A stretch of DNA of 64,000 nucleotides from the IMG/VR virus record IMGVR_UViG_3300017917_002187; one strand, written 5' to 3'. A model generated the notes under the pieces. The model saw only the letters and a list, made by a program, of their open reading frames with translations, made no database searches and was not told the DNA's origin. The position numbers were made by a program, and so were the translations under genes. Shown in pieces: positions 1 through 64,000 of this stretch (position 1 is its first letter; every line of letters begins with the position of its first letter). Source of the stretch: an uncultured virus (IMG/VR IMGVR_UViG_3300017917_002187) (Duplodnaviria; Heunggongvirae; Uroviricota; Caudoviricetes).

Positions 1-198
1 ACAAGAGATGAAATTGTTGAGAAATTGGTTGTTAATAATATTAACACCATAACACACTCATACATTCAACACGGTGATGACACTTACCTAACCAATATTT
101 TGGAGTATGGTATGGTGGGGTTTAAAAATTTTACCGATGAAGAATTGGTTAATGAGTATCGTGAAACCTTTGATGAGGTTGTTAAAATAAAAAAATAA
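1..198 (+). CDS. hypothetical protein, 5'-truncated by window edge
   Basis: Open frame 1 (TRDEIVEKLVV...VVKIKK) ending in TAA at 196-198. Confidence 0.7.
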   Translation, partial: TRDEIVEKLVVNNINTITHSYIQHGDDTYLTNILEYGMVGFKNFTDEELVNEYRETFDEVVKIKK

Positions 199-206
199 AA
201 AAAACA

Positions 207-237
207 TTTGTATAATTGAATATTTATTATATCTTTG
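207..237 (+). promoter_or_regulatory. Bacteroidota-type sigma70 promoter
   Basis: TTTG at 207-210 and TATCTTTG at 230-237 upstream of ORF 262. Confidence 0.75.
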
Positions 238-261
238 TACTACATTTAATTTTTAAACAAA

Positions 262-519
262 ATGAAACAAAAGAAAAAACACACCTTATTAAAAGGTGAA
301 GGAGTGAACCAACACACACTCTATGGTGATTTCAAAGTTGAAGAAAACACCGACTTCGCAAAAGTAGAAGTAAAGAAAGAAAGTTTGTTAAAACACGAAC
401 AACCTGACGGCTCGTTCGCCGAACACAACACCTTAAAAGTTGAAGAAGGTAATTGGGTTATGGGTAAACAAGTTGAGTACAACCCTTTTGATAAAAGAGT
501 AACACAAGTTTGGGACTAA
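262..519 (+). CDS. conserved small His-rich beta protein
   Basis: GEG..QH, LLKHE, EH.TL, KQVEYNP pattern; first gene of a 4-gene operon. Confidence 0.7.
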   Translation: MKQKKKHTLLKGEGVNQHTLYGDFKVEENTDFAKVEVKKESLLKHEQPDGSFAEHNTLKVEEGNWVMGKQVEYNPFDKRVTQVWD

Positions 520-532
520 TAAAAACAAGGTT

Positions 533-931
533 ATGGCAAATCCATTAATTCATTCAAAATCCAGTGTTAAGCGTTGGGGTGGTAAGGTAGAGGATTATTT
601 ACCTATTCACGAACTTATTGATAGTCCTAAAGCAACTATGAACAACAATTCAGCGAGGTTGATGACACACAACACTTGGTTCGCATACACTATCATTCCA
701 AAAGTGTTTGGTTACAATATAACCAACTCGGACGGAAGAAGTGTGGACACAGTTGATATAGCAATGTTACATATCGCTGAGGACTTTCGTATGAAGTTTG
801 TACCAACTCCCCAAGACTACTTAAAACATTTAGTAGTACAACCCTGGATGAACAATGGTATTAAGGATTTAGATACCCAAGAAGGAAAAGAAATTGTTAA
901 AAATTTATTAGATAAAGTGCATGAAAACTGA
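533..931 (+). CDS. DUF6915-like protein
   Basis: MANP..HSKSSVKRWGG..EDY..IH..ID..K and HIAED motifs recalled for this family. Confidence 0.7.
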   Translation: MANPLIHSKSSVKRWGGKVEDYLPIHELIDSPKATMNNNSARLMTHNTWFAYTIIPKVFGYNITNSDGRSVDTVDIAMLHIAEDFRMKFVPTPQDYLKHLVVQPWMNNGIKDLDTQEGKEIVKNLLDKVHEN

Positions 932-1577
932 AATGATTAAAATGTGGCAAGACCACAATGTTAAAGAATGTATTATGACCTTTGATTGTGGGGGTGATAG
1001 TATGGGTGAAACCAACTTCGTGTTGTATGACAAAAATGATGATACCGTTGAGTGTCAAGAATTGATTAATTACTTTGATGACCAAGTTTACAAAGAGGTT
1101 GAGTTTTATGTAAATTCAGACGGACATTATCAAGGTGAGTTCGGTACTGTTTCAATTACATTGGAAGAAGATGAAGATGATGATGATGAAATGGTATTTA
1201 TGTACAGTAAGAGTTCCCAAAGTAACTGGTCGGAAACATTCACAGAGGTTGTTGATGTTGAACTAACCGATGAACAGGTGAAGTTTGTTAGTGAAAAAGT
1301 TTTGAGTATTGTTGGTGGTGATGGCTCACAAACCATTAATTACAAGATTGATTGTATCTTGACTGATGAAGAAGAACAAATTAGTGAGGATTTAATGAAC
1401 TTAATTGACCAAACCGCTAATGACCACACATTTGAAAACGAAGAAGGTGAAGCCAGTGATTGGTTTAACTTCACAACCAATTTAGATGATGATGTGAATA
1501 TGGAAATAAATTTGGTTGGTAATACATTAAAGGTTCAAGTTTCAAGAAGTTTTGACGTAATAAAAGACGAGGAGTAA
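921..1577 (+). CDS. acidic DUF6878-like protein
   Basis: FDCGGDS motif, very Asp/Glu-rich, overlaps DUF6915-like gene. Confidence 0.55.
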   Translation: MKTEMIKMWQDHNVKECIMTFDCGGDSMGETNFVLYDKNDDTVECQELINYFDDQVYKEVEFYVNSDGHYQGEFGTVSITLEEDEDDDDEMVFMYSKSSQSNWSETFTEVVDVELTDEQVKFVSEKVLSIVGGDGSQTINYKIDCILTDEEEQISEDLMNLIDQTANDHTFENEEGEASDWFNFTTNLDDDVNMEINLVGNTLKVQVSRSFDVIKDEE

Positions 1578-1581
1578 AAAA

Positions 1582-2262
1582 ATGAAAATCATAGTTGATA
1601 ATGTAAAGTTTGACTACAATGTAGGTTGTCGCTTACTTAAACTAAAATACAAAGATTGTCCAATGGGTGCTTTGACCGACATTTGGAATGATATTGTTCC
1701 AATGACATTCAAGGAAATCGCCAAGGACATTATTAATCTTGAACAAAGAAGAATAGCCATTGGTTGTTTGGGTTTGGAAAGATTGTATGACGAGGTAAAC
1801 CCAAAACTAATTAAAAAACAAACCTTAAAGAAAACAACTACTTGGGTAAATTCAAAGGGTGAACTTGAAACCATAAAATTCAATGACACTTACGAACTTT
1901 ACAAAGTGGACGGAAAGGTTTGGACAGAGGGGGTTTCGTTGAGTAATTGGGAAAGACCAGATGATGTTTACTTCGTGAAGTTTAAGGACACCTCAACCGA
2001 TAGAAACTATATGATATGGGTGGACAAGCGTTCAGTTTACCAAACCAACAACAGAGATTGGTTTAGTAGTGAAAAAAGTCAAATTACACCAACTCAAGCA
2101 ATCGCTTGGACAATACAAACCAACATTGTAAAAGGTGGTATTGAGAAGATTGTAAGACAAGGTGATTGTGTACTGATTAAGAAAAAAGAAAATGCCGAAG
2201 TGGGAAGTGTTAGACACCTTACCGAACAAGAGTATCGTGAACTTTTGGTGGCAGAAAGTTAA
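1582..2262 (+). CDS. DUF6745-like protein
   Basis: EQRR, DTSTDRNY..WV, QAIAWT motifs. Confidence 0.5.
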   Translation: MKIIVDNVKFDYNVGCRLLKLKYKDCPMGALTDIWNDIVPMTFKEIAKDIINLEQRRIAIGCLGLERLYDEVNPKLIKKQTLKKTTTWVNSKGELETIKFNDTYELYKVDGKVWTEGVSLSNWERPDDVYFVKFKDTSTDRNYMIWVDKRSVYQTNNRDWFSSEKSQITPTQAIAWTIQTNIVKGGIEKIVRQGDCVLIKKKENAEVGSVRHLTEQEYRELLVAES

Positions 2263-2287
2263 TTTGTGTTTCATAATGTTTAGAACT

Positions 2288-2319
2288 ACCCTCGGCGAAA
2301 GTCGGGGGTTTTTCTTTTT
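2288..2319 (+). terminator. intrinsic terminator
   Basis: ACCCTCGGC-GAAA-GTCGGGGGT followed by T-tract after ORF 1582-2262. Confidence 0.85.
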
Positions 2320-2527
2320 AGTCCGGGCAAGATCGCAACAGGATCGCCAGAATCGACATTTAGTCTGGAATATAACAAACAATAAGTACCCCAAAACCTC
2401 GGACACATATAATATGAAAATCATTTAGGGGTGCCAGCCAGGATCGACATTTAGTCTGGAGTGTTCCAGACAAAATCTAGATTCACCTTCCGGCAGACTC
2501 ACCGGTGAAAAAAAAAAATAAAAAAAA

Positions 2528-2561
2528 CTTGTATTATTTTAAAAAGGTTATATCTTTGTAC
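2528..2561 (+). promoter_or_regulatory. Bacteroidota-type promoter (identical 34-bp copy at 2837-2870)
   Basis: CTTGTATTATTTTAAAAAGGTTATATCTTTGTAC. Confidence 0.8.
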
Positions 2562-2580
2562 TCGTTAAAACAATAAACAC

Positions 2581-2832
2581 ATGGGAACAAAAAAACAACC
2601 AAAGTTGGCTCAAAGACAAGTTACTTCTAATGGTCATAACATTTATATTGGTTTAGTTGGTAACAACGGTGGATACATATCCATTGAGGACAATAACCTT
2701 TATCCTGATGGGGATAGTCGTTCAGACAGAAGAAACTTAAACTTTCATAGTATTATGATACCACTTATGACAAGGGAACATTTGAAAGATTTACGTACCG
2801 CGATTGACGAGGTGTTAAAAAATTCTCAATAA
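2581..2832 (+). CDS. hypothetical protein
   Basis: ORF directly downstream of promoter. Confidence 0.75.
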   Translation: MGTKKQPKLAQRQVTSNGHNIYIGLVGNNGGYISIEDNNLYPDGDSRSDRRNLNFHSIMIPLMTREHLKDLRTAIDEVLKNSQ

Positions 2833-2836
2833 TTTT

Positions 2837-2870
2837 CTTGTATTATTTTAAAAAGGTTATATCTTTGTAC
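2837..2870 (+). promoter_or_regulatory. Bacteroidota-type promoter
   Basis: Identical to 2528-2561. Confidence 0.8.
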
Positions 2871-2889
2871 CCGATAAATCAATAAAGAC

Positions 2890-3201
2890 ATGGCAAAAAT
2901 AAAACAGATTTACAGAAGTGAAATCCACAACAGGGATAAATCCCACGATGTATGTATTATCCAAGACCAATCAAAGGTTAGAGGGGTAAAATTAAAAATG
3001 ACCTACGAAAGTTACAACGCAATCGAGAGGTTCACAGGTGAACTTTTTGTTGGTGGTAAATGGGAACATCATTTTTCAATGTTGGACTTGGGTGTAACTC
3101 CCGATAGTTCATCTTATGTATCGGATAGTTCAAAACGATTGTTACGTGCCGAGGAACTGATTTCAAAAGGTATTGACTATTTTAACATCATTAATCAATA
3201 A
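2890..3201 (+). CDS. hypothetical protein
   Basis: ORF after promoter. Confidence 0.75.
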   Translation: MAKIKQIYRSEIHNRDKSHDVCIIQDQSKVRGVKLKMTYESYNAIERFTGELFVGGKWEHHFSMLDLGVTPDSSSYVSDSSKRLLRAEELISKGIDYFNIINQ

Positions 3202-3206
3202 ACATT

Positions 3207-3548
3207 ATGGACATTGAAATTAAAGAGTTCGACATCACCCACGAACAAAACAGAGGTGGTGAACCAAAGTTGTACCACGACAAGATTTACATTTGGATTA
3301 AAGGTCAGAATGTACTTGACAACCTTATCGGTCGTGGACATGAACCGTACAAGTTGTACAAGAAGTTTGTAATACCTAAAGTTATGGAAATGATTAAGGA
3401 ACAACACCCCGACAAGTACGAACTATTAAAAGATGTTAAATGGGGATGGAACAAACATTGTGGTTGTTCAATGTGTCCTTGTTCACCAGGTTTCATTAGT
3501 GACAGAAAAAGTTTTTTAAACCATCAAACAATTCATATTTCAATTTAA
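3207..3548 (+). CDS. hypothetical protein with Cys cluster
   Basis: HCGCSMCPCSPGF motif. Confidence 0.75.
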   Translation: MDIEIKEFDITHEQNRGGEPKLYHDKIYIWIKGQNVLDNLIGRGHEPYKLYKKFVIPKVMEMIKEQHPDKYELLKDVKWGWNKHCGCSMCPCSPGFISDRKSFLNHQTIHISI

Positions 3549-3553
3549 ACATT

Positions 3554-4162
3554 ATGGGATACACTACAGATTTCAGTGGTTCGTTTCAGTTTAACCGACC
3601 ACTCACAGTTCAAGAGAAGAACTACATTAACAAATTTTCCGAAACTCGTAGAATGAAACGAGATGTTCAGAAGTTATTCAAAACTTACAAAGGTGAACAT
3701 GGTTTACCGATGGTTACAACCATCACAACCGAGATGCAAGAACATATTAATTTCTTAGAGGGTGCTGGGTACAAAGTAAGTATTACACCACTAAAGGATA
3801 AAAGAAAACCTGAAGAAATTTATGGTGTTGATGGTGGATACTTTGTTGGTGGTAAAGGACATGCGGGTCAAGTCCACGATGCATCTATCATTGATTACAA
3901 CGGAACCCCAACCGGACAACCTGGTTTGTGGTGTCAGTGGACTGTGAATGAAGATGGAACCCGACTTGAATGGGATGGTGGTGAGAAGTTCTACTCTTAC
4001 ACAGAGTGGTTACAATATCTTATTAATCACTTTTTCTCAAAGTGGGGTGTAATACTTAACGGTGAGGTTGAATGGCAAGGTGAGGATGCAACAGATGTTG
4101 GGAAGATTGTTGTCACCAACAATGAAGTGAAAGTTTTAAAGGGTAGGGTTGTTTACGAATAA
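3554..4162 (+). CDS. conserved phage hypothetical protein
   Basis: MGYTTDF..., QPGLWCQW, WDGGEKFY.Y.EWL.YLI motifs. Confidence 0.8.
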   Translation: MGYTTDFSGSFQFNRPLTVQEKNYINKFSETRRMKRDVQKLFKTYKGEHGLPMVTTITTEMQEHINFLEGAGYKVSITPLKDKRKPEEIYGVDGGYFVGGKGHAGQVHDASIIDYNGTPTGQPGLWCQWTVNEDGTRLEWDGGEKFYSYTEWLQYLINHFFSKWGVILNGEVEWQGEDATDVGKIVVTNNEVKVLKGRVVYE

Positions 4163-4206
4163 CCCTCCCATCCAAGATTTAGTCTGGAAAAAAAGATCAA
4201 AAAAAA

Positions 4207-4237
4207 CTTGTATAAATAAAAAAACGTTATATCTTTG
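4207..4237 (+). promoter_or_regulatory. Bacteroidota-type promoter
   Basis: CTTG at 4207 and TATCTTTG at 4230-4237. Confidence 0.75.
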
Positions 4238-4261
4238 TACCACATTTAAAACTTAAACATT

Positions 4262-4810
4262 ATGGGATTAGACATGTATCTTTCAAAGAAGACCTACGTT
4301 AAGAACTGGGATCATCAATCACCTGAAGAAAGACATCAGGTAATCGTTAACAAGGGTGGAGTTCCTCACCCACACATCAAACCTGAAAGGGTTTCACAAA
4401 TTGAGGAACAGGTGGCACAATGGAGAAAGGCCAATCATATTCACCGGTGGTTTGTGGATAATGTACAGGACGGTGAGGACAACTGTAAGGAGTACTATGT
4501 GGATAGAGAGAAAATCCGTGAACTTGTTAATCTGTGTAAACAGGTAAATGAGATTATCAGGAAGGCACCGAAGAAAACTGTTGAGGTGGTTACAGGTTGG
4601 CAAGGTGGAAAAGAAATCAAAGAACCACATGAGGTGTATGACATAAGCTCAACCGAGATTGAGGATTTGTTACCGACACAGTCAGGTTTCTTCTTTGGTG
4701 GAACGGAGTATGATGAATGGTACATCAAGGACAATGAGAACACAATTAAGATGTTAGAACCGTTGTTGGAAGAAGAAGGTGGTGACTTTTATTACCAATC
4801 ATCCTGGTAA
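4262..4810 (+). CDS. conserved phage protein (MGLDMY...WRKAN.IH.WF family)
   Basis: Characteristic N-terminus, GFFFG and C-terminal YYQSSW. Confidence 0.8.
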   Translation: MGLDMYLSKKTYVKNWDHQSPEERHQVIVNKGGVPHPHIKPERVSQIEEQVAQWRKANHIHRWFVDNVQDGEDNCKEYYVDREKIRELVNLCKQVNEIIRKAPKKTVEVVTGWQGGKEIKEPHEVYDISSTEIEDLLPTQSGFFFGGTEYDEWYIKDNENTIKMLEPLLEEEGGDFYYQSSW

Positions 4811-4873
4811 AAAAAAATAACAGGGATATTGTTGGTAAAATGGTATCCCTGTTTTACCTTTGTAAAATAAATT

Positions 4874-4964
4874 GGTTAGGTGGCTGAATGGTGAAGCGGT
4901 CGACTCAAGAAAACGTAAGAAAAGAGGATCGACAATGATATGGGTTCGACTCCTGTACTGACCA
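4874..4964 (+). ncRNA. tRNA-like RNA with 25-nt anticodon loop (starts CT-CAA-GA, Leu-like)
   Basis: GGTTAGG/ACTGACC acceptor, GCT..AGC D-arm, GTCGA/TCGAC stem, GGTTCGACTCC T-loop; TACCTTTG promoter box at 4855-4862. Confidence 0.7.
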
Positions 4965-4990
4965 CAAAGTCCCTTAGACAAGGACTGTCT

Positions 4991-5085
4991 AAAGTAAAAC
5001 GGTGGGTGATAAGAATAACTGTCTTATCGATAAATGAACCATCGCTCAAGGTGACGTAAACGTTCAGCCCACCAAGTTTTACTTT
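4991..5085 (+). ncRNA. putative structured RNA
   Basis: AAAGTAAAAC/GTTTTACTTT and GGTGGG/CCCACC outer stems; inner GATAAGA/TCTTATC hairpin. Confidence 0.45.
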
Positions 5086-5118
5086 TTATAAGAATGAAAA
5101 ATATTAATTCAAATTAAA

Positions 5119-5301
5119 ATGGAAGACATAAAGAATAAAATGTTGGATTTGGCTTACGACTCAAAAAACAGTGACATACTCGAGAACGAAGATTTTTGGG
5201 TTGATGTAATAGTTGAGATTGAACATGCATCAACAGAACAGGAATTGTTATCAATTGGACAAGAGTACTTCAGTATTTCAAGTTTGGACGAAATAAAATA
5301 A
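5119..5301 (+). CDS. small acidic hypothetical protein
   Basis: 60-aa ORF in operon order. Confidence 0.65.
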   Translation: MEDIKNKMLDLAYDSKNSDILENEDFWVDVIVEIEHASTEQELLSIGQEYFSISSLDEIK

Positions 5302-5309
5302 ATAAGATT

Positions 5310-5786
5310 ATGGGAAGAATAAATAAAACAATAGATGGGGTATTCATAGATATTGTGGGTACCGAAGACGAAATAAGTTCATATGAACGATTTCTAAACC
5401 AGGGTAAGAACCTTAGGACAAGTAAGGAGCTTAAAAACGTTACCAAAGTTTATGAGAAGATGGTAAAGGACAATAAGGACCGATTCGAAAAGTTGGCATC
5501 TTTGGAGGAGATAATCATGCAGATGAGAATTCGTGAGAATCTTACCGGGATTAAATTATCTTTGGTACGTGAGTACGTATACGCACGTGTTCCTTTCTAC
5601 CGGGTCGGCAAGAAATCAAAGGATGTGAGGGTCATCGTCAACAAAGTGGATCTGTATCCCGGAGCTGAGGAGAATCTGGACATTTTGTCTGGAAACAAGG
5701 AGTTCATGGAAAGAGCCAAGGCTAAGCTGATCGAAGCCATTGACATAGAGATTGCTGAGAACATGACAAAGTATGGTTTAAAATAA
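5310..5786 (+). CDS. hypothetical protein
   Basis: 158-aa ORF. Confidence 0.75.
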   Translation: MGRINKTIDGVFIDIVGTEDEISSYERFLNQGKNLRTSKELKNVTKVYEKMVKDNKDRFEKLASLEEIIMQMRIRENLTGIKLSLVREYVYARVPFYRVGKKSKDVRVIVNKVDLYPGAEENLDILSGNKEFMERAKAKLIEAIDIEIAENMTKYGLK

Positions 5787-5792
5787 CATGTT

Positions 5793-6098
5793 ATGAAATA
5801 CCAAGACGAAATAAAGAAACTCAGAAAAGATATTCAGGGTGATATCATGAAGTTGTTTGAAAGAAAGAATTCAACTGTTGTTGCAAAAAGTATTAACTTT
5901 GTGAATTCACACTCAATTATTATCCGGGATGTCACGGGTACCGAAATGGACTATGTCCAAATATTCATCAATGGAGTTACTTCAGATGGTAGGTTAATCA
6001 CAGATGATAGACTCGTACCCATGGATGAGCTCACCATAGAACAGCTGGTTGGACTGAAGGCCAAAACAACTGATGGTGATCTTGAGTACCGGTTCTGA
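5793..6098 (+). CDS. hypothetical protein
   Basis: 101-aa ORF. Confidence 0.7.
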   Translation: MKYQDEIKKLRKDIQGDIMKLFERKNSTVVAKSINFVNSHSIIIRDVTGTEMDYVQIFINGVTSDGRLITDDRLVPMDELTIEQLVGLKAKTTDGDLEYRF

Positions 6099-6184
6099 TC
6101 GTGAGATTTAGTCTGGAAAAAAATAAAAAATTTTTATTTGGTTATTTACCATCTTTGTATTACATTTGAACAAACTTTACACAT

Positions 6185-6748
6185 ATGACTAAAATTAAAC
6201 TAAACAGCGAGGTCGTAGTATCCGACCCATGTTATGACATCCCGACTTGGTGTCATGCAATCCTTACCAATGTTCTACCTGGCTATTACCAACCATTCAT
6301 GAAGAAACATGATGCTGGTGACTGGGGGACAAGAAACAGTATGTTACTGGTAATCCATGAAGACCACCAATTCCAAGACTCATTTGAGTGGGAGGAATAT
6401 CCGGCAACCATCGGAGTGGACTCAGGTCAAGCTGGTATCTTCTCAAGAGAAACCTATAGAAACGACAACCATCCAATCGAAAAAGGTGAAGCTGATTTTG
6501 ATTATGGTAAAGATAAGGAAGGTGATGCATGGTACATGAAGATGTGTCAACGAACTCTTGGTGTAATACATTGGGGTGTGTATGACGAAGGTGTTGTTTG
6601 TAGCTCTGGATTCGGAGATGGTTCATACCAGCTATTCGTGGCCAAGAACGATCAGGACCAAGTCGTGGCGATGTGTATCGACTTCGGTGTTGAAGAAGAA
6701 CAAGAAATTGATTTTGAATTTTATAAAGATCCATTACACAATGTTTAA
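6185..6748 (+). CDS. DUF4241-like protein
   Basis: VSDPCY, GVDSGQAG, SGFGDGSY motifs; TACATTTG box at 6161-6168. Confidence 0.65.
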   Translation: MTKIKLNSEVVVSDPCYDIPTWCHAILTNVLPGYYQPFMKKHDAGDWGTRNSMLLVIHEDHQFQDSFEWEEYPATIGVDSGQAGIFSRETYRNDNHPIEKGEADFDYGKDKEGDAWYMKMCQRTLGVIHWGVYDEGVVCSSGFGDGSYQLFVAKNDQDQVVAMCIDFGVEEEQEIDFEFYKDPLHNV

Positions 6749-7010
6749 ATTTAAATGTATCCTCGGGATTGTTATCACCTCCATGGTGATAACATCTCTT
6801 GTGGGATGTTCGACAAAAAAGAATGGTTACCACAGGTGTTCACCATATGTTATTATGAGTAAGGACACCACAGAGATTTATATATTGGAGTCTCAAGTGT
6901 CTGCACAAATTAAATCAGTGTGGATAAACAACCCAATTAAAAACCCAAACAATATAAAAGTTAAAGTTGTGGATTCCACATCCTTTAATGTAATTTGCAA
7001 TCAAAACTAA
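6741..7010 (+). CDS. putative lipoprotein
   Basis: Start MFKFK at 6741; hydrophobic stretch ending LVGC. Confidence 0.55.
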   Translation: MFKFKCILGIVITSMVITSLVGCSTKKNGYHRCSPYVIMSKDTTEIYILESQVSAQIKSVWINNPIKNPNNIKVKVVDSTSFNVICNQN

Positions 7011-7014
7011 CAAC

Positions 7015-7458
7015 ATGGCAAAACAAGAAGAACCGGTAGTGATGACACCATCATTACTTCTAAATACGCATTGGTACCTGTTGACCCTAGCGTGTATGAC
7101 AGTGGTACCCCTAGCAATATTATTTGGTCTCATTAGTTTTTTCAGAACCATCTATGTATTGACATGGACATACACATTCTACAACACACATATAGTGGAA
7201 GAGAAGGGAATTCTGGTTAGGTCCTCCACGCAAGTAGATTTCACCAGATTACGAACGGTTAAATCTGATTCACACATCCTGATGATGCTGGTGGGTATTG
7301 GTAATGTTAGGATGGCCACTTCAGATGTGTATGTACCCGAGCTGGTTCTCCGGGGTGTAAGTAGTTACAGAGAGATTGAAGAGATTATAACTGATGAATG
7401 TCTAAACAATAGAAGATCCAACAAGAGGGTTGATATCGATAACTTCAACTTCAGTTAA
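7015..7458 (+). CDS. membrane protein with bacterial PH (bPH_2/YdbS-like) domain
   Basis: N-terminal TM segment then EKGIL, GIGNV pattern. Confidence 0.6.
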   Translation: MAKQEEPVVMTPSLLLNTHWYLLTLACMTVVPLAILFGLISFFRTIYVLTWTYTFYNTHIVEEKGILVRSSTQVDFTRLRTVKSDSHILMMLVGIGNVRMATSDVYVPELVLRGVSSYREIEEIITDECLNNRRSNKRVDIDNFNFS

Positions 7459-7465
7459 GGTATAT

Positions 7466-7676
7466 GGTCAGGTGGCGGAATGGTAGACGCTAATGGGTTG
7501 TTCCCATCTGATAAGTGAAGGGTTAATATACACTACGAAGAGGTATGAGGTGGTAACACCTTAAAGATGGGACTAACAAACAGCCCATACGAAAGGATTA
7601 AGTTCATATAAAGAAAACCCGTAGACCGTCCCTATTAATGAATAACTTAATACAGGTTCGATTCCTGTCCTGACTG
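7466..7676 (+). ncRNA. 211-nt tRNA-like RNA with two greatly expanded internal arms
   Basis: GGTCAGG/CCTGACT acceptor, GCGGAATGGTAGACGC D-arm, ACAGG-TTCGATT-CCTGT T-arm; internal stems 7493-7502/7579-7588 and 7597-7604/7644-7651. Confidence 0.7.
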
Positions 7677-7702
7677 CAAAGAATTCAAAATAGAATCAAC
7701 AT

Positions 7703-7876
7703 ATGAGTAACACAAGATGTAACAATTGTCTAAAGGATTATGACAAGAAGGAAGTTGCCCGAGTTAACGGGAAGGAAAGTATGGTACACTTATTGGGATA
7801 TTGTAGTTCCCAATGCTACACCGACATGGTGGAGAAGCTTAAGAAACAGAAAGAGGAGTCTGCTGGAAAGATCTGA
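7703..7876 (+). CDS. 57-aa zinc-finger-like protein (not in ORF track)
   Basis: MSNTRCNNC...YCSSQCY...AGKI*. Confidence 0.65.
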   Translation: MSNTRCNNCLKDYDKKEVARVNGKESMVHLLGYCSSQCYTDMVEKLKKQKEESAGKI

Positions 7877-8069
7877 GATGGAACATTTAGTCTGGAACCA
7901 AGATTCCCGGGGACGGACCTGAGATGGTAGATTTAGTCTGGAGTGAATCCGATCCTGAGGAAGGTGAATCGAGATTTAGTCTGGAATTTCGTTCTTTAAA
8001 AAGTTACCCACAAATTTTTTTTTCTCCATATTAATGATTATCTTTAGAACATATTAAATTAATCATATT

Positions 8070-8276
8070 ATGGCAACAAAAAGATCAGTGAAGTCTACTG
8101 CTAAGATGACAGTAAGTTCAACAAAAAATTATGTGTATGTACCCGTGTCTCACAACATCTACTACAATGGTAAATCTTACCGTGTACGTGTAACCAAAAA
8201 TGGAGAGAAACACGATCAGTACTTATCTAGTAAGAAGAAAGCGTTCGAACTACGTAAGAAATTGTTAAGTGCTTAG
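8070..8276 (+). CDS. small basic protein, AP2-like DNA-binding fold possible
   Basis: NIYYNGKSYRVRVTKNGEK..YLSSKKKA. Confidence 0.6.
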   Translation: MATKRSVKSTAKMTVSSTKNYVYVPVSHNIYYNGKSYRVRVTKNGEKHDQYLSSKKKAFELRKKLLSA

Positions 8277-8304
8277 TCACACTTAACATGTCTGTGTAAA
8301 GTTA

Positions 8305-8334
8305 GCCCGTGGAGAAATCCACGGGTTTTTTTTT
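8305..8334 (+). terminator. intrinsic terminator
   Basis: GCCCGTGGA-GAAA-TCCACGGGT plus T-tract. Confidence 0.9.
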
Positions 8335-8412
8335 CCGGGTCACCATCTCAGAGATTTAGTCTGGAACCAAGATTCCCGGGGACGGATCTGAGATGGAACA
8401 TTTAGTCTGGAG

Positions 8413-8452
8413 TGTATGACATCGGTGGTGTATGACGCACCATATGTATGAC
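8413..8452 (+). repeat. three TGTATGAC direct repeats, 16-bp period
   Basis: Copies at 8413, 8429, 8445. Confidence 0.85.
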
Positions 8453-8477
8453 ACGTGATATTTATAAGTAAAAAAAC

Positions 8478-8864
8478 ATGTTAACAACTATCACACTTGT
8501 ACTTCTTATTGTAGCAATAGGATTACAGATCAAAATCAATCGTAAATTTCAAAGTCAAATCGACTCGAGTCCAACCAGAGGTGAAAGAGGTCCTCAAGGA
8601 TCAATGGGTCTAATGGGACCTCCTGGTCCACAAGGTCCAAGAGGTGAACAAGGACCACAAGGTGTTCCGGGTTTAATGGGACCAGTAGGACCGATGGGTC
8701 CACAGGGTGTACCCGGTGAAGTGGGTCCTATGAATCCAATGACCGACATTGAGATAATGAACAGAAGAGAATACGATGCTATCATCGTAGAAAAAATGTT
8801 ACAGGTTCATCCAGAACTTCAGGGTGATGAACAACTAATGAGAATTTTAGAACGTAATACATAA
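8478..8864 (+). CDS. membrane-anchored collagen-like (Gly-X-Y) protein
   Basis: N-terminal TM helix, then a run of GXY triplets; TATTTAT box at 8459-8465. Confidence 0.85.
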
Positions 8865-8888
8865 CGTATATACATATATAATCTTTAT

Positions 8889-8917
8889 AACCCCGTGTGT
8901 CATACATGGGGTTTTTT
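8889..8917 (+). terminator. intrinsic terminator
   Basis: AACCCCGTGT-GTCAT-ACATGGGGTT plus T-tract. Confidence 0.8.
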
Positions 8918-9159
8918 ATTTTACGACCTGTATAAAAGTAAAAAAATTATAATATGTGTCTCTTATTCACACAAGGGACAATCCCCGGTGTATAAAAGTG
9001 GGGTAAAGTGGGGGTATGTGTTTTTTAGATACGAATATAACCAGCCCAAATTATCCGTATTACATCACCCATTTGACCTAGAAAAATCCTTACGACAAAA
9101 AAAGTCTGGTTATTAGGGTTAAAAACAGGGTTTTTTTAGGGGTTTATTTTTACATTGTA

Positions 9160-9450
9160 TTACAAGAACTTTATAATTAAATCATTAACCATTGTTCTCA
9201 TTTTTTTTTCTATGGTATAAAAACCCGGGAAGTTTCTGGATAAAACCACATGTACATGATCGACATAATACTTTAGTGGTACTCTCATAAAAAATGTGGA
9301 TGTGTATGTTTCATTATAATTATCATAAATTAATGAGTTAACTTTTACCCTTAAAACTTCTGGTTCAATTTCCTTTAAGGTAAATTTATATATACCATTT
9401 GTTATTGTATAGGTCGGATTACCCCTTAGTAATTTAAATTCATCTTTCAT
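9160..9450 (-). CDS. KLLRG-tag paralog family protein 1
   Basis: MKDEFKLLRG; TNGIYKFTL shared with neighbours. Confidence 0.8.
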   Translation of the reverse strand: MKDEFKLLRGNPTYTITNGIYKFTLKEIEPEVLRVKVNSLIYDNYNETYTSTFFMRVPLKYYVDHVHVVLSRNFPGFYTIEKKMRTMVNDLIIKFL

Positions 9451-9743
9451 AATATGTGTTCTTCTATTACCCTTACTATAGTTTCCATTATATGTTTTAC
9501 TTTATAATTGGAACCCCATATATATATACCCTCTATTAACACCTTTCCCCTTTGAACATATAATGATATATCTTTTTTCATTTGGATGAATCTTGTTACT
9601 TCTTTATATGTTCCACCATATTGATTATATGACAAAACAATACCGAGAATACCGGGTTCAACTTCTTTCATATGTATATGATATTCATCATTGGTGAAAT
9701 CATATTGTTTTATTCCCCTTAATAGTTTTAACTCGTTTATCAT
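9447..9743 (-). CDS. KLLRG-tag paralog family protein 2
   Basis: MINELKLLRG; TNDEYHI. Confidence 0.8.
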   Translation of the reverse strand: MINELKLLRGIKQYDFTNDEYHIHMKEVEPGILGIVLSYNQYGGTYKEVTRFIQMKKDISLYVQRGKVLIEGIYIWGSNYKVKHIMETIVRVIEEHIL

Positions 9744-10027
9744 AAGAAGTTTAATTTATCTGTTATTGAACCCATTATTAATACTATTGGTGTTTTTATT
9801 GGTATTAACCCTGCGAGGTGGTTTTCGGTCATTTCAATGTATTTTGTCATTGAATATCTCATTATTACCCTTCTTGTCATTCTTAATGGTTCGTCATCAT
9901 AGGTTGATGATATTTCAATAACCAAATAGTCCAACCATAGTTCTTCTATCTGACTCAATCTTATTGTATATTCTCCCCACGCGATTGTGTGAACACCAAA
10001 TCCCGATAATAACTTAAATTCTTTCAT
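9740..10027 (-). CDS. KLLRG-tag paralog family protein 3
   Basis: MKEFKLLSG; WGEYTIRL. Confidence 0.8.
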   Translation of the reverse strand: MKEFKLLSGFGVHTIAWGEYTIRLSQIEELWLDYLVIEISSTYDDEPLRMTRRVIMRYSMTKYIEMTENHLAGLIPIKTPIVLIMGSITDKLNFL

Positions 10028-10317
10028 ATTTGATTGAATTTTGCATAGGTTATTAATGACAATAAATTTTTAACTATTATTCTTGGTGAGATTATTGCAT
10101 TGGATACTGGTCTTATATATTTAATCAATTCCAAATATTGGTTAAATGTTCCCGTCATTTCAATTATCTCTGTTAGTAATATCAACCCTCTTTCGTTTTC
10201 ATGTTTTATTTCCACATATAATATATTAACATCCAACATTTCAATTATTATTGTGTATTCATTATAACATATGGTTTTTTTTCTTTGGTGTCCTGTTAAT
10301 AGTTTGTAGTGTTCCAT
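10024..10317 (-). CDS. KLLRG-tag paralog family protein 4
   Basis: MEHYKLLTG (ATG at 10317); YNEYTII. Confidence 0.8.
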   Translation of the reverse strand: MEHYKLLTGHQRKKTICYNEYTIIIEMLDVNILYVEIKHENERGLILLTEIIEMTGTFNQYLELIKYIRPVSNAIISPRIIVKNLLSLITYAKFNQI

Positions 10318-10338
10318 ATTGATTACTCCCACGGGCGA

Positions 10339-10632
10339 TTATTTTAGTATAAAATGTCTCAAATCTTCCTTTATGAAATTTAGATTGGTCTTGTAATCGG
10401 TATTGCTATTATTATCCAAATGATTAATCAATACCCTGGCGAAATCAATTGTGGAGTTAAAATGTCTCTTTGTCTCAAGAATATCCTCGTTAATTATATC
10501 ATCACCATAACTAATCGAATAATATATGGCATCACTCGATAACCTGGCCAAATATATCTCATATGGTCCATTGGTTAAGAATATTCTATCCCTGCCAGTT
10601 AATAATTTGTATGTATCCAATAAATTAGTCAT
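10339..10632 (-). CDS. KLLRG-tag paralog family protein 5
   Basis: DTYKLLTG; TNGPYEIYL. Confidence 0.8.
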   Translation of the reverse strand: MTNLLDTYKLLTGRDRIFLTNGPYEIYLARLSSDAIYYSISYGDDIINEDILETKRHFNSTIDFARVLINHLDNNSNTDYKTNLNFIKEDLRHFILK

Positions 10633-10921
10633 TCTGTGTCTTTAAAATTACATTGTATATAACCTTCACAATTTCTGGTGGAGTTTCATCCAAATATGTT
10701 ATGGTCATCTTCATCATGATTTCGGATACCTTAACAATACTTTGAAAACTATGATTATTCATATTCATTCCATCATATGTCATTATATGATAATCACCCC
10801 CGGATTCGTATTTTACCTTTAATGATAATGTATTCTCGGTTAATTTCTTTAGTTCAACCGAATATGGTCCATTTGTTAGTGTTCTATGATACCACCCGCG
10901 AATTAATTTATATCCTTCCAT
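10625..10921 (-). CDS. KLLRG-tag paralog family protein 6
   Basis: MEGYKLIRG; TNGPYSVEL. Confidence 0.8.
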   Translation of the reverse strand: MEGYKLIRGWYHRTLTNGPYSVELKKLTENTLSLKVKYESGGDYHIMTYDGMNMNNHSFQSIVKVSEIMMKMTITYLDETPPEIVKVIYNVILKTQND

Positions 10922-11243
10922 ATGTTATTGGTTCGTCACAATTTGGACATTCCGTCAACAAAAGTAAATTATTTTTGTGAAATGACCAATTGGATACCAT
11001 TAATTTTTCTTCTATGGTTAATAAGGTATATCCATCCAGATTATCTACCTCACCATATATGTCATAATGCTTGTTCTTGTATCTGGTTATAATATGATTC
11101 TTATGTGGAGATATGTATGGTGTGCAACCTTTATACATCTTTGATAGGAGCACGTGGAATTTATAACACCCACCCTGCGTATATATGTGGTGAATGTATG
11201 GGTCCGTATTCCTTAATTCATCAATAAAATCAATTAGTTTCAT
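10908..11243 (-). CDS. conserved phage hypothetical protein
   Basis: YTQGGCYKF, HIIT, YDIYG, C-terminal CPNC. Confidence 0.75.
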   Translation of the reverse strand: MKLIDFIDELRNTDPYIHHIYTQGGCYKFHVLLSKMYKGCTPYISPHKNHIITRYKNKHYDIYGEVDNLDGYTLLTIEEKLMVSNWSFHKNNLLLLTECPNCDEPITYGRI

Positions 11244-11246
11244 TTT

Positions 11247-11507
11247 TCAATGCAACAATGTTGATATATAAATCCCCAAGTATGATCCAACAACACTACC
11301 CGAAACATATCCGAACCACTGGTGGAATGCTTCCTCACTCTTTGAAATCTTCCTGATTACAAAGAAATTTAATGATGCGATGGTGAAATCACTGATTGCC
11401 GCCAGATGATACTGAGCATCAGCCACCGCTCGGTAGTTTATACATAATATCCCATACAATATTACCTGTATAATGAATAGTAGGGATGCTTCTTTAATTT
11501 TTTTCAT
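11247..11507 (-). CDS. small membrane protein
   Basis: Several hydrophobic segments; probable start MKKIKE. Confidence 0.65.
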   Translation of the reverse strand: MKKIKEASLLFIIQVILYGILCINYRAVADAQYHLAAISDFTIASLNFFVIRKISKSEEAFHQWFGYVSGSVVGSYLGIYISTLLH

Positions 11508-13765
11508 TGTGATATGGTTTGTTATTAATATAATCATCAAAACTATGGTAGAGTTTTTTCACGTGCTCCATATCACAACTACCATCATCAGGGTCCACAT
11601 TTACCGGGTAATGTGCATTGTATTCAATCTCATCATTATCATGTTTCTTTATACTATACCACCCGAATCCCTGATTGGTGGATTTCGATGCATAGTTAAT
11701 TCCAAACTTATGTCTAGAATCTTCACCTAACCACCCATATGCAATTAGGTGGTCAATCTCTTTAAATGTGAAATCTTTCATTTTTACCTCCAAATTATTT
11801 CCGTTTCAACTGATATAACCTCATCACCGTCCTCTTTTTCTCGTTCAGACATGTACCTATTAATCCCATCTAAAACATCTTCTCTTGATTGGAATTTAGT
11901 TCCTTCATTCCAATATGAACCACCACATCCATTTAGATATTTTTCATTATCTCTAAAGTTTAATAAAAATAAACTAATACCATCTCTAGTCCAAACTAAT
12001 GAATATACTTTCTTTACTTTACATATGTAATAAAATTTCCCGTTTAATCGGGTGTGTTTTAATATTGTGAATTTATATTTTTTCATTTTTTAGTTTAATG
12101 CGGATTTGATTTTATTTAATAATTGGATATCATCAACCCTGCTAGGATCCATAATTTCCAAAATGTTATCAAGCTCATATGACAACGAACCCCTGACTTC
12201 AGGAATTTCTAAATGTGATTCATCAATCTCTTCGATTGTTTCCACCAAATCAATCACCAATTGACTATGTTTTTCCATTTGATAAAACGTGGCATTCGAT
12301 GCCTCTTTTATCGTTTCAATTAAATTACTATTCATAACCTTCTATTCTTTTATCTTTGTATGTTATTGTTATTAGTTTGGTTGGGGTCGGTTCATAATAT
12401 TCGTCATTAAAATCAGGAACATTGTCTTCATAATACTCCATGCCAGTTTCATAGTTGTTTGAAAACCACATTTTGTATCTTTCCGAATATGTTAATTCTC
12501 GTTCTTCAATCTTTAGTCCCCACCTTATAGAGTATTCTATATTATGTTTACACTTATCTATAAACAAATTTTTTGTGTGAGGTTCAATACCAGAAGGTGT
12601 AAACGAATCACAATAATCATCATATGCTTTATCCAACAATTCTAATTGTTCTTTGTCCATAACTTTCTATTGTTTAATTCTTTTTCCTGGGTAATGTTTG
12701 TTCTGAATTCTTTGTTTACAAACTTCCTGTTAAACCAATCCCATACTTTCTTTGATGAATTCTTTTTAGGAATCTGAGCATTTTGACTTATCGAAACGAA
12801 GTTTTTCGATTTACATGTGTTGTAATGTGGTCTACTTCCGTGAGCATGACACTCTGGACAATATGAAACTGTTTTCCACCAATGGTCTTGTCTGTTGGAA
12901 CCTTGTTCCAACGTTGTTGCTGTTAATTTACGTCTAGACATCTGGTTTTTTATTTTTTACAATTTCGATTAATTTAATTAAACAAGCAAGTTCTGCTTCT
13001 TCGTATGAATAACAATCTGGAACTTCAGCAACACACCCTGAAGAAAGCCTTAATTGGTCAACTAAATCCATATATTCAGGTGTTGTTTTATGAATAATAA
13101 CAGCATGATTGCCATTACGTAAGTAAAATATTTGGAACATAAGATTATGTTTTTCTCTAAACCATCTAAATGCTTGTTGGTATAGTGGTGCAATTACTTC
13201 TTCATCTGAAACATTATATCCTTTCTTATAATATCCTTCAGATTCGTATAATTTCCCATCAGAATCATAAAATGAAAAACATTTTTCATCAAACCCTAAC
13301 TCTTTTAAGGCTAACGATTGTTCGTAAGGTGCGAATTCTCTATTCATACTGTTCAATTATAGTAATTACTTTTATCTTTACCAAATCAGCATCACTTAAA
13401 CCGAATTTATCTGATTGGGCAACATCTGTTGGTGTGGTTAATTTATTATTCCATATAATCGCATCGGCTGGATTGTCGAACCATTCTCTACTGAAGTAAT
13501 CGGATTTCCCATGACCAAAATATTTTCCGTCATTTGAACGGATTAAAATACCTTCACCGGTTTTTCTTCCGATTTCAATTCTGTGTTCAACCAATCTACA
13601 ATCATCAATCGGAACCCAATCCTTCTGAGAAACATTATGGGTTCCCCCACTCCAATCACCCTCCAATTCCAATTCATGTTCCCGGATTCCAACAACACTG
13701 AACACTTCCCCGTGGTTATATCCACGACCACAGGTTACCTTGTCTTTTAATTTATAATTGTTCAT
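11494..13765 (-). other. run of 7 short hypothetical CDSs (11494-11793, 11784-12086, 12090-12335, 12328-12660, 12642-12941, 12934-13356, 13340-13765)
   Basis: Abutting or overlapping minus-strand ORFs; 12934-13356 has an EF.PYEQSLALKELGF...APLYQQAFRWFR pattern common in Bacteroidota phages. Confidence 0.7.
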
Positions 13766-13973
13766 TTCTTACTGGTATAAAAATGTCTTGAGTTGGTAAT
13801 GGTTCATTCAAAACTTCTTGTCTTAAGAATCTGGATGGTATTGACATACTTCTTCTCAATTGATCCAAAAAATATTGTACATCACTATCTTGTATATGAC
13901 CAACATCAATGGTGAACCATCTTTTTTCTTGGTATCCTCGTAGAAGTTTGAACTGTTTCATCATATCCATCAA
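13752..13973 (-). CDS. KLLRG-tagged small protein resembling a T4-type portal fragment
   Basis: KQFKLLRG then RWFTIDVGHI...DIFIPVR. Confidence 0.6.
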   Translation of the reverse strand: MMDMMKQFKLLRGYQEKRWFTIDVGHIQDSDVQYFLDQLRRSMSIPSRFLRQEVLNEPLPTQDIFIPVRNEQL

Positions 13974-14299
13974 TCGTTAGAAATAGACAATGAATCATTA
14001 ATAGGTAAATCTAATTCAATCTCCCACTCCTTATGTTTACTATGTATATAAGCCAAAAGATTTGTAACTTTATCCGCATGATTTTGGTTTTTTAGTTTAA
14101 AAGTCATTTCTTTAACCAACTTTCCATTATCAAGAGAATATTCTATGTTGGATAGTTTTGCAATCTCTTCGTTTTTATAATAAATGGTTATGCCTGATCC
14201 TGTGAATCCTGATGTGTCATATCCTCTTAATGGATAACACCCATAAAATGTGATTGCAAACATTACAACCAACATTAAAATTATTTTCTTTGTTTTCAT
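13970..14299 (-). CDS. putative lipoprotein
   Basis: Signal peptide ending FYGC. Confidence 0.6.
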   Translation of the reverse strand: MKTKKIILMLVVMFAITFYGCYPLRGYDTSGFTGSGITIYYKNEEIAKLSNIEYSLDNGKLVKEMTFKLKNQNHADKVTNLLAYIHSKHKEWEIELDLPINDSLSISND

Positions 14300-14310
14300 A
14301 TTTTTAATGA

Positions 14311-15219
14311 TTATTCTTTTATGATTAGAATTTCGTGTGATTCTTTGTGGTTGGCAATACCTTCTCTGATTCTGTTTTCCCCTATCCTTGTCTCACCATT
14401 ACCCATTGAATAATTCCAACTCGGATACTCCAACCTAAAATCCTTATAATACTCACGAATTGTTTCACAATTATTATACGACATAATGAATTTACCTTTA
14501 TGTGAGTGAAGTAAGTCTCTTAACAACTCATGGTTAAATCCCTCATGGTGAACCGGAATATTTTTCATTGGGTATATTGCTGCGTGCATTTTATTATCAC
14601 TATCTTTACCCATGAAATAAGGTGGGTCCAAATATAAAAACTCATTAGGGTGGTTTGGAATCACATTATCAAAACTACCTTCAGAAACCGATAGGTGGGT
14701 TCCGTTAAAGTTGGATATATCATCAATCATCTTTGACCATTTTTTATCGGTTAAATAAACTGATGATGGCCAACCAAGATAACCAGGACCATATGATGTG
14801 TTGTGGTTAAAATAATAATAAGAAGCAATCTCCACCGGACTTAACTTAATTACATCTTCCCTTACATAAAAATCGGTCTTCCATCCTTTTAACATGTCTT
14901 GGGTATATTCCCATTTCATTAAAAGTTCTTTTACCTCTTTATATTTTTCATCTGTTGGTTCAATGGTTTTTAAAAAACTAACAAACTCTTTATTTTGATT
15001 AATCATTACATCCCAAAATGTGACCAGTGGTTTAAATATATCATACCCCTGCACATCAATCCCCAAGTTGGTTAAGTAGACTTCCAAGGAACCTCCACCC
15101 ATAAATGGCGAAACCACATTTTTTAAATCTTTTGGGAAATAAGGTACGATGTGTTTAATTGCTCGGGTCTTTCCACCCGCATACCTAATTGGTGTCTTGT
15201 TTATATGTTTCTTTGACAT
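14311..15219 (-). CDS. N6-adenine DNA methyltransferase (Dam/D12 class)
   Basis: RYAGGK, PFMGGGS, YLDPPY, E.LI motifs. Confidence 0.9.
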   Translation of the reverse strand: MSKKHINKTPIRYAGGKTRAIKHIVPYFPKDLKNVVSPFMGGGSLEVYLTNLGIDVQGYDIFKPLVTFWDVMINQNKEFVSFLKTIEPTDEKYKEVKELLMKWEYTQDMLKGWKTDFYVREDVIKLSPVEIASYYYFNHNTSYGPGYLGWPSSVYLTDKKWSKMIDDISNFNGTHLSVSEGSFDNVIPNHPNEFLYLDPPYFMGKDSDNKMHAAIYPMKNIPVHHEGFNHELLRDLLHSHKGKFIMSYNNCETIREYYKDFRLEYPSWNYSMGNGETRIGENRIREGIANHKESHEILIIKE

Positions 15220-16036
15220 CTATTTTATAATGTTTTATTATGTTTATTACTCTTTTACTTAACCCATGCATCAATATTGAATTACCTTTATCGGTTCTGG
15301 GTTCTATTTCAAATATAACTCTTTTTTTGTTTTCACCGATATTAATTCTGGCATTTATTTTAACTTTGTCTTCGGTGGTGTAAAATTCAATGTTGTTGAC
15401 TAGCACCTTTATAAACTCAAAATAATCAATTCTATAATAAATTGAACTATCAACATCCTTAACAATCAAATACGGAACATTTTCACATTTTCTAAAATAA
15501 TAATTCAATAGGTCTTCTAATGTTTCTTTATCATTTAACTTATTGATTATTTCATTTGCAAATTCCTTTCTTCTATCTAAAGATAATGAATTTGTTTCAT
15601 ATGTAGAAATCCAATCACGAAATAAATTTATGAATCTTTGTGGTAGTTGATCGATAGTGTGCATTCCCCATTGTATTTTCTCACCCCCTTTTAGTGAAGC
15701 AAATGATTCACCATCTTTTAATAAGTCAGTTTTGTTGGTGCCCAAATTTACTTCGTACCCAAATTGTTTGAAAAATGATTCATCATCGTGTCCACCCTTT
15801 TTCTTTGAAGATGCCATTTCACTTTTCATTCCGTGTGAACGGATTATCTTATCTTTAATTTTAAGTTCCTTACAAACCCATAAGTAATAACCCCATCTAT
15901 CTTCGTCAGAAACATCATCCCGGAATATATATGAATCCAAGTCAACATATAACCTACTAATCAAATCTGTTCTCATTGAAAACCTTTTGAAAATTTGAAT
16001 GAGGTGTTCCTGCATTTCTTTATCTTTCATTCTCAA
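15185..16036 (-). CDS. putative PD-(D/E)xK restriction-endonuclease-like protein
   Basis: GH.DE...KTD...SLK pattern; overlaps MTase start. Confidence 0.45.
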   Translation of the reverse strand: MRMKDKEMQEHLIQIFKRFSMRTDLISRLYVDLDSYIFRDDVSDEDRWGYYLWVCKELKIKDKIIRSHGMKSEMASSKKKGGHDDESFFKQFGYEVNLGTNKTDLLKDGESFASLKGGEKIQWGMHTIDQLPQRFINLFRDWISTYETNSLSLDRRKEFANEIINKLNDKETLEDLLNYYFRKCENVPYLIVKDVDSSIYYRIDYFEFIKVLVNNIEFYTTEDKVKINARINIGENKKRVIFEIEPRTDKGNSILMHGLSKRVINIIKHYKIDVKETYKQDTN

Positions 16037-16964
16037 TCATTTTTAGAATTTTATTATATCTATTTTGAGCTGAAGATCTAGAATCATCTAACTTGGATAG
16101 GTTATTATTAATTTTATCTTTATCTAAATTAATATTATTTTTATTCATTACGTGAATAATAAAAAACAAATTAGATTGTGTTTTAAATGTTTTCTTAGAA
16201 GGTACGGATTTAATGTGTTCATACCACAAATCAAACAAACCAATTATATTATTGAATTTATTAATATCAATATCAGATTTAACAAATGACATCATTAATT
16301 CTGCCTCGGTACTATTTGACATGACTATTCCATCGTTAGCTGAACACACTTTAATTATTTTTATTATATTACCATATAAAGTCCTCTCAACCGAATCACT
16401 TTTATTTTTTACATTATATAAACGTAATAACTTCTCATCACCAATGAATTTATGTTTAATGAAATTGTTAAATGTGTTATCTATACCCCATATTAAATTA
16501 TCACTGGTAACCGTTTTCCCACCATTTACTTTACCAAACTTTCTTGCCAATTCTCTTTTTGTTGCATACTTTATTAATCCAACAAATATTTTTTTATTTA
16601 AAAACTCTAATTTCTTATTTGTGAAGTTACCAATAAAATCGTCATCTGTTATCGATTCTAAACTTGCCATTCTGTGTTGACAATCTTCAATTGAATATAG
16701 TTTACCCTTTTTCAGGTATGAATTAAAAAACTCTTTATCTTCTTTACTTTCAGAACACTCAAAACTTGTTTTTAAGTCTGCAAAAATAAATGGCAACAAC
16801 AAATCGTTGTTTAGTGCCGATTCAATAAAACTTTTTGTTGCGTTTTTTTTAAGTGTAAGTGGTCTTTGGTGAGGTAACTTAACAAACCTACTATTTTTTA
16901 AGTGGTCCAATAATTTAGAAATGGTCCACTCTTCCATTGTATATGTAAACTCCATAATGGTCAA
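16020..16964 (-). CDS. DUF262 (ParB-like) domain protein
   Basis: HQR, IEDCQHR (cf. DGQQR), F.KVNGG. Confidence 0.5.
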   Translation of the reverse strand: MTIMEFTYTMEEWTISKLLDHLKNSRFVKLPHQRPLTLKKNATKSFIESALNNDLLLPFIFADLKTSFECSESKEDKEFFNSYLKKGKLYSIEDCQHRMASLESITDDDFIGNFTNKKLEFLNKKIFVGLIKYATKRELARKFGKVNGGKTVTSDNLIWGIDNTFNNFIKHKFIGDEKLLRLYNVKNKSDSVERTLYGNIIKIIKVCSANDGIVMSNSTEAELMMSFVKSDIDINKFNNIIGLFDLWYEHIKSVPSKKTFKTQSNLFFIIHVMNKNNINLDKDKINNNLSKLDDSRSSAQNRYNKILKMIENER

Positions 16965-17087
16965 GATAATTTATGAAAGAAAAAATAAACCTAAAGCAAT
17001 TACACAAATAAAATACAACAATAACAAAATCGTCGCTAACATTTCTTTTTTTTCTTCTTTTTTACTCATAGTATATAAACTTTAAAA

Positions 17088-17859
17088 TTACCTAATACTC
17101 ATACTCACGTACCAACAACTATATTGGGTATCATATTCAATTTTTGCAACATGCCTTTCGGTGTAGTATCTACCATCACTATTTTTGACATATCCATTCG
17201 AGTATAGTGCTTGTTCGTAATCACTATATGAAGTATTCTTTATGGTATAAAGGTACAATGCACAAATATTGTTTTTTGTAAAATAATATACTTTGTACTC
17301 TGTTGATGACGCAGCTCCCAAGTAATAATCTCCTTGTTTATCATACCCCTCAGTAAGTATGTAACCCTTCAAGTTCATCTCATATTTAATGTCTCTGAAA
17401 GAGAACCCCACATAGTTCTGTGCTCGTGCCGATAATCCAATTACCAACAAGAAAAATAACACTATTTTTTTCATTTTATCTAATTTTTTCTACCTCAATT
17501 GCCACTATTTTTCTTGTCAAATAATCAAGATGAATAGTGAAATACCTCACAACTTCAAACTTATTAAATTGTCCTATGACAATCATATGACCATTGTTGA
17601 AACTATCAACGTACTTGGTTATTAAACCAGAATCCGAATAATTTTTAACTAAATAAGTAAGAACTTTTCTCTTTGTGTGTTTAACTTCGTCCCGACTAAC
17701 ACCAACCCTTATCACACTAACCTCATTTGATAAAAGATTATTTAACTTAAAACCCTTAAAACCATTAACATACACATTCACATCAACTTTCTTATGGACA
17801 TTTTTTACCTGTCCAAACCCAATTAACGGAAATAATATGAAAATTAAATACCTCACCAA
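17088..17859 (-). other. two secreted-type hypothetical CDSs (17088-17474, 17476-17859)
   Basis: Signal peptides followed by Gln (ARAQ, GFGQ); TATATTTG box at 17888-17895. Confidence 0.65.
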
Positions 17860-17907
17860 TCTTAATGTTTATTTTTTTAATCTAATACAAATATAATGTG
17901 TTTTTAT

Positions 17908-19201
17908 TTATTCTCCAAATTTTCTTAATTTTAAATCAGAAAACGAATCTGAATTAACAAATTCTTCCTCCAAGTACATCATAACCTCCCTCATTGCTTT
18001 AGATTCATCCTCAGATGCCCTTATACTCAATGCCAAACCACCAGCAAGTATTGGTCTGATTTCCTCAATTGTTAATATCGATGATACACCTTCCGATGGT
18101 TGTTTTAGATTTAGGTACATTCTACCATCTTCTTTTAATGTTGCATCAACAATTACTTGGTAATTCTTTTCCATTATTGTTCTGTCTCCTTAATTAAATT
18201 CAATATGGTTGATTTGTTTTTTTCACATTGATCAACTAAATCATTTATTAAACCTTTAATATCATCAGACTCCAAAACCTCATCAACTGATTTGGTGGAA
18301 AGAACTTGTGTTAACACCCAAAATGGTGTTAATTTATTTCTAAGTTTAGATTGTGGGGTTTCAGGTATCCATTCACCATTAACTCCCCGTGTTCCAGTTT
18401 GTTCCATAATTAAAAATTTCTATCCTTTTCCATTCTTTTTAAACAATCATATGGTGTTTCGTGCGGTAACATTTCATACCCACAACCAAGTGTTCCACCT
18501 TTCCAAGACCCTTTTCTTTTTCCAACCTCTTTGTCAAATTCAATTTCAATTGTTTCTCTTGTTCTATTGAAAAGGGGACACCAATATAACCACCTCATTC
18601 TCCATTCACGTTCTGTTACACTAATAGTTGCATTAACTATGGTACCATCATATGAATCAACGTATGGATGTGTTTCTGTCCATTTATTTTCTTCCAACCA
18701 CAAGTGACTACCAACTCCACCTATATTATCTGCAGACCATTTCGTTCTATTCTTTTTTGTTTCGTGATGCCAAGTTAAATCATTTAATAAATTTGATGTT
18801 CTGTACCATTCATAGGACCATGGCATTTCAAATGTCTTCCATTTTCTACCACCTTCAAAGTTCCCCGCACCACCAATATAAATCCATATAGTATTGTCGT
18901 GAAAATTAAATCCCCAAGCAGCACTATCACAATCTTGTATCCCAGTTCTTATTGGTAGATTAATGTATAATTTACCCCAACCAAAAAATATAAATGGTGT
19001 TAGTAAAATGAACCACATGGAAACCATTAATAAAAATGGTAATGTAAATAAAACTATTAATTGGGTTACACTGGCGTGAATTTGGGGTCTCTCATCAAAA
19101 TAACCCGCCTTTTCAACAAAAAGACTTGAACTATACTTAGGGTAAAAACTAACCCATCCATCTAGTTTATTTGTGTTAGATTCTGTTTGATAATTTCTCA
19201 T
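17908..19201 (-). other. three hypothetical CDSs (17908-18174, 18174-18407, 18410-19201)
   Basis: Abutting ORFs; the last has a TM segment and is Trp-rich. Confidence 0.7.
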
Positions 19202-19230
19202 GTAACAAATCTAACGAAAAAAAATGAAAT

Positions 19231-19258
19231 AAAAAAGGGGGATTTAATCCCCCCTTTT
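19231..19258 (-). terminator. intrinsic terminator (possibly bidirectional)
   Basis: AAAAGGGGGA/TCCCCCCTTTT inverted repeat. Confidence 0.8.
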
Positions 19259-19262
19259 CAAA

Positions 19263-19616
19263 TTATTTAATCCAATAACTTATTCCTCGCCAATTACCCA
19301 TGTCGAAAACGTCTATCATTTCTTCATCTTCATGGATAACCTTAAGGATTATTTTTTTCCACTTGTGTTTTTCAACCAGATCTTTAACAATATCCATGGT
19401 ATCTTCGTATTGGAAATCGGATTCAATGGTGTCTATTTCATAGTCTATTGAATCGTCAGGACCAAGGTGATAGTGTTTATCTTCTATTTTTGTTATCTCA
19501 TTATCATAATCCAAAGTGATTATCATATCAGATTCTCCAGTGTGGGGACCCTCATTAATTAAATTCACCGATTTAATTAAGTTTTTTAATTGGTTTTCTG
19601 TTAGTGTGATTTTCAT
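19263..19616 (-). CDS. hypothetical protein with LxE-type leader (possible head protein)
   Basis: MKITLTENQLKNLIKS..LINE; TATTTAT box upstream. Confidence 0.65.
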   Translation of the reverse strand: MKITLTENQLKNLIKSVNLINEGPHTGESDMIITLDYDNEITKIEDKHYHLGPDDSIDYEIDTIESDFQYEDTMDIVKDLVEKHKWKKIILKVIHEDEEMIDVFDMGNWRGISYWIK

Positions 19617-19631
19617 ATCTTATAAATATGT

Positions 19632-20297
19632 TTATTTAGAATATCTTTTTGTTATGTACTCCTCAATACTTTCATCACTATATCCAAGTAATTTACCAAC
19701 AAACTGAGCCTCTTCGGGTGTTTGATCGTTTAAATAACCATTTTTTGATGATGCAAATTCCGCTAACGCCAATGCTTTATCTTTATTGTTTTTATAGATT
19801 ACCCACGCTTTACCCTTTTCTCTGTTTCCAACCTCAATTAACCTAACACCATTATTCACCGCAAAACGAATAATGTCCCTCATTTTTTCATTTATGTTAT
19901 TAAATCCAATAAACCCAATGTCTCTTTTACCATCAATTATGGTTTGAATAGAATCAATTTCATTATAAGCATCAGACGCTTTTATTGATTCAGATATAAC
20001 GTCTCCGCCGAAATTTACCGGGATTGATTTTATATCTGATAATCGAATGTTTTGTAATTTAAGTGAACCATGTGATATCGGTCCAAACACACCCTTCTGA
20101 TGAAGGAACATAAAATAATAATAGAGATATGTAGGATCTACTTTATCTCTGTACTCATCCTTTACTTTTATTCCAATATTTTCTTCGTAATATTCTTTAA
20201 GTGGTTTTCCCACACTTGTCTTATCACCACGTCTTTGTATCCAAAAATCCGCCTCGGGAAAGTTTGTTTTTAAATCACATACATCTCCGAGTGTCAT
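19632..20297 (-). CDS. two-domain protein with HsdS/TRD-like N-terminal domain
   Basis: TLGDVC, VDPTYLYYYF, NI..SDIKSIP. Confidence 0.5.
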   Translation of the reverse strand: MTLGDVCDLKTNFPEADFWIQRRGDKTSVGKPLKEYYEENIGIKVKDEYRDKVDPTYLYYYFMFLHQKGVFGPISHGSLKLQNIRLSDIKSIPVNFGGDVISESIKASDAYNEIDSIQTIIDGKRDIGFIGFNNINEKMRDIIRFAVNNGVRLIEVGNREKGKAWVIYKNNKDKALALAEFASSKNGYLNDQTPEEAQFVGKLLGYSDESIEEYITKRYSK

Positions 20298-20701
20298 ATT
20301 TCGTTACACTTTTTAAAAAGGTTATTTATTAACTTAGATTTCCAAACAATTGACCAAAAACCCTCAAATACAAAACCAAATAAAGTCCAATAAATTAACG
20401 AATCAACAATCCCAAATATTGGTGTGTATAAAACGATTGCAAAAGAAAAACATAACAACATTGATGTCTTTGACAAATGCCACAAATCCGTTACCCAGAC
20501 CAAAAATGTTCTTGAACCAATAAATTTAGGTCCCTGTAATGGGTCTCCGTTTTTATATTTGTTTCTCCAAGAAACTTCTGGGTTAATAAAACTTTCGTAT
20601 TTGGTTAATTTTGAAAATGCGGATTGATGGTAATGGGTACTTATTGTATCCATTATTGAATTTAAAATTGCCGCGATAAGGATTAAAACTAATGATATCA
20701 T
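20294..20701 (-). CDS. membrane protein
   Basis: TM segments, SWRNKYKNGDP..GPKF..TDLWHL. Confidence 0.7.
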   Translation of the reverse strand: MISLVLILIAAILNSIMDTISTHYHQSAFSKLTKYESFINPEVSWRNKYKNGDPLQGPKFIGSRTFLVWVTDLWHLSKTSMLLCFSFAIVLYTPIFGIVDSLIYWTLFGFVFEGFWSIVWKSKLINNLFKKCNEI

Positions 20702-20747
20702 CTTACCATATAAATATAAGATGATTGATAAGTTTTATATATATTGT

Positions 20748-21005
20748 TTATTCCTCCTCCTCATAAAATGTCTCAAAATGGGTGTTCTCATCAAGTTCTG
20801 AAAACCCACCAGGTCCCTCAATATAACAGAACGCTAGTGTAATTAAACCATTCCTAATACCTTCCATTTCACTCATAATAGTTTCAGGATCAATTGTAAT
20901 GTGGGGATCCCAAGATTTATCCTTGATATTATTATTTAACTTTTTGGTTAGGGAATTATAATCCGCAATCATGCGTTTCCTCAAACCATCCATACTTACT
21001 TCCAT
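20748..21005 (-). CDS. hypothetical protein
   Basis: 85-aa ORF. Confidence 0.7.
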   Translation of the reverse strand: MEVSMDGLRKRMIADYNSLTKKLNNNIKDKSWDPHITIDPETIMSEMEGIRNGLITLAFCYIEGPGGFSELDENTHFETFYEEEE

Positions 21006-21008
21006 AAC

Positions 21009-21440
21009 TTAACGATATTCTATTCTTTTACTTTTAATTGTAATGTCACCACCATGGAATAATTTAAATGAACGAGAACCATGACCAAGCTCAGTACCCT
21101 CTTTACTTTCTTTATAAAATTTCTCATCAACCGGAACATCAAAACTGAAACTGATTCTATCAAAAGATAATTCCATTTTATGTTCTTGGAAATGTAGGGT
21201 TAAAATATACACTGGTGTCTTTCCAGATGAATAAATTTTCTTTTCTGTTTTTAATTCAGATACCTCATAGTTCAAATTATCGTATTCTTTTCTCAAAGAG
21301 TTAACATCAGTTAGTAAACTACTTCTTTCCGAATTTAAACTGGTTATTGAATTCTTCAATCTGATTTCTTCTTCAGGTGTGTACGAAGGTCCACATGCGG
21401 TTAAGAATAACGATGTGATTAACAATAGTTTTATTTTCAT
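21009..21440 (-). CDS. putative coiled-coil lipoprotein
   Basis: LTAC lipobox then heptads. Confidence 0.65.
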   Translation of the reverse strand: MKIKLLLITSLFLTACGPSYTPEEEIRLKNSITSLNSERSSLLTDVNSLRKEYDNLNYEVSELKTEKKIYSSGKTPVYILTLHFQEHKMELSFDRISFSFDVPVDEKFYKESKEGTELGHGSRSFKLFHGGDITIKSKRIEYR

Positions 21441-21685
21441 TCTGATTTAATGTTTATATTTTCATCATATTCGGTTTTACCCGCATCTTGTGTTGTTATC
21501 GTTTCACCCAATGTTGTGAAATAATGTATTCGACCACCGTCATAAAAACGATAGACTTTAATTCCATCTTTTTCAAATAGGTACTCAACTTGAAAACCAT
21601 TCCCTTCAAGTGTTGAGGATTGTGGTTCTTTAAAACAACCTGTTAGTAAGAACCCGGTAAATAGAATTAATAAAATTTTTCTCAT
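21437..21685 (-). CDS. DUF4884-like lipoprotein
   Basis: Start MRKILL, LTGC lipobox, VEYLFEKDGIKVYRFYDGG. Confidence 0.65.
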   Translation of the reverse strand: MRKILLILFTGFLLTGCFKEPQSSTLEGNGFQVEYLFEKDGIKVYRFYDGGRIHYFTTLGETITTQDAGKTEYDENINIKSE

Positions 21686-21714
21686 TGTTTTAATTAAATT
21701 TGATTTATCTTTCA

Positions 21715-21870
21715 TTATCCTCTTTCTAATACGATTGCGAATTTGCCTGTTGTTTGGTAAGATGAACCTGTGGCAACATGTTGTGCTGTCACGGATATTA
21801 TTCTCCAACCCTTATCCAACCAACCTTGTACATCGTACTGAGTATCGGTTATTATAAATTTCTGTTCCAT
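21715..21870 (-). CDS. 51-aa hypothetical protein (not in ORF track)
   Basis: MEQKFIIT...WLDKGWRIISV...IVLERG*. Confidence 0.6.
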   Translation of the reverse strand: MEQKFIITDTQYDVQGWLDKGWRIISVTAQHVATGSSYQTTGKFAIVLERG

Positions 21871-21875
21871 ATCTT

Positions 21876-23323
21876 TTAACGTATTTTATTTCTATAGATA
21901 ATTGTTAATTTATCAAGACACGTATTGTAACCAGGTAAACCCCGGAAATCTTTTTGTTTTATTGATTGGTATTTTTCATCGTTCTCACAGATGTATGCAA
22001 GTTTACCACGATAGTAAACAAAAACTAACTTATACCACTTGTTCTCAAGTATAAGTGTATATGAATTACTCATCATTGCACCACCCATACCTTCCCAACC
22101 ACATGAAGTGTTACCCCACATTTGTGAAACTAAATGTAGATTGATTTCTTTCCATAGTTCGTGTTCAGATTGGGTCATCCAAGTTGATGTGTCTCTTTTA
22201 ACAATGTTGGTATTCCAATATTTTTCCAAACCATCGGAGGTTTCACCCATACCTAATTGTGAAAAATAGTTTGATAACCCCTCATAATGAACAATACTAT
22301 TCATTATGGATGCCATTTCTTCCATGTCAACACTAATTCTCATATCTTATAATTTCAAATGTTTTACCACTGGTTGATTTAACCATTTCACACCACTCGA
22401 TTGTTTCATCAAATGTGTTGAAATATTTGTATACTTTACAATCGTGTTCAAGATAAACCGTTACATAAGGTTTATTCCACACAACATTGTTATTATCAAC
22501 TAGAAAACCGTTTTCAATTAGCTCTTCTTTGGTGTATGGGGTTGCATCCCAAGAATCACCCATATAACCTTCATAATGAGAACCATTCTCATAAAAACCC
22601 TCAGAGTACCAAGAATCTCTCTTATACAATCCAAAGAAAAACGTCTTTTGTTTTCGTGGTAACCACTTGTAACTTGTTTCTCTTTTATCTATAACTTTAA
22701 TTCCGATTATTCGGTTAACGTCAAAATGTTCTTCTATTTTAATTTTCATATCTTAATCATTTGGAAATTCAACATCAAATTTTAGTTCGATGATATGTTT
22801 CATACAATTCTGTTTTATAACTTGTTGTTGGTGAGTATACTCTTGGAACTGTCGACAAATCTTCTCAAGTTCTGCAACCGAGTGGTTCCCATCACCAGAA
22901 TAAAAAGGTTGTTCAACTTTCATTCCCTTGTAATGGATTGGTAGGTACATATCATCCGACATGTAAACCATGTGTTCTTCTTTTAATTCTGCCATAATTT
23001 TATTTTCTGATTACAACAATACTATCGTTTTCAATGATGATGTCTTCAGGTAAAAAGGTTCTTGTTGTCACGTTTTCTTCATAGACATTAACAGAGTTGT
23101 GACGATATTTTCCACTTTGGTAATTTGTTCCAACAACTTGTCCTTGGAAGACTGCAACCTTTACATAACCGTCACCATCTGAAACCGAATAAATTTTCAA
23201 ACCCTTTAAGTTTTCAGGCAACCCAGACTCATCTCCACGAACTTTCATTCTTGTTACTCCAGGGTCCTCACAGGAAACAAAGATTAAGGAAAGAAGAAAT
23301 AATGATAAAATATTTTTTTTCAT
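21876..23323 (-). other. four hypothetical CDSs (21876-22343, 22333-22749, 22753-22995, lipoprotein 23000-23323)
   Basis: Abutting ORFs; last has an FVSC lipobox. Confidence 0.65.
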
Positions 23324-23327
23324 GTGA

Positions 23328-23891
23328 TTAATCGTTAAAAAGGTTAATAAGATATTGATACATCTCTTCATATGGATTACCAACTTCTCGACCTAACTTA
23401 ATCATAAAATTGATGTTCTCTTTCTTGTACATTTCAAACATACGACTCTTGGTCATCTTTGAATATTGTACATTAGCAATTCGGTCACACAACTTAACGA
23501 ACACCGCACCAGGAGTATTTCTGATTCCCTCATAGTACTTGTCGTTAGCACGTTCCGCTCTGTTCTTACCTTTCTCGTTGGATACCGCATATACAATGTC
23601 AGCAGCTTCTTGACCTAAATGTTCTTTAACATCGTTATATGAAACTCTACAATCCTCGATAAGGTCGTGACCCCATGTTGCAGTTAAACAAGCATCTCTT
23701 AATGTGACTTGATTTTGTTTTGGTCCTCTCCATGGTTCACCAGTAAAGTAATCTTTTGTATCGTCCAAAAGATGTTTGAAATCCGTTGCCGCTTGATAAA
23801 CCATTCGTAAATGAAATTCATACGGAAGGTATGTGTCGTAGTAGTGATTTGTGTTGTGGTGTTGTTCTATACACCATTGTTGTTTGTTCAT
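23328..23891 (-). CDS. HD-domain hydrolase, RelA/SpoT small alarmone hydrolase-like
   Basis: PYEFHL, HDLIED, VKLCDRIAN. Confidence 0.8.
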   Translation of the reverse strand: MNKQQWCIEQHHNTNHYYDTYLPYEFHLRMVYQAATDFKHLLDDTKDYFTGEPWRGPKQNQVTLRDACLTATWGHDLIEDCRVSYNDVKEHLGQEAADIVYAVSNEKGKNRAERANDKYYEGIRNTPGAVFVKLCDRIANVQYSKMTKSRMFEMYKKENINFMIKLGREVGNPYEEMYQYLINLFND

Positions 23892-23941
23892 AACGTTTCT
23901 CCTTTCTTTTCCAAATATAATACTATTTTTGGAATAACAAA

Positions 23942-24316
23942 TTAATTTATTTTGGAAAAATATATAACTTCCGGGAAATCACCAAAAACAAATTTGGTAA
24001 CATCACATAACCAAGGGGTTAGATTAATTTCAAAACCCCTATAATTTTTCATTTCATAAAAGGCACCATTCCCCAATTCGGTTGCCAATCTGATAAACCT
24101 AAGTTCATCCGAATTATCATATTTGTCAACTGATAATAACAACCAAACATGATCCTCACCCTCCGAAATAAAATCTAACATGGTATCGGCACCATAAACC
24201 ATTTCTAGTTCAGATTTATCTCCAGTCCATGTTGGTAGATCAACATACCATCTACCAGAAGTTTCTTTATAGAATTTTAACCTTTCCACAATTAGTTTAG
24301 ATAAAGAGATAACCAC
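23942..24316 (-). CDS. DUF6717-like protein
   Basis: WYVDLP.W.G, LEMVYGADT, WLCDVT. Confidence 0.55.
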   Translation of the reverse strand: MVISLSKLIVERLKFYKETSGRWYVDLPTWTGDKSELEMVYGADTMLDFISEGEDHVWLLLSVDKYDNSDELRFIRLATELGNGAFYEMKNYRGFEINLTPWLCDVTKFVFGDFPEVIYFSKIN

Positions 24317-25562
24317 TTTGAAAACACATATCCTGAATACGCCCCTGATGCCGCTGCCATCGGTAGAACAACGAACTTACCTAACACTGTTTCGTATTTA
24401 GCTCTATTCAATATAAACGATATTAGAGTGTAATATAAAACAAAATTAATGAACACCACAACATCAATTTGTTTTGCCATGAATATCACAATACTATTAC
24501 CCAAAAACCCCCAAGTGAAATTTATTGCGGATTCTTGTATTATTTCTAATGGTGTGGTCTTAGCATCCATCACCTCAATCTTTTTATTTAGTGTTTTTTT
24601 TACCATGTGTTTAATTTTTTTAATATCCGTAATAAATCATTACATTCTTCTTCCAATCGAATGTGTGATAAAGAATAACCAAATTGAAAATGGAATATTC
24701 ATACTTCCAACTGGTGATGAAATCTTTATTGGGGTCAGTAATGTTATATGGTTTCATATCATCAAACCAACTAGTAACCCCCCATTCCATTCCCATACTT
24801 CTAACATGGTCAATCATTTTATACACACCCGAGAGTTCTTTTTCGGTCATTGGTGTGTCCTTAGTTTTCATGAACCCCGCTTTAGAATTTGTACCATCAA
24901 AGAATGGGTCCAACATATCTTTATAGTATGATTGAATCTTCTGCGCGTAGTGTTCAATTAAAAGTTTAACAAACTCTTTGTCCACCACATAAAAATCATG
25001 TTCCTCGGTGAAATGTTTTTGTGTTTCCTTGTTCTTGAATACTGTCTTGAAATGTTTCTTTGGGAATTGGTCAACATACTTACCCAGTTCATAATGCATA
25101 TTATATGCAACATCGTACACACCAACGTGACCTGGTTTATCGTATGGGTCATCGGACCATTCTTCATTCTTAAACGCATACAATTCCTGTAAGGTCATTC
25201 GTTTTATTTTGTTGTATTCCTTTTTTGGTAAGGAACCCAAATAATTTCTGTATCCCATTTTACTTATTTAATTTATCTAAATCCTCTTTCAATCTTCTCA
25301 AGAATGTATCATCTCCATCATCACCGGATAATAACCAGTCGATTCTCTGTGCATAAATCTGAGCTTTTTTAAGTAGTTCAACACCCTTTTTAAATTCCTC
25401 AATTATCTCATCAGGATAGTCGTGGTAAAATTCTTGGTCAGTCCAATAGTTATCCTTATCTCTTGGGTTGATTGGTTTTTTATTCTTTTCAATCACACTC
25501 TCGATGCTATCAGCAATTGTTGTGATTCTATACTGGTCGTAATCGAAATGTCCTCCTGACAA
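24292..25562 (-). other. three hypothetical CDSs (membrane 24292-24606, 24620-25258, 25260-25562)
   Basis: Abutting ORFs; last has MSGGHFDY...RIDWLLSGDDG phage pattern. Confidence 0.7.
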
Positions 25563-25574
25563 TTTAACCTCCTT

Positions 25575-26051
25575 TTAATTTTGTATAAACCATTCAGGAA
25601 CGCTTCTTTTGGTCCATTTAGCGAATCTGAATTTATCATTAATATAATAATTTCTGTAAGATTGAACAACAGAATATCCAACTTTATATTCATCAGGCAT
25701 TGCCTTTGCTGGTTCGGTAAAACCAATATCAGGAATATTCGGTTTATGAATTAAACACCACTCAATAACATCTTGAGATTTGTGACGTTTTCCATACCTA
25801 TATGTGTATTCTTCACATAACTCCAAACCTAACTCACACAAATAAAGATAATTGGGTAAACTCTTACGTGCCCAAATAGAACACGGGTGGTTTTTGTGTG
25901 ATAATTTATAAGGGATCGTATAACGACTTTCGGATACGTGGTGAACACCACATAAAAGTTGTGCGGTTTCCAATATCATTTTAACAACATGTTTATCAAC
26001 ATGATATTGTGCACATTTTTTTACATCAAAATCTAACATGAATATATTCAT
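25575..26051 (-). CDS. pyrimidine-dimer DNA glycosylase (DenV/Pyr_excise-like)
   Basis: MNIF.LD, HVDKHVVKMILE.AQLL, H.NHPC..W, EYT.RYGK.H, AMP..Y, YR.YY. Confidence 0.8.
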   Translation of the reverse strand: MNIFMLDFDVKKCAQYHVDKHVVKMILETAQLLCGVHHVSESRYTIPYKLSHKNHPCSIWARKSLPNYLYLCELGLELCEEYTYRYGKRHKSQDVIEWCLIHKPNIPDIGFTEPAKAMPDEYKVGYSVVQSYRNYYINDKFRFAKWTKRSVPEWFIQN

Positions 26052-26053
26052 TT

Positions 26054-26431
26054 TTATCTCAATAATTTGAATTCGTTTATGTTTATTTTCTTTTTATATC
26101 TTTCTTTCTTAACCAACTCATCAACAATTTTTTTTATTTTGAGTATGGTTTTCTTTGATGGTCTAACTCGCCCAAATGTAGCCTTTTCAACATCGGTGTA
26201 TGGTGTGGCAAATGAGTATGGGTAATTTTGTATCCATAAGGTCCTTGGACCTAAATGTAGGTTATAATAATCACCATCCAAACAATTTTTTTTACCTAAT
26301 TTTGGTTCACATGTTTTTAATAATTCGTTTATTTCCTTATCCCATTTCTTAGAATAATTGTTTTGGAAGGTACAAAAAAGAAAAGTAAAAAATAATTTTA
26401 TTTTATCTACAATTTTATTAAACATATCCAT
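26054..26431 (-). CDS. hypothetical protein ending in EFKLLR
   Basis: C-terminal copy of the KLLR tag. Confidence 0.7.
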   Translation of the reverse strand: MDMFNKIVDKIKLFFTFLFCTFQNNYSKKWDKEINELLKTCEPKLGKKNCLDGDYYNLHLGPRTLWIQNYPYSFATPYTDVEKATFGRVRPSKKTILKIKKIVDELVKKERYKKKININEFKLLR

Positions 26432-26433
26432 TT

Positions 26434-26718
26434 TTAAATTTCACCAAAAATTTTTGTATTTAATTTATTTACCATATCATCTATAAAATTAACGAATTCT
26501 GTACATCTTTGACCCTCATAAACCATTTCATTACGATATTTTTGATATAAAACCTCCTCTACTTTAATAACAATTTCAGCCCTAATTTCGGGAGTATTAA
26601 ATTCAAAAGTATATGATGTTAGAATCTCATTAATGTCCTGATTAATGGATTTAAGTAGTTCCATGTTCAGTTTTGGACCACCCCTTAACAATTTATAATT
26701 TGAATTTAAAATATTCAT
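26434..26718 (-). CDS. KLLRG-tagged protein resembling a tail-sheath C-terminal fragment
   Basis: NYKLLRGG then ILTSYTFEFNTPEIRAEI. Confidence 0.6.
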   Translation of the reverse strand: MNILNSNYKLLRGGPKLNMELLKSINQDINEILTSYTFEFNTPEIRAEIVIKVEEVLYQKYRNEMVYEGQRCTEFVNFIDDMVNKLNTKIFGEI

Positions 26719-27527
26719 TATCTCCGATTCAATATGTTGATTATGTGTTGCATCCCAACATCATTAATGTGTTCATTCATATGATCTAAAAAGTCATTAT
26801 CGAAAGAGTATTCACCAAAATCTAAATCATATTGTTTGAATGTTTTATATTGTTCTGCAACAGTTTTTGGCATCAAATCAAGAGTGGTTTCTTGTTTCAT
26901 CATTTCACAATGAAACAATCCAAAAAGTTCAGGTGGTACAGGAATGGTGAACGGACTAATCTCATCATCGTTAGAATTCCAACCTTGTATTTCCTTCAAG
27001 TCTTTGCTGATTGATATTGCCCATTTTTCATTGGTTACTTTATTGATGTTGTATATCAATTTATATTTTGGAATATATTTGTTCCAATGTTGTATTTGGG
27101 TTGTGCACCACCTAGTATTTGAACCGTACATCTTCGATGCCTCATAACTTAAAGGAATCATGATTAACCACGTATGGTCACTATATAAAATCTTGGTTTG
27201 TTTTTCAAGTTCTTTAAGTCTAGCTATTTCATCAGCTTCAACAACCTCATCTCTGATTTGTTTAAAACTGGTATACATACCAATGTCTTTATTTTTTATT
27301 CTATTGGCATTACAATGATCCTCAAACTTTTTCAATGTCAATAAATTTTCTTCACCATAAATGTGTCGAAGAATGTTCATATTGTTGTTCGCAGAGTTCT
27401 CTTTTAACATCTTTATTAAAAAACCCAAATACTTATTTGTGTCACTTGGATCTGCTTCTGATATTAAATCAATCAAATTGATATTTAAATCTGGGTTTTG
27501 TCTTTTTATTGTGTCTATCTTTGACAT
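26718..27527 (-). CDS. jumbo-phage WCT-motif protein (paralog of 53562-54524)
   Basis: DPS.TNKY, PLSYEAS..YGSNTRWCT. Confidence 0.75.
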   Translation of the reverse strand: MSKIDTIKRQNPDLNINLIDLISEADPSDTNKYLGFLIKMLKENSANNNMNILRHIYGEENLLTLKKFEDHCNANRIKNKDIGMYTSFKQIRDEVVEADEIARLKELEKQTKILYSDHTWLIMIPLSYEASKMYGSNTRWCTTQIQHWNKYIPKYKLIYNINKVTNEKWAISISKDLKEIQGWNSNDDEISPFTIPVPPELFGLFHCEMMKQETTLDLMPKTVAEQYKTFKQYDLDFGEYSFDNDFLDHMNEHINDVGMQHIINILNRR

Positions 27528-27529
27528 AG

Positions 27530-27751
27530 TTAACTCCTTTCGATTCTAAAATTTTCTAAAACAATTTCTCTACATGGGTTCGACATGTGTTCCAAAACAC
27601 CATCTCTTCTGTTTATTAACATGGTAACACTACTCATAAATGAGATGCTCTCACCACCCATAAGTGCTGGGTCCACACCAAGAACATACCGGTTGGTTTT
27701 GGGGTGTCCACTTAATAATTTAAAGTTATCTATCTTGTTGTTGCCAAACAT
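27530..27751 (-). CDS. KLLRG-tagged protein with terminase-nuclease-like YVLGVDPA motif
   Basis: NFKLLSG, YVLGVDPA, SNPCREIVL. Confidence 0.55.
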   Translation of the reverse strand: MFGNNKIDNFKLLSGHPKTNRYVLGVDPALMGGESISFMSSVTMLINRRDGVLEHMSNPCREIVLENFRIERS

Positions 27752-28879
27752 GGTTGTAAATAATGTAAAAGTCTTATAATTCTTTCTTCGTCTGTGTAAT
27801 GTAGAACCATAACCGAATCAAATCTCCTACCGATAATATCGGTTTCATCTGTGATGGGATGATATTCGATACGTACTGAGTATTTGATTTCTCTTAGGAA
27901 ATTACGAATAACCTCTCTTCTATCTGACACTACAGCAACTTTCATTATGAATAATATGTAACCAAACCCCATTTAACATTAACGTTTTCTTCACCAAACA
28001 TTTTTGTTAAAAGATTTAATTCTTCTTGGTGTTCTTGAAAGAACCATGATTTTTGGGTTGACATCAAATGATTTGAATCACTTAAATCGTACACCGAAGA
28101 AAAATCACCATCATACGAATCAATTAAAACAGAAACCGGAAAACGTCTGTTTGAAATAAAAATATTGTCCATACGTTCTGGTGACCATATTTTATCAAAG
28201 AAATTATCATCAGCATTTCCGTGAAAATATTCTGATGGTGTGTAGGTCTTTCTTATTTCACGATCAACACTCACAATCTCAGAACCACACTCTGAACAAA
28301 ATTTGTTTTTCTCTTGCTTTATTCCAGGATGTTTAACACAAAGTCTATCAACCTCAACAATAATTTCTTCTTTGTTACCAGACACTTCAATATAGGGTCC
28401 AATGTAAACATTATACGATACTCCCATGATTATTATTTTTTAATTTTTGCACATTTATAACCATCACCCCACGACACATTTTCAAACAAATGTGGGTGAC
28501 TGAATTCATCAACTATTTCAAACTCAACTTCAGAATCAACATCAATTATTTTTTCGGAACCGAATTCTATATTGTATATTGGTAATATCTTTAATTTATC
28601 ATAATCATCGATATACTTGACTTGAATTCCTGATGTTGTATTAATTGTTATTCCTTTCATTTGTTATAATAAAACTTTAGCTATGACCCAACAAAAATCA
28701 ATGTGTGATTTAACTTTTTCATTTCCACTATTGAGATAAAGTGTGTTTTTTTCTCTAGTTTCAATTTTAAATTTCACATCAAATAAATTGTGTGACGTTA
28801 CAATTTCTTGAGACATGATATTACCACCATTCTCCATAAAAACCCTAGCGGGGATTAAGTAATTAAAAGTTTGTGACAT
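27730..28879 (-). other. four short hypothetical CDSs (27730-~27945, 27945-28427, 28433-28660, 28664-28879)
   Basis: Abutting ORFs; 27945-28427 has a C..H...C..C zinc ribbon. Confidence 0.6.
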
Positions 28880-28882
28880 ATT

Positions 28883-29338
28883 TTAAAATTTTAATGTTAT
28901 GTGTTTTTGTTTTCTTTTACCACGAAATAACCAAATAAAATTCAATAATAATCTATTTATTATGAATTTCAAAAAATAAATTTTCAAACTACTAACATCC
29001 AATAACTTAACAACAGTTATTTGGTACTCTTCACCGAAATTATCCATCAGTATTTTATAACGATGGTGACCATTCATAATAACGTTTTTGGATGTTACTA
29101 TTATATAACCCATTTCATAATCAAAACCATTTTGAACAATCTGATCTTGAATGTAAAAATGTATTGGTTCCATTTTTATTCTGTTGGTCTGTATCTTCAG
29201 TTGTGACATAGGAATTGTTTCATATTTTATTTTATGACACCACCATTGATTGCAGTAATATTCTTTGTTGTGTGGTTTAAAATCATCACCAACATATTTT
29301 TGACTTAATGTTACTTTTATTTTGTTAAACCACCTCAT
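28883..29338 (-). CDS. ParB/Srx-like domain protein
   Basis: IIVT..NVIMNGHHRY. Confidence 0.5.
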   Translation of the reverse strand: MRWFNKIKVTLSQKYVGDDFKPHNKEYYCNQWWCHKIKYETIPMSQLKIQTNRIKMEPIHFYIQDQIVQNGFDYEMGYIIVTSKNVIMNGHHRYKILMDNFGEEYQITVVKLLDVSSLKIYFLKFIINRLLLNFIWLFRGKRKQKHITLKF

Positions 29339-29739
29339 TCTGTCATCATTATTAATAACTCTTCGTTTTCATTAAACACTGGCATTGGGTCATTATGTCT
29401 ATAAACATTACCGTCAGGTCCATGAATTTCCAAAATTTTCAATGTTGTTCTTGTACCAAAAATAAAATGGTCAGCAAATGCAGACATGGTTCCATTAAAA
29501 CAATGCCTAATTGGGTTGTCTGGAATATCCACATACCAAACACAAACAATCGAAGTTATATGTTCACGAAAGTGATATGGAATAAGTCTAGTGTTTATTC
29601 TTAAAACTGGTGCGGGAAAAAATGTTGATCCTGAGAATGCTAAATTTGAAATAGTTGCACCTGAGGAGAACACATTATCCATTACCCAATTTGATATGGA
29701 TTTAAATTTGTAACCCCTTAATAATTTAAAGTCTTTCAT
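29335..29739 (-). CDS. KLLRG-tagged hypothetical protein
   Basis: MKDFKLLRGY. Confidence 0.7.
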   Translation of the reverse strand: MKDFKLLRGYKFKSISNWVMDNVFSSGATISNLAFSGSTFFPAPVLRINTRLIPYHFREHITSIVCVWYVDIPDNPIRHCFNGTMSAFADHFIFGTRTTLKILEIHGPDGNVYRHNDPMPVFNENEELLIMMTE

Positions 29740-29939
29740 TAATTGAAAATAAATTTATAACCTGACCATAAAATCATTGATAAAACCAATAAAAAAAATA
29801 TTGACCATATTCCGGTATACCACACATTCGTTGTTTCGTCATTGCCTTCAATTTTAAAAATATTATTGGTCATTTTACCAACAATATACGGAATGACAAT
29901 GAAGTAGAAAAGAACGAGAAAAAAATCTAAAATGTTCAT
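29739..29939 (-). CDS. small 2-TM membrane protein
   Basis: Two hydrophobic segments; promoter box 29957-29964. Confidence 0.6.
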   Translation of the reverse strand: MNILDFFLVLFYFIVIPYIVGKMTNNIFKIEGNDETTNVWYTGIWSIFFLLVLSMILWSGYKFIFN

Positions 29940-29988
29940 TTTTATTTATTTTGAGACAAAAATATATATTTTTTATTTAAAAACAAAA

Positions 29989-30606
29989 TTAAAATATTCC
30001 CCATTGAGTTGCCATCGCTTCGGCAATACCATCAAATGTTTTACTCCTCACCCTCTGTCTTTCTTCTGGTGGTAATTTTAATGACTCAACGTGCCATATG
30101 GGATCTTTACGACCATCTTTATAAACATACATTTGAGGTTCAACAATGTTTGTTGGAACCAATTTGGGTAAATTCATTAACCAAAGACCTGTTTTCTTGC
30201 TATGTGGGTCACCAAAATGATATGGGTGGATATATTGGTCTGCTTTTCTCCATGCGGTTGATATAACACCCACAGGATTCTCAATTGCAACTCTTGGACA
30301 ATTTGTTTTGGTAAACTTCATAAAGAAATCAATAGCCTCTTCTCTTTGTTTTTGTCTATCAGGAAACCTTTCTTTAAATTCGGGTTTCATCCATTTGTTA
30401 CCAGTTATTGTTAGGTAAGTACATGGTGGGTGTGCGATTATTAAGTCCCAACCATCATTTAATATTTTTAACACATCACCTTGGATGTGCCACTCTGGAT
30501 GTCCACCCGAAGAAGGTAGAATATCCGAACTAAAAGCTTCATGACCATATTTTCTGAACGCTTTACAAACTGTTTGACTTTCTTCACAAGCAATAAGAAC
30601 TTTCAT
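29989..30606 (-). CDS. phage-type C5 cytosine methyltransferase-like protein
   Basis: VLIACEES, IAHPPCTYL, IENP, RSKTF.GIA.AMA.QW. Confidence 0.8.
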   Translation of the reverse strand: MKVLIACEESQTVCKAFRKYGHEAFSSDILPSSGGHPEWHIQGDVLKILNDGWDLIIAHPPCTYLTITGNKWMKPEFKERFPDRQKQREEAIDFFMKFTKTNCPRVAIENPVGVISTAWRKADQYIHPYHFGDPHSKKTGLWLMNLPKLVPTNIVEPQMYVYKDGRKDPIWHVESLKLPPEERQRVRSKTFDGIAEAMATQWGIF

Positions 30607-30722
30607 TTAAATTACATTTTTTTAAAATATAGGGTTTTAGTTTGTTATTACGAAATCTTTTTAAAAAATTTTAATTGTTTTTCGATTTAACTGATATATA
30701 TGTTATGTAAACTTATAATATA

Positions 30723-31115
30723 GTGGAAAAATTTGTACCTTATCACCAACATCTTTTGATGAAATGTTGGGTTGAAAATCCCCCAAAGGAAACTAATATT
30801 CTGAACGATTGGTTCATAAATTTGGTAGAAACTGTTGGTATGAAAGTCGTCGCAGGACCTACAAGTGTTTACGTATCGGATCCCGGAAACGAGGGTTTAA
30901 CAGGAACGGTTACACTAGCGACATCACACGCATCAATTCATATATGGGACGCATTGGAATTCCCGATGTTACAATTCGATATATATAGTTGTAAGTGTTT
31001 TACCATGGAACAGGTTATGGAGTGTTTCAAACCATGGGGATTAATTAGAGCCGAATGGGTTATGATTGACAGAAATGAGAAACCAGTTATTATTCAGGAG
31101 GGTGTGTGGGTTTAA
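30723..31115 (+). CDS. speD: S-adenosylmethionine decarboxylase proenzyme (SpeD/SpeH-like)
   Basis: HLL, GNEGLTG.V.LATSHASIH.W, FDIYSCK. Confidence 0.8.
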   Translation: MEKFVPYHQHLLMKCWVENPPKETNILNDWFINLVETVGMKVVAGPTSVYVSDPGNEGLTGTVTLATSHASIHIWDALEFPMLQFDIYSCKCFTMEQVMECFKPWGLIRAEWVMIDRNEKPVIIQEGVWV

Positions 31116-31408
31116 ATCCTAAAAAAATACAAGTGGTACATTTCACGTCTTGGTTATTTAAAGACGTGTTTTGGTGTTTAAAATGGAAGTTGTTAGCCAC
31201 TTTCATGATTATACCGACACTTTTCTTGACTATTTATATATTGGTCACAGAAAAAGAAAATAGGGACGCAAACATTACATTGTTATCTTGGGTACTTATG
31301 AACGTCTTTTGGATGTCACATGAGTTACACAATACACCAATATGGTTTGTTTACGTCCCTATATCAATCGGAGCGTTTAATACACTAAGATTGTTGGTTA
31401 AAAAATAA
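31106..31408 (+). CDS. membrane protein
   Basis: Multiple TM segments, overlaps speD-like stop. Confidence 0.65.
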   Translation: MGLNPKKIQVVHFTSWLFKDVFWCLKWKLLATFMIIPTLFLTIYILVTEKENRDANITLLSWVLMNVFWMSHELHNTPIWFVYVPISIGAFNTLRLLVKK

Positions 31409-31433
31409 ATTAATCAACAATTTTTCATAGTGT

Positions 31434-32614
31434 TCATTCCATAAAATCTCCTCCTGTTCCTCTGTTAATTTTTCTGTAACAAGGACAATCTCCTGAGTGT
31501 GTGATTCCACTTCCATTTGAACGATTTATTATCAAATATTTATGACCATTGTGTTCCCACTCAAAACAATCAAAACTTTCTCTACCCACATTAATTTGTA
31601 TGGGTTTGTTTCGAGCATCAACAACTACTTTAGTGTTTTCGGATTGGTCACATCCGAATAACAAAATAACAAATACTAAAATTAAAATTCTCATATATTA
31701 ATCGATGCAACTAATTGTTCAAATGAATCATCCCGGTCAATGTTTTTTTTGTCTTTGTCAAGTATTATAGTTTTGGTTTTAATAACTTCACCCACCTTTA
31801 TTGCATCACAATTAAGATCTCTTGGACAGGGACACATTCTTCCCTCGGTCTCGGTGTTTATTTCACATCTATCACAAACGTAATAGTCGTATTTTTCTGT
31901 TTGAGTTCTCATATTAATTTTTATTTACAAAATCTATTATGTTGTTTGTTGAGTTTACACCAGCAATTAGGTAAATCATTTTAACCCACCATTCCCATAA
32001 AATTGGGTTATATTCACCAGTCATAAACCACACGATTAAAAACCAAATACCAAACCCAAAAACTACACATAAAGTAAACAATAAAAAAAATAAAAATTTA
32101 TTCATCATTCGTAATTCTTAGTAAAGATTTCATTTAATTTATTAATGTGTTCTTCACGTTTGTTTCTTATCACACATTCCTCATGATATTTTTTATTATT
32201 TTTATTGTGAATTATTTCGTAGTTTTCTTCTAATGTTCCTTTAATTGACTCCACGTCTTCTCTTTTACAAAGAAATACTGTATCCTCCAATTGATAACCA
32301 TATGATAAAAATTGTGTCGGGTATATTAAAAGAATTGATAGGATTTGATGGATTTCTCTTTCATAGTATTGTAATGACCATTTTTTAATAACCATTTTAT
32401 TACCATCCCAATCACTTGTTTCCAATTTATATATTGGAGAGACTTTCGTTTCAAATCTTTTTGAGTTTTTAAACTTATGAATGTATTTGATTTTATTGTA
32501 CCACTTGTATCTGGAAAACCAAGAGTTAATCACCAAACCAATAATAAACCATATTATTAAAAGAAATATGGATAATATAATAATTGCAAAAATGTTTTCA
32601 GTTGTTTCTTTCAT
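31434..32614 (-). other. four hypothetical CDSs (lipoprotein 31434-31694, Cys-rich 31691-31912, membrane 31914-32108, 32105-32614)
   Basis: Abutting ORFs with LFGC lipobox, CxxC motifs, TM segments. Confidence 0.65.
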
Positions 32615-33075
32615 ATATTTATTTTTTCTAATAATTGTTCAATACTATTTGAAAATGAAACGTTGTAGTAATTACAAACAATTTCAACATTACCCTTTCT
32701 CCAAAAACCATCAGGACAAACAACATATAATTTACCCGACTCCGCATATAATCCCATCTCCAATAATGATATGGGTGATTGGGTGTTTGGTGCAAAATAC
32801 ATGATAACAATGTCGGATTGTTTTAATGCATTCAACTCCCAAGTTACCTGTTGATAAAATTGTGGATTGTCAAAATCTTGAACCCAAGACGAGTCCCAAT
32901 CATCTCTACGAGGATTGAACACATTCCAATTCTTATCGTTAAAATAATTTGCAAGATTGGTTTGCCAATCTTCAGCCTTACCCATTTCTATTGACCCTGC
33001 TAAGAAAACAGACTTCATAGTTTTATTCCTGTGGGCGATGTTGTGTGGTGGTTTAAATATTGCCATAATTACCAA
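32611..33075 (-). CDS. nucleoside 2-deoxyribosyltransferase-like protein
   Basis: VFLAGSIEMG.A.DWQ, NPRR, QVTWEL, SPISLLEMG. Confidence 0.8.
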   Translation of the reverse strand: MVIMAIFKPPHNIAHRNKTMKSVFLAGSIEMGKAEDWQTNLANYFNDKNWNVFNPRRDDWDSSWVQDFDNPQFYQQVTWELNALKQSDIVIMYFAPNTQSPISLLEMGLYAESGKLYVVCPDGFWRKGNVEIVCNYYNVSFSNSIEQLLEKINI

Positions 33076-33602
33076 TCTGAACTTGATGACGAATCGTAAC
33101 TTGAAGAATCTGATGAACTATAATCCGATGAATCATAACTTGAACTGGAATCGTGACTTGAGCTATAATCCGATGAGTCTGATGAACTATAATCGGAATG
33201 ATTGTGTGAAGAATAATCATCAAATAAATAATGATTCTTAGTGGTTGTATTATCATCACTATCATTCAGTGAATCTCCAATCATCGCACCAAGCGGATTT
33301 CCACCCACAGCCATTCCAATTAACGCAGAGTCAGTTGCTTGTGCAACTAACATAGAGGTTAAAAACCCATCATCGGGTGATACTGATTGTGACGATTCTA
33401 TATTTGTTTTAGATTGTGGATTTGTAGGTCTGTTATAAGAAACGGACATACTTGAGGTGCGGTATATACCTTCACCACCTCTTACGTATTGTTCAATTTT
33501 CTTTTGTCTTTCCTTTTCTTTTTTATCTTTCCAATATCCATAATAAAGAAAAGGACCAACAAGTAGTGTCGAACAAATTATTGAGTAAAATACTATTTCC
33601 AT
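33069..33602 (-). CDS. membrane-anchored protein with Ser/Asp-rich C-terminal tail
   Basis: N-terminal TM; SSDSSDYSSS repeats ending in DW. Confidence 0.75.
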   Translation of the reverse strand: MEIVFYSIICSTLLVGPFLYYGYWKDKKEKERQKKIEQYVRGGEGIYRTSSMSVSYNRPTNPQSKTNIESSQSVSPDDGFLTSMLVAQATDSALIGMAVGGNPLGAMIGDSLNDSDDNTTTKNHYLFDDYSSHNHSDYSSSDSSDYSSSHDSSSSYDSSDYSSSDSSSYDSSSSSDW

Positions 33603-33605
33603 GCT

Positions 33606-34043
33606 TTAAAAATCAAAGTTGTTTCTTTGTTTACTACCACGAATACGATACATTGACATTTCAAGAATCTGTAATGATTCGTTTAAACCAGCCCTGTCAT
33701 CAATAAAGATGTTAGCATAAATCTTTTTATTGTTACCATATGGTAAATCAATTGGTGTGGTGTTTATACCATCTATCTCCAAACCATTTTCTAAACAATA
33801 GTTGGTTATTTCTGGATATCTGTCCTCTTTACATGCGGTAAAGATTACAACATATGCACCGGTTTCTTTTGCAACTTTCAGAACATTAAACACTCGTTTG
33901 AAATCGCTGTTGGTCATTTTCCATGGTGATATGGTATCATCGTAATCACATGCTATGATTATCTTACCATGTTGTTTCCACTCTTCTTCTAACCTTTCAA
34001 GGTATGGAATGGACTCTGGATTTTTGTCAAAATACTCTTTCAT
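33606..34043 (-). CDS. HAD-like hydrolase
   Basis: IACDYDDTI, FTA, KIYANIFIDDRA. Confidence 0.75.
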   Translation of the reverse strand: MKEYFDKNPESIPYLERLEEEWKQHGKIIIACDYDDTISPWKMTNSDFKRVFNVLKVAKETGAYVVIFTACKEDRYPEITNYCLENGLEIDGINTTPIDLPYGNNKKIYANIFIDDRAGLNESLQILEMSMYRIRGSKQRNNFDF

Positions 34044-34390
34044 TATAATACTATTTTTTCTACTAATATAGATGAATTTTGGTTAATTACAAAATGTTGG
34101 AATCTTTCATAAAATTTATAATCATCCGATTCATAAACATGGATATAAAAACCATGTTCCTGTAGTTTTGTAATGTCTTCCTTTGTGAACCAATTAAACA
34201 ACTCATTTAAACTTGGTGTTGCAGATAAGTAACCAACAATGGTATCATCGAAATCCATCAACAACTCATTGTTCTTACAAAAATTAAAATCATTGTGAAT
34301 CAATCCAGTAAAGATACCATTCATGTTATACCACAATCCTTGTTGTGTTTGAACATGTGAAACCCGGTAGAATTTTTTTAAATTATTCAT
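34043..34390 (-). CDS. hypothetical protein
   Basis: FYRV...QGLWY, L.NWF. Confidence 0.7.
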   Translation of the reverse strand: MNNLKKFYRVSHVQTQQGLWYNMNGIFTGLIHNDFNFCKNNELLMDFDDTIVGYLSATPSLNELFNWFTKEDITKLQEHGFYIHVYESDDYKFYERFQHFVINQNSSILVEKIVL

Positions 34391-34715
34391 AGTCGATGTA
34401 TTTTATGTGTATGTTATTTTTAACTGCAAATTCAATTTCTTCGGCAACACCTCTTGATCGATTCCAACCATCCATTTTGTAAACCCAAAGTTCATCACAA
34501 TGACGAAGAATGGATATACAGAAGTTATTCCAAAACTCCCAGTCGGTTGGCATTTGTTTATAATCCAACAATGTGTGACCATAGGTTATCGGTGAAACAA
34601 CAACTAATCCTTTAGAAACCAATTCGGCTGCTTTTTTTGTTACCTTGGTGTAGTTTTCTTCCCGGACTTTTTCATCTGGATGAGAATAAGGTGATGCTAA
34701 ATAAATCATTCCCAT
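34383..34715 (-). CDS. DUF1937 / NDT-like protein
   Basis: IYLASPYSH, SPI, CDELWV, GW..S.GV.EE. Confidence 0.8.
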   Translation of the reverse strand: MGMIYLASPYSHPDEKVREENYTKVTKKAAELVSKGLVVVSPITYGHTLLDYKQMPTDWEFWNNFCISILRHCDELWVYKMDGWNRSRGVAEEIEFAVKNNIHIKYIDYE

Positions 34716-35194
34716 TATATTGTGCTTAATTTATTTTTAACAAGGGTTAAAGCCTGACCCAAAAGATTAAGACCTAACCAATATGACGGGTCTTCAATCC
34801 CTTCCGCACTTTCATCAAGACCAATACCCCAAATATTATCATATGAAGACGCTTCAACAAATATCCTATTTCCGGTTGACAACATTTGTTCTTTTAGTTC
34901 TGGGTTTTGAGTAAATTTTGCCAGGTTTCCTTCATAAACAATTGACAAACAGTTTTTATCCCAAACAGATTTATCGAAGTTCTTGATCATTCGACCATAC
35001 TTCTTTTGTTCCCTTGGGTTTGTTTCATTCATGATTAACTCAGCAATCTCGTTATCACCAAACAATAATGCCTTTTGGTGCATCATGTATTGTTCACATG
35101 AATTGTATTCGATTTTATCAATCGTCATTGGTGCCTTGTGCCACTGCGAATATATTCCATTATAAAAGAATACGTAGTTATCCGTTATTTTCAT
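34715..35194 (-). CDS. NADAR (YbiA-like) family protein
   Basis: SQW, EQYMM.QKA.LFGD, KF.QN.EL, EAS.YD.IWGIG, G.NLLG. Confidence 0.9.
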   Translation of the reverse strand: MKITDNYVFFYNGIYSQWHKAPMTIDKIEYNSCEQYMMHQKALLFGDNEIAELIMNETNPREQKKYGRMIKNFDKSVWDKNCLSIVYEGNLAKFTQNPELKEQMLSTGNRIFVEASSYDNIWGIGLDESAEGIEDPSYWLGLNLLGQALTLVKNKLSTI

Positions 35195-35195
35195 T

Positions 35196-36176
35196 TTAGA
35201 ATACGTTTAATTGTTTAACTAAACTGTGAATTGTTTTGTGTCTTGAGAATGTGTCTACAATTGTTCCGTCTTGAACATCTTTAACACTGTTTGTACAGTA
35301 TATACCATCAAGATGTTGTGCTAAAAAATCGAAACCCGCACTGAAGATACCATGAGTAACAACAAGATAAATCTTACCTTGAAATGTTTCATTACCATCA
35401 ACATAAACACATTGGTCGGGTGTCCACACATGTGATTTAATTACCTTAGCAATTTCAATGAATGTTCTTCCACCATCACAAATATCATCAAAGATAAAGA
35501 AGTCTTCTGTTGGTCTTGTATTGTTAAGTGGTACTTGAGTAAAATCTATTTTACCGGTTTCTAAATTCCTGTGTTTTGATGCGATTACAATATCTTTTTT
35601 GTAGTTAAAACTATCGGCAACATGGAATACTTTTTTCAACGCACCAGCATCAGGTGATACCAAACGAACATTTTCAAAATTCATTTTATCCCAAGTTTCA
35701 AAACCTTTTGATATAAAGTATTCTTTAAATGCAAACTGTGCGAGTTTAATATTATCAATCTTAACGAAGTTATCGATACAAGCCTCAAGTACATCGGAGT
35801 GTGGGTCCATAATTGTTACTTGTTCATAACCTTGTGAGTTAATGATTGGTGCAATTACGTGTTTCACATAATTGATTCCACCTTCCATAAACTTTCGATC
35901 ACTTCTTGCCCCAGTACAATATGGTGTGAACAATCTAATTCTTTTAACACCAACCTCTTTTAGTGCTTGTGTCGCACAAATGATGATTTCTAAATCACGG
36001 AAATCATTCAAACGTGACTCAATTGTAATCCCGTTGTGGTTTTCTCTTAGTGAGTAAAATGTGTTATACCCATCTTCAATCAATCTTAATGATTGTTGAC
36101 CATCGGGGAATTTGCTTATCTCATATTTGAAAGATAATGAATCGTTTGGATTAACCAAATTTAATACTTCTGCCAT
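35196..36176 (-). CDS. ribose-phosphate pyrophosphokinase-like (probable NARP1 Adps)
   Basis: FPDGQ, PY..ARSDR, DPHS, SPDAGA, DDICDGGRTF, VTHG. Confidence 0.85.
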   Translation of the reverse strand: MAEVLNLVNPNDSLSFKYEISKFPDGQQSLRLIEDGYNTFYSLRENHNGITIESRLNDFRDLEIIICATQALKEVGVKRIRLFTPYCTGARSDRKFMEGGINYVKHVIAPIINSQGYEQVTIMDPHSDVLEACIDNFVKIDNIKLAQFAFKEYFISKGFETWDKMNFENVRLVSPDAGALKKVFHVADSFNYKKDIVIASKHRNLETGKIDFTQVPLNNTRPTEDFFIFDDICDGGRTFIEIAKVIKSHVWTPDQCVYVDGNETFQGKIYLVVTHGIFSAGFDFLAQHLDGIYCTNSVKDVQDGTIVDTFSRHKTIHSLVKQLNVF

Positions 36177-36179
36177 AAT

Positions 36180-37544
36180 TTAATGTCTGTTTTTATCTCT
36201 TTCTTCAATTTCTTTTTTGGTGATGTCAACAAAAAGGTCAACATCGTATCGTATAATTGGTATACCACCACCATCTATTGTTGTGTATTTCTTACCATAA
36301 CTGCTCCAACCTCCGTAGTTGTGTCGGAATAAAAACTCACGACCTTCTTCATCGGTGAAACCAATTTTTAGTTCCGATGAACCATGTGATTTCCCTCTTA
36401 TTTTACCAAGAACTTTTACCTCATGTTTTAATAAACCATGCTCCAATGGGTCATTATTTTCACCATCTCGATTCCAACGATGTGGGTCAAGTTCTTTTGG
36501 GTGGATAACACATTTAAAATTGATTGGGGTGTTATTATTAATCCTATCCATCATAATCCATTCCATTAGATATGCACTCTTACTACCAGTTAGTTTGGTA
36601 TAAGTTTTATCCTTCTTCAATTGCTCAACCAATTTTTTAACTTCGTCCTTTTTCTCGGCATATGTTAATGTAATTTCACCACCCAACATTTCGTTGAAAA
36701 TGTTTTTGTAAAGAGGTACGATTTGATTAACAATTTTCTGAGAATCCACACCTTGTCCGTCACCAACCTTATGAAATTTCTCATGTAGTTTTTTCAAGAT
36801 TTCATTTTCATTTACTTTACGTAAAAAGAACTCACTTGAAAACTCTTTATCGGGATGTTGAAGTCTGGTTTTGTAAATTAATGCACCCATGATTGGTGTA
36901 ATCATCACATCAGAACCAAGTAAAGACTCAATGAATTTCATATCAGAAATAAACATTGGGTTTAACATTCTTTCCTTCACACTAAGATTCTCATGAGTGT
37001 CTATTGTACTCTCCCTCCAATATTTTTTTTCAGTGTCACTCAATGTGAGATATGCATCAAAGGTGTTATAGTATTTTGGTATGTTCAAACCAAAAATCGT
37101 GTGCATCCCAAGTGCAAATCCGCGGTCAAAGTATTTTCCACCACTACCATAAAATTTAAAATGGTTTAAATAAATCAACAACTTCATTATTTGCTGATTA
37201 TCTAACACACTCTCATCATAAATTCTAACATTAATTCTGTGGTTAGGTGAATTATACCATAATAAACGTCTGAACCCATCAAGAAGGATTAAATCACCAT
37301 TATCTTTTCTCATTAGAAAAAATGATTGGTATTCGTAAATTTCAACTGGTGGGTTTTGTGAAACATCATCACCACCACCACGATTAAAATCTTCGGGATT
37401 GATTCCTTGAGATTTAAGATTATCTAACAAGTATTCTCTCAATTCTTTTGCATTCGCAGTGCCAAATGTATATTCCGCTTCCAAATACTCATCATAAGAC
37501 TTGTACTTTTCACTTGATAAGGGGAGATTGGTGTGTAGTTGCAT
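36180..37544 (-). CDS. protein with ParB-like N-terminal domain
   Basis: LILLDGFRRL. Confidence 0.55.
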   Translation of the reverse strand: MQLHTNLPLSSEKYKSYDEYLEAEYTFGTANAKELREYLLDNLKSQGINPEDFNRGGGDDVSQNPPVEIYEYQSFFLMRKDNGDLILLDGFRRLLWYNSPNHRINVRIYDESVLDNQQIMKLLIYLNHFKFYGSGGKYFDRGFALGMHTIFGLNIPKYYNTFDAYLTLSDTEKKYWRESTIDTHENLSVKERMLNPMFISDMKFIESLLGSDVMITPIMGALIYKTRLQHPDKEFSSEFFLRKVNENEILKKLHEKFHKVGDGQGVDSQKIVNQIVPLYKNIFNEMLGGEITLTYAEKKDEVKKLVEQLKKDKTYTKLTGSKSAYLMEWIMMDRINNNTPINFKCVIHPKELDPHRWNRDGENNDPLEHGLLKHEVKVLGKIRGKSHGSSELKIGFTDEEGREFLFRHNYGGWSSYGKKYTTIDGGGIPIIRYDVDLFVDITKKEIEERDKNRH

Positions 37545-37603
37545 TTTAATTCATCTTTTACATCACAAAGATAACGTTATTCCGGAATATCCCAAATTAT
37601 TTT

Positions 37604-38389
37604 TTATCCTGACCAATGAAGGTAATATTGTTCTTTGTTTTCCTTTGACAAAACATACTTAATTGTGTCACGGACAATCTCAAGTGCGTTTATATACCAA
37701 GTGTTATCACTCTCAGTCACAACATACACACATGGTTGTTCATTGAAAATTTTGTGTGTTCCCGGAATCATTGCCAAAACCTTTTGTGGTTCATGGAATG
37801 AAAACTCACCATTAGAGTTTGAATAATTATAACCTTCATCTCCTGGTTTCTTTTTACCCAATTCACCCATAAAAATATCTAACGCTTCTTTTTCAGAATG
37901 AACATCGGGTTGTTTAAATATGTTATTTGAAACATGGTGAACTCGATATGCCCCTTTCTGTTTAAACATTTCAATCACCTCTTCACAACGAACCAAAGAC
38001 TCCTCCCAATTTGGTTGGAAATGATATTCATCGTTGTGGTTAAAAATATCACTCATTGTTGGTAGCCCCAAGTTTCGAAGAATTCTTTCAATACCACCTT
38101 CGTTGTATGAACTTCTGAAGTATCCAATTTTGAAATAGTGGTCAGGATAATTTGGATGTGGTTCTTCAATCTGTTCTCGTGTCGTTTCATCCGAACCCCA
38201 TTCATCCAAACCCAAAGATTTTGCATGTTCTTTAATTTTTGAACGTACCTCTTCTTTTTGTTCATCGGTTAACGAATTATAATCACCGGCTTTAGTCCAT
38301 GCGTTATCATCAAACACACTTTGTTTTTCTTCGAGTTCTCTTGTTTTCTCGTAATTATCGTAACGATAAAGATATATGTCTAATCCCAT
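37604..38389 (-). CDS. MGLD-family phage protein
   Basis: MGLDIYL, GYFRSSYN, C-terminal YYLHWSG. Confidence 0.75.
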   Translation of the reverse strand: MGLDIYLYRYDNYEKTRELEEKQSVFDDNAWTKAGDYNSLTDEQKEEVRSKIKEHAKSLGLDEWGSDETTREQIEEPHPNYPDHYFKIGYFRSSYNEGGIERILRNLGLPTMSDIFNHNDEYHFQPNWEESLVRCEEVIEMFKQKGAYRVHHVSNNIFKQPDVHSEKEALDIFMGELGKKKPGDEGYNYSNSNGEFSFHEPQKVLAMIPGTHKIFNEQPCVYVVTESDNTWYINALEIVRDTIKYVLSKENKEQYYLHWSG

Positions 38390-38390
38390 A

Positions 38391-39938
38391 TTAGAGTTTG
38401 TTTAAACGTTCACGAATTTCAGTTAAAGTTGTTTGATTATGGAATTGTCCATTCTCATAAATCGTTTGAAGAATACCTTGTGATTCTTGTTCAGGTGTAC
38501 ATTGTGTTAACACCTCGTGGTTTTCGGTAACACAGATTAAACCCTTCAATGACTTCTTGGTACCATCATCGGTTACAGGATCTTTGTAGATGTCGTAACC
38601 TTTCTTATGTAAACCAGGTTGAATATCCTCATGATCACTAGCCGAAATATATTCTTCTACTTCAAACCAAGCACCTTTGGCTGCGAAACCTAATGTGTCA
38701 CGGGTATTCATTTGGTAAGTGAATGAACCAACACCTAATACAATATTGGTTGCTGCAAATCCTTTTGCTTCTAATCTCTCGTAGATTTCCAATTGACGTT
38801 CCAATGTAATTGAATCACCATAGATTGCTCCGATGTGTGGGTCAAGAACCTTATAACCTTGTTCATTGATTGTTCCACCAAAGATGTCCCAAAGAAGTTC
38901 GACTACACCTGAATCAGCAGGTTCCCATTTTTTATTTTCAGGATCTTCTGAAATTATTTCTAAAATTCTTTCTTTATCACAAGCACGTACTCTTCCACAG
39001 ATAATATCAACAGGGTCACCCGAGTCAGGTCTAATTACCAATTTACCATCACGAGCCATAATAGCTTCTTTGTTTGCTGGTAAGTATTCAGTAATTAATT
39101 TCCATAAATCAAATGTATCAGATACAATTGATAAGATACCTTTAGGGAAATCAACTAACCAATCAGCAATCATTTGTTGTTCACCAACAGTAAAGATTTT
39201 GGTTGTTGATACTGAGTGTTCAGATGCGTTTACAGAGTACACCGATACTTGGTCTTCAGGTTCGTTGTAGAAATAACGCGCTCCCGGAATACAAATGATT
39301 GTATCTGAACCCAAGAATGATGATGCGTGTCCAAGACCACTTGATAACATATCCCATGGACTTAATCCACGAGCAGAGAAGTCGTGACAAAGGAAAGGAA
39401 TTAACCATGCGTTAGCTGGGTCCGTTTTCATCACCCATTCAACAACATTACGTCTGTATTGTAATGCTATCGTTGCAGATGTTGATGGTTTCCATGACAA
39501 CGAACTGATAATAGTTTCCAAATACAATGTCAACCATGCAAATCCATCAACGGTGTTAATGAAAGTCATGTGAGGTATATTTGGATTTGTTTCAATACCT
39601 TCAGGTAATGATTTGACACGAATAGGTAAGTAACCTAGTTTATGTAACTCAACGAAGTGTGATGCATCATAATCCATACCAAGATACATTGACATATCTT
39701 TTCCGAATTTTTCAGCAACTTCAACTGGTTGACTGAAGAAATGCTCTTGAAACTCATCATGTAACCATTTTACAACTAGTTGTTGTCCGAATGATACAAT
39801 CTTACTAACACCCTTAGGTGCATATTTGATACTACGAGGTATCCACGTTCCATATAAACGTGTTGTACCTTTGGCTAACATTCTTTTGTGACCGATTTTG
39901 TAACCGTCTGTGTAAAAAAGTGAAATGGGTCTAAACAT
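38391..39938 (-). CDS. nicotinamide phosphoribosyltransferase-like (probable NARP1 Namat)
   Basis: TDGYK..H, HDFSARG, ASEHS, SIVSDTFD, IRPDSGDP, YGDSIT, KDP.TD.GTKKS.KG; start moved to MFRPI so it does not overlap the tRNA-like gene. Confidence 0.9.
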   Translation of the reverse strand: MFRPISLFYTDGYKIGHKRMLAKGTTRLYGTWIPRSIKYAPKGVSKIVSFGQQLVVKWLHDEFQEHFFSQPVEVAEKFGKDMSMYLGMDYDASHFVELHKLGYLPIRVKSLPEGIETNPNIPHMTFINTVDGFAWLTLYLETIISSLSWKPSTSATIALQYRRNVVEWVMKTDPANAWLIPFLCHDFSARGLSPWDMLSSGLGHASSFLGSDTIICIPGARYFYNEPEDQVSVYSVNASEHSVSTTKIFTVGEQQMIADWLVDFPKGILSIVSDTFDLWKLITEYLPANKEAIMARDGKLVIRPDSGDPVDIICGRVRACDKERILEIISEDPENKKWEPADSGVVELLWDIFGGTINEQGYKVLDPHIGAIYGDSITLERQLEIYERLEAKGFAATNIVLGVGSFTYQMNTRDTLGFAAKGAWFEVEEYISASDHEDIQPGLHKKGYDIYKDPVTDDGTKKSLKGLICVTENHEVLTQCTPEQESQGILQTIYENGQFHNQTTLTEIRERLNKL

Positions 39939-39967
39939 GATTTTATTATTTAAAGTTTTGAATTTTG

Positions 39968-40045
39968 TGGTCAGGGTAGGCATCGAACCTACATCTTCTC
40001 CACCTTTGTGAAGGGGAGACGCTTTACCCCTTAAGCTACCTGACC
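39968..40045 (-). ncRNA. tRNA-like RNA with elongated anticodon arm
   Basis: GGTCAGG/CCTGACC, GCTT..AAGC D-arm, TCTCC/GGAGA enclosing 13 nt CCTTCACAAAGGT, GTAGG-TTCGATG-CCTAC. Confidence 0.75.
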
Positions 40046-40101
40046 ATGGCGGGCTCCGATTATTTAATTAACAGAACGTTGCCCAAGTAAACTGCTGTAT
40101 T

Positions 40102-40602
40102 TTACACTAACATTAATAAGGTTCTCTCATCAAATGTGTATTTGGTATCGGTCTTAACTTTTTCACCATTGAGGTATGTTGTTTCCTCAAAAGTTGTTGG
40201 GTTATATTTAGTTGTGACCACATTACCAACCAAAGATGAAATCTCGTTGGTTGTGCCAGGAATACCTTCGATATCATTACCATTTGTTTTTGCTGAATAG
40301 ATTGCGAACTCACCGCTCTTAGTTATGTACCCAACAAAGATTTTCTTACCAGTACCATATGCCACACCCAACTCTCTTTTCAGACCAATTGGTAGTTCAT
40401 GATAACTCGCTTTGAACTTGTTGTAAGGTAAGATGAAAAGATACGCATCAGATGTATCAAACATTCTTTGGTCATATCTTGTTCCACGTTCCCAATGATA
40501 CGAAGTTAGACCATCTATACTGTCCACCAACTCGGCGAACTCGTCCAACACTTCTTCGTCAACAGCAATTGGACAACTTATGTATATCCGTTTATTCGCC
40601 AT
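40102..40602 (-). CDS. NDT/TIR-like fold protein
   Basis: IYISCP, SDAYLF, G.KREL..AY..GKKIF. Confidence 0.5.
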   Translation of the reverse strand: MANKRIYISCPIAVDEEVLDEFAELVDSIDGLTSYHWERGTRYDQRMFDTSDAYLFILPYNKFKASYHELPIGLKRELGVAYGTGKKIFVGYITKSGEFAIYSAKTNGNDIEGIPGTTNEISSLVGNVVTTKYNPTTFEETTYLNGEKVKTDTKYTFDERTLLMLV

Positions 40603-40942
40603 CTCCGAAGTATTTGTTGAATGATTCTTGTTTTGCCGTCAACTCAAGAGTAATCAATTTCAACTTGTACTCAAGGTCGATGATTTTCTTGAAACGAGCC
40701 TCAACAGAGTCTTTGGTCATTGCTTGATAACCTTTGTTCACATCGGTCTCAAGGTTGAAGTTTGTCAATTCAAACAACTCATCTTCGATAGCCTCTTTTT
40801 TGGCGGTTAGGGTGTCGATAACATCACGTTGAATGTTACGCTTCACTGCGGTTGCGTAATTCTCAGCACGTTCTGCCACTGTCTTGTTGGATTTCAAAAG
40901 CTCTAATGCTTTCATTTCTTTGTTACTGTTCTTGTTTGCCAT
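40592..40942 (-). CDS. helical coiled-coil hypothetical protein
   Basis: 116-aa ORF. Confidence 0.75.
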   Translation of the reverse strand: MANKNSNKEMKALELLKSNKTVAERAENYATAVKRNIQRDVIDTLTAKKEAIEDELFELTNFNLETDVNKGYQAMTKDSVEARFKKIIDLEYKLKLITLELTAKQESFNKYFGDGE

Positions 40943-41016
40943 GATATTTTGTTATTAAAAATGTGGTACAATATTAATGGATGTTTTTCAATCCGCCAAA
41001 TTTATTTTTTTTTTTG

Positions 41017-41099
41017 AAGTCAGGATAGGATTCGAACCTATATGAGGGCTTACAACCTCGGATATTCTATTTACGACAACACCATGTCGCCACCTGACC
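41017..41099 (-). ncRNA. tRNA-like RNA with rearranged D/anticodon region
   Basis: GGTCAGG/CCTGACT, GCGACA/TGTCGT hairpin, GAGG/CCTC hairpin, ATAGG-TTCGAAT-CCTAT. Confidence 0.65.
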
Positions 41100-41157
41100 A
41101 ACGAAAGTTATTAAGTTTTTTGAATAGGACTTTACTCTCAAATATACCTACGAGTTC

Positions 41158-42381
41158 TTACTTATTTTTTAATTCCAACGATAGATCTTTAGCTGCTTTG
41201 GCTCCCATCAACTCCATGAAGTTAATCCCACCATTACCACCGTTACTTCCACCTGATTGGTAGTATGGAACCATGTTACCTTGGTATCTTGCGAATGCCT
41301 CTGACCAATATTTTTGAACATTTTGGTATGCTGCTAATTTCTTATCTAACGCACCATCTGCTTGCATCACTCTTTGTTTAGCATATGCCTCAGCATCTGC
41401 CAATGTTTTAATTTTACGAGCTTCTAAATCAGCCGCTTGTGCTTGAATACGTTGTTGTTCCATATCTTGTTTAGCCACCTCTACCTTAGTTTGTGCAGCA
41501 ACAACTTGTTTGGTTTGTTCTTGTTTTTGTTGATATTCAATCTCAACCAACTTTTGTTCACCTTTAGCTTTAGCGGTTAATTGTTGTTGTTGTGCGGTTA
41601 ATAACTCTTGTTTAGCAACTGATGCTTTAGTTGAAGCGTCAATTTTCTTAGCTAACATATTATCAACACGTTCTTCATAATCAACGTCTGTGATTGCGGC
41701 ATCTGCAACAGTTACACCATATTCTTTAATAGATGACACTTTACGTTTAGGATTACCATTCTTATCAGTTAATGGATTAGTTTCATATACACGTTTGTTT
41801 TCTTTCTCAAGTGAATCATATACCACTTTATCAACTGTTTTTAAGATGAATACACCATTCTTTAATTGATCTTGGAAGTCTTGAGCCATTTGTGCTCTAC
41901 CACCACTATAGTGTGCTTCACTTGACATTAATTGAGCTGATGATTGTAAACACTCTTTAGTGTAAGGTGCTAAACGTTTTTGTACTAACGATTGTGGTGT
42001 ACGATGTGCGTTATGCATCTCAATCATTTCTTTTTCATCCATAGGTAAAATATACTGAACAATACCACTTATATTTGCCGATGTCGCATCTCCACCAAAA
42101 CGAATTGTTTGTTTACCAATTTCAATTGTTCCGTCTTTTAATTCCATGTCCGCAGCGTCAGCTTGGTATGATACTGAAATCTGATTTGGCCAAGGTCTTT
42201 CTTTAGCGAAGAAACCTGCATAATAAACTCCGGGTGCGTACTGAACGAATTGTTTTCCGTCAAATTGTTCTACAACTGTTCTTTCACCAGCATCATTGTA
42301 AGATAATGGGTTGAAGAATAATAATGCGATAAAGGTTACGATACCAAGTACCACCTTAATAATTAAGTTTTTGTTTTCCAT
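41158..42381 (-). CDS. SPFH/Band-7 domain membrane protein
   Basis: N-terminal TM, ITDVDY, AEA-type coiled coil. Confidence 0.8.
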   Translation of the reverse strand: MENKNLIIKVVLGIVTFIALLFFNPLSYNDAGERTVVEQFDGKQFVQYAPGVYYAGFFAKERPWPNQISVSYQADAADMELKDGTIEIGKQTIRFGGDATSANISGIVQYILPMDEKEMIEMHNAHRTPQSLVQKRLAPYTKECLQSSAQLMSSEAHYSGGRAQMAQDFQDQLKNGVFILKTVDKVVYDSLEKENKRVYETNPLTDKNGNPKRKVSSIKEYGVTVADAAITDVDYEERVDNMLAKKIDASTKASVAKQELLTAQQQQLTAKAKGEQKLVEIEYQQKQEQTKQVVAAQTKVEVAKQDMEQQRIQAQAADLEARKIKTLADAEAYAKQRVMQADGALDKKLAAYQNVQKYWSEAFARYQGNMVPYYQSGGSNGGNGGINFMELMGAKAAKDLSLELKNK

Positions 42382-42389
42382 GATAATTT

Positions 42390-44702
42390 TTAATTTAAGT
42401 TATTGATTTTTTCTTTGATTTCTTTAGTTTTCTCAGATGAATTTTTCAAGTCTTCGATTTCTTTATCGACAGCCCCTTTGTGTTTTTTGTTTGCGAGTTT
42501 GTTTAGGTACTCATAACCTATAACAACCACAATTACTGTTGTGAGTGCTATTAAAAGTGCTATTAGTTTCATGTTATTTTATTAAATTTTTTATAAGTCC
42601 AAATATAAACACCATTAAAGCAATACTTGCAATTATAATGTTAGTGAGTCTACGTTTTTTTTCATCTTTGATGAATGGTTTAGGAATCCAAGAAGTTAAC
42701 AAGAATATCCAACCTGTAATTAATAATGGGTCCATATTATTTGTTTAAAATTATGTTTGCGAAATTAGTATCTACTTTCATCTTTTCCAAGAGTTGTTGT
42801 GAAGTCATGTTTTTTGCTTCATCAAGTATTCTATCTTTTTGTGATTGAATGCCCAATTCAACTTGAGCTTCCTTACCCATGTTTTTTAATTCGGTAACAA
42901 CGAATGTACTTAATTCATGTGGGATTTGTTTTGCTGTTGAATCTGTTGTTAGAAACTCCATGGTACCACCACCAGCAACAATCAATAAAGCATCCTTTCT
43001 GTCTGGTGTAAAAACATATAATGACCAAAATAGAATCATGAATGGATAACTCCACCACATCCATTTCCGGGACATCATTTGATTTTCTTTCTCACTATTG
43101 GTTTGTGGGTTGTATGATGATCCTGTGTTAGAAAAATAAGCGATTGTTGCGATTAAAGAGATAATCGTAAAGATGATGATGAACGCAATAAACATTGTCT
43201 TTGCGTTGTCGGCTACTGTGAGCCAATAAAATAGTTTGTACCAGTTCATATATTATTTGTTTAAAGATGTTAATTTAAGTCCAGGTGTTGATAACCACTT
43301 TATGATTTGTTCTGCTGTGTACCAACCACAATTATCGTCATCGTCTGAATAGTTTATCCAAAAAGTTATATCGTACTTGGTACCCAATTCTTTTTTTCTT
43401 TCCTCACGTCTTTCAGAATTTTTATAATCAATCCAACTTGGTGAACACGCCATGAAATATTTCTCTCCTTTGTATCCAGATTTTTTGGCATCTTCTTTTA
43501 ATTTCGTAACACCAATCTTCTTCTCATACTCAATAAGGTCCAAAGATTCTTTATCAACCAAATACATTTCATTAATAACCTCCTTTGGAAGTTTATCTTT
43601 GATAAGAATAGATAATGATGAATTCGAGAATGGATTTACTTCAGACTTTAAAAAAGTGATAACGATATTTGTGTTTTTAAACGCTTCGTATAGTTCACGA
43701 AGTTTAGGGAAGTCATCTTTGTTTTTTGTGGCGATACAGAAATTGCTTTCATCCCAAGCGCATTCTAAATCATTTAAAATGTAATTGATGTCATGAGCCA
43801 ATATATCTTTGGGTGTGAATTCATCTGGTGTTGAGTAACCCTTACTTGATGTCAACACACATAACTCATCGTTTTCCGCGAAGAAAACCTCACCACGAGT
43901 TATTTGTCGAGCTTCGATACCTAACAAATCTTTTTCAATACCAAAAAAGTTTGTTTTTTTGTTTGTGATTCCGAATTTGGATTTCATTCGTTTAATTCCC
44001 CATTCGTGTTCGGAGGTGAAATCCCAACCAAGAGAAACTCCGTAAAATACATTGTTTTCTTCGATGAATGACTTTTGAAAATGTGATCTTCTCATGTTGT
44101 TGTTAATGTTAATGTCGATACAAATATATAACTTTTTTCACAAAAACAAAAAATTATGTGTGAATTTTTTTTCCAACCAATCCACAAAGGAATTCAGATA
44201 TTAAATCCATCTCGGGGTTTCTCCACGCATGGTTCAGATAATCAACGGGTTCGTTGTAATGGTAATGGTTTCTTTGGATGTGTTCTTTACAACCCTTTTC
44301 GGTTAAAAAATGGTTGTGGTATACATATTCCCAAGAGTATGAACACTCTTTTAGTTCAGGACAATTTTCTTCTATAAACAAATCTAAATCAGATTCGTAC
44401 ATATATTTATCTTTCTCTTCCCATTCGGTAGTTAATTTTTCTTCATCATATTCAATCCCATTATTTTCCAAATATTCTTTTAACTCACCAATTGTTTCAA
44501 TTTCAACTTGGTCACCCATATCAACCCAAATTTTAAACTCACCATTTAAACTCCAGTCGTAAGCTTTTTTCTTTTCACGAATTTGAAACATGTGTGGCAT
44601 ACGGGTACCCCTTGGATCCTGTGTTGTCATTTCTGTTGCCAAGTCAATTAATTTAGCATACATTTCATCTGAGACTTCGATTGTTTTCATATTATTTTTC
44701 AT
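42390..44702 (-). other. hypothetical CDSs (42390-42572, membrane 42737-43249, 43253-44095, 44154-44702)
   Basis: Minus-strand ORFs, two with TM segments; promoter box 44121-44128. Confidence 0.7.
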
Positions 44703-45297
44703 CTAATGAGTTTGGTAAATATAAAAGTGTTGGGTTTTTCTTTTGGATATCCACGTCAGGATACACATTCTTGAATTGCATCACATCAAATCTTTTGGTT
44801 ATAAAGTGATAACCATTTTTTGTTGGTATGATACATTCAATCTTATCACCTTCAGGACGAGTTGCATTGATTACAATTCTCATTCTCTCAACCTCACTCT
44901 CATCTTTAATATCCAAATCAACAATCCACCTTTTTTCGTGGGTTTTCATTTCACCAACAACCGAATCAAATAGATTTGTTTGGGTGTGTTGACCATTCCT
45001 TATTTTCTCAGCAAGGGCAACCATCATGTTTAATGAAACGTCTTTGTGGTTTTGTTTCTGAACATGAATGTATGCTCGGGCTTTAAACATCTCACATAGT
45101 TGTTTAATCTCTTCGTATCTCTTTTCTAGATACTCAACACTACTTACACAATATGTTTTGATTGTCCTAACCGATTGGTGATTATCTTTTTCACCCTCAG
45201 GTTGATCCTTTTTACGTTTAAACACATAAAGCATATAGAAGTCACCTTCGTTTTCGAAGTTGAGTAATCCTTTCACTATGTCGATGTTATCAATCAT
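44692..45297 (-). CDS. conserved phage protein, possible AEP/prim-pol-like fold
   Basis: WIVDLD and PTKNGYH; probable start MIDNID. Confidence 0.5.
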   Translation of the reverse strand: MIDNIDIVKGLLNFENEGDFYMLYVFKRKKDQPEGEKDNHQSVRTIKTYCVSSVEYLEKRYEEIKQLCEMFKARAYIHVQKQNHKDVSLNMMVALAEKIRNGQHTQTNLFDSVVGEMKTHEKRWIVDLDIKDESEVERMRIVINATRPEGDKIECIIPTKNGYHFITKRFDVMQFKNVYPDVDIQKKNPTLLYLPNSLDEK

Positions 45298-45370
45298 TTT
45301 ACGTTCTTTAGAACACAAAAATAGAATTTAATTTTGAATATCCAAAAAAATTTTATTTTTTTCTATTGTT

Positions 45371-47278
45371 TTAATACTGACTGATTTTACCCAATTGGGT
45401 AGTTTTGTTTCCCCTAAATTCTGAGTGTGATTTGATTACTCCATAGAAGGAAACCCTTGAATCTACCACAACCTCATCTCCACGACCTATTAAATAATCT
45501 TCACTGATTTCACCAAACTTGGAAAGTATATTACCTTCTTTGTCCATCATTTCGTAAACCAATGTTTTACCAAACTTACCATCAATTTCTTTGACATCAA
45601 GAACTTTTAAATCACTAAAGAACATTTTCATTCCTGGTTCACCAATGTGTTTACTTACATTTACTTTTTGTAAGTTATCACTTTGAGATTTGTGACTTTT
45701 GAATGCATCGTAATCATCAATAAAACCTAAAGTTGTTTTTGCTCTTGTGTATGCAACATACTCTAAGTTTCTTTCTTGCACCATTTCCCATGGTAACCTA
45801 GCAAACTTAGACGGCATTAATTCCGAATGTAAAATGAAAACTCTATCCGCCTCTAATCCTTTTGATTTGTGAATATTACTCAAACAAATTCCCGATTTTT
45901 TATCATCGGAAAACAAATCATCAATTTTTTTAACCACTTCATTTGGGTCGGTGATTCCATTTGATAATGCTTCAATAACTTGAATCTTCTCAGTAAAAGT
46001 TATGACTTGGTTATCATCCGAGGCTTCACTCTTTGATAGTTTATGGTTAGTCATAACTTTTTCGATTAACTTATCTTTCTCATGATACAATCTTGAGAAT
46101 ACATTAATCATATTAAACTCTTCGGTTTTTCTTTGACAACCTAAAATCATACTCTTCAATGATAACCCAATGTCAGAACCGATAATAAATGCTTTTTTAC
46201 CTTCACTTAGATATTTGATACATAACGACACTACGGGAAAAGTATTTCTACATAAAACCATGTCACCATCTTGCACGTTCTTGTAAGAATATGAATCGTG
46301 AACCTGACCTACTTTATTCTTTGGGTGGGGTTTGATTATTGGATTAATGTGTTTAACCAAATTAACAATAACGGACGCACTTCTATATGTGAAAGATAAA
46401 GGTAACTCAATAGTATTTGGGATACTCTTTAATTTCTGATATGATTCATAGTCGGCACCAGCAAATGCATAGATTGCCTGTTTAGGGTCACCCACCGCAA
46501 TGAACCTACCGGTTTCGGGTTTAATTGCCCTTTCCATCAATAACCTTTGACAGGTATTTAAATCCTGACACTCATCAATAAAGACAAAATCATATGTTTC
46601 CGTCTGTAAATTCATTACGTTTGGAAGTACAATCATGTCGGTATAATCAATCGACTTAGTGTAGAATAAACCTAACTTAGCAAGATACCATGCCACAGTT
46701 GATTCATTGTCTTCATTTGATATTGAATGGATATCAGCAAGTTTGTTTAAATCACTAACACCGATTGGTTTGATTTCAAAGTTAATCAAATGGAGTCTTG
46801 CCAAATTACATAAATTAACAACATCGGTAATGAATTTATAAATGTCAACACTTTCAGATTTAACTGATGAAACCATCAACTCAATATACCTTTGATGTTC
46901 TTTATCAAATTCATATTCATCTAAAGATGTTTCGTCTTTACCTGAATGAAAGTTAATGGTGTCCCATAAAAGTTTACGATACTTACCATTATCAATCTTT
47001 GGGTTGTTTAAACGAGACAATGTTAAATAACCAAAACCATGTACGGTTTTAACATCAATGTTTCTTCCTTCAGGAACCCTTTCTTTTAATTCTTTGGCAA
47101 TACTTTTATTAAACGCAAGAAACAACACCGACTTATCTGTCGGTATTATCTCAAGCGCTTTGAGTAAGGTTGTCGTTTTTCCACTACCAGCAACCGCAGA
47201 AATAACTGCGTTCCGTGTATCTTTCAATATGAAATTAAAAATGTCTTTCTGATATTTGCTCGGTACAAACTTACCCAT
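45371..47278 (-). CDS. UvrD/Rep-like superfamily 1 helicase with C-terminal OB-like extension
   Basis: AVAGSGKTT, IDECQD, VGDPKQAIY.F.GA, HKSKGLE, YVAYTRA. Confidence 0.92.
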   Translation of the reverse strand: MGKFVPSKYQKDIFNFILKDTRNAVISAVAGSGKTTTLLKALEIIPTDKSVLFLAFNKSIAKELKERVPEGRNIDVKTVHGFGYLTLSRLNNPKIDNGKYRKLLWDTINFHSGKDETSLDEYEFDKEHQRYIELMVSSVKSESVDIYKFITDVVNLCNLARLHLINFEIKPIGVSDLNKLADIHSISNEDNESTVAWYLAKLGLFYTKSIDYTDMIVLPNVMNLQTETYDFVFIDECQDLNTCQRLLMERAIKPETGRFIAVGDPKQAIYAFAGADYESYQKLKSIPNTIELPLSFTYRSASVIVNLVKHINPIIKPHPKNKVGQVHDSYSYKNVQDGDMVLCRNTFPVVSLCIKYLSEGKKAFIIGSDIGLSLKSMILGCQRKTEEFNMINVFSRLYHEKDKLIEKVMTNHKLSKSEASDDNQVITFTEKIQVIEALSNGITDPNEVVKKIDDLFSDDKKSGICLSNIHKSKGLEADRVFILHSELMPSKFARLPWEMVQERNLEYVAYTRAKTTLGFIDDYDAFKSHKSQSDNLQKVNVSKHIGEPGMKMFFSDLKVLDVKEIDGKFGKTLVYEMMDKEGNILSKFGEISEDYLIGRGDEVVVDSRVSFYGVIKSHSEFRGNKTTQLGKISQY

Positions 47279-47281
47279 GTC

Positions 47282-48313
47282 TTATTCGTTATCTAATAAA
47301 AATTTGTTACTAATTGCTTTGAACGAAATGGTACAATCAATTGACCTAATGACAACACCCTCTCTTTCGGTATCTGGATTTAAAACAGATTTGGCTTCAG
47401 CATGTTTTAACATGTCGTCTATTGTTTCAGGTAATATGAATCTATCAGTCAATATTGGTACTGATTGTAAATCCATACTACTAATCAATGAAATAAATTC
47501 AGGTAATGAAAGTCTTTGAAACTTGTCAATATCAAACCCGGTATAAAATTTAATGGTTTGTCCTTTTATTTTATATGGGTTACCTTGAATACCTTCACCA
47601 ATTAACTCACCTTGGATTGCAACATTTTTACCCAAAGATTTCATTTTGTTTTCCAAGTCAAGTTCACGACCAACTTTCCAAAAAGTATTTCCCTCAGTCT
47701 CCAATAATTCTAAATTACGAGAACAAACTCCGAATTCACCATTGTTGATATAAAACGTTGAAGATGTTCCATCCAATTTTTCTGTCTCATAGAATTGATG
47801 TTTGGATTGTAATTTCCAACCATCATATTCATTTGTAAAATTTTGAATCCTTTCCTCATCTGTTTTCGGAATAAATGATGGAAATAAACCTTTAACCTTA
47901 CCAACAAGATCTGCTGGAATCGGTGGTTCGTATTTTACGATACCCAACATCTCTGTTACATCCAAACCTTCAAATGGTTCAACGTATATGTTTGTGTCTG
48001 GTGGATTCAGTATACTGATTGGCATAATCAAACCTTGTGAAATTTGTCCACGAAGTTTAATTGTTTTCAATCTGAATCCTTCGGTCCCATCAGACATTTT
48101 TTTATACGAACTCTTACGTAAGAATTCAAACTCTTCTTTGATTGGAAGAAACGAATCAATCTCACAATAGATAATGTGGTCACCAACTTTGTGACCAACA
48201 TCTTTAGCAACAACAACTTTCCACCCGTCAACTGTTGCTAGTTCGATTTTATCTGCACCTTCAATTGGTGATAGGTTTGAAATTTTTCTTATACTAGCTA
48301 ACTTTCTTTCCAT
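47282..48313 (-). CDS. ATP-dependent RNA ligase, DRB0094 family
   Basis: RKLASI..I..IEGADKIE, EKLDGTS, QGELIG, REGVV, FKAISNKFL. Confidence 0.9.
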   Translation of the reverse strand: MERKLASIRKISNLSPIEGADKIELATVDGWKVVVAKDVGHKVGDHIIYCEIDSFLPIKEEFEFLRKSSYKKMSDGTEGFRLKTIKLRGQISQGLIMPISILNPPDTNIYVEPFEGLDVTEMLGIVKYEPPIPADLVGKVKGLFPSFIPKTDEERIQNFTNEYDGWKLQSKHQFYETEKLDGTSSTFYINNGEFGVCSRNLELLETEGNTFWKVGRELDLENKMKSLGKNVAIQGELIGEGIQGNPYKIKGQTIKFYTGFDIDKFQRLSLPEFISLISSMDLQSVPILTDRFILPETIDDMLKHAEAKSVLNPDTEREGVVIRSIDCTISFKAISNKFLLDNE

Positions 48314-48314
48314 G

Positions 48315-48524
48315 TTACTTCTCAATTATCATGTTTGTTGCTGAGATTGGAACTCTCAATACTGGCATTGTGGTGCCATCGTTTATTTGGTAAACCTCGT
48401 AGGCATTGTTTGCTGGCTTAACAGTTGTTACGTTAGTGTATGAAAAAATCACATCACTATAATCATTGTGGTCTTTGTAGACCTTAACAGTTTTTTCTGT
48501 TGTGTTAAAAATTAATGTTTGCAT
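48315..48524 (-). CDS. hypothetical protein
   Basis: 69-aa ORF in operon. Confidence 0.65.
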   Translation of the reverse strand: MQTLIFNTTEKTVKVYKDHNDYSDVIFSYTNVTTVKPANNAYEVYQINDGTTMPVLRVPISATNMIIEK

Positions 48525-48525
48525 G

Positions 48526-49635
48526 TTAATGTATGTTTTTTATAAATCTTTTAAATAGTTCATGTTCAACTGATACACAAATTCTTGAGTATGATGACCA
48601 TAAATCTTTATCGTGATAGACGAACTTATCTAATCCAACCGCACCTATTTTGTGTTGAAAAAGAAAATCCTCGGATTTGTTTATTACCGCGAATATACCA
48701 ATCGGTCTGTTATTAGGATAAAGTTCTTTTATCAATAAGTTATTATCAACTAAATAATTAATGTTTTTAGTTATATTGTAAACAGTCACCTCTCTAAATT
48801 TATCGTGAGCCAATCTACCCTCGGGGGTTGATATTACCTTTTCAACAATCATTTGTGATGGTGATGACACGGCATTGAACTCATACAACAAACGAATGTT
48901 TAATTCTGAATTGAAGTCTTTGTTTGAACAATAAATAAATCCAAGTCTCAAACCAGACAAACCAATCCACTTTGAAAATGATTCGGTAATGATAACATTT
49001 GGGAACTTTGATACGACATCAAAGAAATCATCATCAAAGAATAGTTTTCTGTATGGGCAATCAATAATAACAATCGCACCAGTATCACTAATCCTTTCAA
49101 TGGTTGACATCAAATAAATGTCGTCCAACGCAATTCCTGTTGGGTTATTTGGATTACATATGAACACACAAGACGATTCATTTAGTTGTGAATAATCCAA
49201 GTCAGAAAACGAATCATAAAACGAAAATGATTTCTTTCTTATTGTTGCCATCTTGGAATACGATCCCCAATAAAATTTTGGGAAGTAGATATTCTCAACA
49301 TTCAACAATTGAATCACTAAGTCAAGTGCAGGCATTCCACCAGGTGTTATTGCAATGTTGTTAATGAAGTCAGGATCATCTTTTGATGTGTGAAAGTATT
49401 CATTAACAATTTCTTTTCTCAATGATTCAATACCTAAGTTCGGAGCGTAAACCTGAAACTCTTTTGAGTTATAATCAATTTGATTCATCACATTTGACAA
49501 ATCAATTTCAGTAACAGCATTTACACCACGATTCAATTCCAAATATTGTTCACCACTTTCCTTGGCGGCTCGCTTTACTTTCTGACCTATTCCAACAATT
49601 GATGAAAAGGTTGCTTTAGATACGTTAATTTTCAT
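48526..49635 (-). CDS. PLP-dependent aminotransferase class I/II
   Basis: CNPNNPTG, D.PY, SFSKW.GLSGLRLG. Confidence 0.9.
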   Translation of the reverse strand: MKINVSKATFSSIVGIGQKVKRAAKESGEQYLELNRGVNAVTEIDLSNVMNQIDYNSKEFQVYAPNLGIESLRKEIVNEYFHTSKDDPDFINNIAITPGGMPALDLVIQLLNVENIYFPKFYWGSYSKMATIRKKSFSFYDSFSDLDYSQLNESSCVFICNPNNPTGIALDDIYLMSTIERISDTGAIVIIDCPYRKLFFDDDFFDVVSKFPNVIITESFSKWIGLSGLRLGFIYCSNKDFNSELNIRLLYEFNAVSSPSQMIVEKVISTPEGRLAHDKFREVTVYNITKNINYLVDNNLLIKELYPNNRPIGIFAVINKSEDFLFQHKIGAVGLDKFVYHDKDLWSSYSRICVSVEHELFKRFIKNIH

Positions 49636-50464
49636 ACTGTAATGGTATTCTACTTCTTAAAAATTCTCTGTCTTGTGTGAACACTGGACAATCAATTCCT
49701 AACCACTTATTTCTAACCACATCTTCAATAAAGATTTCCTGATTTTCTTGTTTTGGTTTCCCATTAATCATTAGAATTTTGGTAACAAACCCACCACGTT
49801 TTTTTCTTGGTGAGAAATCATTCCAATTGGTCCCCTTTTGGAAAATCATTTCTTGCATCTCATCGGTTTTCTTACCATGTAATTCTTTTGGTGAATACAT
49901 ACTTTGTGCAACCGAAGAGATTGAGTTACGAGTGGCATCTTGTTGTCTCCAAATAAAATAATTTTCAACCTCAATTGATGATGGTATTTGAAATACTCGA
50001 GCATCGAATGTTGCGAGTTTGAAGCTTTCGATTTCTGATTCGGTCATAAGCTTCCCATCATATGCCATTGCATAACCATCAGTTCCATCATTCTTACAAA
50101 ATCTTGACATTCGTAATTGATTAAACTTTGCGGTGGCTAATGATGCTGCAATACTACACATCTTTTGTAAGTTACCATCAAACCAAGCATCAGTTGATAA
50201 ATCATCAAAGTCGGTAAGTAATAAACTTATCTCATCTGATTGTACATAACCAAACTTAACTCCTTGGATGTTCTTACACAAGTATGCTGTGGTCTCATCC
50301 ATATCCTCAATCAACCCATCATCAAATGGTCTATTTAAACCTTTTGTGTAGGTGTGAAATGCTTTACCATCAATCCTAATAATGGTATATGTTCTGCGTG
50401 GAAGTCTAATACGGGTTCTATCCTCGTAGTAGTCCTTCATTCTATCTCCTAATGCGTCTTTCAT
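49625..50464 (-). CDS. tRNA(His) guanylyltransferase Thg1-like protein
   Basis: RIDGKAFH, YVQSDEIS, FDARV, YFIWRQQDA.RNS. Confidence 0.93.
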   Translation of the reverse strand: MKDALGDRMKDYYEDRTRIRLPRRTYTIIRIDGKAFHTYTKGLNRPFDDGLIEDMDETTAYLCKNIQGVKFGYVQSDEISLLLTDFDDLSTDAWFDGNLQKMCSIAASLATAKFNQLRMSRFCKNDGTDGYAMAYDGKLMTESEIESFKLATFDARVFQIPSSIEVENYFIWRQQDATRNSISSVAQSMYSPKELHGKKTDEMQEMIFQKGTNWNDFSPRKKRGGFVTKILMINGKPKQENQEIFIEDVVRNKWLGIDCPVFTQDREFLRSRIPLQYEN

Positions 50465-50931
50465 GCTAATCTAAATTGTAATAAAAATTCTCGTAAAAAC
50501 AAAATCTTGTTAAGTTCTCTTTTGGGAATCTTATCTGTCCAATCATCTTCAAATGGTTCATAGATATCGGTAGGATACTTTTCTTTGTTGAAAACTCTCT
50601 CATCCACCAAGAAAACAATACCGGTTAACTGGTTTCCCAAATCAGGTTCGTGAAATATTGCTAATGGTATTTTATTCTCCTGAAGAGTTACCAAGTGTTT
50701 ATTCAACGTCCCCATACTATCCAAATAACCTGAATTGTTTGTTGTTCCACCATTTAGTATAATAAATGTCTTGTCATGTTTCGCCCATCTTTGATATTGA
50801 TCGGTCTTACCATGCTTCAAACCATACTCAACAACCGCATGACCAAATTGGATACCTTGTTGTATAGGACTGATATTGTACGGCACTAAACCGTACATAC
50901 GATATTCTAATTGTTCTTTTTTATTTTTCAT
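50461..50931 (-). CDS. peptidyl-tRNA hydrolase 2-like protein
   Basis: QQGIQFGHA, FHEPDLGNQLT. Confidence 0.65.
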   Translation of the reverse strand: MKNKKEQLEYRMYGLVPYNISPIQQGIQFGHAVVEYGLKHGKTDQYQRWAKHDKTFIILNGGTTNNSGYLDSMGTLNKHLVTLQENKIPLAIFHEPDLGNQLTGIVFLVDERVFNKEKYPTDIYEPFEDDWTDKIPKRELNKILFLREFLLQFRLA

Positions 50932-51187
50932 CGTTCTCCCTCTTTTCAATGTTTTTTCTATCAATTACTCTTTGAGATGACTCTGACAACTCTTTTCGAT
51001 ATTTTGGAATCTCCCTCAATTCTTTTTCACTTAACCCTGTTTCTTTTTTAAGTCTTCTCAAAGTTTTTGATTCCTTTTTACATGGGACATGAACACCCTC
51101 AGGTGCAACATATTTCCTTAACCTTCTACTATCGTAATGATACCTACTATAGATACCCTTAAAATCTTCTGTATTTCCTGTAATCAT
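50921..51187 (-). CDS. basic hypothetical protein
   Basis: Probable start MITGNT. Confidence 0.6.
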   Translation of the reverse strand: MITGNTEDFKGIYSRYHYDSRRLRKYVAPEGVHVPCKKESKTLRRLKKETGLSEKELREIPKYRKELSESSQRVIDRKNIEKRENDEK

Positions 51188-51924
51188 TTTTCTTCCATTG
51201 TTGGTTTTAACCACAAGTTTGTTTTCTTGAAAATGTAATCTTTTAAATGAGTGAATTGTCTCAATCTTTCTAATGTCTCTAAAGTATCGTGTTTGAAACA
51301 TTTCAAAAGTTCTTCCCTGATTCTTTCCGCCGACACAACACCCATTTTAGATTCATAATCATAATGGTATATTTCGTGCCACATATCATCAGGTATCTCA
51401 AATCCTTTCACAATTGAAAACCTTATGGCTCTCAATATCCTTAATGGATCGTCATCAAAGGTTACTTTAGTGTCTAGTGGTGTTCTCAGGACTCGGTTTC
51501 TCAAGTCCTCCATTCCGTTGAAGTAATCAATTATGATACCATCAGAATTTCTGGCTAATGCGTTTAAAGTGAAATCTCTTCTCTCCAAATCATCATAAAG
51601 ATTTCCAGGGACAACTATTGGTGTTCTAGTTCCAGGAATGTAACCAACTTCTTTTCTGGCCATTACAAAATCTGCCACACCTTGGTGTTTATGATCTTTT
51701 GGGAATTTAGCACGAATGGTGAAACAATCAGGTGTTTCAAGAAAAATCTCAAAACCATCTTGTCTTAAATTCTCAGATAAAATATTGAACATCGTGTGTG
51801 CTGATGAAATCTCTTTTAACAAGTCTTCATTCGGTACCGCAACATAATCAATGTCTTTTGAGGTTAATCCCAAAATCTCATCTCTAATTTTTCCACCCAC
51901 CTCATAAAATGTAAATAAACTCAT
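51184..51924 (-). CDS. class II tRNA nucleotidyltransferase / poly(A) polymerase family (CCA-adding-like)
   Basis: VGG.IRD, DIDY, RRDFT.NALA, DDPLRILRA.RF, SAERIREE. Confidence 0.9.
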   Translation of the reverse strand: MSLFTFYEVGGKIRDEILGLTSKDIDYVAVPNEDLLKEISSAHTMFNILSENLRQDGFEIFLETPDCFTIRAKFPKDHKHQGVADFVMARKEVGYIPGTRTPIVVPGNLYDDLERRDFTLNALARNSDGIIIDYFNGMEDLRNRVLRTPLDTKVTFDDDPLRILRAIRFSIVKGFEIPDDMWHEIYHYDYESKMGVVSAERIREELLKCFKHDTLETLERLRQFTHLKDYIFKKTNLWLKPTMEEK

Positions 51925-51951
51925 AAATTATTTTTTTACAAATGTAGGTAA

Positions 51952-52602
51952 TTATTTCTTTAGTTCATTATTTTTTTTGTTTAAAAATTGAACAATGTGG
52001 TAATATTGTTTTGATACCTGTTTTTCATAGTCAGGTGAAGATGCGTATCTTCTATTATCACAATTGGTAAAATTTTTAAAAAGTATGTCTAATGATTTGC
52101 ATTTTAGGTATGTTCTGCACATGTAGAAATAATATGCCTGTATTCCATCAAACGTATTCTCAAACCACATAGTTGTTCCTTTGTCGGTTTCACCAACATT
52201 AAAAGGATTGTTCTTGGGTGAACGACCTTTGGTGCCCATTGATGATTCGATTTGTGCTTGTGCTAGTGCTAATTCAACAGGCAAAATAACCCCAGTTGAA
52301 TCGTAAGCATTTAATGCTGCTAGTTTTAACATACCCGCTTGAATTGGTGTGTTATCAAATTGTGATAGATATAATTCCGCATCTTTTTCGTATTTTGTAA
52401 AGAAAGAATCGACCCATGGTTGTGAACCTATTGGTAGATTCTGTGTGTTACCATATATAACTCTTTCAATTTCCACCATAGATGTTTGTTTCCCTACGAA
52501 ATAAGAGGTAATTGTTGACAATAAAAATAATAAAATGAAGATTCTATTTTTTGTTTTGTCTTTGGTCCAATGAAGTTTATTTTTGTCAAATTTGTAAAAC
52601 AT
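51952..52602 (-). CDS. glucosaminidase-domain peptidoglycan hydrolase with TM anchor
   Basis: LAQAQIES, NNPFNV, YAS.PDY. Confidence 0.75.
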   Translation of the reverse strand: MFYKFDKNKLHWTKDKTKNRIFILLFLLSTITSYFVGKQTSMVEIERVIYGNTQNLPIGSQPWVDSFFTKYEKDAELYLSQFDNTPIQAGMLKLAALNAYDSTGVILPVELALAQAQIESSMGTKGRSPKNNPFNVGETDKGTTMWFENTFDGIQAYYFYMCRTYLKCKSLDILFKNFTNCDNRRYASSPDYEKQVSKQYYHIVQFLNKKNNELKK

Positions 52603-52619
52603 AACATTTTGTTTTAAGG

Positions 52620-53099
52620 TTAAAAAATAATCATCTTACCGCCAATCATAAAATGATTTATATCGATGTTGTTTGTTTGATAAAAGTGTACCGACAAATA
52701 AAGTGGGTATGAAATTTGTAAATCACCACCGACTCTGAATACATAAAGATTTTGGTGTGTTATTGACTTACCAAGACCACCAACTAAAAAATATTTGTTG
52801 TGTTTTTTATTTCGGTAAATATAATTACCAATCACATAAGTTTCATTTGGTTTGGTGTTAATTGATAGTGTTCCATAATTAAACATATTAAGCCCCACCA
52901 TGATAAAACCAACACCCACATCAATACTTGCAGATGTTCCACTTTCACCAAAACCATATCCCATTGAATAAAACGTATTTTTATTTCTGGGACCATACGA
53001 CAAAGAGTAGTTAAAAGAACTTTGTGGTATTCTATAAAATGTTTGAGAAAAACATAATGTAGATATGGTTATGAAAAAAAATGTGATTAGTGTTTTCAT
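52620..53099 (-). CDS. secreted / small outer-membrane beta-barrel-like protein
   Basis: Signal peptide, alternating beta pattern, terminal Phe. Confidence 0.5.
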   Translation of the reverse strand: MKTLITFFFITISTLCFSQTFYRIPQSSFNYSLSYGPRNKNTFYSMGYGFGESGTSASIDVGVGFIMVGLNMFNYGTLSINTKPNETYVIGNYIYRNKKHNKYFLVGGLGKSITHQNLYVFRVGGDLQISYPLYLSVHFYQTNNIDINHFMIGGKMIIF

Positions 53100-53494
53100 A
53101 CATTTTCAGGATTCAAACCAACATTGGTTAAAATGTTTTTACACTTGTTTCTGTATCTTGAATCAGTTTCGTAAATGTTTGAAAAGGTTTGCAAATAGTG
53201 TATTATTGATGTGTGATCTCTTCCACCCACATATTCACCAATACTAGCCAGTGTGATTTTATATTTTGTCTTTAAGACATATGAAATAATTTGTCTAGAT
53301 TCAACGTAGATTCTTTTTCTTGATCTACTTATAATTTCTTCTTTGGTGATGTTAAATTCTTTAGCCACCATTTCAATAATGTCTTCTTCGTTTATTGGGA
53401 CATTCTTTAAACCTGAGTATTTTGTTTTATCTAATTTAGATAGTTCCATACCCGGAAAAAGGTATGGGTTAATTACATTTTGATTGTTTTCCAT
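53096..53494 (-). CDS. stand-alone DnaA C-terminal (domain IV) HTH protein
   Basis: SRKR..V.SRQI..Y, LASIG, GGRDHTSIIH. Confidence 0.85.
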   Translation of the reverse strand: MENNQNVINPYLFPGMELSKLDKTKYSGLKNVPINEEDIIEMVAKEFNITKEEIISRSRKRIYVESRQIISYVLKTKYKITLASIGEYVGGRDHTSIIHYLQTFSNIYETDSRYRNKCKNILTNVGLNPENV

Positions 53495-53561
53495 ATTGGG
53501 TTTATTTAAAACAAATATATTTGGATACTTTTACATATCCAAATATATTTTGATTGGTGAA

Positions 53562-54524
53562 TTAAAAAATACGAGCAGTGGTGATTTCAGCTAAACCATA
53601 TGATGGTGTCTCTTGTATGGTTGGTGACTCACTTTCAACCGCCTCTTCAGTTACTTCTTCATCAGTTGGATAAGTTTCTTGTTCAGGTTGTTGTTCCGCC
53701 TCTTCATTTCCACGGAAACTTAATTTTAAATTGTTATCCTCTTCTTTTCTGTAATCTTCAGGTAACAAATCGTTGTTACTTTTTTTGTTGTTTGTAACCT
53801 CGTTAAATATTACACTTAAAACATCAGCAGGTAAACCAGATTCTAACGAATCAATTCGGGTGTCTTCTTGGTTCCAAAAAGAAAACTCGTGTTCACTATC
53901 TAAAGAATAGAATTGTGCCACTTTTTTTCCGCTTACTCTATTAATACAATAGATTAAAATACCACGTTTGGTATAACGATTAAAGTGAGAGATTTCTTTC
54001 TTCATTGCTGTACACCATCTTGTATCCGCACCATACTTCAAAGATGCTTGGAATGTAAGTGGTCTAATTACTAACCATTCACCATCATCATGTAATTTAA
54101 TGATTTGTTTTTCCAATTCTTTTTCATCAATTTTTTCTTGTACTTTTTCATACTCACTGATGATTTGTTCGAAAGATTCGTATTTTGTTACGTCATTGTT
54201 TAAAATTAATCCACGTTCATTGTATTCACAAAACTTAATGAATTTTTTTAAATCACTGTTTTCAAAACTATTTGTAACGAATCGATGCAAAACAAATAAT
54301 TGAAATGGTGTCATGTCCATAACACTTTTTTCGTCTACACCAAATTCATCCTTCAACCATTTTTTAATTTCATTGGAGACTAAATCAAGGTCTTTAGTGT
54401 TTTTAACTGTTCTCAAAAGTAATTCAACATACTTTGATTTACCTTTTGGTGAGAATAATGATAGAACGTCAACCATGTTTAACACGTTCTCTGGGTCGTT
54501 TTTTAAGTCTTTAATTTTTGACAT
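53562..54524 (-). CDS. jumbo-phage WCT-motif protein
   Basis: PLTFQAS.KYGADTRWCT; start MSKIKD. Confidence 0.75.
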   Translation of the reverse strand: MSKIKDLKNDPENVLNMVDVLSLFSPKGKSKYVELLLRTVKNTKDLDLVSNEIKKWLKDEFGVDEKSVMDMTPFQLFVLHRFVTNSFENSDLKKFIKFCEYNERGLILNNDVTKYESFEQIISEYEKVQEKIDEKELEKQIIKLHDDGEWLVIRPLTFQASLKYGADTRWCTAMKKEISHFNRYTKRGILIYCINRVSGKKVAQFYSLDSEHEFSFWNQEDTRIDSLESGLPADVLSVIFNEVTNNKKSNNDLLPEDYRKEEDNNLKLSFRGNEEAEQQPEQETYPTDEEVTEEAVESESPTIQETPSYGLAEITTARIF

Positions 54525-54535
54525 AATTGTTATGA

Positions 54536-55204
54536 TTAATATTTGGTTCTTAATAGCTGAATAACATCCCAAGCATCTTCAAGTGCATCGTGGGTAACAA
54601 TACCTTCGATGTCGCTTCTATTTTTACATTGTTGTAAGTTAGGTAATGAATCATCATTTACCCAATCACAAAAAAGAATTGCTGGGTCAATAACTCTTTG
54701 ACGAATTTTAATTAGTTTTTTAAACCAAGTTAGTTTCTCCAAAAATAGTTTATCAAATGTTGCGAAGTTTTTACCTGCAACATTTATATGGATTGGTTTG
54801 GTGTTTGATCCAAAAATTGGTAATGTTTTACCATTGGTAATTCTAATAGTCATACCACCAGATATAAGATCATAACCAAATCCATTTATGAATAGGAAAT
54901 CAAAAAAGTGTTTTGCCACTCCATCGGGTTCACAAAAAATATAACCTGAATGATTCTGTAAATTTGTTTTAGTTTCATCATCCCCATCAAGGTATTCTGA
55001 AATGTAACCAATGATTTTTTCATTCAGTTTCAATGCGTATGGTGAACCACAGATTTGTTTTTGTAAAAGAATTGCGTGGAATTTAGGAACCTCATCAAAA
55101 GGTAATTTTTTTTCGGTGTCTTCAATTATGGCACCAATGGACAATACCGAATGTAACTCGGAATCTAATCCAGATGTTTCAATATCAATACTTACATATT
55201 TCAT
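54536..55204 (-). CDS. DEDDh 3'-5' exonuclease
   Basis: IDIETSG, GKN.ATFD, HDALEDA. Confidence 0.85.
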   Translation of the reverse strand: MKYVSIDIETSGLDSELHSVLSIGAIIEDTEKKLPFDEVPKFHAILLQKQICGSPYALKLNEKIIGYISEYLDGDDETKTNLQNHSGYIFCEPDGVAKHFFDFLFINGFGYDLISGGMTIRITNGKTLPIFGSNTKPIHINVAGKNFATFDKLFLEKLTWFKKLIKIRQRVIDPAILFCDWVNDDSLPNLQQCKNRSDIEGIVTHDALEDAWDVIQLLRTKY

Positions 55205-56085
55205 TATTGTAGCGATTTAAAATAATCTTTTACTATTAAATTTGACCAATCTGTTTTTGAATTATTTCTACTTGACGGGGCAAAGTATCCATCAACAGCA
55301 TTGATATAAAATGAATGTTCTCCTTGGTTAAACACTTCCCAATTCTTATCAGTAAAGAACCGGTTTATTCTTAATTGTTCAAGAGCCAAGTTATCAAATG
55401 AAACAACATCAAACATGTTGAACATGTTACGGATCCACCACAACCATTCTTTGTGTTTTCTCGTTGTAAGGTCAACTTTACCATGGTTAAACCCAAAGTC
55501 CTTTTCACCCAACACTAGAATTTTCTTCACACCTTTTTTGGATAATGATTCAACATCATTGAATGAATCAATACCAGCAATTACATGGAAAACAGTATTC
55601 TCATAATCCAAAATGAATTGTGGTACATCCCATTTTAATGATGAACGATACGATACTCCAAGACCTTTAATGAAACCACACTCAATGATGTGTCTTAATC
55701 CCTCAGAATCCCTTTTAAGGTGTCCTTGGTTCACTGTAAGATTGACAATGTAGTCTTGTAGACTACACCACAAAATAAACTCGTATAAGTCAGCCGTGAA
55801 CTGATTAGCACCGATAGCTAACTCAATACCCTTTGGTAAACCAGTCAATTTATCTCGTAACATATCATAGTTACATTCAGTACCATCGGTCTTTGCTGAT
55901 TCGTGACAAAAATCACAGAATGCTTTACCCGTCTTTGGATTATACCCGAATGAACATTGTGTTGAAACCCTAATGTCTATATTCAACGGATAATCAAGTG
56001 AAAGAGTATCTTCATACTCAATCACCCGACTTCCATCATCATGAATAAAAACACAAGAGTTTCCGTTATTATATTTCTGTAACAT
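55204..56085 (-). CDS. radical SAM protein
   Basis: PLNIDIR, C-x12-CDFCHE, ELAIG, NLTVN, GLGVS. Confidence 0.7.
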   Translation of the reverse strand: MLQKYNNGNSCVFIHDDGSRVIEYEDTLSLDYPLNIDIRVSTQCSFGYNPKTGKAFCDFCHESAKTDGTECNYDMLRDKLTGLPKGIELAIGANQFTADLYEFILWCSLQDYIVNLTVNQGHLKRDSEGLRHIIECGFIKGLGVSYRSSLKWDVPQFILDYENTVFHVIAGIDSFNDVESLSKKGVKKILVLGEKDFGFNHGKVDLTTRKHKEWLWWIRNMFNMFDVVSFDNLALEQLRINRFFTDKNWEVFNQGEHSFYINAVDGYFAPSSRNNSKTDWSNLIVKDYFKSLQ

Positions 56086-56956
56086 AAAATTTTACTCTTT
56101 TAGTAAACCCAGAGTTTGGGTCTTTAAGTAATGCAGTTTCAATTTCTCTACATTTAGTATAACCCTCTGTTGACCAATCAAGTTTGTGGTTTTCAGGATC
56201 CTGGTCAAAGATTGCTTTAACCTCATTCCAAGCACGTCTCTCGAAAACTATGATTCCATTCTCGTAGTCGATTGGGTTTCTCCATGTCGAGAACTCATAC
56301 AACTTATCACGATCACGATAAAGTTGTGCGTAAATACTGTTGTCGTCATCAAAATGACCACCCTCAGTTAAGTAAACATTTTGTAACAAAGCATTTAAAC
56401 CATCACTAATTTCTTCCTCGGTTGGTTTACCCTTGAATTTGGTTTTTTCTTTATATCCCTCAATACTTAATTGATGAGTATACACTGGAACAACCATTCT
56501 CCCATCACGGAACTCAGGAACATCATAGAATGTGGGGTCCGGTGATGAGTTATCATTACCGCCGAACAACCATGAGTTCTTGTTAAAGATGAAGTTTCTC
56601 AATGATTCTTTATCAGATGGTACAATACCATATGAATCGTGGTCAACATAACCATTATCTAATCCAACAAACTTTACCTCATCAGCACCAGTTTGTTCTT
56701 TGATTACTTCAGCCAATGCTTCAAGTGATGTTTCACTGTTCGCGAATTGTTGTGCAGCATAACTAGCTTTTGTAATGGCATCGTTATGTTTAAACCAATC
56801 CCAACCGAAATCATCACCAGAGATTTCAACCATACCATCCTGATTAGGATAGATTGTATCCATTACAAATTGTTTTGTGTCATCAGCTATTGAAATACTA
56901 TGTGATGAACTACTATTGGTTTCAAAAACCCCTTTTCTTACTAATATTTTTTTCAT
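56069..56956 (-). CDS. FETNSSS-motif phage protein
   Basis: RKGVFETNSSSSHS, FGW, GYVDH, GNDN. Confidence 0.75.
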   Translation of the reverse strand: MKKILVRKGVFETNSSSSHSISIADDTKQFVMDTIYPNQDGMVEISGDDFGWDWFKHNDAITKASYAAQQFANSETSLEALAEVIKEQTGADEVKFVGLDNGYVDHDSYGIVPSDKESLRNFIFNKNSWLFGGNDNSSPDPTFYDVPEFRDGRMVVPVYTHQLSIEGYKEKTKFKGKPTEEEISDGLNALLQNVYLTEGGHFDDDNSIYAQLYRDRDKLYEFSTWRNPIDYENGIIVFERRAWNEVKAIFDQDPENHKLDWSTEGYTKCREIETALLKDPNSGFTKRVKFYVTEI

Positions 56957-57045
56957 GTTATTTATCTTTGTTTTTTTCCGAATTTGGTAAAAGTATAAAG
57001 AAGTACCAAAGTATTAATAATATTGTTAATACTTTCATAAACCTA

Positions 57046-57399
57046 TTAAAATGTTGTTGGGGTTTCCGGTGTTGTTGTATCAGGTATTGGTGTCGGTTCG
57101 ACCCCTAAATGTTTGATATTATACTCATGTTCCGTTATGACCGAGAAGAAACTGACATCGGTTGCGATAGTTTCATATCCCGAATCACCACAACTATTTT
57201 CTGGTAACTCAATAACTTGTTGACGTAAGTCATTGAAACGTATCTCATATATACCAGTACCTTGTATCTGTAGATACGCTTCTTTACCATTTTCAAAACC
57301 GATACGCATGTATTCAATTTTAGCTGGTAAACGTTTTTGGTTTGGTTGACAACAACAAGATAACAACACAACACTTAATAGGGTTAAAATTAATTTCAT
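57046..57399 (-). CDS. putative lipoprotein
   Basis: LLSC lipobox; Pro/Thr tail; promoter box 57421-57428. Confidence 0.65.
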   Translation of the reverse strand: MKLILTLLSVVLLSCCCQPNQKRLPAKIEYMRIGFENGKEAYLQIQGTGIYEIRFNDLRQQVIELPENSCGDSGYETIATDVSFFSVITEHEYNIKHLGVEPTPIPDTTTPETPTTF

Positions 57400-57442
57400 G
57401 ATTTATTTTTTTAGTGATTACAAATATAGAACAAAGTTTTAA

Positions 57443-58354
57443 TTATACAAGTTCAGTCTTTGGAATGAAACTAAAAATATGTGAAATCACATCCGCAGTC
57501 CACCCGTTACCTGTCATCCTAACCTTTTCAGTTTTAGTTAAACCATCAACATCACAATAGTTTGATGATATTGTTTGTAATTTTAATCTTTCTTCGATTG
57601 TAAGTTCTCTAATCTTACCATTAACTTTAACAAGGTTGGTTGATGATCCGTTGGTAACCAAACAATTTGATTTTCCATCTTTTCTTTCAGTGTAAATTCT
57701 GTCATAACCCTCGGTCAGCTTGTTCTTACGACCTCTATAACCACAAGCAACTGCACCCTTACCACAAATATCCTCAATCGTTATTCCTTTATCTTCTGGA
57801 ATTGTTACATTTGGAATGTTGGTCCAATACAACCTGTCTCTATTCTGTGCACTAACCAAAGAAGAATTTATTCTGATAGGTTGAACACCAAGTTCTTTAC
57901 TTATGATGTTTTCCCACTCTTTATCCATCAATGTGTTTTCGAATAAAAAATATTTCGGATTAGATTCGCGGATAACACGAACCGCCTCCCAAAACAAATA
58001 TGATTGACCAACAAATTTCTTACCTTGTTTCTTTAAAGTGAGATATTGTTTTAATGTTTTCACTTTTGTCCCACTCTTTGTCACCATTCCCATTTCTTTA
58101 CCTGCCCTACTCAAATCAGTACACGGACTACCAGCGGTTACTAAGAAGATTTCCCCGTAGTTTTTTGGTACGATGTCCACAACACTTCCAATGTGTTTTG
58201 TCATTGGGTAGTTGTGTAAAACTACATTCATTGCAGGTTCATTGATTTCAGATGCTAAGTAGTTAATGTTTTTGAAACCACTTTTTTCAAGAGCAATTCG
58301 ACAGCACCCCATGCCATCAAATAAACTAATCACGTTTATTTTGTTATTTTTCAT
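57443..58354 (-). CDS. C5 cytosine DNA methyltransferase
   Basis: SLFDGMG, AGSPC, FEN, QNRDRLYW, GNGW; start MKNNK. Confidence 0.9.
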   Translation of the reverse strand: MKNNKINVISLFDGMGCCRIALEKSGFKNINYLASEINEPAMNVVLHNYPMTKHIGSVVDIVPKNYGEIFLVTAGSPCTDLSRAGKEMGMVTKSGTKVKTLKQYLTLKKQGKKFVGQSYLFWEAVRVIRESNPKYFLFENTLMDKEWENIISKELGVQPIRINSSLVSAQNRDRLYWTNIPNVTIPEDKGITIEDICGKGAVACGYRGRKNKLTEGYDRIYTERKDGKSNCLVTNGSSTNLVKVNGKIRELTIEERLKLQTISSNYCDVDGLTKTEKVRMTGNGWTADVISHIFSFIPKTELV

Positions 58355-58542
58355 TTTAATGATGAGATTATGATTACTATTAAAACAAATAGACCAAGTA
58401 AAGCAAATCCACCCCATAACGGAGCTGTTACCCACCACCAAGACCAACTAATAAATCCGGTCAATTTTAAGGTCATAAAAATTAAAAACATCAGTCCGAA
58501 AAATCCGATTCCTCCTGACGAGCTTGAGTTGTTATCTGACAT
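58351..58542 (-). CDS. small conserved phage membrane protein
   Basis: GGIGF.G....F..LKLTG.I.WSWWWV.APLW. Confidence 0.8.
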   Translation of the reverse strand: MSDNNSSSSGGIGFFGLMFLIFMTLKLTGFISWSWWWVTAPLWGGFALLGLFVLIVIIISSLK

Positions 58543-58543
58543 G

Positions 58544-59026
58544 TTATTGTATGTTGTATTTTTCTTTTAGAATTTTCAATGTATCTTTTGCTGATTTGTG
58601 AAGAATACCTTCACCACCATCTTCAATCCACCCGTTGATGTTGTCTTCTCTATCATCGATTAAAATGTGATTAGGTGATGCAAATTCTCTTTTACGTGAT
58701 GCACTTCTAAGGATTAATGGTACACCTGGTAGTTCTCTTTCAACCCAATCAAATTTACCTACTCTTGAGTCGTTACTCCTTGAGGGTGCCGATAAAAGTG
58801 TTGGTTTATATTTGGATATTACATCCCATAATTCTTTACCATCTGGCATCCACTCCATGTTTACCCAAAACTCGTAACCAGCACTATTAATTGGGTCCCA
58901 AAAACTTTTATCGTTTAAGTGTCTACCTGCTAAATCTACACCAGTAAGATTGAAATATGCTTTTTCAAAGTTGGTTAAAACACCATCCATATCACAATAT
59001 ATCTTGTATTGTTTTTCTTCACTCAT
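58544..59026 (-). CDS. HAD-family 5'(3')-deoxyribonucleotidase-like
   Basis: YCDMDGVL, LSAP, ILIDDR. Confidence 0.85.
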   Translation of the reverse strand: MSEEKQYKIYCDMDGVLTNFEKAYFNLTGVDLAGRHLNDKSFWDPINSAGYEFWVNMEWMPDGKELWDVISKYKPTLLSAPSRSNDSRVGKFDWVERELPGVPLILRSASRKREFASPNHILIDDREDNINGWIEDGGEGILHKSAKDTLKILKEKYNIQ

Positions 59027-59055
59027 GTGGACAAATGTATGGTATTTTTTTAAAT

Positions 59056-59079
59056 AAAAAAAAGACCCGAAGGTCTTTT
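59056..59079 (-). terminator. intrinsic terminator
   Basis: AAAAGACC-CGAA-GGTCTTTT with A-tract. Confidence 0.75.
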
Positions 59080-59089
59080 CTAATTTTTT

Positions 59090-59419
59090 TTACCAATCTT
59101 CCTCATTTTCAGTGGGTTCGTCTTCATCTTCTTCATCATAAAACTCATCTTCCATATCAATTTCGGACTCCAATTCATCAATTAAGTAGTCGTAAACCAA
59201 CTCTTCCGTGAGCCAAAATGGAATATCTTCATCACTATTTGACTCAAAGTGTTTAATGTCGATGTTTTCCCGGTCAATATAACCAATATCATTAAAGTCT
59301 TCGGAATAATCGGTGGTGTTAAATTTTTCAAAAGTGACATAAATTTCAAATTGTTCGTCACTTTCAGGATCAAATACATTGATGACTTTGGTGTTTAGAC
59401 CTTTTTTTGATTTTTTCAT
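59090..59419 (-). CDS. highly acidic hypothetical protein
   Basis: Asp/Glu-rich. Confidence 0.7.
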   Translation of the reverse strand: MKKSKKGLNTKVINVFDPESDEQFEIYVTFEKFNTTDYSEDFNDIGYIDRENIDIKHFESNSDEDIPFWLTEELVYDYLIDELESEIDMEDEFYDEEDEDEPTENEEDW

Positions 59420-59484
59420 TATAAAAAAAATGGATAATTATACAAAATATAATTATCCATAATTTTATGAAAATCCAATATTGG

Positions 59485-59670
59485 TTATAAAGATCCTAAA
59501 ACGTCACCAGTGTTTGTATCAAAAACATAATATTTTCCATCCTGACCTTTACCAATTGCAATAGGTAAATCAGATTTCGTTTCTGTTTCTTGTTCTTGAG
59601 TTTCACTTTGATTAATATTCTCAACGATATTCTTAATATCTTTAAGTTTTAATTTAACGACTTTTGCCAT
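59485..59670 (-). CDS. small hypothetical protein, late-type
   Basis: MAKVVKLKLKDIKNIVENI; TATTTAT box upstream. Confidence 0.65.
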   Translation of the reverse strand: MAKVVKLKLKDIKNIVENINQSETQEQETETKSDLPIAIGKGQDGKYYVFDTNTGDVLGSL

Positions 59671-59704
59671 GTTTTTACTTTTACTAATAAATATCTTTAA
59701 AAAT

Positions 59705-59728
59705 AAAAAACCCCCAATTAGGGGGTTT
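59705..59728 (-). terminator. intrinsic terminator
   Basis: AAACCCCC-AATTA-GGGGGTTT. Confidence 0.8.
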
Positions 59729-59733
59729 ATTTT

Positions 59734-60390
59734 TTATCCAACAACATTTTTCATATCGTCAGCATGGTGATCAAGTGGTCCCAACTCGGAACCTATCGGT
59801 ACATGTTTCATTAATGGATAAACCTCATTAGTCAAATCATATGGTCTAAATTCTGGGTGACCATCCATACCGATATCCATTCTCCTACCACCACTGATTT
59901 TTTGATCATGTGGTAAATGACAATGACCATGTAAATGAATGCGACCATTTCGTAAATTATTCCAAGATGTTATCGGGTAATGCATTATCTCAAAGGTGTG
60001 TCCATGGTATTCCAATCTCATAAAGTCCCGAACACTGGCAAATAGTCTTTGACAATTTTCACGATTTCTTTCAATATGATGATCGTGATTACCAAAGATT
60101 AAATGTATTTCTTTACATAAAATCCTATCTCTGAATATTTGAATGTTCTCAAACCCACCAAAAGACCAATCCCCACCATGAATTAAAACATCATCCTCAC
60201 CAACAACCCCATTTATGTTGTTGACGATTGCGTCGTTCATCTCATCAAGAGTCATAAAATCTCTAGTCTGATTCACTGGTATTGATCCATCGGACATTTT
60301 CCAATTTGTAATCCCTCTACAGATATTAGTATGTCCGTAATGTGTGTCAGATGTTATCCAAACTTTTCTGTCTTTTCCTATTTTTAACAT
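59734..60390 (-). CDS. calcineurin-like metallophosphoesterase
   Basis: SDTHYGH, GD, GNHD, HYP, HGHCH. Confidence 0.9.
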   Translation of the reverse strand: MLKIGKDRKVWITSDTHYGHTNICRGITNWKMSDGSIPVNQTRDFMTLDEMNDAIVNNINGVVGEDDVLIHGGDWSFGGFENIQIFRDRILCKEIHLIFGNHDHHIERNRENCQRLFASVRDFMRLEYHGHTFEIMHYPITSWNNLRNGRIHLHGHCHLPHDQKISGGRRMDIGMDGHPEFRPYDLTNEVYPLMKHVPIGSELGPLDHHADDMKNVVG

Positions 60391-60426
60391 AATGGGACAA
60401 ATATAATACTTTTTAAAATATTATCC

Positions 60427-60458
60427 AAAAAAAAATCCCCGATTTCTCGGGGACTTTT
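60427..60458 (-). terminator. intrinsic terminator
   Basis: TCCCCGA-TTTC-TCGGGGA flanked by A/T tracts. Confidence 0.8.
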
Positions 60459-61754
60459 TTATTTAGTTAACTCTTTTACTATTTTGTCTACCAGTTTTTG
60501 AACCGATTCTTGTAAACCTAAGTCATCAAGACCACCCTCAACTGAAGTATTTGCATAACTCAATAATTCTTCAAAACTAATAGATTCGACTCTTTGTTTC
60601 AATTCATCACAAGCCGCGATAAAACCTTCTTTTATGTTAGTATCGTTCATTAAAACGAAATTAGGATTTTCTTTTGCCCCGGGTCTTAATTGTACGTTTT
60701 TTGAAACACTAATGTCGTTTAATGTTTTGAAACCATTCTTTAATCTATCATCAGTTTCAAGTTTTTCACCTAATTTAACTGACATGTTTATGTTCCAAAC
60801 AAAACTATTTTCACCAGTAAATTCACCCATGATATTCATGTCCATCCTTACTGTTGCATCGATATTAGCCTCTTCAAAATCTCTACTTTGTTTTTTTTGT
60901 ATTGGTGTTAAACCTACAAATCTCTTGCTCATTTTTCTACCAGCATCGTAGTTAGGATATTTTGTATTGAATTGTCTAGATATTCTAAGGTTCTTGGTAT
61001 TTGTTGTTTCAAAATCACCCATGTCATTGTTAATAACAGTCTCTAAAAAATCAAACTTGTTTTCAAACAACGTACCTGCAAATAACCTAAAAGATATTTT
61101 ATCATTTGAAAATTCAGGTGAATGTTGATCCCCATAACCTCTTAACCCTTGAAAAAGAGTATTCATTGTACCTTTTACTAAAGGTGAGAATGGGATTGTT
61201 TTTTTTCTAAAAACATCACTAACGTTTGGACCAAAAAGTTCTTCTCTCATTAGTTTACCAATAATGGTTTTGTTTTCTCTTTCAACCCTTTTTTCTAAAT
61301 TTTCTTCAGGTGACACCTCATCACTTGTGGGTTTATCTTCTGGTTTTGACCATCCCTTTGAAGATAAAAATGATTTAAGTTCTTTACTTGGATAGTCGGT
61401 CTTTTTACATGGTGCGTAAAGAATTTCTTTAACAACCTCATCTGTAGAAGTACCATATTTGTTGTGATACTTTTCAGCCAAACCTTCCAACCACTCTTTA
61501 TTGCTTTCGGTGAACTGAGCCAATTCCTGACAATCTAAACTAATAACGACTTGGTTAATTGATGGTATGTAATAACCGTCGGGTTCACCATACTCACCCG
61601 GTGGTGTTGGATTAGATGGGGAAAATATTGGTCCAAAATCACCTTTAGGTGCTTTATCTGTTCTTGTACCCTTAGGTCTTAAGGCCATTTCCTCCATATC
61701 ACCTTGTACGGATTCTATTAAATTTTTAAGATAATCTTTTGTGATTTTATCCAT
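60459..61754 (-). CDS. hypothetical protein, late-type (possible virion protein)
   Basis: LKNLIES leader, LQES.. C-terminus, TATTTAT box upstream. Confidence 0.7.
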   Translation of the reverse strand: MDKITKDYLKNLIESVQGDMEEMALRPKGTRTDKAPKGDFGPIFSPSNPTPPGEYGEPDGYYIPSINQVVISLDCQELAQFTESNKEWLEGLAEKYHNKYGTSTDEVVKEILYAPCKKTDYPSKELKSFLSSKGWSKPEDKPTSDEVSPEENLEKRVERENKTIIGKLMREELFGPNVSDVFRKKTIPFSPLVKGTMNTLFQGLRGYGDQHSPEFSNDKISFRLFAGTLFENKFDFLETVINNDMGDFETTNTKNLRISRQFNTKYPNYDAGRKMSKRFVGLTPIQKKQSRDFEEANIDATVRMDMNIMGEFTGENSFVWNINMSVKLGEKLETDDRLKNGFKTLNDISVSKNVQLRPGAKENPNFVLMNDTNIKEGFIAACDELKQRVESISFEELLSYANTSVEGGLDDLGLQESVQKLVDKIVKELTK

Positions 61755-61797
61755 AATAAAACGTTTTCTATATAAATACCAAGAAAAACGTATTTTT

Positions 61798-62037
61798 TTA
61801 CTTTAGATAAAGTAATTTTCTGATTTTCTCACCCAATTTTAGGTCATTTGGTGTGTCAATAATTACTTTTTTGGGTATACAGATAATATTATCATCATTT
61901 TTCTCTTCAAAACAACCTAAACATAGTTGACCTACTCCCTCAATATAACCAATTCTATGGTCAATGTGTGTTTCGGTTGTGTAAATGGTTTCTTTACCAC
62001 AAATCACGCAATTGTCGTGTGTAATTGACTTTTCCAT
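61798..62037 (-). CDS. small zinc-binding protein
   Basis: CVICGK...GYIEG.GQLC..C. Confidence 0.7.
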   Translation of the reverse strand: MEKSITHDNCVICGKETIYTTETHIDHRIGYIEGVGQLCLGCFEEKNDDNIICIPKKVIIDTPNDLKLGEKIRKLLYLK

Positions 62038-62085
62038 AATAATAAAATTTTGGTAAAAATAAGAATAAATTTATAAAAAAACAAA

Positions 62086-62967
62086 TTAAGCCAAACTTCT
62101 TATTTTTGGTTCGGCCCCTCTATCATAACCTGAAACTACTTTTGCAACTAAATCACCAGTACCCCATGTTTTAAGAGACTCACATTTTGCAATATTTTCA
62201 GCACCGATGTCATTAATCAAACCATTAACAATACAGTTATATCTACCATTTTTTAATGTTTTAATTGTTGCAATAACACCATCTTCGGCAGTTTGGTAGC
62301 TTTTCACACCATGACTATTAATTGTGACTGCTCCTGACATTTTTTGGGTTGTATTAAATGGATTGTATTTTCCACCACTACCTTCAGCTTGTCTCCAAGC
62401 GAGCATGAATTTCATATTTTCGGGTGATACGGGTGCTCCAAGACCCTCCAATATCTTTTCATATACATTAGTATCAGTAATACCCTGTACAGATATAGTC
62501 TTATCTATATATTTTTTCAAATCTTCAGATTTAACACCTTTTTGTTTTAGGTTTTCAACCAACTTTTTTAACATGTCAGGTGTTGCAACAGTGATTGGTG
62601 AACTTTCATCAAACTCAATACCATTATCTTGTTTAAATTTATTAACCGCCGACGCTGTTTCAGGACCAAATAACCCATCAACCCCATATTTGGGTAGTTG
62701 ATACCCTAAAAGTATTAAACCTATTTGCATTGACTCAACACCTTTTTGGAAATTGTATGAACCCTTTTCTTGTTGTGACAATCCATTGGATTCTATTTCT
62801 TTCTCCAGTGTCTTATAGAAATCACTTACGTCATCAGATACCTCATCCGCTTTTTTAGGATCATCTTTTTTTCCAAATAGCCTATCTAAAAATCCTTCTT
62901 CAATAACCTTCTGTCCGTAAGTTATCGTATGTATTCTCTCAAGTTCCTCTTTTAATGTTTTTTTCAT
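62086..62967 (-). CDS. peptidoglycan-binding domain protein with putative lytic domain
   Basis: Q..L..LGY, GVDGLFGPET..AV..F; W..AEG, YNPFNTT. Confidence 0.75.
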   Translation of the reverse strand: MKKTLKEELERIHTITYGQKVIEEGFLDRLFGKKDDPKKADEVSDDVSDFYKTLEKEIESNGLSQQEKGSYNFQKGVESMQIGLILLGYQLPKYGVDGLFGPETASAVNKFKQDNGIEFDESSPITVATPDMLKKLVENLKQKGVKSEDLKKYIDKTISVQGITDTNVYEKILEGLGAPVSPENMKFMLAWRQAEGSGGKYNPFNTTQKMSGAVTINSHGVKSYQTAEDGVIATIKTLKNGRYNCIVNGLINDIGAENIAKCESLKTWGTGDLVAKVVSGYDRGAEPKIRSLA

Positions 62968-63007
62968 ACATTAATAAATATCACTTTGAAGAGAAAATAT
63001 TTGTGAA

Positions 63008-63373
63008 TTATTCGACAATGTCACCCTTTTGAATTGCGGTCCATAAAACCTTGTCAACATTTTTAACAATCATCATATGACCATCTGGTTGTTGAATACA
63101 CAACCAATTTATTGATGGGTCATTTTCATCAGATTCACCACTAACAACAACACCTATGGGTAAACCATAATCGGAACCTTTCCAAACTCTGGGTTGCACA
63201 ACCGGTGTTGTTTCCTCTACTGCTGGTGATTTGGGTTGTTCAACTTTTGGTTGTGGACTTTCTAATAACTTTTCATCCGTTTTTTTAGAACCCTCAACGA
63301 AAAACAATGTGATTATTGAAACTAAAACAATAACAATAATAATACTTATTGATATACGTATTTTATCTATCAT
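63008..63373 (-). CDS. membrane-anchored hypothetical protein
   Basis: N-terminal TM, Pro-rich linker. Confidence 0.7.
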   Translation of the reverse strand: MIDKIRISISIIIVIVLVSIITLFFVEGSKKTDEKLLESPQPKVEQPKSPAVEETTPVVQPRVWKGSDYGLPIGVVVSGESDENDPSINWLCIQQPDGHMMIVKNVDKVLWTAIQKGDIVE

Positions 63374-63948
63374 AACAAATACTTTAATATTTTATCCTTA
63401 ATACCTGTTTGTTTTATTCCCTCATTTGAATTGGGTGTTAAAACAAAATTGGTTAACCCGTCATGATTGAAGATTTCATTTTCAAAAGGTTTTTTATCAT
63501 AAATTCCCAAATTCAAATCGTCAACTGCAACCCAATGTGTAACTTCAGGGTGCTGGTTCAACCAATATTTTATCTCAATAACACGTTCATGTTCAATGTG
63601 TGCGTAGTTATGAAACCTTTTCCACCAATCAGGATCAATGTCCTTAGTATGTGCGGTCATATCAATTGGTGCTTTAATCACCCCTTTACTTAAATAATAC
63701 CCCTGTAATTCTTCGAGAGTTGCATGATACCTCCAATCGGAACTAATAACATAATCGGCACCAGTCTCGGTTAATATTTCATTTAATACTTCAATTGCTT
63801 TGGTATCAAAATTATCAAACCGGTGATCCATATCGTAAGAAGCTTTATGACCATTTTTAGCCATCCATTTTCTTAACTTCTTATGTCGGGTACCCCAATT
63901 ATCCGATAAACAAATTACCCCATCATTATCTAAAAATAGTACTTTCAT
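63370..63948 (-). CDS. HAD domain protein (Swiss Army Knife RNA-repair type, HAD_SAK_2-like)
   Basis: LFLDNDGV, VISSDWR, EI..WL, WVAVDD. Confidence 0.8.
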   Translation of the reverse strand: MKVLFLDNDGVICLSDNWGTRHKKLRKWMAKNGHKASYDMDHRFDNFDTKAIEVLNEILTETGADYVISSDWRYHATLEELQGYYLSKGVIKAPIDMTAHTKDIDPDWWKRFHNYAHIEHERVIEIKYWLNQHPEVTHWVAVDDLNLGIYDKKPFENEIFNHDGLTNFVLTPNSNEGIKQTGIKDKILKYLL

Positions 63949-64000
63949 TTTTATTTTTTTTGTATTACTAAATCTTTTATTTATTCTCCATAATTTAATT

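What the first reader, a model, noticed from the sequence alone, without database searches (positions are those of the whole stretch)
4874..41099. Family of four tRNA-scaffold RNAs with a shared acceptor stem and variable central arms
Seen: 4874-4964(+), 7466-7676(+), 39968-40045(-) and 41017-41099(-). All begin T|GGTYAGG-TR-GC, end with a GGTTCGA T-arm plus (C/A)CTGACY, and are followed by N-C-A-A rather than CCA. None has a normal 7-nt anticodon loop; lengths are 91, 211, 78 and 83 nt. Inference: not decoding tRNAs but a paralogous ncRNA family using the tRNA elbow/acceptor as a scaffold. Possible roles are RNase P/Z processing marks, decoys for anticodon nucleases or synthetases, or carriers of variable RNA cargo. 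The same window encodes CCA-type, Thg1, RNA ligase and Pth2-like enzymes that could mature them.
Basis: partly seen in the sequence, partly recalled or inferred. Interest (0 to 1): 0.82.

Follow-up and report, generated by a model that had tools for sequence, protein, structure and literature searches.

The report
Phage tRNA-shaped RNAs carrying variable inserts
Four genes in this large phage keep the top half of a leucine tRNA but swap the codon-reading arm for unrelated inserts, and they belong to a large family of such RNAs in environmental phages whose job is unknown and which I could not find described in print.

Summary
Four elements (91, 211, 78 and 83 nt) share the 5' GGTYAGGTRGC and the 3' T-arm plus acceptor strand. 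Each motif occurs only at these four sites in the window. None of the four has a usable anticodon arm.

They belong to a very large viral family:
- Only 4 of 178 have canonical anticodon-arm geometry.
- A complete relative (171.7 kb) carries eight of them beside 21 ordinary tRNAs. One is a normal tRNA-Leu(UAA) with near-identical D and T arms.

Inserts are conserved with compensatory changes across unrelated genomic contexts (elements 1, 2 and 4). The 5' leaders and 3' trailers match those of the phages' real tRNAs, which points to tRNA-type processing.

The proposed tie to phage Thg1, CCA-adding and RNA-ligase genes does not hold (1, 1 and 2 of 5 records). No Pth2 was found.

Best reading: non-decoding RNAs on a tRNA-Leu-derived scaffold with exchangeable cargo. 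The function is unknown and I had no expression data.

This scan noted the same family before on other DNA (e1-4035489). My literature searches found no description of it.

The parts
4874..4964 (+). Scaffold RNA 1 (91 nt). G1-C72 acceptor, D arm GCUGAAUGGUGAAGC, a 5-bp stem GUCGA/UCGAC enclosing a conserved 25-nt purine-rich segment, T arm, discriminator A73, then CAA.
   Evidence: Rfam tRNA 36.8 bits. Family model R1 45.1 bits. Two relatives in other contexts (L217, L218) keep the 25-nt segment, while 2 of the 5 stem pairs change on both sides. Fold.
7466..7676 (+). Scaffold RNA 2 (211 nt). Exact tRNA-Leu-type D arm GGCGGAAUGGUAGACGC, about 160 nt of structured sequence between the D arm and the T arm (including an AGGUG-GUAA-CACCU hairpin with a GNRA-type tetraloop), T arm, discriminator G73, then CAA. 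It starts 8 nt after the stop of ORF 7015-7458.
   Evidence: R1 matches both halves, 22.8 and 26.2 bits. No Rfam family at E up to 10. Fold z-score -2.18. A homologue about 90% identical by eye lies in L167; its flanks are unrelated and homology starts and stops at the tRNA-like ends.
39968..40045 (-). Scaffold RNA 3 (78 nt). Best tRNA body of the four. The anticodon arm is replaced by a 9-bp bulged stem closed by the tetraloop CACA. Discriminator A73, then CAA.
   Evidence: Rfam tRNA 56.6 bits. R1 52.2 bits. Fold z-score -3.66, with MFE equal to the centroid. No relative of the insert was found: 0 hits in IMG/VR, and none of 67 metagenome hits lies in a scaffold context.
41017..41099 (-). Scaffold RNA 4 (83 nt). 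G1-U72, a 6-bp D stem, a conserved 13-nt single strand UAAAUAGAAUAUC, a hairpin GAGG/CCUC with an 8-nt loop, T arm, discriminator U73, then CAA.
   Evidence: R1 55.4 bits. Rfam gives only tRNA-Sec at 23.3 bits, below the gathering score. The same insert type occurs in 13 further viral loci. Covariation on 11 sequences: 97.5% of cells paired, 4 pairs changed on both sides, 0 of 500 shuffles reach the score.
4819..4853 (+). Terminator-like hairpin of the upstream gene, ending 20 nt before scaffold RNA 1.
   Evidence: Consensus scan only. No functional evidence.

Best explanation
The four elements are genes for non-decoding, tRNA-shaped RNAs. They belong to a large family found mainly in viral contigs and derived from a phage class II tRNA-Leu.

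Shown:
- They keep an almost invariant acceptor stem ((A/G)GUCAGG with CCUGAC(U/C)), a T arm and usually a D arm with the GG elbow contact.
- The anticodon and variable arms are replaced by unrelated inserts of about 25 to 160 nt (sometimes the D loop carries an insert too).
- Inserts fall into many types, and each type is conserved across phages, with compensatory changes where I tested it (elements 1 and 4).

Inferred:
- The constant top half makes the RNA a substrate for the host's tRNA-maturing enzymes. These would be RNase P at a U(-1)/A(-2)/A(-4) leader, and tRNA-type 3' trimming and CCA completion after N73-C74. The element would then be cut out of the polycistronic transcript and stabilised. 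This is the logic of the laboratory tRNA scaffold for expressing recombinant RNA.
- The insert (cargo) carries the specific activity, most likely binding a host or phage protein or RNA.
- The conserved ends also let cargo be swapped between phages by recombination.

What any cargo binds is unknown.
For: Family membership:
- Model R1, built from 50 elements of other phages, finds exactly these four in 64 kb (55.4, 52.2 and 45.1 bits; element 2 as two halves).

Size and diversity:
- 184 elements, 180 distinct, 65-257 nt long.
- 151 insert clusters.

Non-decoding:
- Default ARAGORN of 180, many with ANN anticodons.
- 4 of 178 have a correctly placed 5-bp stem with a 7-nt loop, U33 and R37.

Not simply the phage's tRNA set:
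- The complete relative G001 has 21 ARAGORN tRNAs with differing acceptor stems.
- One is a normal tRNA-Leu(UAA) with near-identical D and T arms but acceptor GCUCCGA.
- The same genome has 8 scaffold copies.

Inserts under selection:
- Element 4 type: 97.5% of cells paired, 4 pairs changed on both sides, 0 of 500 shuffles reach the score; slid controls pair 29-45%.
- Element 1 type: the loop is conserved while 2 of 5 stem pairs are compensated.
- Element 2 has a relative about 90% identical by eye with unrelated flanks.
- Inserts fold better than shuffles: mean z -0.68, n=108, p=2e-9.

Processing signals:
- In 201 contexts, -1 is T in 80%, -2 is A in 70% and -4 is A in 74%.
- Position 73 is A in 90% and position 74 is C in 98%, followed by A-rich sequence.
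- Ordinary tRNAs of G001 have the same leader and trailer.
- Element 2 starts 8 nt after an ORF stop, so it must be cut from a longer transcript if expressed.

Cargo exchange:
- The window and L001 are 97% identical for about 60 nt up to GUCAGGUG, then differ inside, then match again in the T arm and acceptor.

Viral origin:
- Only 36 stretches in 185,579 species genomes. The 27 full-length elements found there all carry non-canonical middles, and I saw no host tRNA-Leu with this acceptor stem.
Against: - I have no expression, end-mapping, CCA or charging data.
- The main scan fixed the 3' acceptor strand, so the apparent invariance of the acceptor is partly an ascertainment effect. The cargo-based retrieval controls this for only one insert type.
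- Element 3's insert has no detectable relative.
- No shared motif, no known Rfam family (51 of 51 matches at E up to 0.01 in 20 loci were tRNA) and no conserved neighbouring protein was found. Among 120 flanking ORF fragments the largest cluster holds 4, and 17 of 120 have any Pfam family. So nothing says what the cargo does.
- Complementarity searches with the conserved single strands of elements 1 and 4 found no target in the window above chance.
- The mean folding z-score is modest, and 26% of inserts fold no better than shuffles.
- The near-invariance of the acceptor sequence is not explained by generic processing needs.
Confidence: 0.58

Rival explanations
1. Decoys or sponges. The constant tRNA top half (acceptor, T arm, elbow) would titrate a host factor that recognises tRNAs there. 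Candidates are a tRNA-targeting defence nuclease or 3'-end-modifying toxin, a synthetase, or EF-Tu. The middle would be free to vary, or would vary to evade cleavage.
For: - The acceptor stem is far more conserved than the other helices, even when members are retrieved by their insert. In one search, 5 of 7 acceptor pairs never vary and none is compensated, while the D, T and insert helices each have compensated pairs.
- The scaffold keeps the leucine-identity features listed in PMC9976931 (passages read): A73 in 90% of contexts, a Leu-type D arm with A14/A15 and G18/G19 as the consensus of 50 aligned elements, and a T mostly just before the T stem, where U48 would sit (read by eye).
- That paper states that E. 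coli tRNA-Leu lacking the anticodon and variable arms is still charged.
- Defence systems that cut class II tRNAs exist: Septu cleaving the variable loop of tRNA-Tyr (PMC13096335, abstract seen in the listing).
- The window lies among anti-defence-type genes, including an Acb3 homologue.
Against: - A pure top-half decoy needs no large, structured insert conserved by type, yet inserts are conserved with covariation.
- The discriminator is not fixed. The window has A, G, A and U, and it varies within the element 4 type, which argues against an obligatory leucine identity.
- No host tRNA with this acceptor stem was found in 185,579 species genomes.
Confidence: 0.15
2. Processing punctuation. The elements would serve mainly as RNase P and 3'-processing sites that cut polycistronic phage transcripts and set the stability of neighbouring mRNAs. 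The released RNA would be a by-product.
For: - All four lie in short gaps between co-directional genes, and element 2 starts 8 nt after a stop codon.
- 90 of 120 flanking ORF fragments in other phages are on the same strand as the element.
- Leader and trailer composition matches that of real tRNAs.
- No conserved promoter signal appears upstream, and promoter-like sites are not enriched.
Against: - Punctuation does not explain inserts of up to about 160 nt.
- It does not explain their conservation by type across unrelated contexts, the near-invariant acceptor sequence, or arrays of many copies among tRNA genes with no ORFs to separate (e.g. 6 copies in 3.2 kb in L027).
Confidence: 0.12
3. True tRNAs interrupted by inserts that are spliced out to give ordinary decoding tRNAs, for example element 1 as tRNA-Leu(CAA) with an 18-nt intron at 37/38.
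For: - With introns allowed, ARAGORN reads element 1 as Leu(caa) i(37,18) under every option.
- CUCAAG...A flanking the insert would make a canonical loop, and it is kept in both relatives.
- The window encodes an RNA ligase.
Against: - For elements 2 to 4 ARAGORN's anticodon changes with the option or needs odd geometry.
- Across the family the sequence diverges immediately after the D arm and up to the T stem, so there are no shared anticodon-arm exons.
- The putative 18-nt intron of element 1 is itself conserved, while the stem covaries.
- No group I intron or any other Rfam family matches.
- Relatives with many copies have intron-less normal tRNAs and lack Thg1 and the CCA enzyme; only 2 of 5 have an RNA ligase.
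- From general knowledge, no enzymatic tRNA-splicing pathway is known in bacteria.
Confidence: 0.07
4. Non-functional DNA: decaying tRNA pseudogenes, attachment-site remnants, or a selfish MITE-like repeat whose tRNA-like ends are kept by gene conversion rather than by RNA function.
For: - Many copies sit in unrelated contexts with near-identical ends.
- The 7-bp acceptor halves form terminal inverted repeats.
- Presence at a given locus is not conserved beyond close relatives: 0 of 11 loci around the homologue of the gene upstream of element 1 have one. Only 2 of 13 loci around the Band_7 homologue do.
Against: - Both halves are always present and paired.
- Compensatory changes occur in the D, T and insert helices.
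- The elbow GG and T loop are retained.
- Strand bias with neighbouring genes.
- Leader and trailer signals are shared with real tRNAs.
- Inserts are more structured than shuffles.
Confidence: 0.08

Closest known systems
Bacterial and phage class II tRNA-Leu (for example the tRNA-Leu(UAA) of the relative phage G001, L163:5904-5988)
   Same: The D arm GGCGGAAU(U)GGUAGACGC, the T arm ACAGGUUCGAWUCCUGU and, in 90% of copies, A73. The retained features are those PMC9976931 lists as sufficient for leucylation in E. coli.
   Different: The acceptor stem is AGUCAGG, not that of the decoding tRNA-Leu. There is no anticodon arm, and unrelated inserts replace the anticodon and variable arms. The window copies have discriminators A, G, A and U.
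Phage T4 'species 1' and 'species 2' stable RNAs (rnaC, rnaD) and phage T5 RNA1
   Same: Phage-encoded, tRNA-like, non-decoding stable RNAs of unknown function that sit with tRNA genes. This rests on my recollection and on earlier notes e1-4035489 and e1-5816491.
   Different: Those are single genes in model coliphages. Here a constant acceptor and T arm is shared by more than 150 insert types across many environmental phages. Sequence relatedness was not tested.
Laboratory 'tRNA scaffold' for expressing recombinant RNA (Ponchon and colleagues; PMC3753655, title and abstract seen in the listing)
   Same: Same architecture: cargo RNA takes the place of the anticodon arm, and the tRNA body provides processing and stability.
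   Different: That system is engineered. Here the design is natural, and its processing and stability are inferred, not shown.
tRNA-mimic modules of tmRNA and bacterial Y-RNA-like YrlA
   Same: An acceptor and T-arm mimic without a decoding anticodon, joined to another functional domain (from general knowledge).
   Different: ARAGORN finds no tmRNA. No tmRNA or YrlA family matches in Rfam. The ends here form a normal acceptor stem, unlike the permuted YrlA.
Candidate tRNA-like structured RNAs reported in bulk from IMG/VR (Fremin et al. 2023, PMC10690425; passages read)
   Same: [quoted passage not shown]
   Different: The passages I read describe no family with a constant acceptor and variable inserts. 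I did not read its supplementary tables.

Membership tests
Decoding tRNA (Rfam RF00005) | Cloverleaf with a 7-bp acceptor stem, D arm and T arm, scoring above the Rfam gathering score of 29 bits | tested here: inconclusive
   Element 3 scores 56.6 and element 1 scores 36.8, both above the cut-off. Elements 2 and 4 do not match tRNA; element 4 reaches only 23.3 bits to tRNA-Sec, whose gathering score is 47.
Decoding tRNA (Rfam RF00005) | A 5-bp anticodon stem with a 7-nt loop, U33 and a purine at 37, at the canonical place | tested here: not met
   0 of 4 window elements in the folds and 4 of 178 family members. ARAGORN anticodons are inconsistent.
Intron-bearing tRNA | Exon halves that form a canonical anticodon arm once a contiguous insert is removed, with the anticodon consistent across relatives | tested here: inconclusive
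   Possible only for element 1, as Leu(caa) i(37,18). Not met for elements 2 to 4. Family sequences diverge directly after the D arm.
Intron-bearing tRNA | A recognisable self-splicing intron (group I) within the insert | tested here: not met
   No intron family or any other family at E up to 10 across 4700-7900.
   55.4, 52.2 and 45.1 bits for elements 4, 3 and 1. Element 2 matches as two halves, 22.8 and 26.2 bits. No other hit in the window at E up to 10.
   All four have T at -1 and N-C-A-A after position 72. Family frequencies are 80% T(-1) and 98% C74.
Leucine-accepting tRNA (E. coli identity set as listed in PMC9976931) | A73, A15-U48, G18G19 and A20a, with D-loop/T-loop tertiary contacts; the anticodon is not required | tested here: inconclusive
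   Elements 1 and 3 have A73, element 2 has G73 and element 4 has U73. All four have the D-loop GG. Element 2 has the full Leu-type D arm. Charging cannot be tested with these tools (for the identity set).
tmRNA | A tRNA-like domain plus a tag-peptide reading frame | tested here: not met
   ARAGORN reports no tmRNA and there is no Rfam tmRNA match.
Phage T4 rnaC/rnaD-type stable RNAs | Sequence or structure homology to the T4 species 1 and 2 RNAs | not tested
The resemblance is recalled only.

The most novel reading that the evidence does not exclude
Phages of freshwater and other environments (hosts possibly Bacteroidota) would run a natural plug-and-play RNA expression system. One nearly invariant tRNA-Leu-derived top half would act as a universal processing and stability scaffold, and perhaps as a recombination handle. 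It would carry more than a hundred interchangeable structured cargo RNAs, such as aptamers, inhibitors or regulators aimed at host factors including defence proteins. Phages would shuffle these cargoes among themselves as accessory 'RNA genes'.
Probability: 0.3. Interest if true: 0.9.

Novelty: new variant of a known kind. Interest (0 to 1): 0.7.

Why it matters
Phage tRNA-like stable RNAs have been known for decades without an assigned function (recalled). Here the phenomenon turns out to be a large, modular family that standard tRNA finders mislabel or miss and that Rfam holds only as weak tRNA hits.

If the inserts are the active parts, the family is an untapped library of natural structured RNAs displayed on a ready-made scaffold. 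That would bear on phage-host conflict and on RNA engineering. It would also explain many 'tRNA-Undet' or pseudo-tRNA calls in viromes.

The nearly invariant acceptor stem points to a still unknown sequence-specific partner. The four window genes give concrete constructs for RNase P cleavage, CCA addition, charging and pull-down experiments.

Tried and rejected
- Whole genome of the window: none is held.
- Near and distant BLAST against INPHARED phages: no relative, apart from a 120-nt coding match to a 735-kb uncultured phage.
- Synteny around elements 1 and 2: 11 loci at 37-49% protein identity, none with a scaffold element.
- Shared cargo motif. An SD-like GAGGU looked recurrent by eye but is only mildly enriched (15 of 119 inserts against 5.5 expected, z 3.6, over 1,024 5-mers). 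In element 2 it is part of a hairpin capped by a GNRA-type tetraloop. I dropped it.
- Antisense targets of the conserved single strands of elements 4 and 1 in the window: 20 matches against 16.9 expected, and only the self match.
- Known RNA families in the inserts: all 51 matches at E up to 0.01 in 20 loci were tRNA.
- Conserved neighbouring protein. Among 120 flanking ORF fragments the largest cluster holds 4. 17 of 120 have a Pfam family: Terminase_3 four times, HNH once, and no tRNA enzyme.
- Obligatory phage maturation enzymes: Thg1 in 1 of 5 records, PolyA_pol in 1 of 5, RNA_ligase in 2 of 5.
- Relatives of element 3's insert: 0 in IMG/VR. The 67 metagenome matches to the 17-mer are all outside any scaffold context.
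- Promoter and terminator scans were not above shuffles.
- A host tRNA with the same acceptor: not found.
- Literature. Six answered searches and passages of three papers gave no description of this family. One search failed on a too-short term.

Full report
**1. What is in the window**

The window is a low-GC (about 33%), densely packed stretch of small ORFs, as in a large phage. No whole genome is held for it. It has no close relative among deposited phage genomes.

- The 5' motif GGTYAGGTRGC occurs four times, only at these sites. Chance gives 0.68.
- The 3' motif GGTTCGANKCCTRYMCTGAC also occurs four times, only at these sites. Chance gives 0.01.
- Each element is preceded by T and followed by N-C-A-A.
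- All four are co-directional with their neighbouring ORFs and sit in short gaps between them. Element 2 begins 8 nt after a stop codon.

**2. They are tRNA-shaped but cannot decode**

- Rfam tRNA scores 56.6 bits for element 3 and 36.8 for element 1.
- Element 4 reaches only a sub-threshold tRNA-Sec match, and element 2 matches nothing.
- Default ARAGORN calls two of them, with anticodons aca and aga. With introns allowed it calls all four, but the anticodons of elements 2 and 3 change with the option.

Folding gives the acceptor, D and T arms in each, and then:
- Element 1: a 5-bp stem extended by 3 pairs, around a 17-nt purine-rich loop.
- Element 2: about 160 nt of structured sequence between the D and T arms, including a hairpin capped by a GNRA-type tetraloop (fold z -2.18).
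- Element 3: a 9-bp bulged stem closed by a tetraloop (fold z -3.66).
- Element 4: a 6-bp D stem, a 13-nt single strand and a small hairpin (fold z -2.27).

**3. They belong to a very large viral family**

The close relatives L001 and L002 (Band_7 protein 94% and 86% identical) carry elements with the same ends but different middles near the same gene.

From these I extracted:
- 184 elements, 180 of them distinct, 65-257 nt long, with no peak at tRNA lengths;
- 151 insert clusters.

The consensus is AGUCAGG-UG-GCGGAAU(U)GGUAGACGC, then the insert, then ACAGGUUCGAAUCCUGU-CCUGACU-A-C. Some members carry class I-type D arms, and a few carry inserts in the D loop.

Default ARAGORN of the 180; the script printed 181 as the denominator because it counted a trailing header. 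Only 4 of 178 have a correctly placed 5-bp stem with a 7-nt loop, U33 and R37. Two of those four are Lys(UUU)-like.

A covariance model (R1) built from 50 elements of other phages finds exactly the four window elements and nothing else.

In 185,579 species genomes the same motif gives only 36 stretches.
- The 27 full-length elements found there all carry non-canonical middles.
- The 11 other matches either run off a contig end or show no tRNA-like 5' half.
- Most lie on contigs of metagenome bins, and 19 of 36 sit in records labelled with groups I recall as Bacteroidota.
- I saw no host tRNA-Leu with this acceptor stem.

**4. Origin, and separation from real tRNAs**

The complete 171.7-kb relative G001 has 18 R1 matches. 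By my reading these are 8 scaffold elements plus ordinary tRNAs that score lower.

Its tRNA cluster holds 21 ARAGORN tRNAs with differing acceptor stems and no introns. One is a normal class II tRNA-Leu(UAA). Its D and T arms are nearly those of the scaffold, but its acceptor is GCUCCGA. So the family is a tRNA-Leu derivative kept beside a full decoding set.

In arrays of other phages, scaffold elements (30-50 bits to Rfam tRNA) sit among ordinary tRNAs (56-70 bits).

**5. The inserts are under selection**

- Element 4's insert type recurs in 13 further viral loci with several unrelated flanks. On 11 sequences, 97.5% of cells pair, 4 pairs change on both sides, and 0 of 500 shuffles reach the covariation score. 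Slid controls pair 29-45%. In that set, which was retrieved by insert and not by acceptor, the acceptor has no compensated pair while the D, T and insert helices each have at least one.
- Element 1's type (L217, L218) keeps the 25-nt loop sequence, while 2 of 5 stem pairs are compensated.
- Element 2 has a relative about 90% identical by eye (L167). Homology starts at the first base of the acceptor and ends at its last base, and the flanks are unrelated.
- Element 3's insert is a singleton.
- Overall, inserts fold better than dinucleotide shuffles: mean z -0.68, n=108, p=2e-9, with 26% at z above 0.
- The window and L001 are 97% identical for about 60 nt up to GUCAGGUG, then differ inside, then agree again in the T arm and acceptor. 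This indicates replacement within a conserved frame.

**6. Processing signals**

Over 201 distinct contexts:
- -1 is T in 80%, -2 is A in 70% and -4 is A in 74%;
- position 72 is T in 94%, 73 is A in 90% and 74 is C in 98%, and 75-77 are A-rich;
- no promoter-like signal appears further upstream.

The 21 ordinary tRNAs of G001 show the same N73-C74-AAA trailer (20 of 21 have C74), and most have T at -1. U(-1) and A(-4) are leader preferences of bacterial RNase P, as I recall them. The simplest reading is that scaffold RNAs mature by the same route as the phages' tRNAs. This is inference.

**7. What does not hold**

- Thg1, the CCA-type nucleotidyltransferase and RNA ligase do occur in the window. 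Among five family-bearing records they occur in 1, 1 and 2, and complete G001, with 8 copies, lacks the first two.
- No Pth2 family was found in the 105 ORFs scanned.
- Flanking genes are unrelated from phage to phage and include no tRNA enzyme.
- No known RNA family, shared motif or in-window antisense target was found for the inserts.

**8. Mechanism**

The best-supported model is a tRNA-Leu-derived scaffold that secures excision and stability, carrying an exchangeable cargo domain with the specific, unknown activity.

The leucine-identity features are A73, A15-U48, G18G19 and the elbow contacts. According to PMC9976931 (passages read) they suffice for charging even without the anticodon and variable arms, and they are present in the family consensus. 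Charging is therefore possible. However, the discriminator varies in the window (A, G, A, U) and within the element 4 type, so charging is unlikely to be the common function.

The near-invariant acceptor sequence is unexplained. It could reflect an unknown sequence-specific partner, or concerted evolution through recombination between copies.

The rivals are decoy, punctuation, spliced tRNA and selfish or decaying DNA. They are weighed in their own sections.

**9. Novelty**

Six literature searches and passages from three papers gave no description of this family. A bulk survey mentions tRNA-like candidates in IMG/VR without describing it (PMC10690425, passages read; supplements not read).

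This scan flagged the same family earlier on other DNA (e1-4035489). My results agree with that note. They add the processing-signal profile, per-type covariation, the lack of linkage to maturation enzymes, the scarcity in cellular genomes and the cargo replacement at one locus.

**10. Limits**

- I have no RNA data.
- The main scan and model R1 are biased toward the consensus ends.
- R1 E-values are rough.
- Host assignment rests on the labels of metagenome bins.

Noticed in passing
window 47282-51924 (-) and 63370-63948 (-): An RNA repair and tRNA-maturation gene set. It comprises an RNA ligase with a PHA02142 OB-fold, a class I/II aminotransferase, a Thg1-like protein, a 167-aa unknown and a short CCA/poly(A)-polymerase-type nucleotidyltransferase. 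A HAD 'Swiss army knife' RNA-repair domain protein lies further on. The set is not linked to the scaffold RNAs across relatives.
   Followed up: partly
window 34715-39983 (-): A run of NAD-related genes: a NADAR domain protein, a phosphoribosyltransferase-domain protein, two unknowns and a NAPRTase/Nampt-family protein. It resembles phage NAD+ salvage or reconstitution modules, as I recall them. The longest ORF of the NAPRTase gene overlaps scaffold RNA 3 by 16 nt, so an ATG further downstream (near 39935) is a more likely start.
   Followed up: no
window 18410-19201 (-): A homologue of the anti-CBASS protein Acb3 (Pfam PF25187, E 9.5e-36). It places the region among anti-defence accessory genes.
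   Followed up: no
window 9160-12941 (-): Thirteen consecutive head-to-tail ORFs of 81-111 aa. Only the first three are more than 25% identical to one another, and one is YunG-like.
   Followed up: partly
L006:8265-8336 (+): A more distant relative of the window phage carries a tRNA with anticodon UUA (ochre suppressor type) near the Band_7 homologue. This may be a sign of stop-codon recoding in that phage.
   Followed up: no
L037:599-669 (-) and L073:599-669 (-): Two family members combine the AGUCAGG acceptor with a canonical tRNA-Lys(UUU) anticodon arm (loop CUUUUAA). The stem is compensated between the two (CCGAC/GUCGG against CCGAU/AUCGG). They are possibly real decoding tRNAs built on the scaffold.
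   Followed up: partly
L021, L052, L055, L089: In four contigs a scaffold RNA lies directly upstream of the large terminase gene (Terminase_3). In two of them a small-terminase-like or DUF5681 gene precedes it.
   Followed up: no
L163 (G001:46500-54000): Ordinary tRNA genes of the related phage almost all end N73-C74 followed by AAA rather than an encoded CCA: 20 of 21 have C74 and 2 have a full CCA. This is a conserved trailer whose role in 3' maturation is unclear.
   Followed up: partly
Several family inserts, e.g. L058:535-622, L044:871-960, L191, L192: Some inserts contain internal hairpins with a T-loop-like GGUUCGA sequence, that is, a second T-arm-like module nested in the cargo (seen by eye).
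   Followed up: no

Follow-up and report, generated by a model that had tools for sequence, protein, structure and literature searches.

Short terminal address peptides in T4 and encapsulins

While much is known about short linear motifs in eukaryotic viruses, to our knowledge they have rarely been recognised in phages. The T4 literature describes the capsid targeting sequence (CTS) of IPI, IPII and IPIII as an N-terminal propeptide of 10-19 residues, which has separate targeting and processing positions and terminates in a site for the gp21 protease, L/I-x-E; Alt is described as having a C-terminal propeptide too (PMC9026906). Encapsulin peptides, as described in one source, are C-terminal, of roughly 10 residues with a flexible linker, carry GSL and LGI elements in a consensus of the LGIGSL[KR]G type, and dock unrelated cargo inside a shell of the HK97 fold (PMC7925596).

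The DNA analysed here (the window) is a stretch of 64 kb from a 78.6-kb contig of an uncultured virus, whose relatives reach 128-205 kb; the structural module lies out of view. Ten genes of the window, belonging to five families, share within residues 2-15 a peptide, hereafter the tag, with the consensus [DEN]-x-[FY]-K-L-L-[RKST]-G. Such N-terminal sharing by unrelated small proteins recalls the T4 CTS. Going by the T4 papers, both are short terminal peptides on small accessory or anti-defence proteins that evolve fast and are otherwise unrelated (PMC3012670, PMC9026906), both join a conserved and mostly N-terminal label to a variable body, the closing conserved residue of the tag stands where the CTS has its processing site, and the C-terminal propeptide of Alt has its parallel in a C-terminal copy of the tag. 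There is, however, no sequence likeness between the two: [LI]-x-E precedes the body in none of the ten tags, which finish in L-[RKST]-G, one carrier has its tag at the extreme C-terminus, unlike the CTS itself, and T4 head genes are absent from the window; this is not a T4-like phage. The published encapsulin consensus ends in GSL[KR]G and the tag in KLL[RK]G, a likeness three residues long, and a Gly hinge, in the tag a modelled one, is common to both (PMC7925596). The tag differs in having neither GSL nor LGI and in being N-terminal in 10 of 11 copies; by Pfam, none of the window's 125 ORFs encodes an encapsulin shell.

Eleven carrier genes in an early-looking array

A six-frame scan of the whole 64-kb window with the expression KL[LI].G gave 11 matches, 10 of which read [FYL]KL[LI][RST]G in real minus-strand genes; the eleventh, IKLLIG in a 30-codon plus-strand ORF at 19051, is noise. 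In the ten ORFs as called, the motif starts at residues 4-10, and always within the first 15. From amino-acid composition, a proteome should contain 0.038 motifs; the first 15 start positions of 125 genes should together contain 0.0035. Shuffling each protein 2000 times gave 0.04 motifs on average and never more than 2, against 10 observed, and when the six paralogs are counted as one event the Poisson P(>=5) is 4e-15. At the DNA level, the back-translated pattern has 10 matches versus 1.36 expected, a number reached in none of 100 shuffles. KLLRG, found in 5 genes, is the most widely shared 5-mer among the 125 predicted proteins. The original prediction had listed eleven sites at or near protein ends: all eleven were recovered, by the six-frame scan and by reading the end of gene 26054-26431, and terminal enrichment over a composition-matched background is clear. 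Gene 21009-21440 has a variant, FKLFHG, 17 residues before its C-terminus, which we regard as an unproven tag.

All the carriers lie on the minus strand. Six are tandem paralogs of equal size: 9160..9450 (96 aa, FKLLRG at 9421-9438), 9447..9743 (98 aa, LKLLRG at 9714-9731), 9740..10027 (95 aa, FKLLSG at 10001-10018), 10024..10332 (YKLLTG at 10291-10308), 10339..10632 (97 aa, YKLLTG at 10594-10611) and 10625..10921 (98 aa, YKLIRG at 10895-10912). The last five are matched by the family HMM, the second paralog with an E value of 1.8e-32. By comparison with the homologues P0044 and P0056, the true start of the fourth is probably the ATG at 10317, giving MEHYKLLTG. Four further families have the tag near the N-terminus, namely family B at 13752..13973 (about 72 aa, FKLLRG at 13935-13952), family C at 26434..26718 (94 aa, YKLLRG at 26680-26697, followed by GPK), family D at 27530..27751 (73 aa, FKLLSG at 27707-27724) and family E at 29335..29739 (134 aa, FKLLRG at 29713-29730). 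Family F, at 26054..26431, is a basic protein of 125 aa (pI 9.7) that terminates in NEFKLLR, followed by TAA; its FKLLR, at 26057-26071, is the core of the tag without the Gly. The pI of the carriers ranges from 4.9 to 9.7, around a window median of 6.2; their charge is unremarkable and does not point to basic, DNA-associated proteins.

The carriers are small lineage-specific orphans. None belongs to a significant Pfam or PHROG family, the weak PHROG match of 26054 being to a family with no assigned function. In PDB and BFVD, Foldseek returned nothing at E <= 0.001, the best VIA-align Z of 6.0 is under the stated noise level of 7-8, and the ESM Atlas gave no usable match. A search of the full-text literature for four forms of the hexapeptide found an unrelated eukaryotic mention only.

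The carrier genes belong to a leftward array that looks early, with early or accessory genes around them, in a region with genes of counter-defence type (Acb3, NADAR/NAPRTase, RNA-repair enzymes and three methyltransferases). By helicase, the nearest cultured relatives are Bacteroides phages, at about 40% identity, and the host of the lineage is probably a member of the Bacteroidota. In the nearest cultured Bacteroides phage, DAC19, the tag pattern had 4 matches versus 6 for the reversed control, none of which spells the tag on translation, and a search run without a positive control gave no match to the paralog family; LR756502.1 (642 kb) had 16 matches versus 13 for the control and hence no enrichment. 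Relatives were sought in viral contigs with the 269-aa neighbour and P0003 proteins, and in metagenome contigs with the P0003 protein, and none was found in either; a degenerate pattern of the conserved paralog peptide also found nothing in viral or metagenome contigs. Exact MK[DE]FKLLRG occurs at 5 loci in IMG/VR, all in one 97-aa family on contigs whose likeness to the window is limited to collagen repeats and a DUF6717 gene; the occurrence is probably a coincidence. By eye, this 97-aa family had looked like a co-chaperonin, an impression that Pfam did not confirm.

Conservation of the tag and its place in the protein

Among metagenomic homologues, the tag is found in all 41 retrieved members of the paralog family, which are 15-30% identical to each other. 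Its Gly is conserved in 41/41, Leu in 40/41, Phe or Tyr in 39/41 and Lys in 35/41, which makes the tag, judged from the sequences, the most conserved part of small proteins that otherwise diverge fast. The other families behave likewise. Family B has the tag in 6/6 homologues, including P0037 (60% identity) and P0032, which also has a Gly-rich repeat insert, family C in P0030 and P0033 (80% and 51% identity), family E in 4/4 homologues (79-87% identity) and family D in P0029 and P0038, though the residues downstream of it diverge. The distance from tag to Met ranges from 0 to 13 residues (P0060, P0029), and the free N-terminus is therefore not what is read. In family F, FKLLR is retained in all five lineage homologues (56-85% identity), from which it follows that the tag works at either protein end; P0039 has nine further residues after it. 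Two remote homologues of the 26054 body do not have FKLLR, which indicates that the tag is an add-on. The idea that this C-terminal FKLLR is the fossil of a lost gene start was rejected, since it is kept in 5/5 diverged homologues.

When the carrier families were compared with each other by family HMM and hhalign, the alignment was confined to the first 11-21 residues. Against the paralog family, hhalign aligned 21 N-terminal columns of family B, 17 of C, 13 of D and 17 of E, with a probability of 84.9-94% over 13-21 columns for three of these four families; for the paralogs, 13752 and 29335 it extends slightly further, into the first strand (T/S-I-T/S/D-N/V-G). The AlphaFold2 model of 9160, built from an alignment of 18 sequences, has a pLDDT of 84, with four strands and two helices from residue 13 onwards and a pLDDT below 50 at residues 1-8. 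That of 26434 has an all-helical body (pLDDT 73.5) and falls below 50 at residues 1-13. In both, the low-pLDDT tail holds the motif and stops at the invariant Gly. The models thus place the tag outside the folded body, with the invariant Gly as a predicted hinge to it. The motif is carried by at least six families without detectable body homology, five with an N-terminal and one with a C-terminal copy. The proposal that a single homologous fold might underlie all carriers does not agree with the paralog and 26434 models, which differ. The original prediction of a portable motif on unrelated bodies stands on the limits of the HMM and hhalign alignments, the two folds, the disordered tails and the conservation in homologues; as to the partner it assumed, the 64-kb window yielded no candidate for a reader or a protease.

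Codons differ between the copies, as had been pointed out from the start, and Leu and Arg codons even switch family (CTT CTA CGA versus TTA TTA AGG). Since all copies follow the reading frame and use different synonymous codons, selection acts on the peptide, not on DNA or RNA. It is most improbable that the conserved unit is instead a nucleic acid, such as a translational-repressor operator, a recombination site or a promoter, of which the peptide would be a by-product. What speaks for such an element is that no copy is more than 45 nt from a start codon, that the C-terminal copy stops 8 nt short of the start of gene 25575-26051, and that the tag favours certain Arg and Gly codons (Arg is AGG in 4/6 tags and never AGA, which makes up 55% of the window's Arg codons). 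Synonymous codon sharing is nevertheless near expectation (68 observed versus 55 expected), 10/10 copies are in the gene frame while a six-frame scan found none in other frames, changes at first and third positions leave the amino acids intact, and the R/K/S/T swaps preserve the character of the peptide and not the bases. Moreover, Rfam has no match between 8000 and 31000, and protein homologues on other contigs keep the peptide.

Possible readers of the tag and what they would mean

Ubiquitin-like tails consist of a C-terminal Gly-Gly on a beta-grasp domain. The likeness to such LRG(G) ends that had been suggested, as speculation, found no support: the motif is N-terminal in 10/11 copies, Gly-Gly occurs only in the 26434 family, and neither model is ubiquitin-like or beta-grasp by a reading of its secondary structure. 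With ubiquitin-like tails and double-glycine leaders the tag does share a Leu-x-Gly element and a Gly as possible processing point; the residue before its Gly is R, K, T or S, and by Pfam the window has no peptidase family. In type IV pilins and class III signal peptides, a hydrophobic helix some 20 residues long comes after the Gly. This class was rejected, the residues after the Gly of the tag being polar or variable (N, I, F, H, R, W, Y, G) with no hydrophobic stretch. A membrane-targeting amphipathic helix was also discarded, by eye: the six residues cannot be sorted into a polar and a non-polar face, and they are too strictly conserved.

We consider it likely that the hexapeptide is a portable docking tag, acting at the protein level and recognised by a common reader. 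The explanation we prefer, and propose tentatively, is by analogy with the T4 CTS: the tag may be a virion-loading signal, possibly processed by a protease. All carriers would present their terminal peptide to a single conserved reader, perhaps the machinery of phage head assembly (scaffold, core or capsid interior). The tag would load these diverse small accessory proteins into the prohead, the loaded carriers would enter the next host along with the DNA, and the prohead protease may cut at or beside the Gly. The C-terminal copy, having no Gly, would fit pure docking better than a cleaved N-terminal propeptide. Because by Pfam and PHROGs the window is devoid of genes for head, virion, scaffold, portal or protease proteins, the reader of a virion-loading signal cannot be named from it. 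The early-looking array and the unremarkable charge of the carriers both count against virion loading.

DnaK substrates have a Leu-rich core with basic flanks in an exposed extended segment, and both DnaK and the AAA+ proteases read degenerate signals. A host hub of this kind (DnaK, or ClpX, Lon or FtsH) might read the tag, either for chaperone recruitment or as a degron giving early proteins a shared lifetime. This is rather unlikely, although the tag is an exposed peptide of the extended type (aromatic, basic, Leu-Leu, basic or polar, Gly), works at the N- or the C-terminus without a fixed spacing from Met, as a groove-binding peptide would, and its carriers lie among early or accessory genes. 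NRLLLTG is the heptapeptide crystallised in the substrate cavity of DnaK (PMC3709807). Compared by eye, F/Y-K-L-L-R/K/T/S-G, in its tails of pLDDT below 50, has in common with NRLLLTG a Leu-Leu core, an adjacent basic residue, a T/R-G end and lack of structure; the YKLLTG variants share LLTG with it, and the hexapeptide is as close to NRLLLTG as to anything else. The tag is, however, stricter than the DnaK preference in its fixed aromatic residue and Lys, and a degenerate signal leaves the invariant Gly and near-invariant Lys and Leu unexplained. DAC19 and LR756502.1, to which such a host hub would be open too, show no enrichment, and Pfam saw no J-domain, Hsp70, ClpP or Lon gene in the window.

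Two further readings bear on the disordered tail. As an assembly arm it would add a strand or short helix to another carrier or to a phage hub, the tagged proteins would assemble into homo- or hetero-oligomers, and the paralogs might form mixed rings. A tail that is disordered in monomer models yet most conserved is typical of folding on binding, and the six tandem paralogs of equal size and the similarity reaching the first strand would suit an arm; we judge it unlikely, as the unrelated bodies (the all-helical 26434, the 134-aa 29335 and the basic 26054) would all have to accept or donate the same arm, and the C-terminal copy comes without the Gly and the following strand. Less likely still is a relic, left by a common ancestor or by repeated capture of the same 5' gene end through recombination, in which the N-terminal segment was merely slowest to diverge and which would have no common reader. 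The hhalign probabilities, the nearly identical tag DNAs of 9160, 26434 and 29335, and the recurrent AGG are what a relic would leave. A neutral remnant, on the other hand, would not be the top conserved block at 15-30% identity, a disordered tail drifts fastest and should not have retained it, its survival at the C-terminus of family F is unexpected, and the bodies differ in fold by AlphaFold2.

Whatever reads it, the motif picks out a group of orphan proteins that have one biological step in common. Should a host chaperone or protease be the reader, the phage would be supplying a whole cohort of proteins with a single handling signal, which is rare. If virion loading, the preferred explanation, is true, the tag would be a second invention, unrelated in sequence, of the T4 capsid-targeting principle; that large uncultured phages have independently evolved their own address label of 6-8 residues, loading unrelated, fast-evolving small proteins into the capsid for co-injection, is an idea we put forward with some doubt. 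With the capsid as reader, injected proteins would become predictable from sequence alone in uncultured phages, and the tag would offer a handle for packaging foreign proteins in this phage group, as the CTS does for T4. The tag-bearing genes of metagenomes would then be an injected arsenal, probably of anti-defence proteins.

Occurrence and coding of the tag

The tag sites of the original prediction, which had described a peptide of the type [FY]KL[LI][RST]G near the N-termini of small proteins, are all present in the ORF listing and its translation. A six-frame search of all 64 kb with the expression KL[LI].G gave 11 matches, 10 of which read [FYL]KL[LI][RST]G, lie in minus-strand genes and start at residue 4-10 of the ORF. 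These genes are six tandem paralogs (9160, 9447, 9740, 10024, 10339 and 10625) and four other carriers (13752, 26434, 27530 and 29335). The eleventh match, in a 30-codon plus-strand ORF, is noise. In the gene at 26054-26431 the peptide stands at the other end of the protein, which finishes ...NEFKLLR before a TAA codon. KLLRG recurs in more of the window's proteins than any other 5-mer.

From amino-acid composition, 0.038 tags are expected in the predicted proteome of 20,053 residues and 0.0035 in its N-terminal zone, and 2000 per-protein shuffles gave a mean of 0.04 tags and a maximum of 2. When the six paralogs are counted as one event, the probability of at least five tags is ~4e-15. The back-translated DNA pattern has 10 matches against 1.36 expected, a number attained in 0 of 100 shuffles. 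Thus, the enrichment over a composition-matched background that the prediction called for is found (10 sites against ~0.04 expected). A related peptide, FKLFHG followed by G, is encoded at 21052-21068 in the minus-strand gene 21009-21440, 17 residues before the C-terminus of a 143-aa protein whose N-terminus, judged by eye, has a lipoprotein-like signal (a hydrophobic stretch and a Cys). It could be a chance occurrence or a twelfth carrier.

The unit under selection is the peptide, as had been proposed from codon differences between copies. Indeed, all ten copies lie in the gene's own frame when the six frames are scanned, and their codons vary, with Leu specified by TTA, TTG, CTA or CTT and Arg by AGG, CGA or CGC. 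Residue five of the tag is R, S or T in the window's copies, to which relatives add K and V. Synonymous codons are shared between families 68 times against 55 expected in 131 comparisons, close to what codon usage predicts, and an Rfam search of 8000-31000 gave no match; that a nucleic-acid element is the conserved unit is extremely unlikely. Two codon preferences stand out as odd: the tag Arg is AGG in 4/6 cases and AGA in 0/6, while AGA makes up 55% of the Arg codons of the window, and the tag Gly is GGA in 5/10 against a usage of 26% (ten tag sites, 9421-29730).

Carrier bodies and conservation of the tag

The comparison of carrier bodies favours a portable tag rather than one fold. A family HMM built from the six paralogs and 12 close homologues (18 sequences) and run on all 552 ORFs of the window placed the remaining four carriers with an N-terminal tag at ranks 7, 8, 9 and 13 (E 0.007-0.86), with alignments covering residues 1-17 at most. 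When a 41-member paralog alignment was compared, profile against profile, with the alignment of each of these carrier families, only N-terminal columns were aligned: 21 for 13752 (probability 94%), 13 for 27530 (85%), 17 for 26434 (59%) and 17 for 29335 (90%). AlphaFold2 models paralog 9160 as four strands then two helices from residue 13 (18-sequence alignment, mean pLDDT 84), with pLDDT below 50 at residues 1-8, and 26434 as an all-helical body of moderate confidence (3 sequences only, mean pLDDT 73.5), with pLDDT below 50 at residues 1-13, ending exactly at the tag Gly. The two models differ, which points to at least two body folds with the same disordered tail. The portable tag on unrelated cargo that had been predicted is thus borne out by profile alignments confined to the N-terminus and by two modelled folds. 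The paralog body could be matched to no known fold: Foldseek against PDB and BFVD gave nothing at E <= 0.001, and the best VIA-align Z was 6.0. The likeness of the 13752 and 29335 families does not stop at the tag but goes on for a few residues of the first strand (T/S-I-x-N/V-G), and some of the spread of the tag may therefore be due to the capture of a somewhat longer 5' module. In one metagenomic homologue of 13752-13973 (P0032), a 24-residue Gly-rich insert of tri-residue repeats (G-x-S-G-x-S type) separates the N-terminal hairpin region from the remainder of the protein.

Twelve close homologues of the paralogs came from a word-indexed search, and 12/12 are tagged. The family profile was then run with HMMER exhaustively against 1.84 billion representatives, with 33 matches at E <= 1e-3: 5 were already known, 23 were new (90-107 aa) and were taken in, and the other 5, long proteins of 657-1750 aa that aligned in a number of short segments, were left out. 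In the resulting 41-sequence alignment, where identity to the first sequence is only 15-30% for most members, a tag variant stands within the first 25 residues in 41/41. The strict tag is fitted by 33/41, and 8/41 depart from it (FRLLTG, FSLLRG and YKLFKG, for example); by column, Gly is conserved in 41/41, Leu in 40/41, Phe/Tyr in 39/41 and Lys in 35/41. The tag is also kept in the homologues of 29335 (4/4), 13752 (6/6), 27530 (2/2) and 26434 (2/2), some at 51-60% identity. Between 0 residues (P0060) and 13 (P0029, of the 27530 family) precede the tag. Of the lineage homologues of 26054 (56-85% identity), 5/5 retain the C-terminal FKLLR, one of them with nine further residues after it. FKLLR is absent from two remote homologues of the 26054 body: an Erythrobacter phage protein (27% identity), in which no similar peptide is seen, and an ORF of LR756502.1 (29% identity), which ends ...LNKLIK.

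Genomic setting and distribution

The window comes from a large phage and has a GC content of ~32%. Its own genes were found in the protein collection on a 78,580-bp contig, and close relatives on contigs that reach 128,855 and 205,220 bp. Judged by the helicase, the closest phages in culture are DAC16-23 and SJC03 of Bacteroides (~179 kb; 40% identity), with phages of Chryseobacterium and Flavobacterium next. A long array of leftward genes includes a UvrD helicase, three DNA methyltransferases, a homologue of the CBASS inhibitor family Acb3 (Pfam; 18410-19201, 263 aa, E 8.9e-36) and a Pfam block at 32611-39983 with nucleoside 2-deoxyribosyltransferase-like, DUF1937, NADAR, phosphoribosyltransferase and NAPRTase domains, which has the appearance of a module for NAD/nucleotide salvage or counter-defence. 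The array also has a set of RNA-repair type, identified by domain matches at 47282-51924 and 63370-63948: an RNA ligase with a PHA02142 OB domain, a Thg1-like enzyme, a class I/II aminotransferase, a poly(A) polymerase/CCA-adding head domain and the HAD domain of 'Swiss Army Knife' RNA repair proteins (HAD_SAK_2). ARAGORN found two tRNAs, Cys ACA (39967-40045) and Ser AGA (41016-41099), both with A at the first anticodon position, which is unusual among bacterial-type tRNAs. A collagen-repeat protein is encoded at 8478-8864. The proteins of 26718-27527 and 53562-54572 have in common a PHROG 17056 domain of unassigned function; the former lies between two tag carriers, adjoining the C-terminal one, and by position alone is a candidate tag partner.

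The distribution of the tag has limits. Phage DAC19 shows no enrichment of the pattern (4 matches against 6 in the control, none spelling the tag by translation) and no match to the paralog family, and LR756502.1 (642 kb) has 16 pattern matches against 13 in the control. For 9160-13973, the stretch searched, the sole nucleotide-level match in the phage collection is a 213-nt stretch (13144-13356) that is 73% identical to the 462-kb uncultured phage LR756500.1. The exact pattern of start plus tag is present in IMG/VR on five contigs of otherwise unrelated phages, always in one 97-aa family (L002:3510-3800 and L003-L006) that begins exactly M-K-E-F-K-L-L-R-G. By eye this family resembles a small beta-barrel co-chaperonin; Pfam gave no such match.

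A probable docking peptide and its possible reader

That unrelated cargo bears a portable peptide tag is a real and robust finding, and the tag is classed with terminal targeting or docking peptides, a known kind. One source describes T4 internal proteins as a set of very diverse defence proteins with the capsid targeting sequence (CTS) alone in common (PMC3012670); a second describes the CTS as an N-terminal propeptide of 10-19 residues with distinct targeting and processing positions, and gives T4 Alt a C-terminal propeptide too (PMC9026906). Encapsulin targeting peptides end ...SL[KR]G (PMC7925596), a likeness to the tag three residues long, and by Pfam no encapsulin shell gene lies in the window. 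For the suggested resemblance of LRG(G) to ubiquitin-like C-termini no support was found.

The tag is selected as a peptide, is portable, lies in a disordered tail, and can stand at either terminus and at a variable distance from the Met; these four traits are hallmarks of a short linear docking motif, which would be read by a groove on another protein; a single reader may be common to all carriers. That this reader is a host hub is unlikely, although the tag is similar to NRLLLTG, the model peptide of DnaK. A role as an assembly arm is distinctly unlikely, and an inherited relic highly so. From its retention in lineage homologues and the absence of FKLLR in the two remote 26054-body homologues, the tag is an add-on maintained by selection. 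Loading of the tagged carriers into the virion, for which the T4 CTS is the closest precedent, is advanced tentatively, as the most probable of these readings. Against it, no head gene was seen in the 64-kb window (nor tail-tube or protease genes), the tag has no L/I-x-E site, the C-terminal copy has no Gly, and the charge of the carriers is unremarkable. The carriers are nevertheless small, lineage-specific and partly expanded in tandem, amid genes of counter-defence type, and virion loading would thus fit the picture of the T4 internal proteins.
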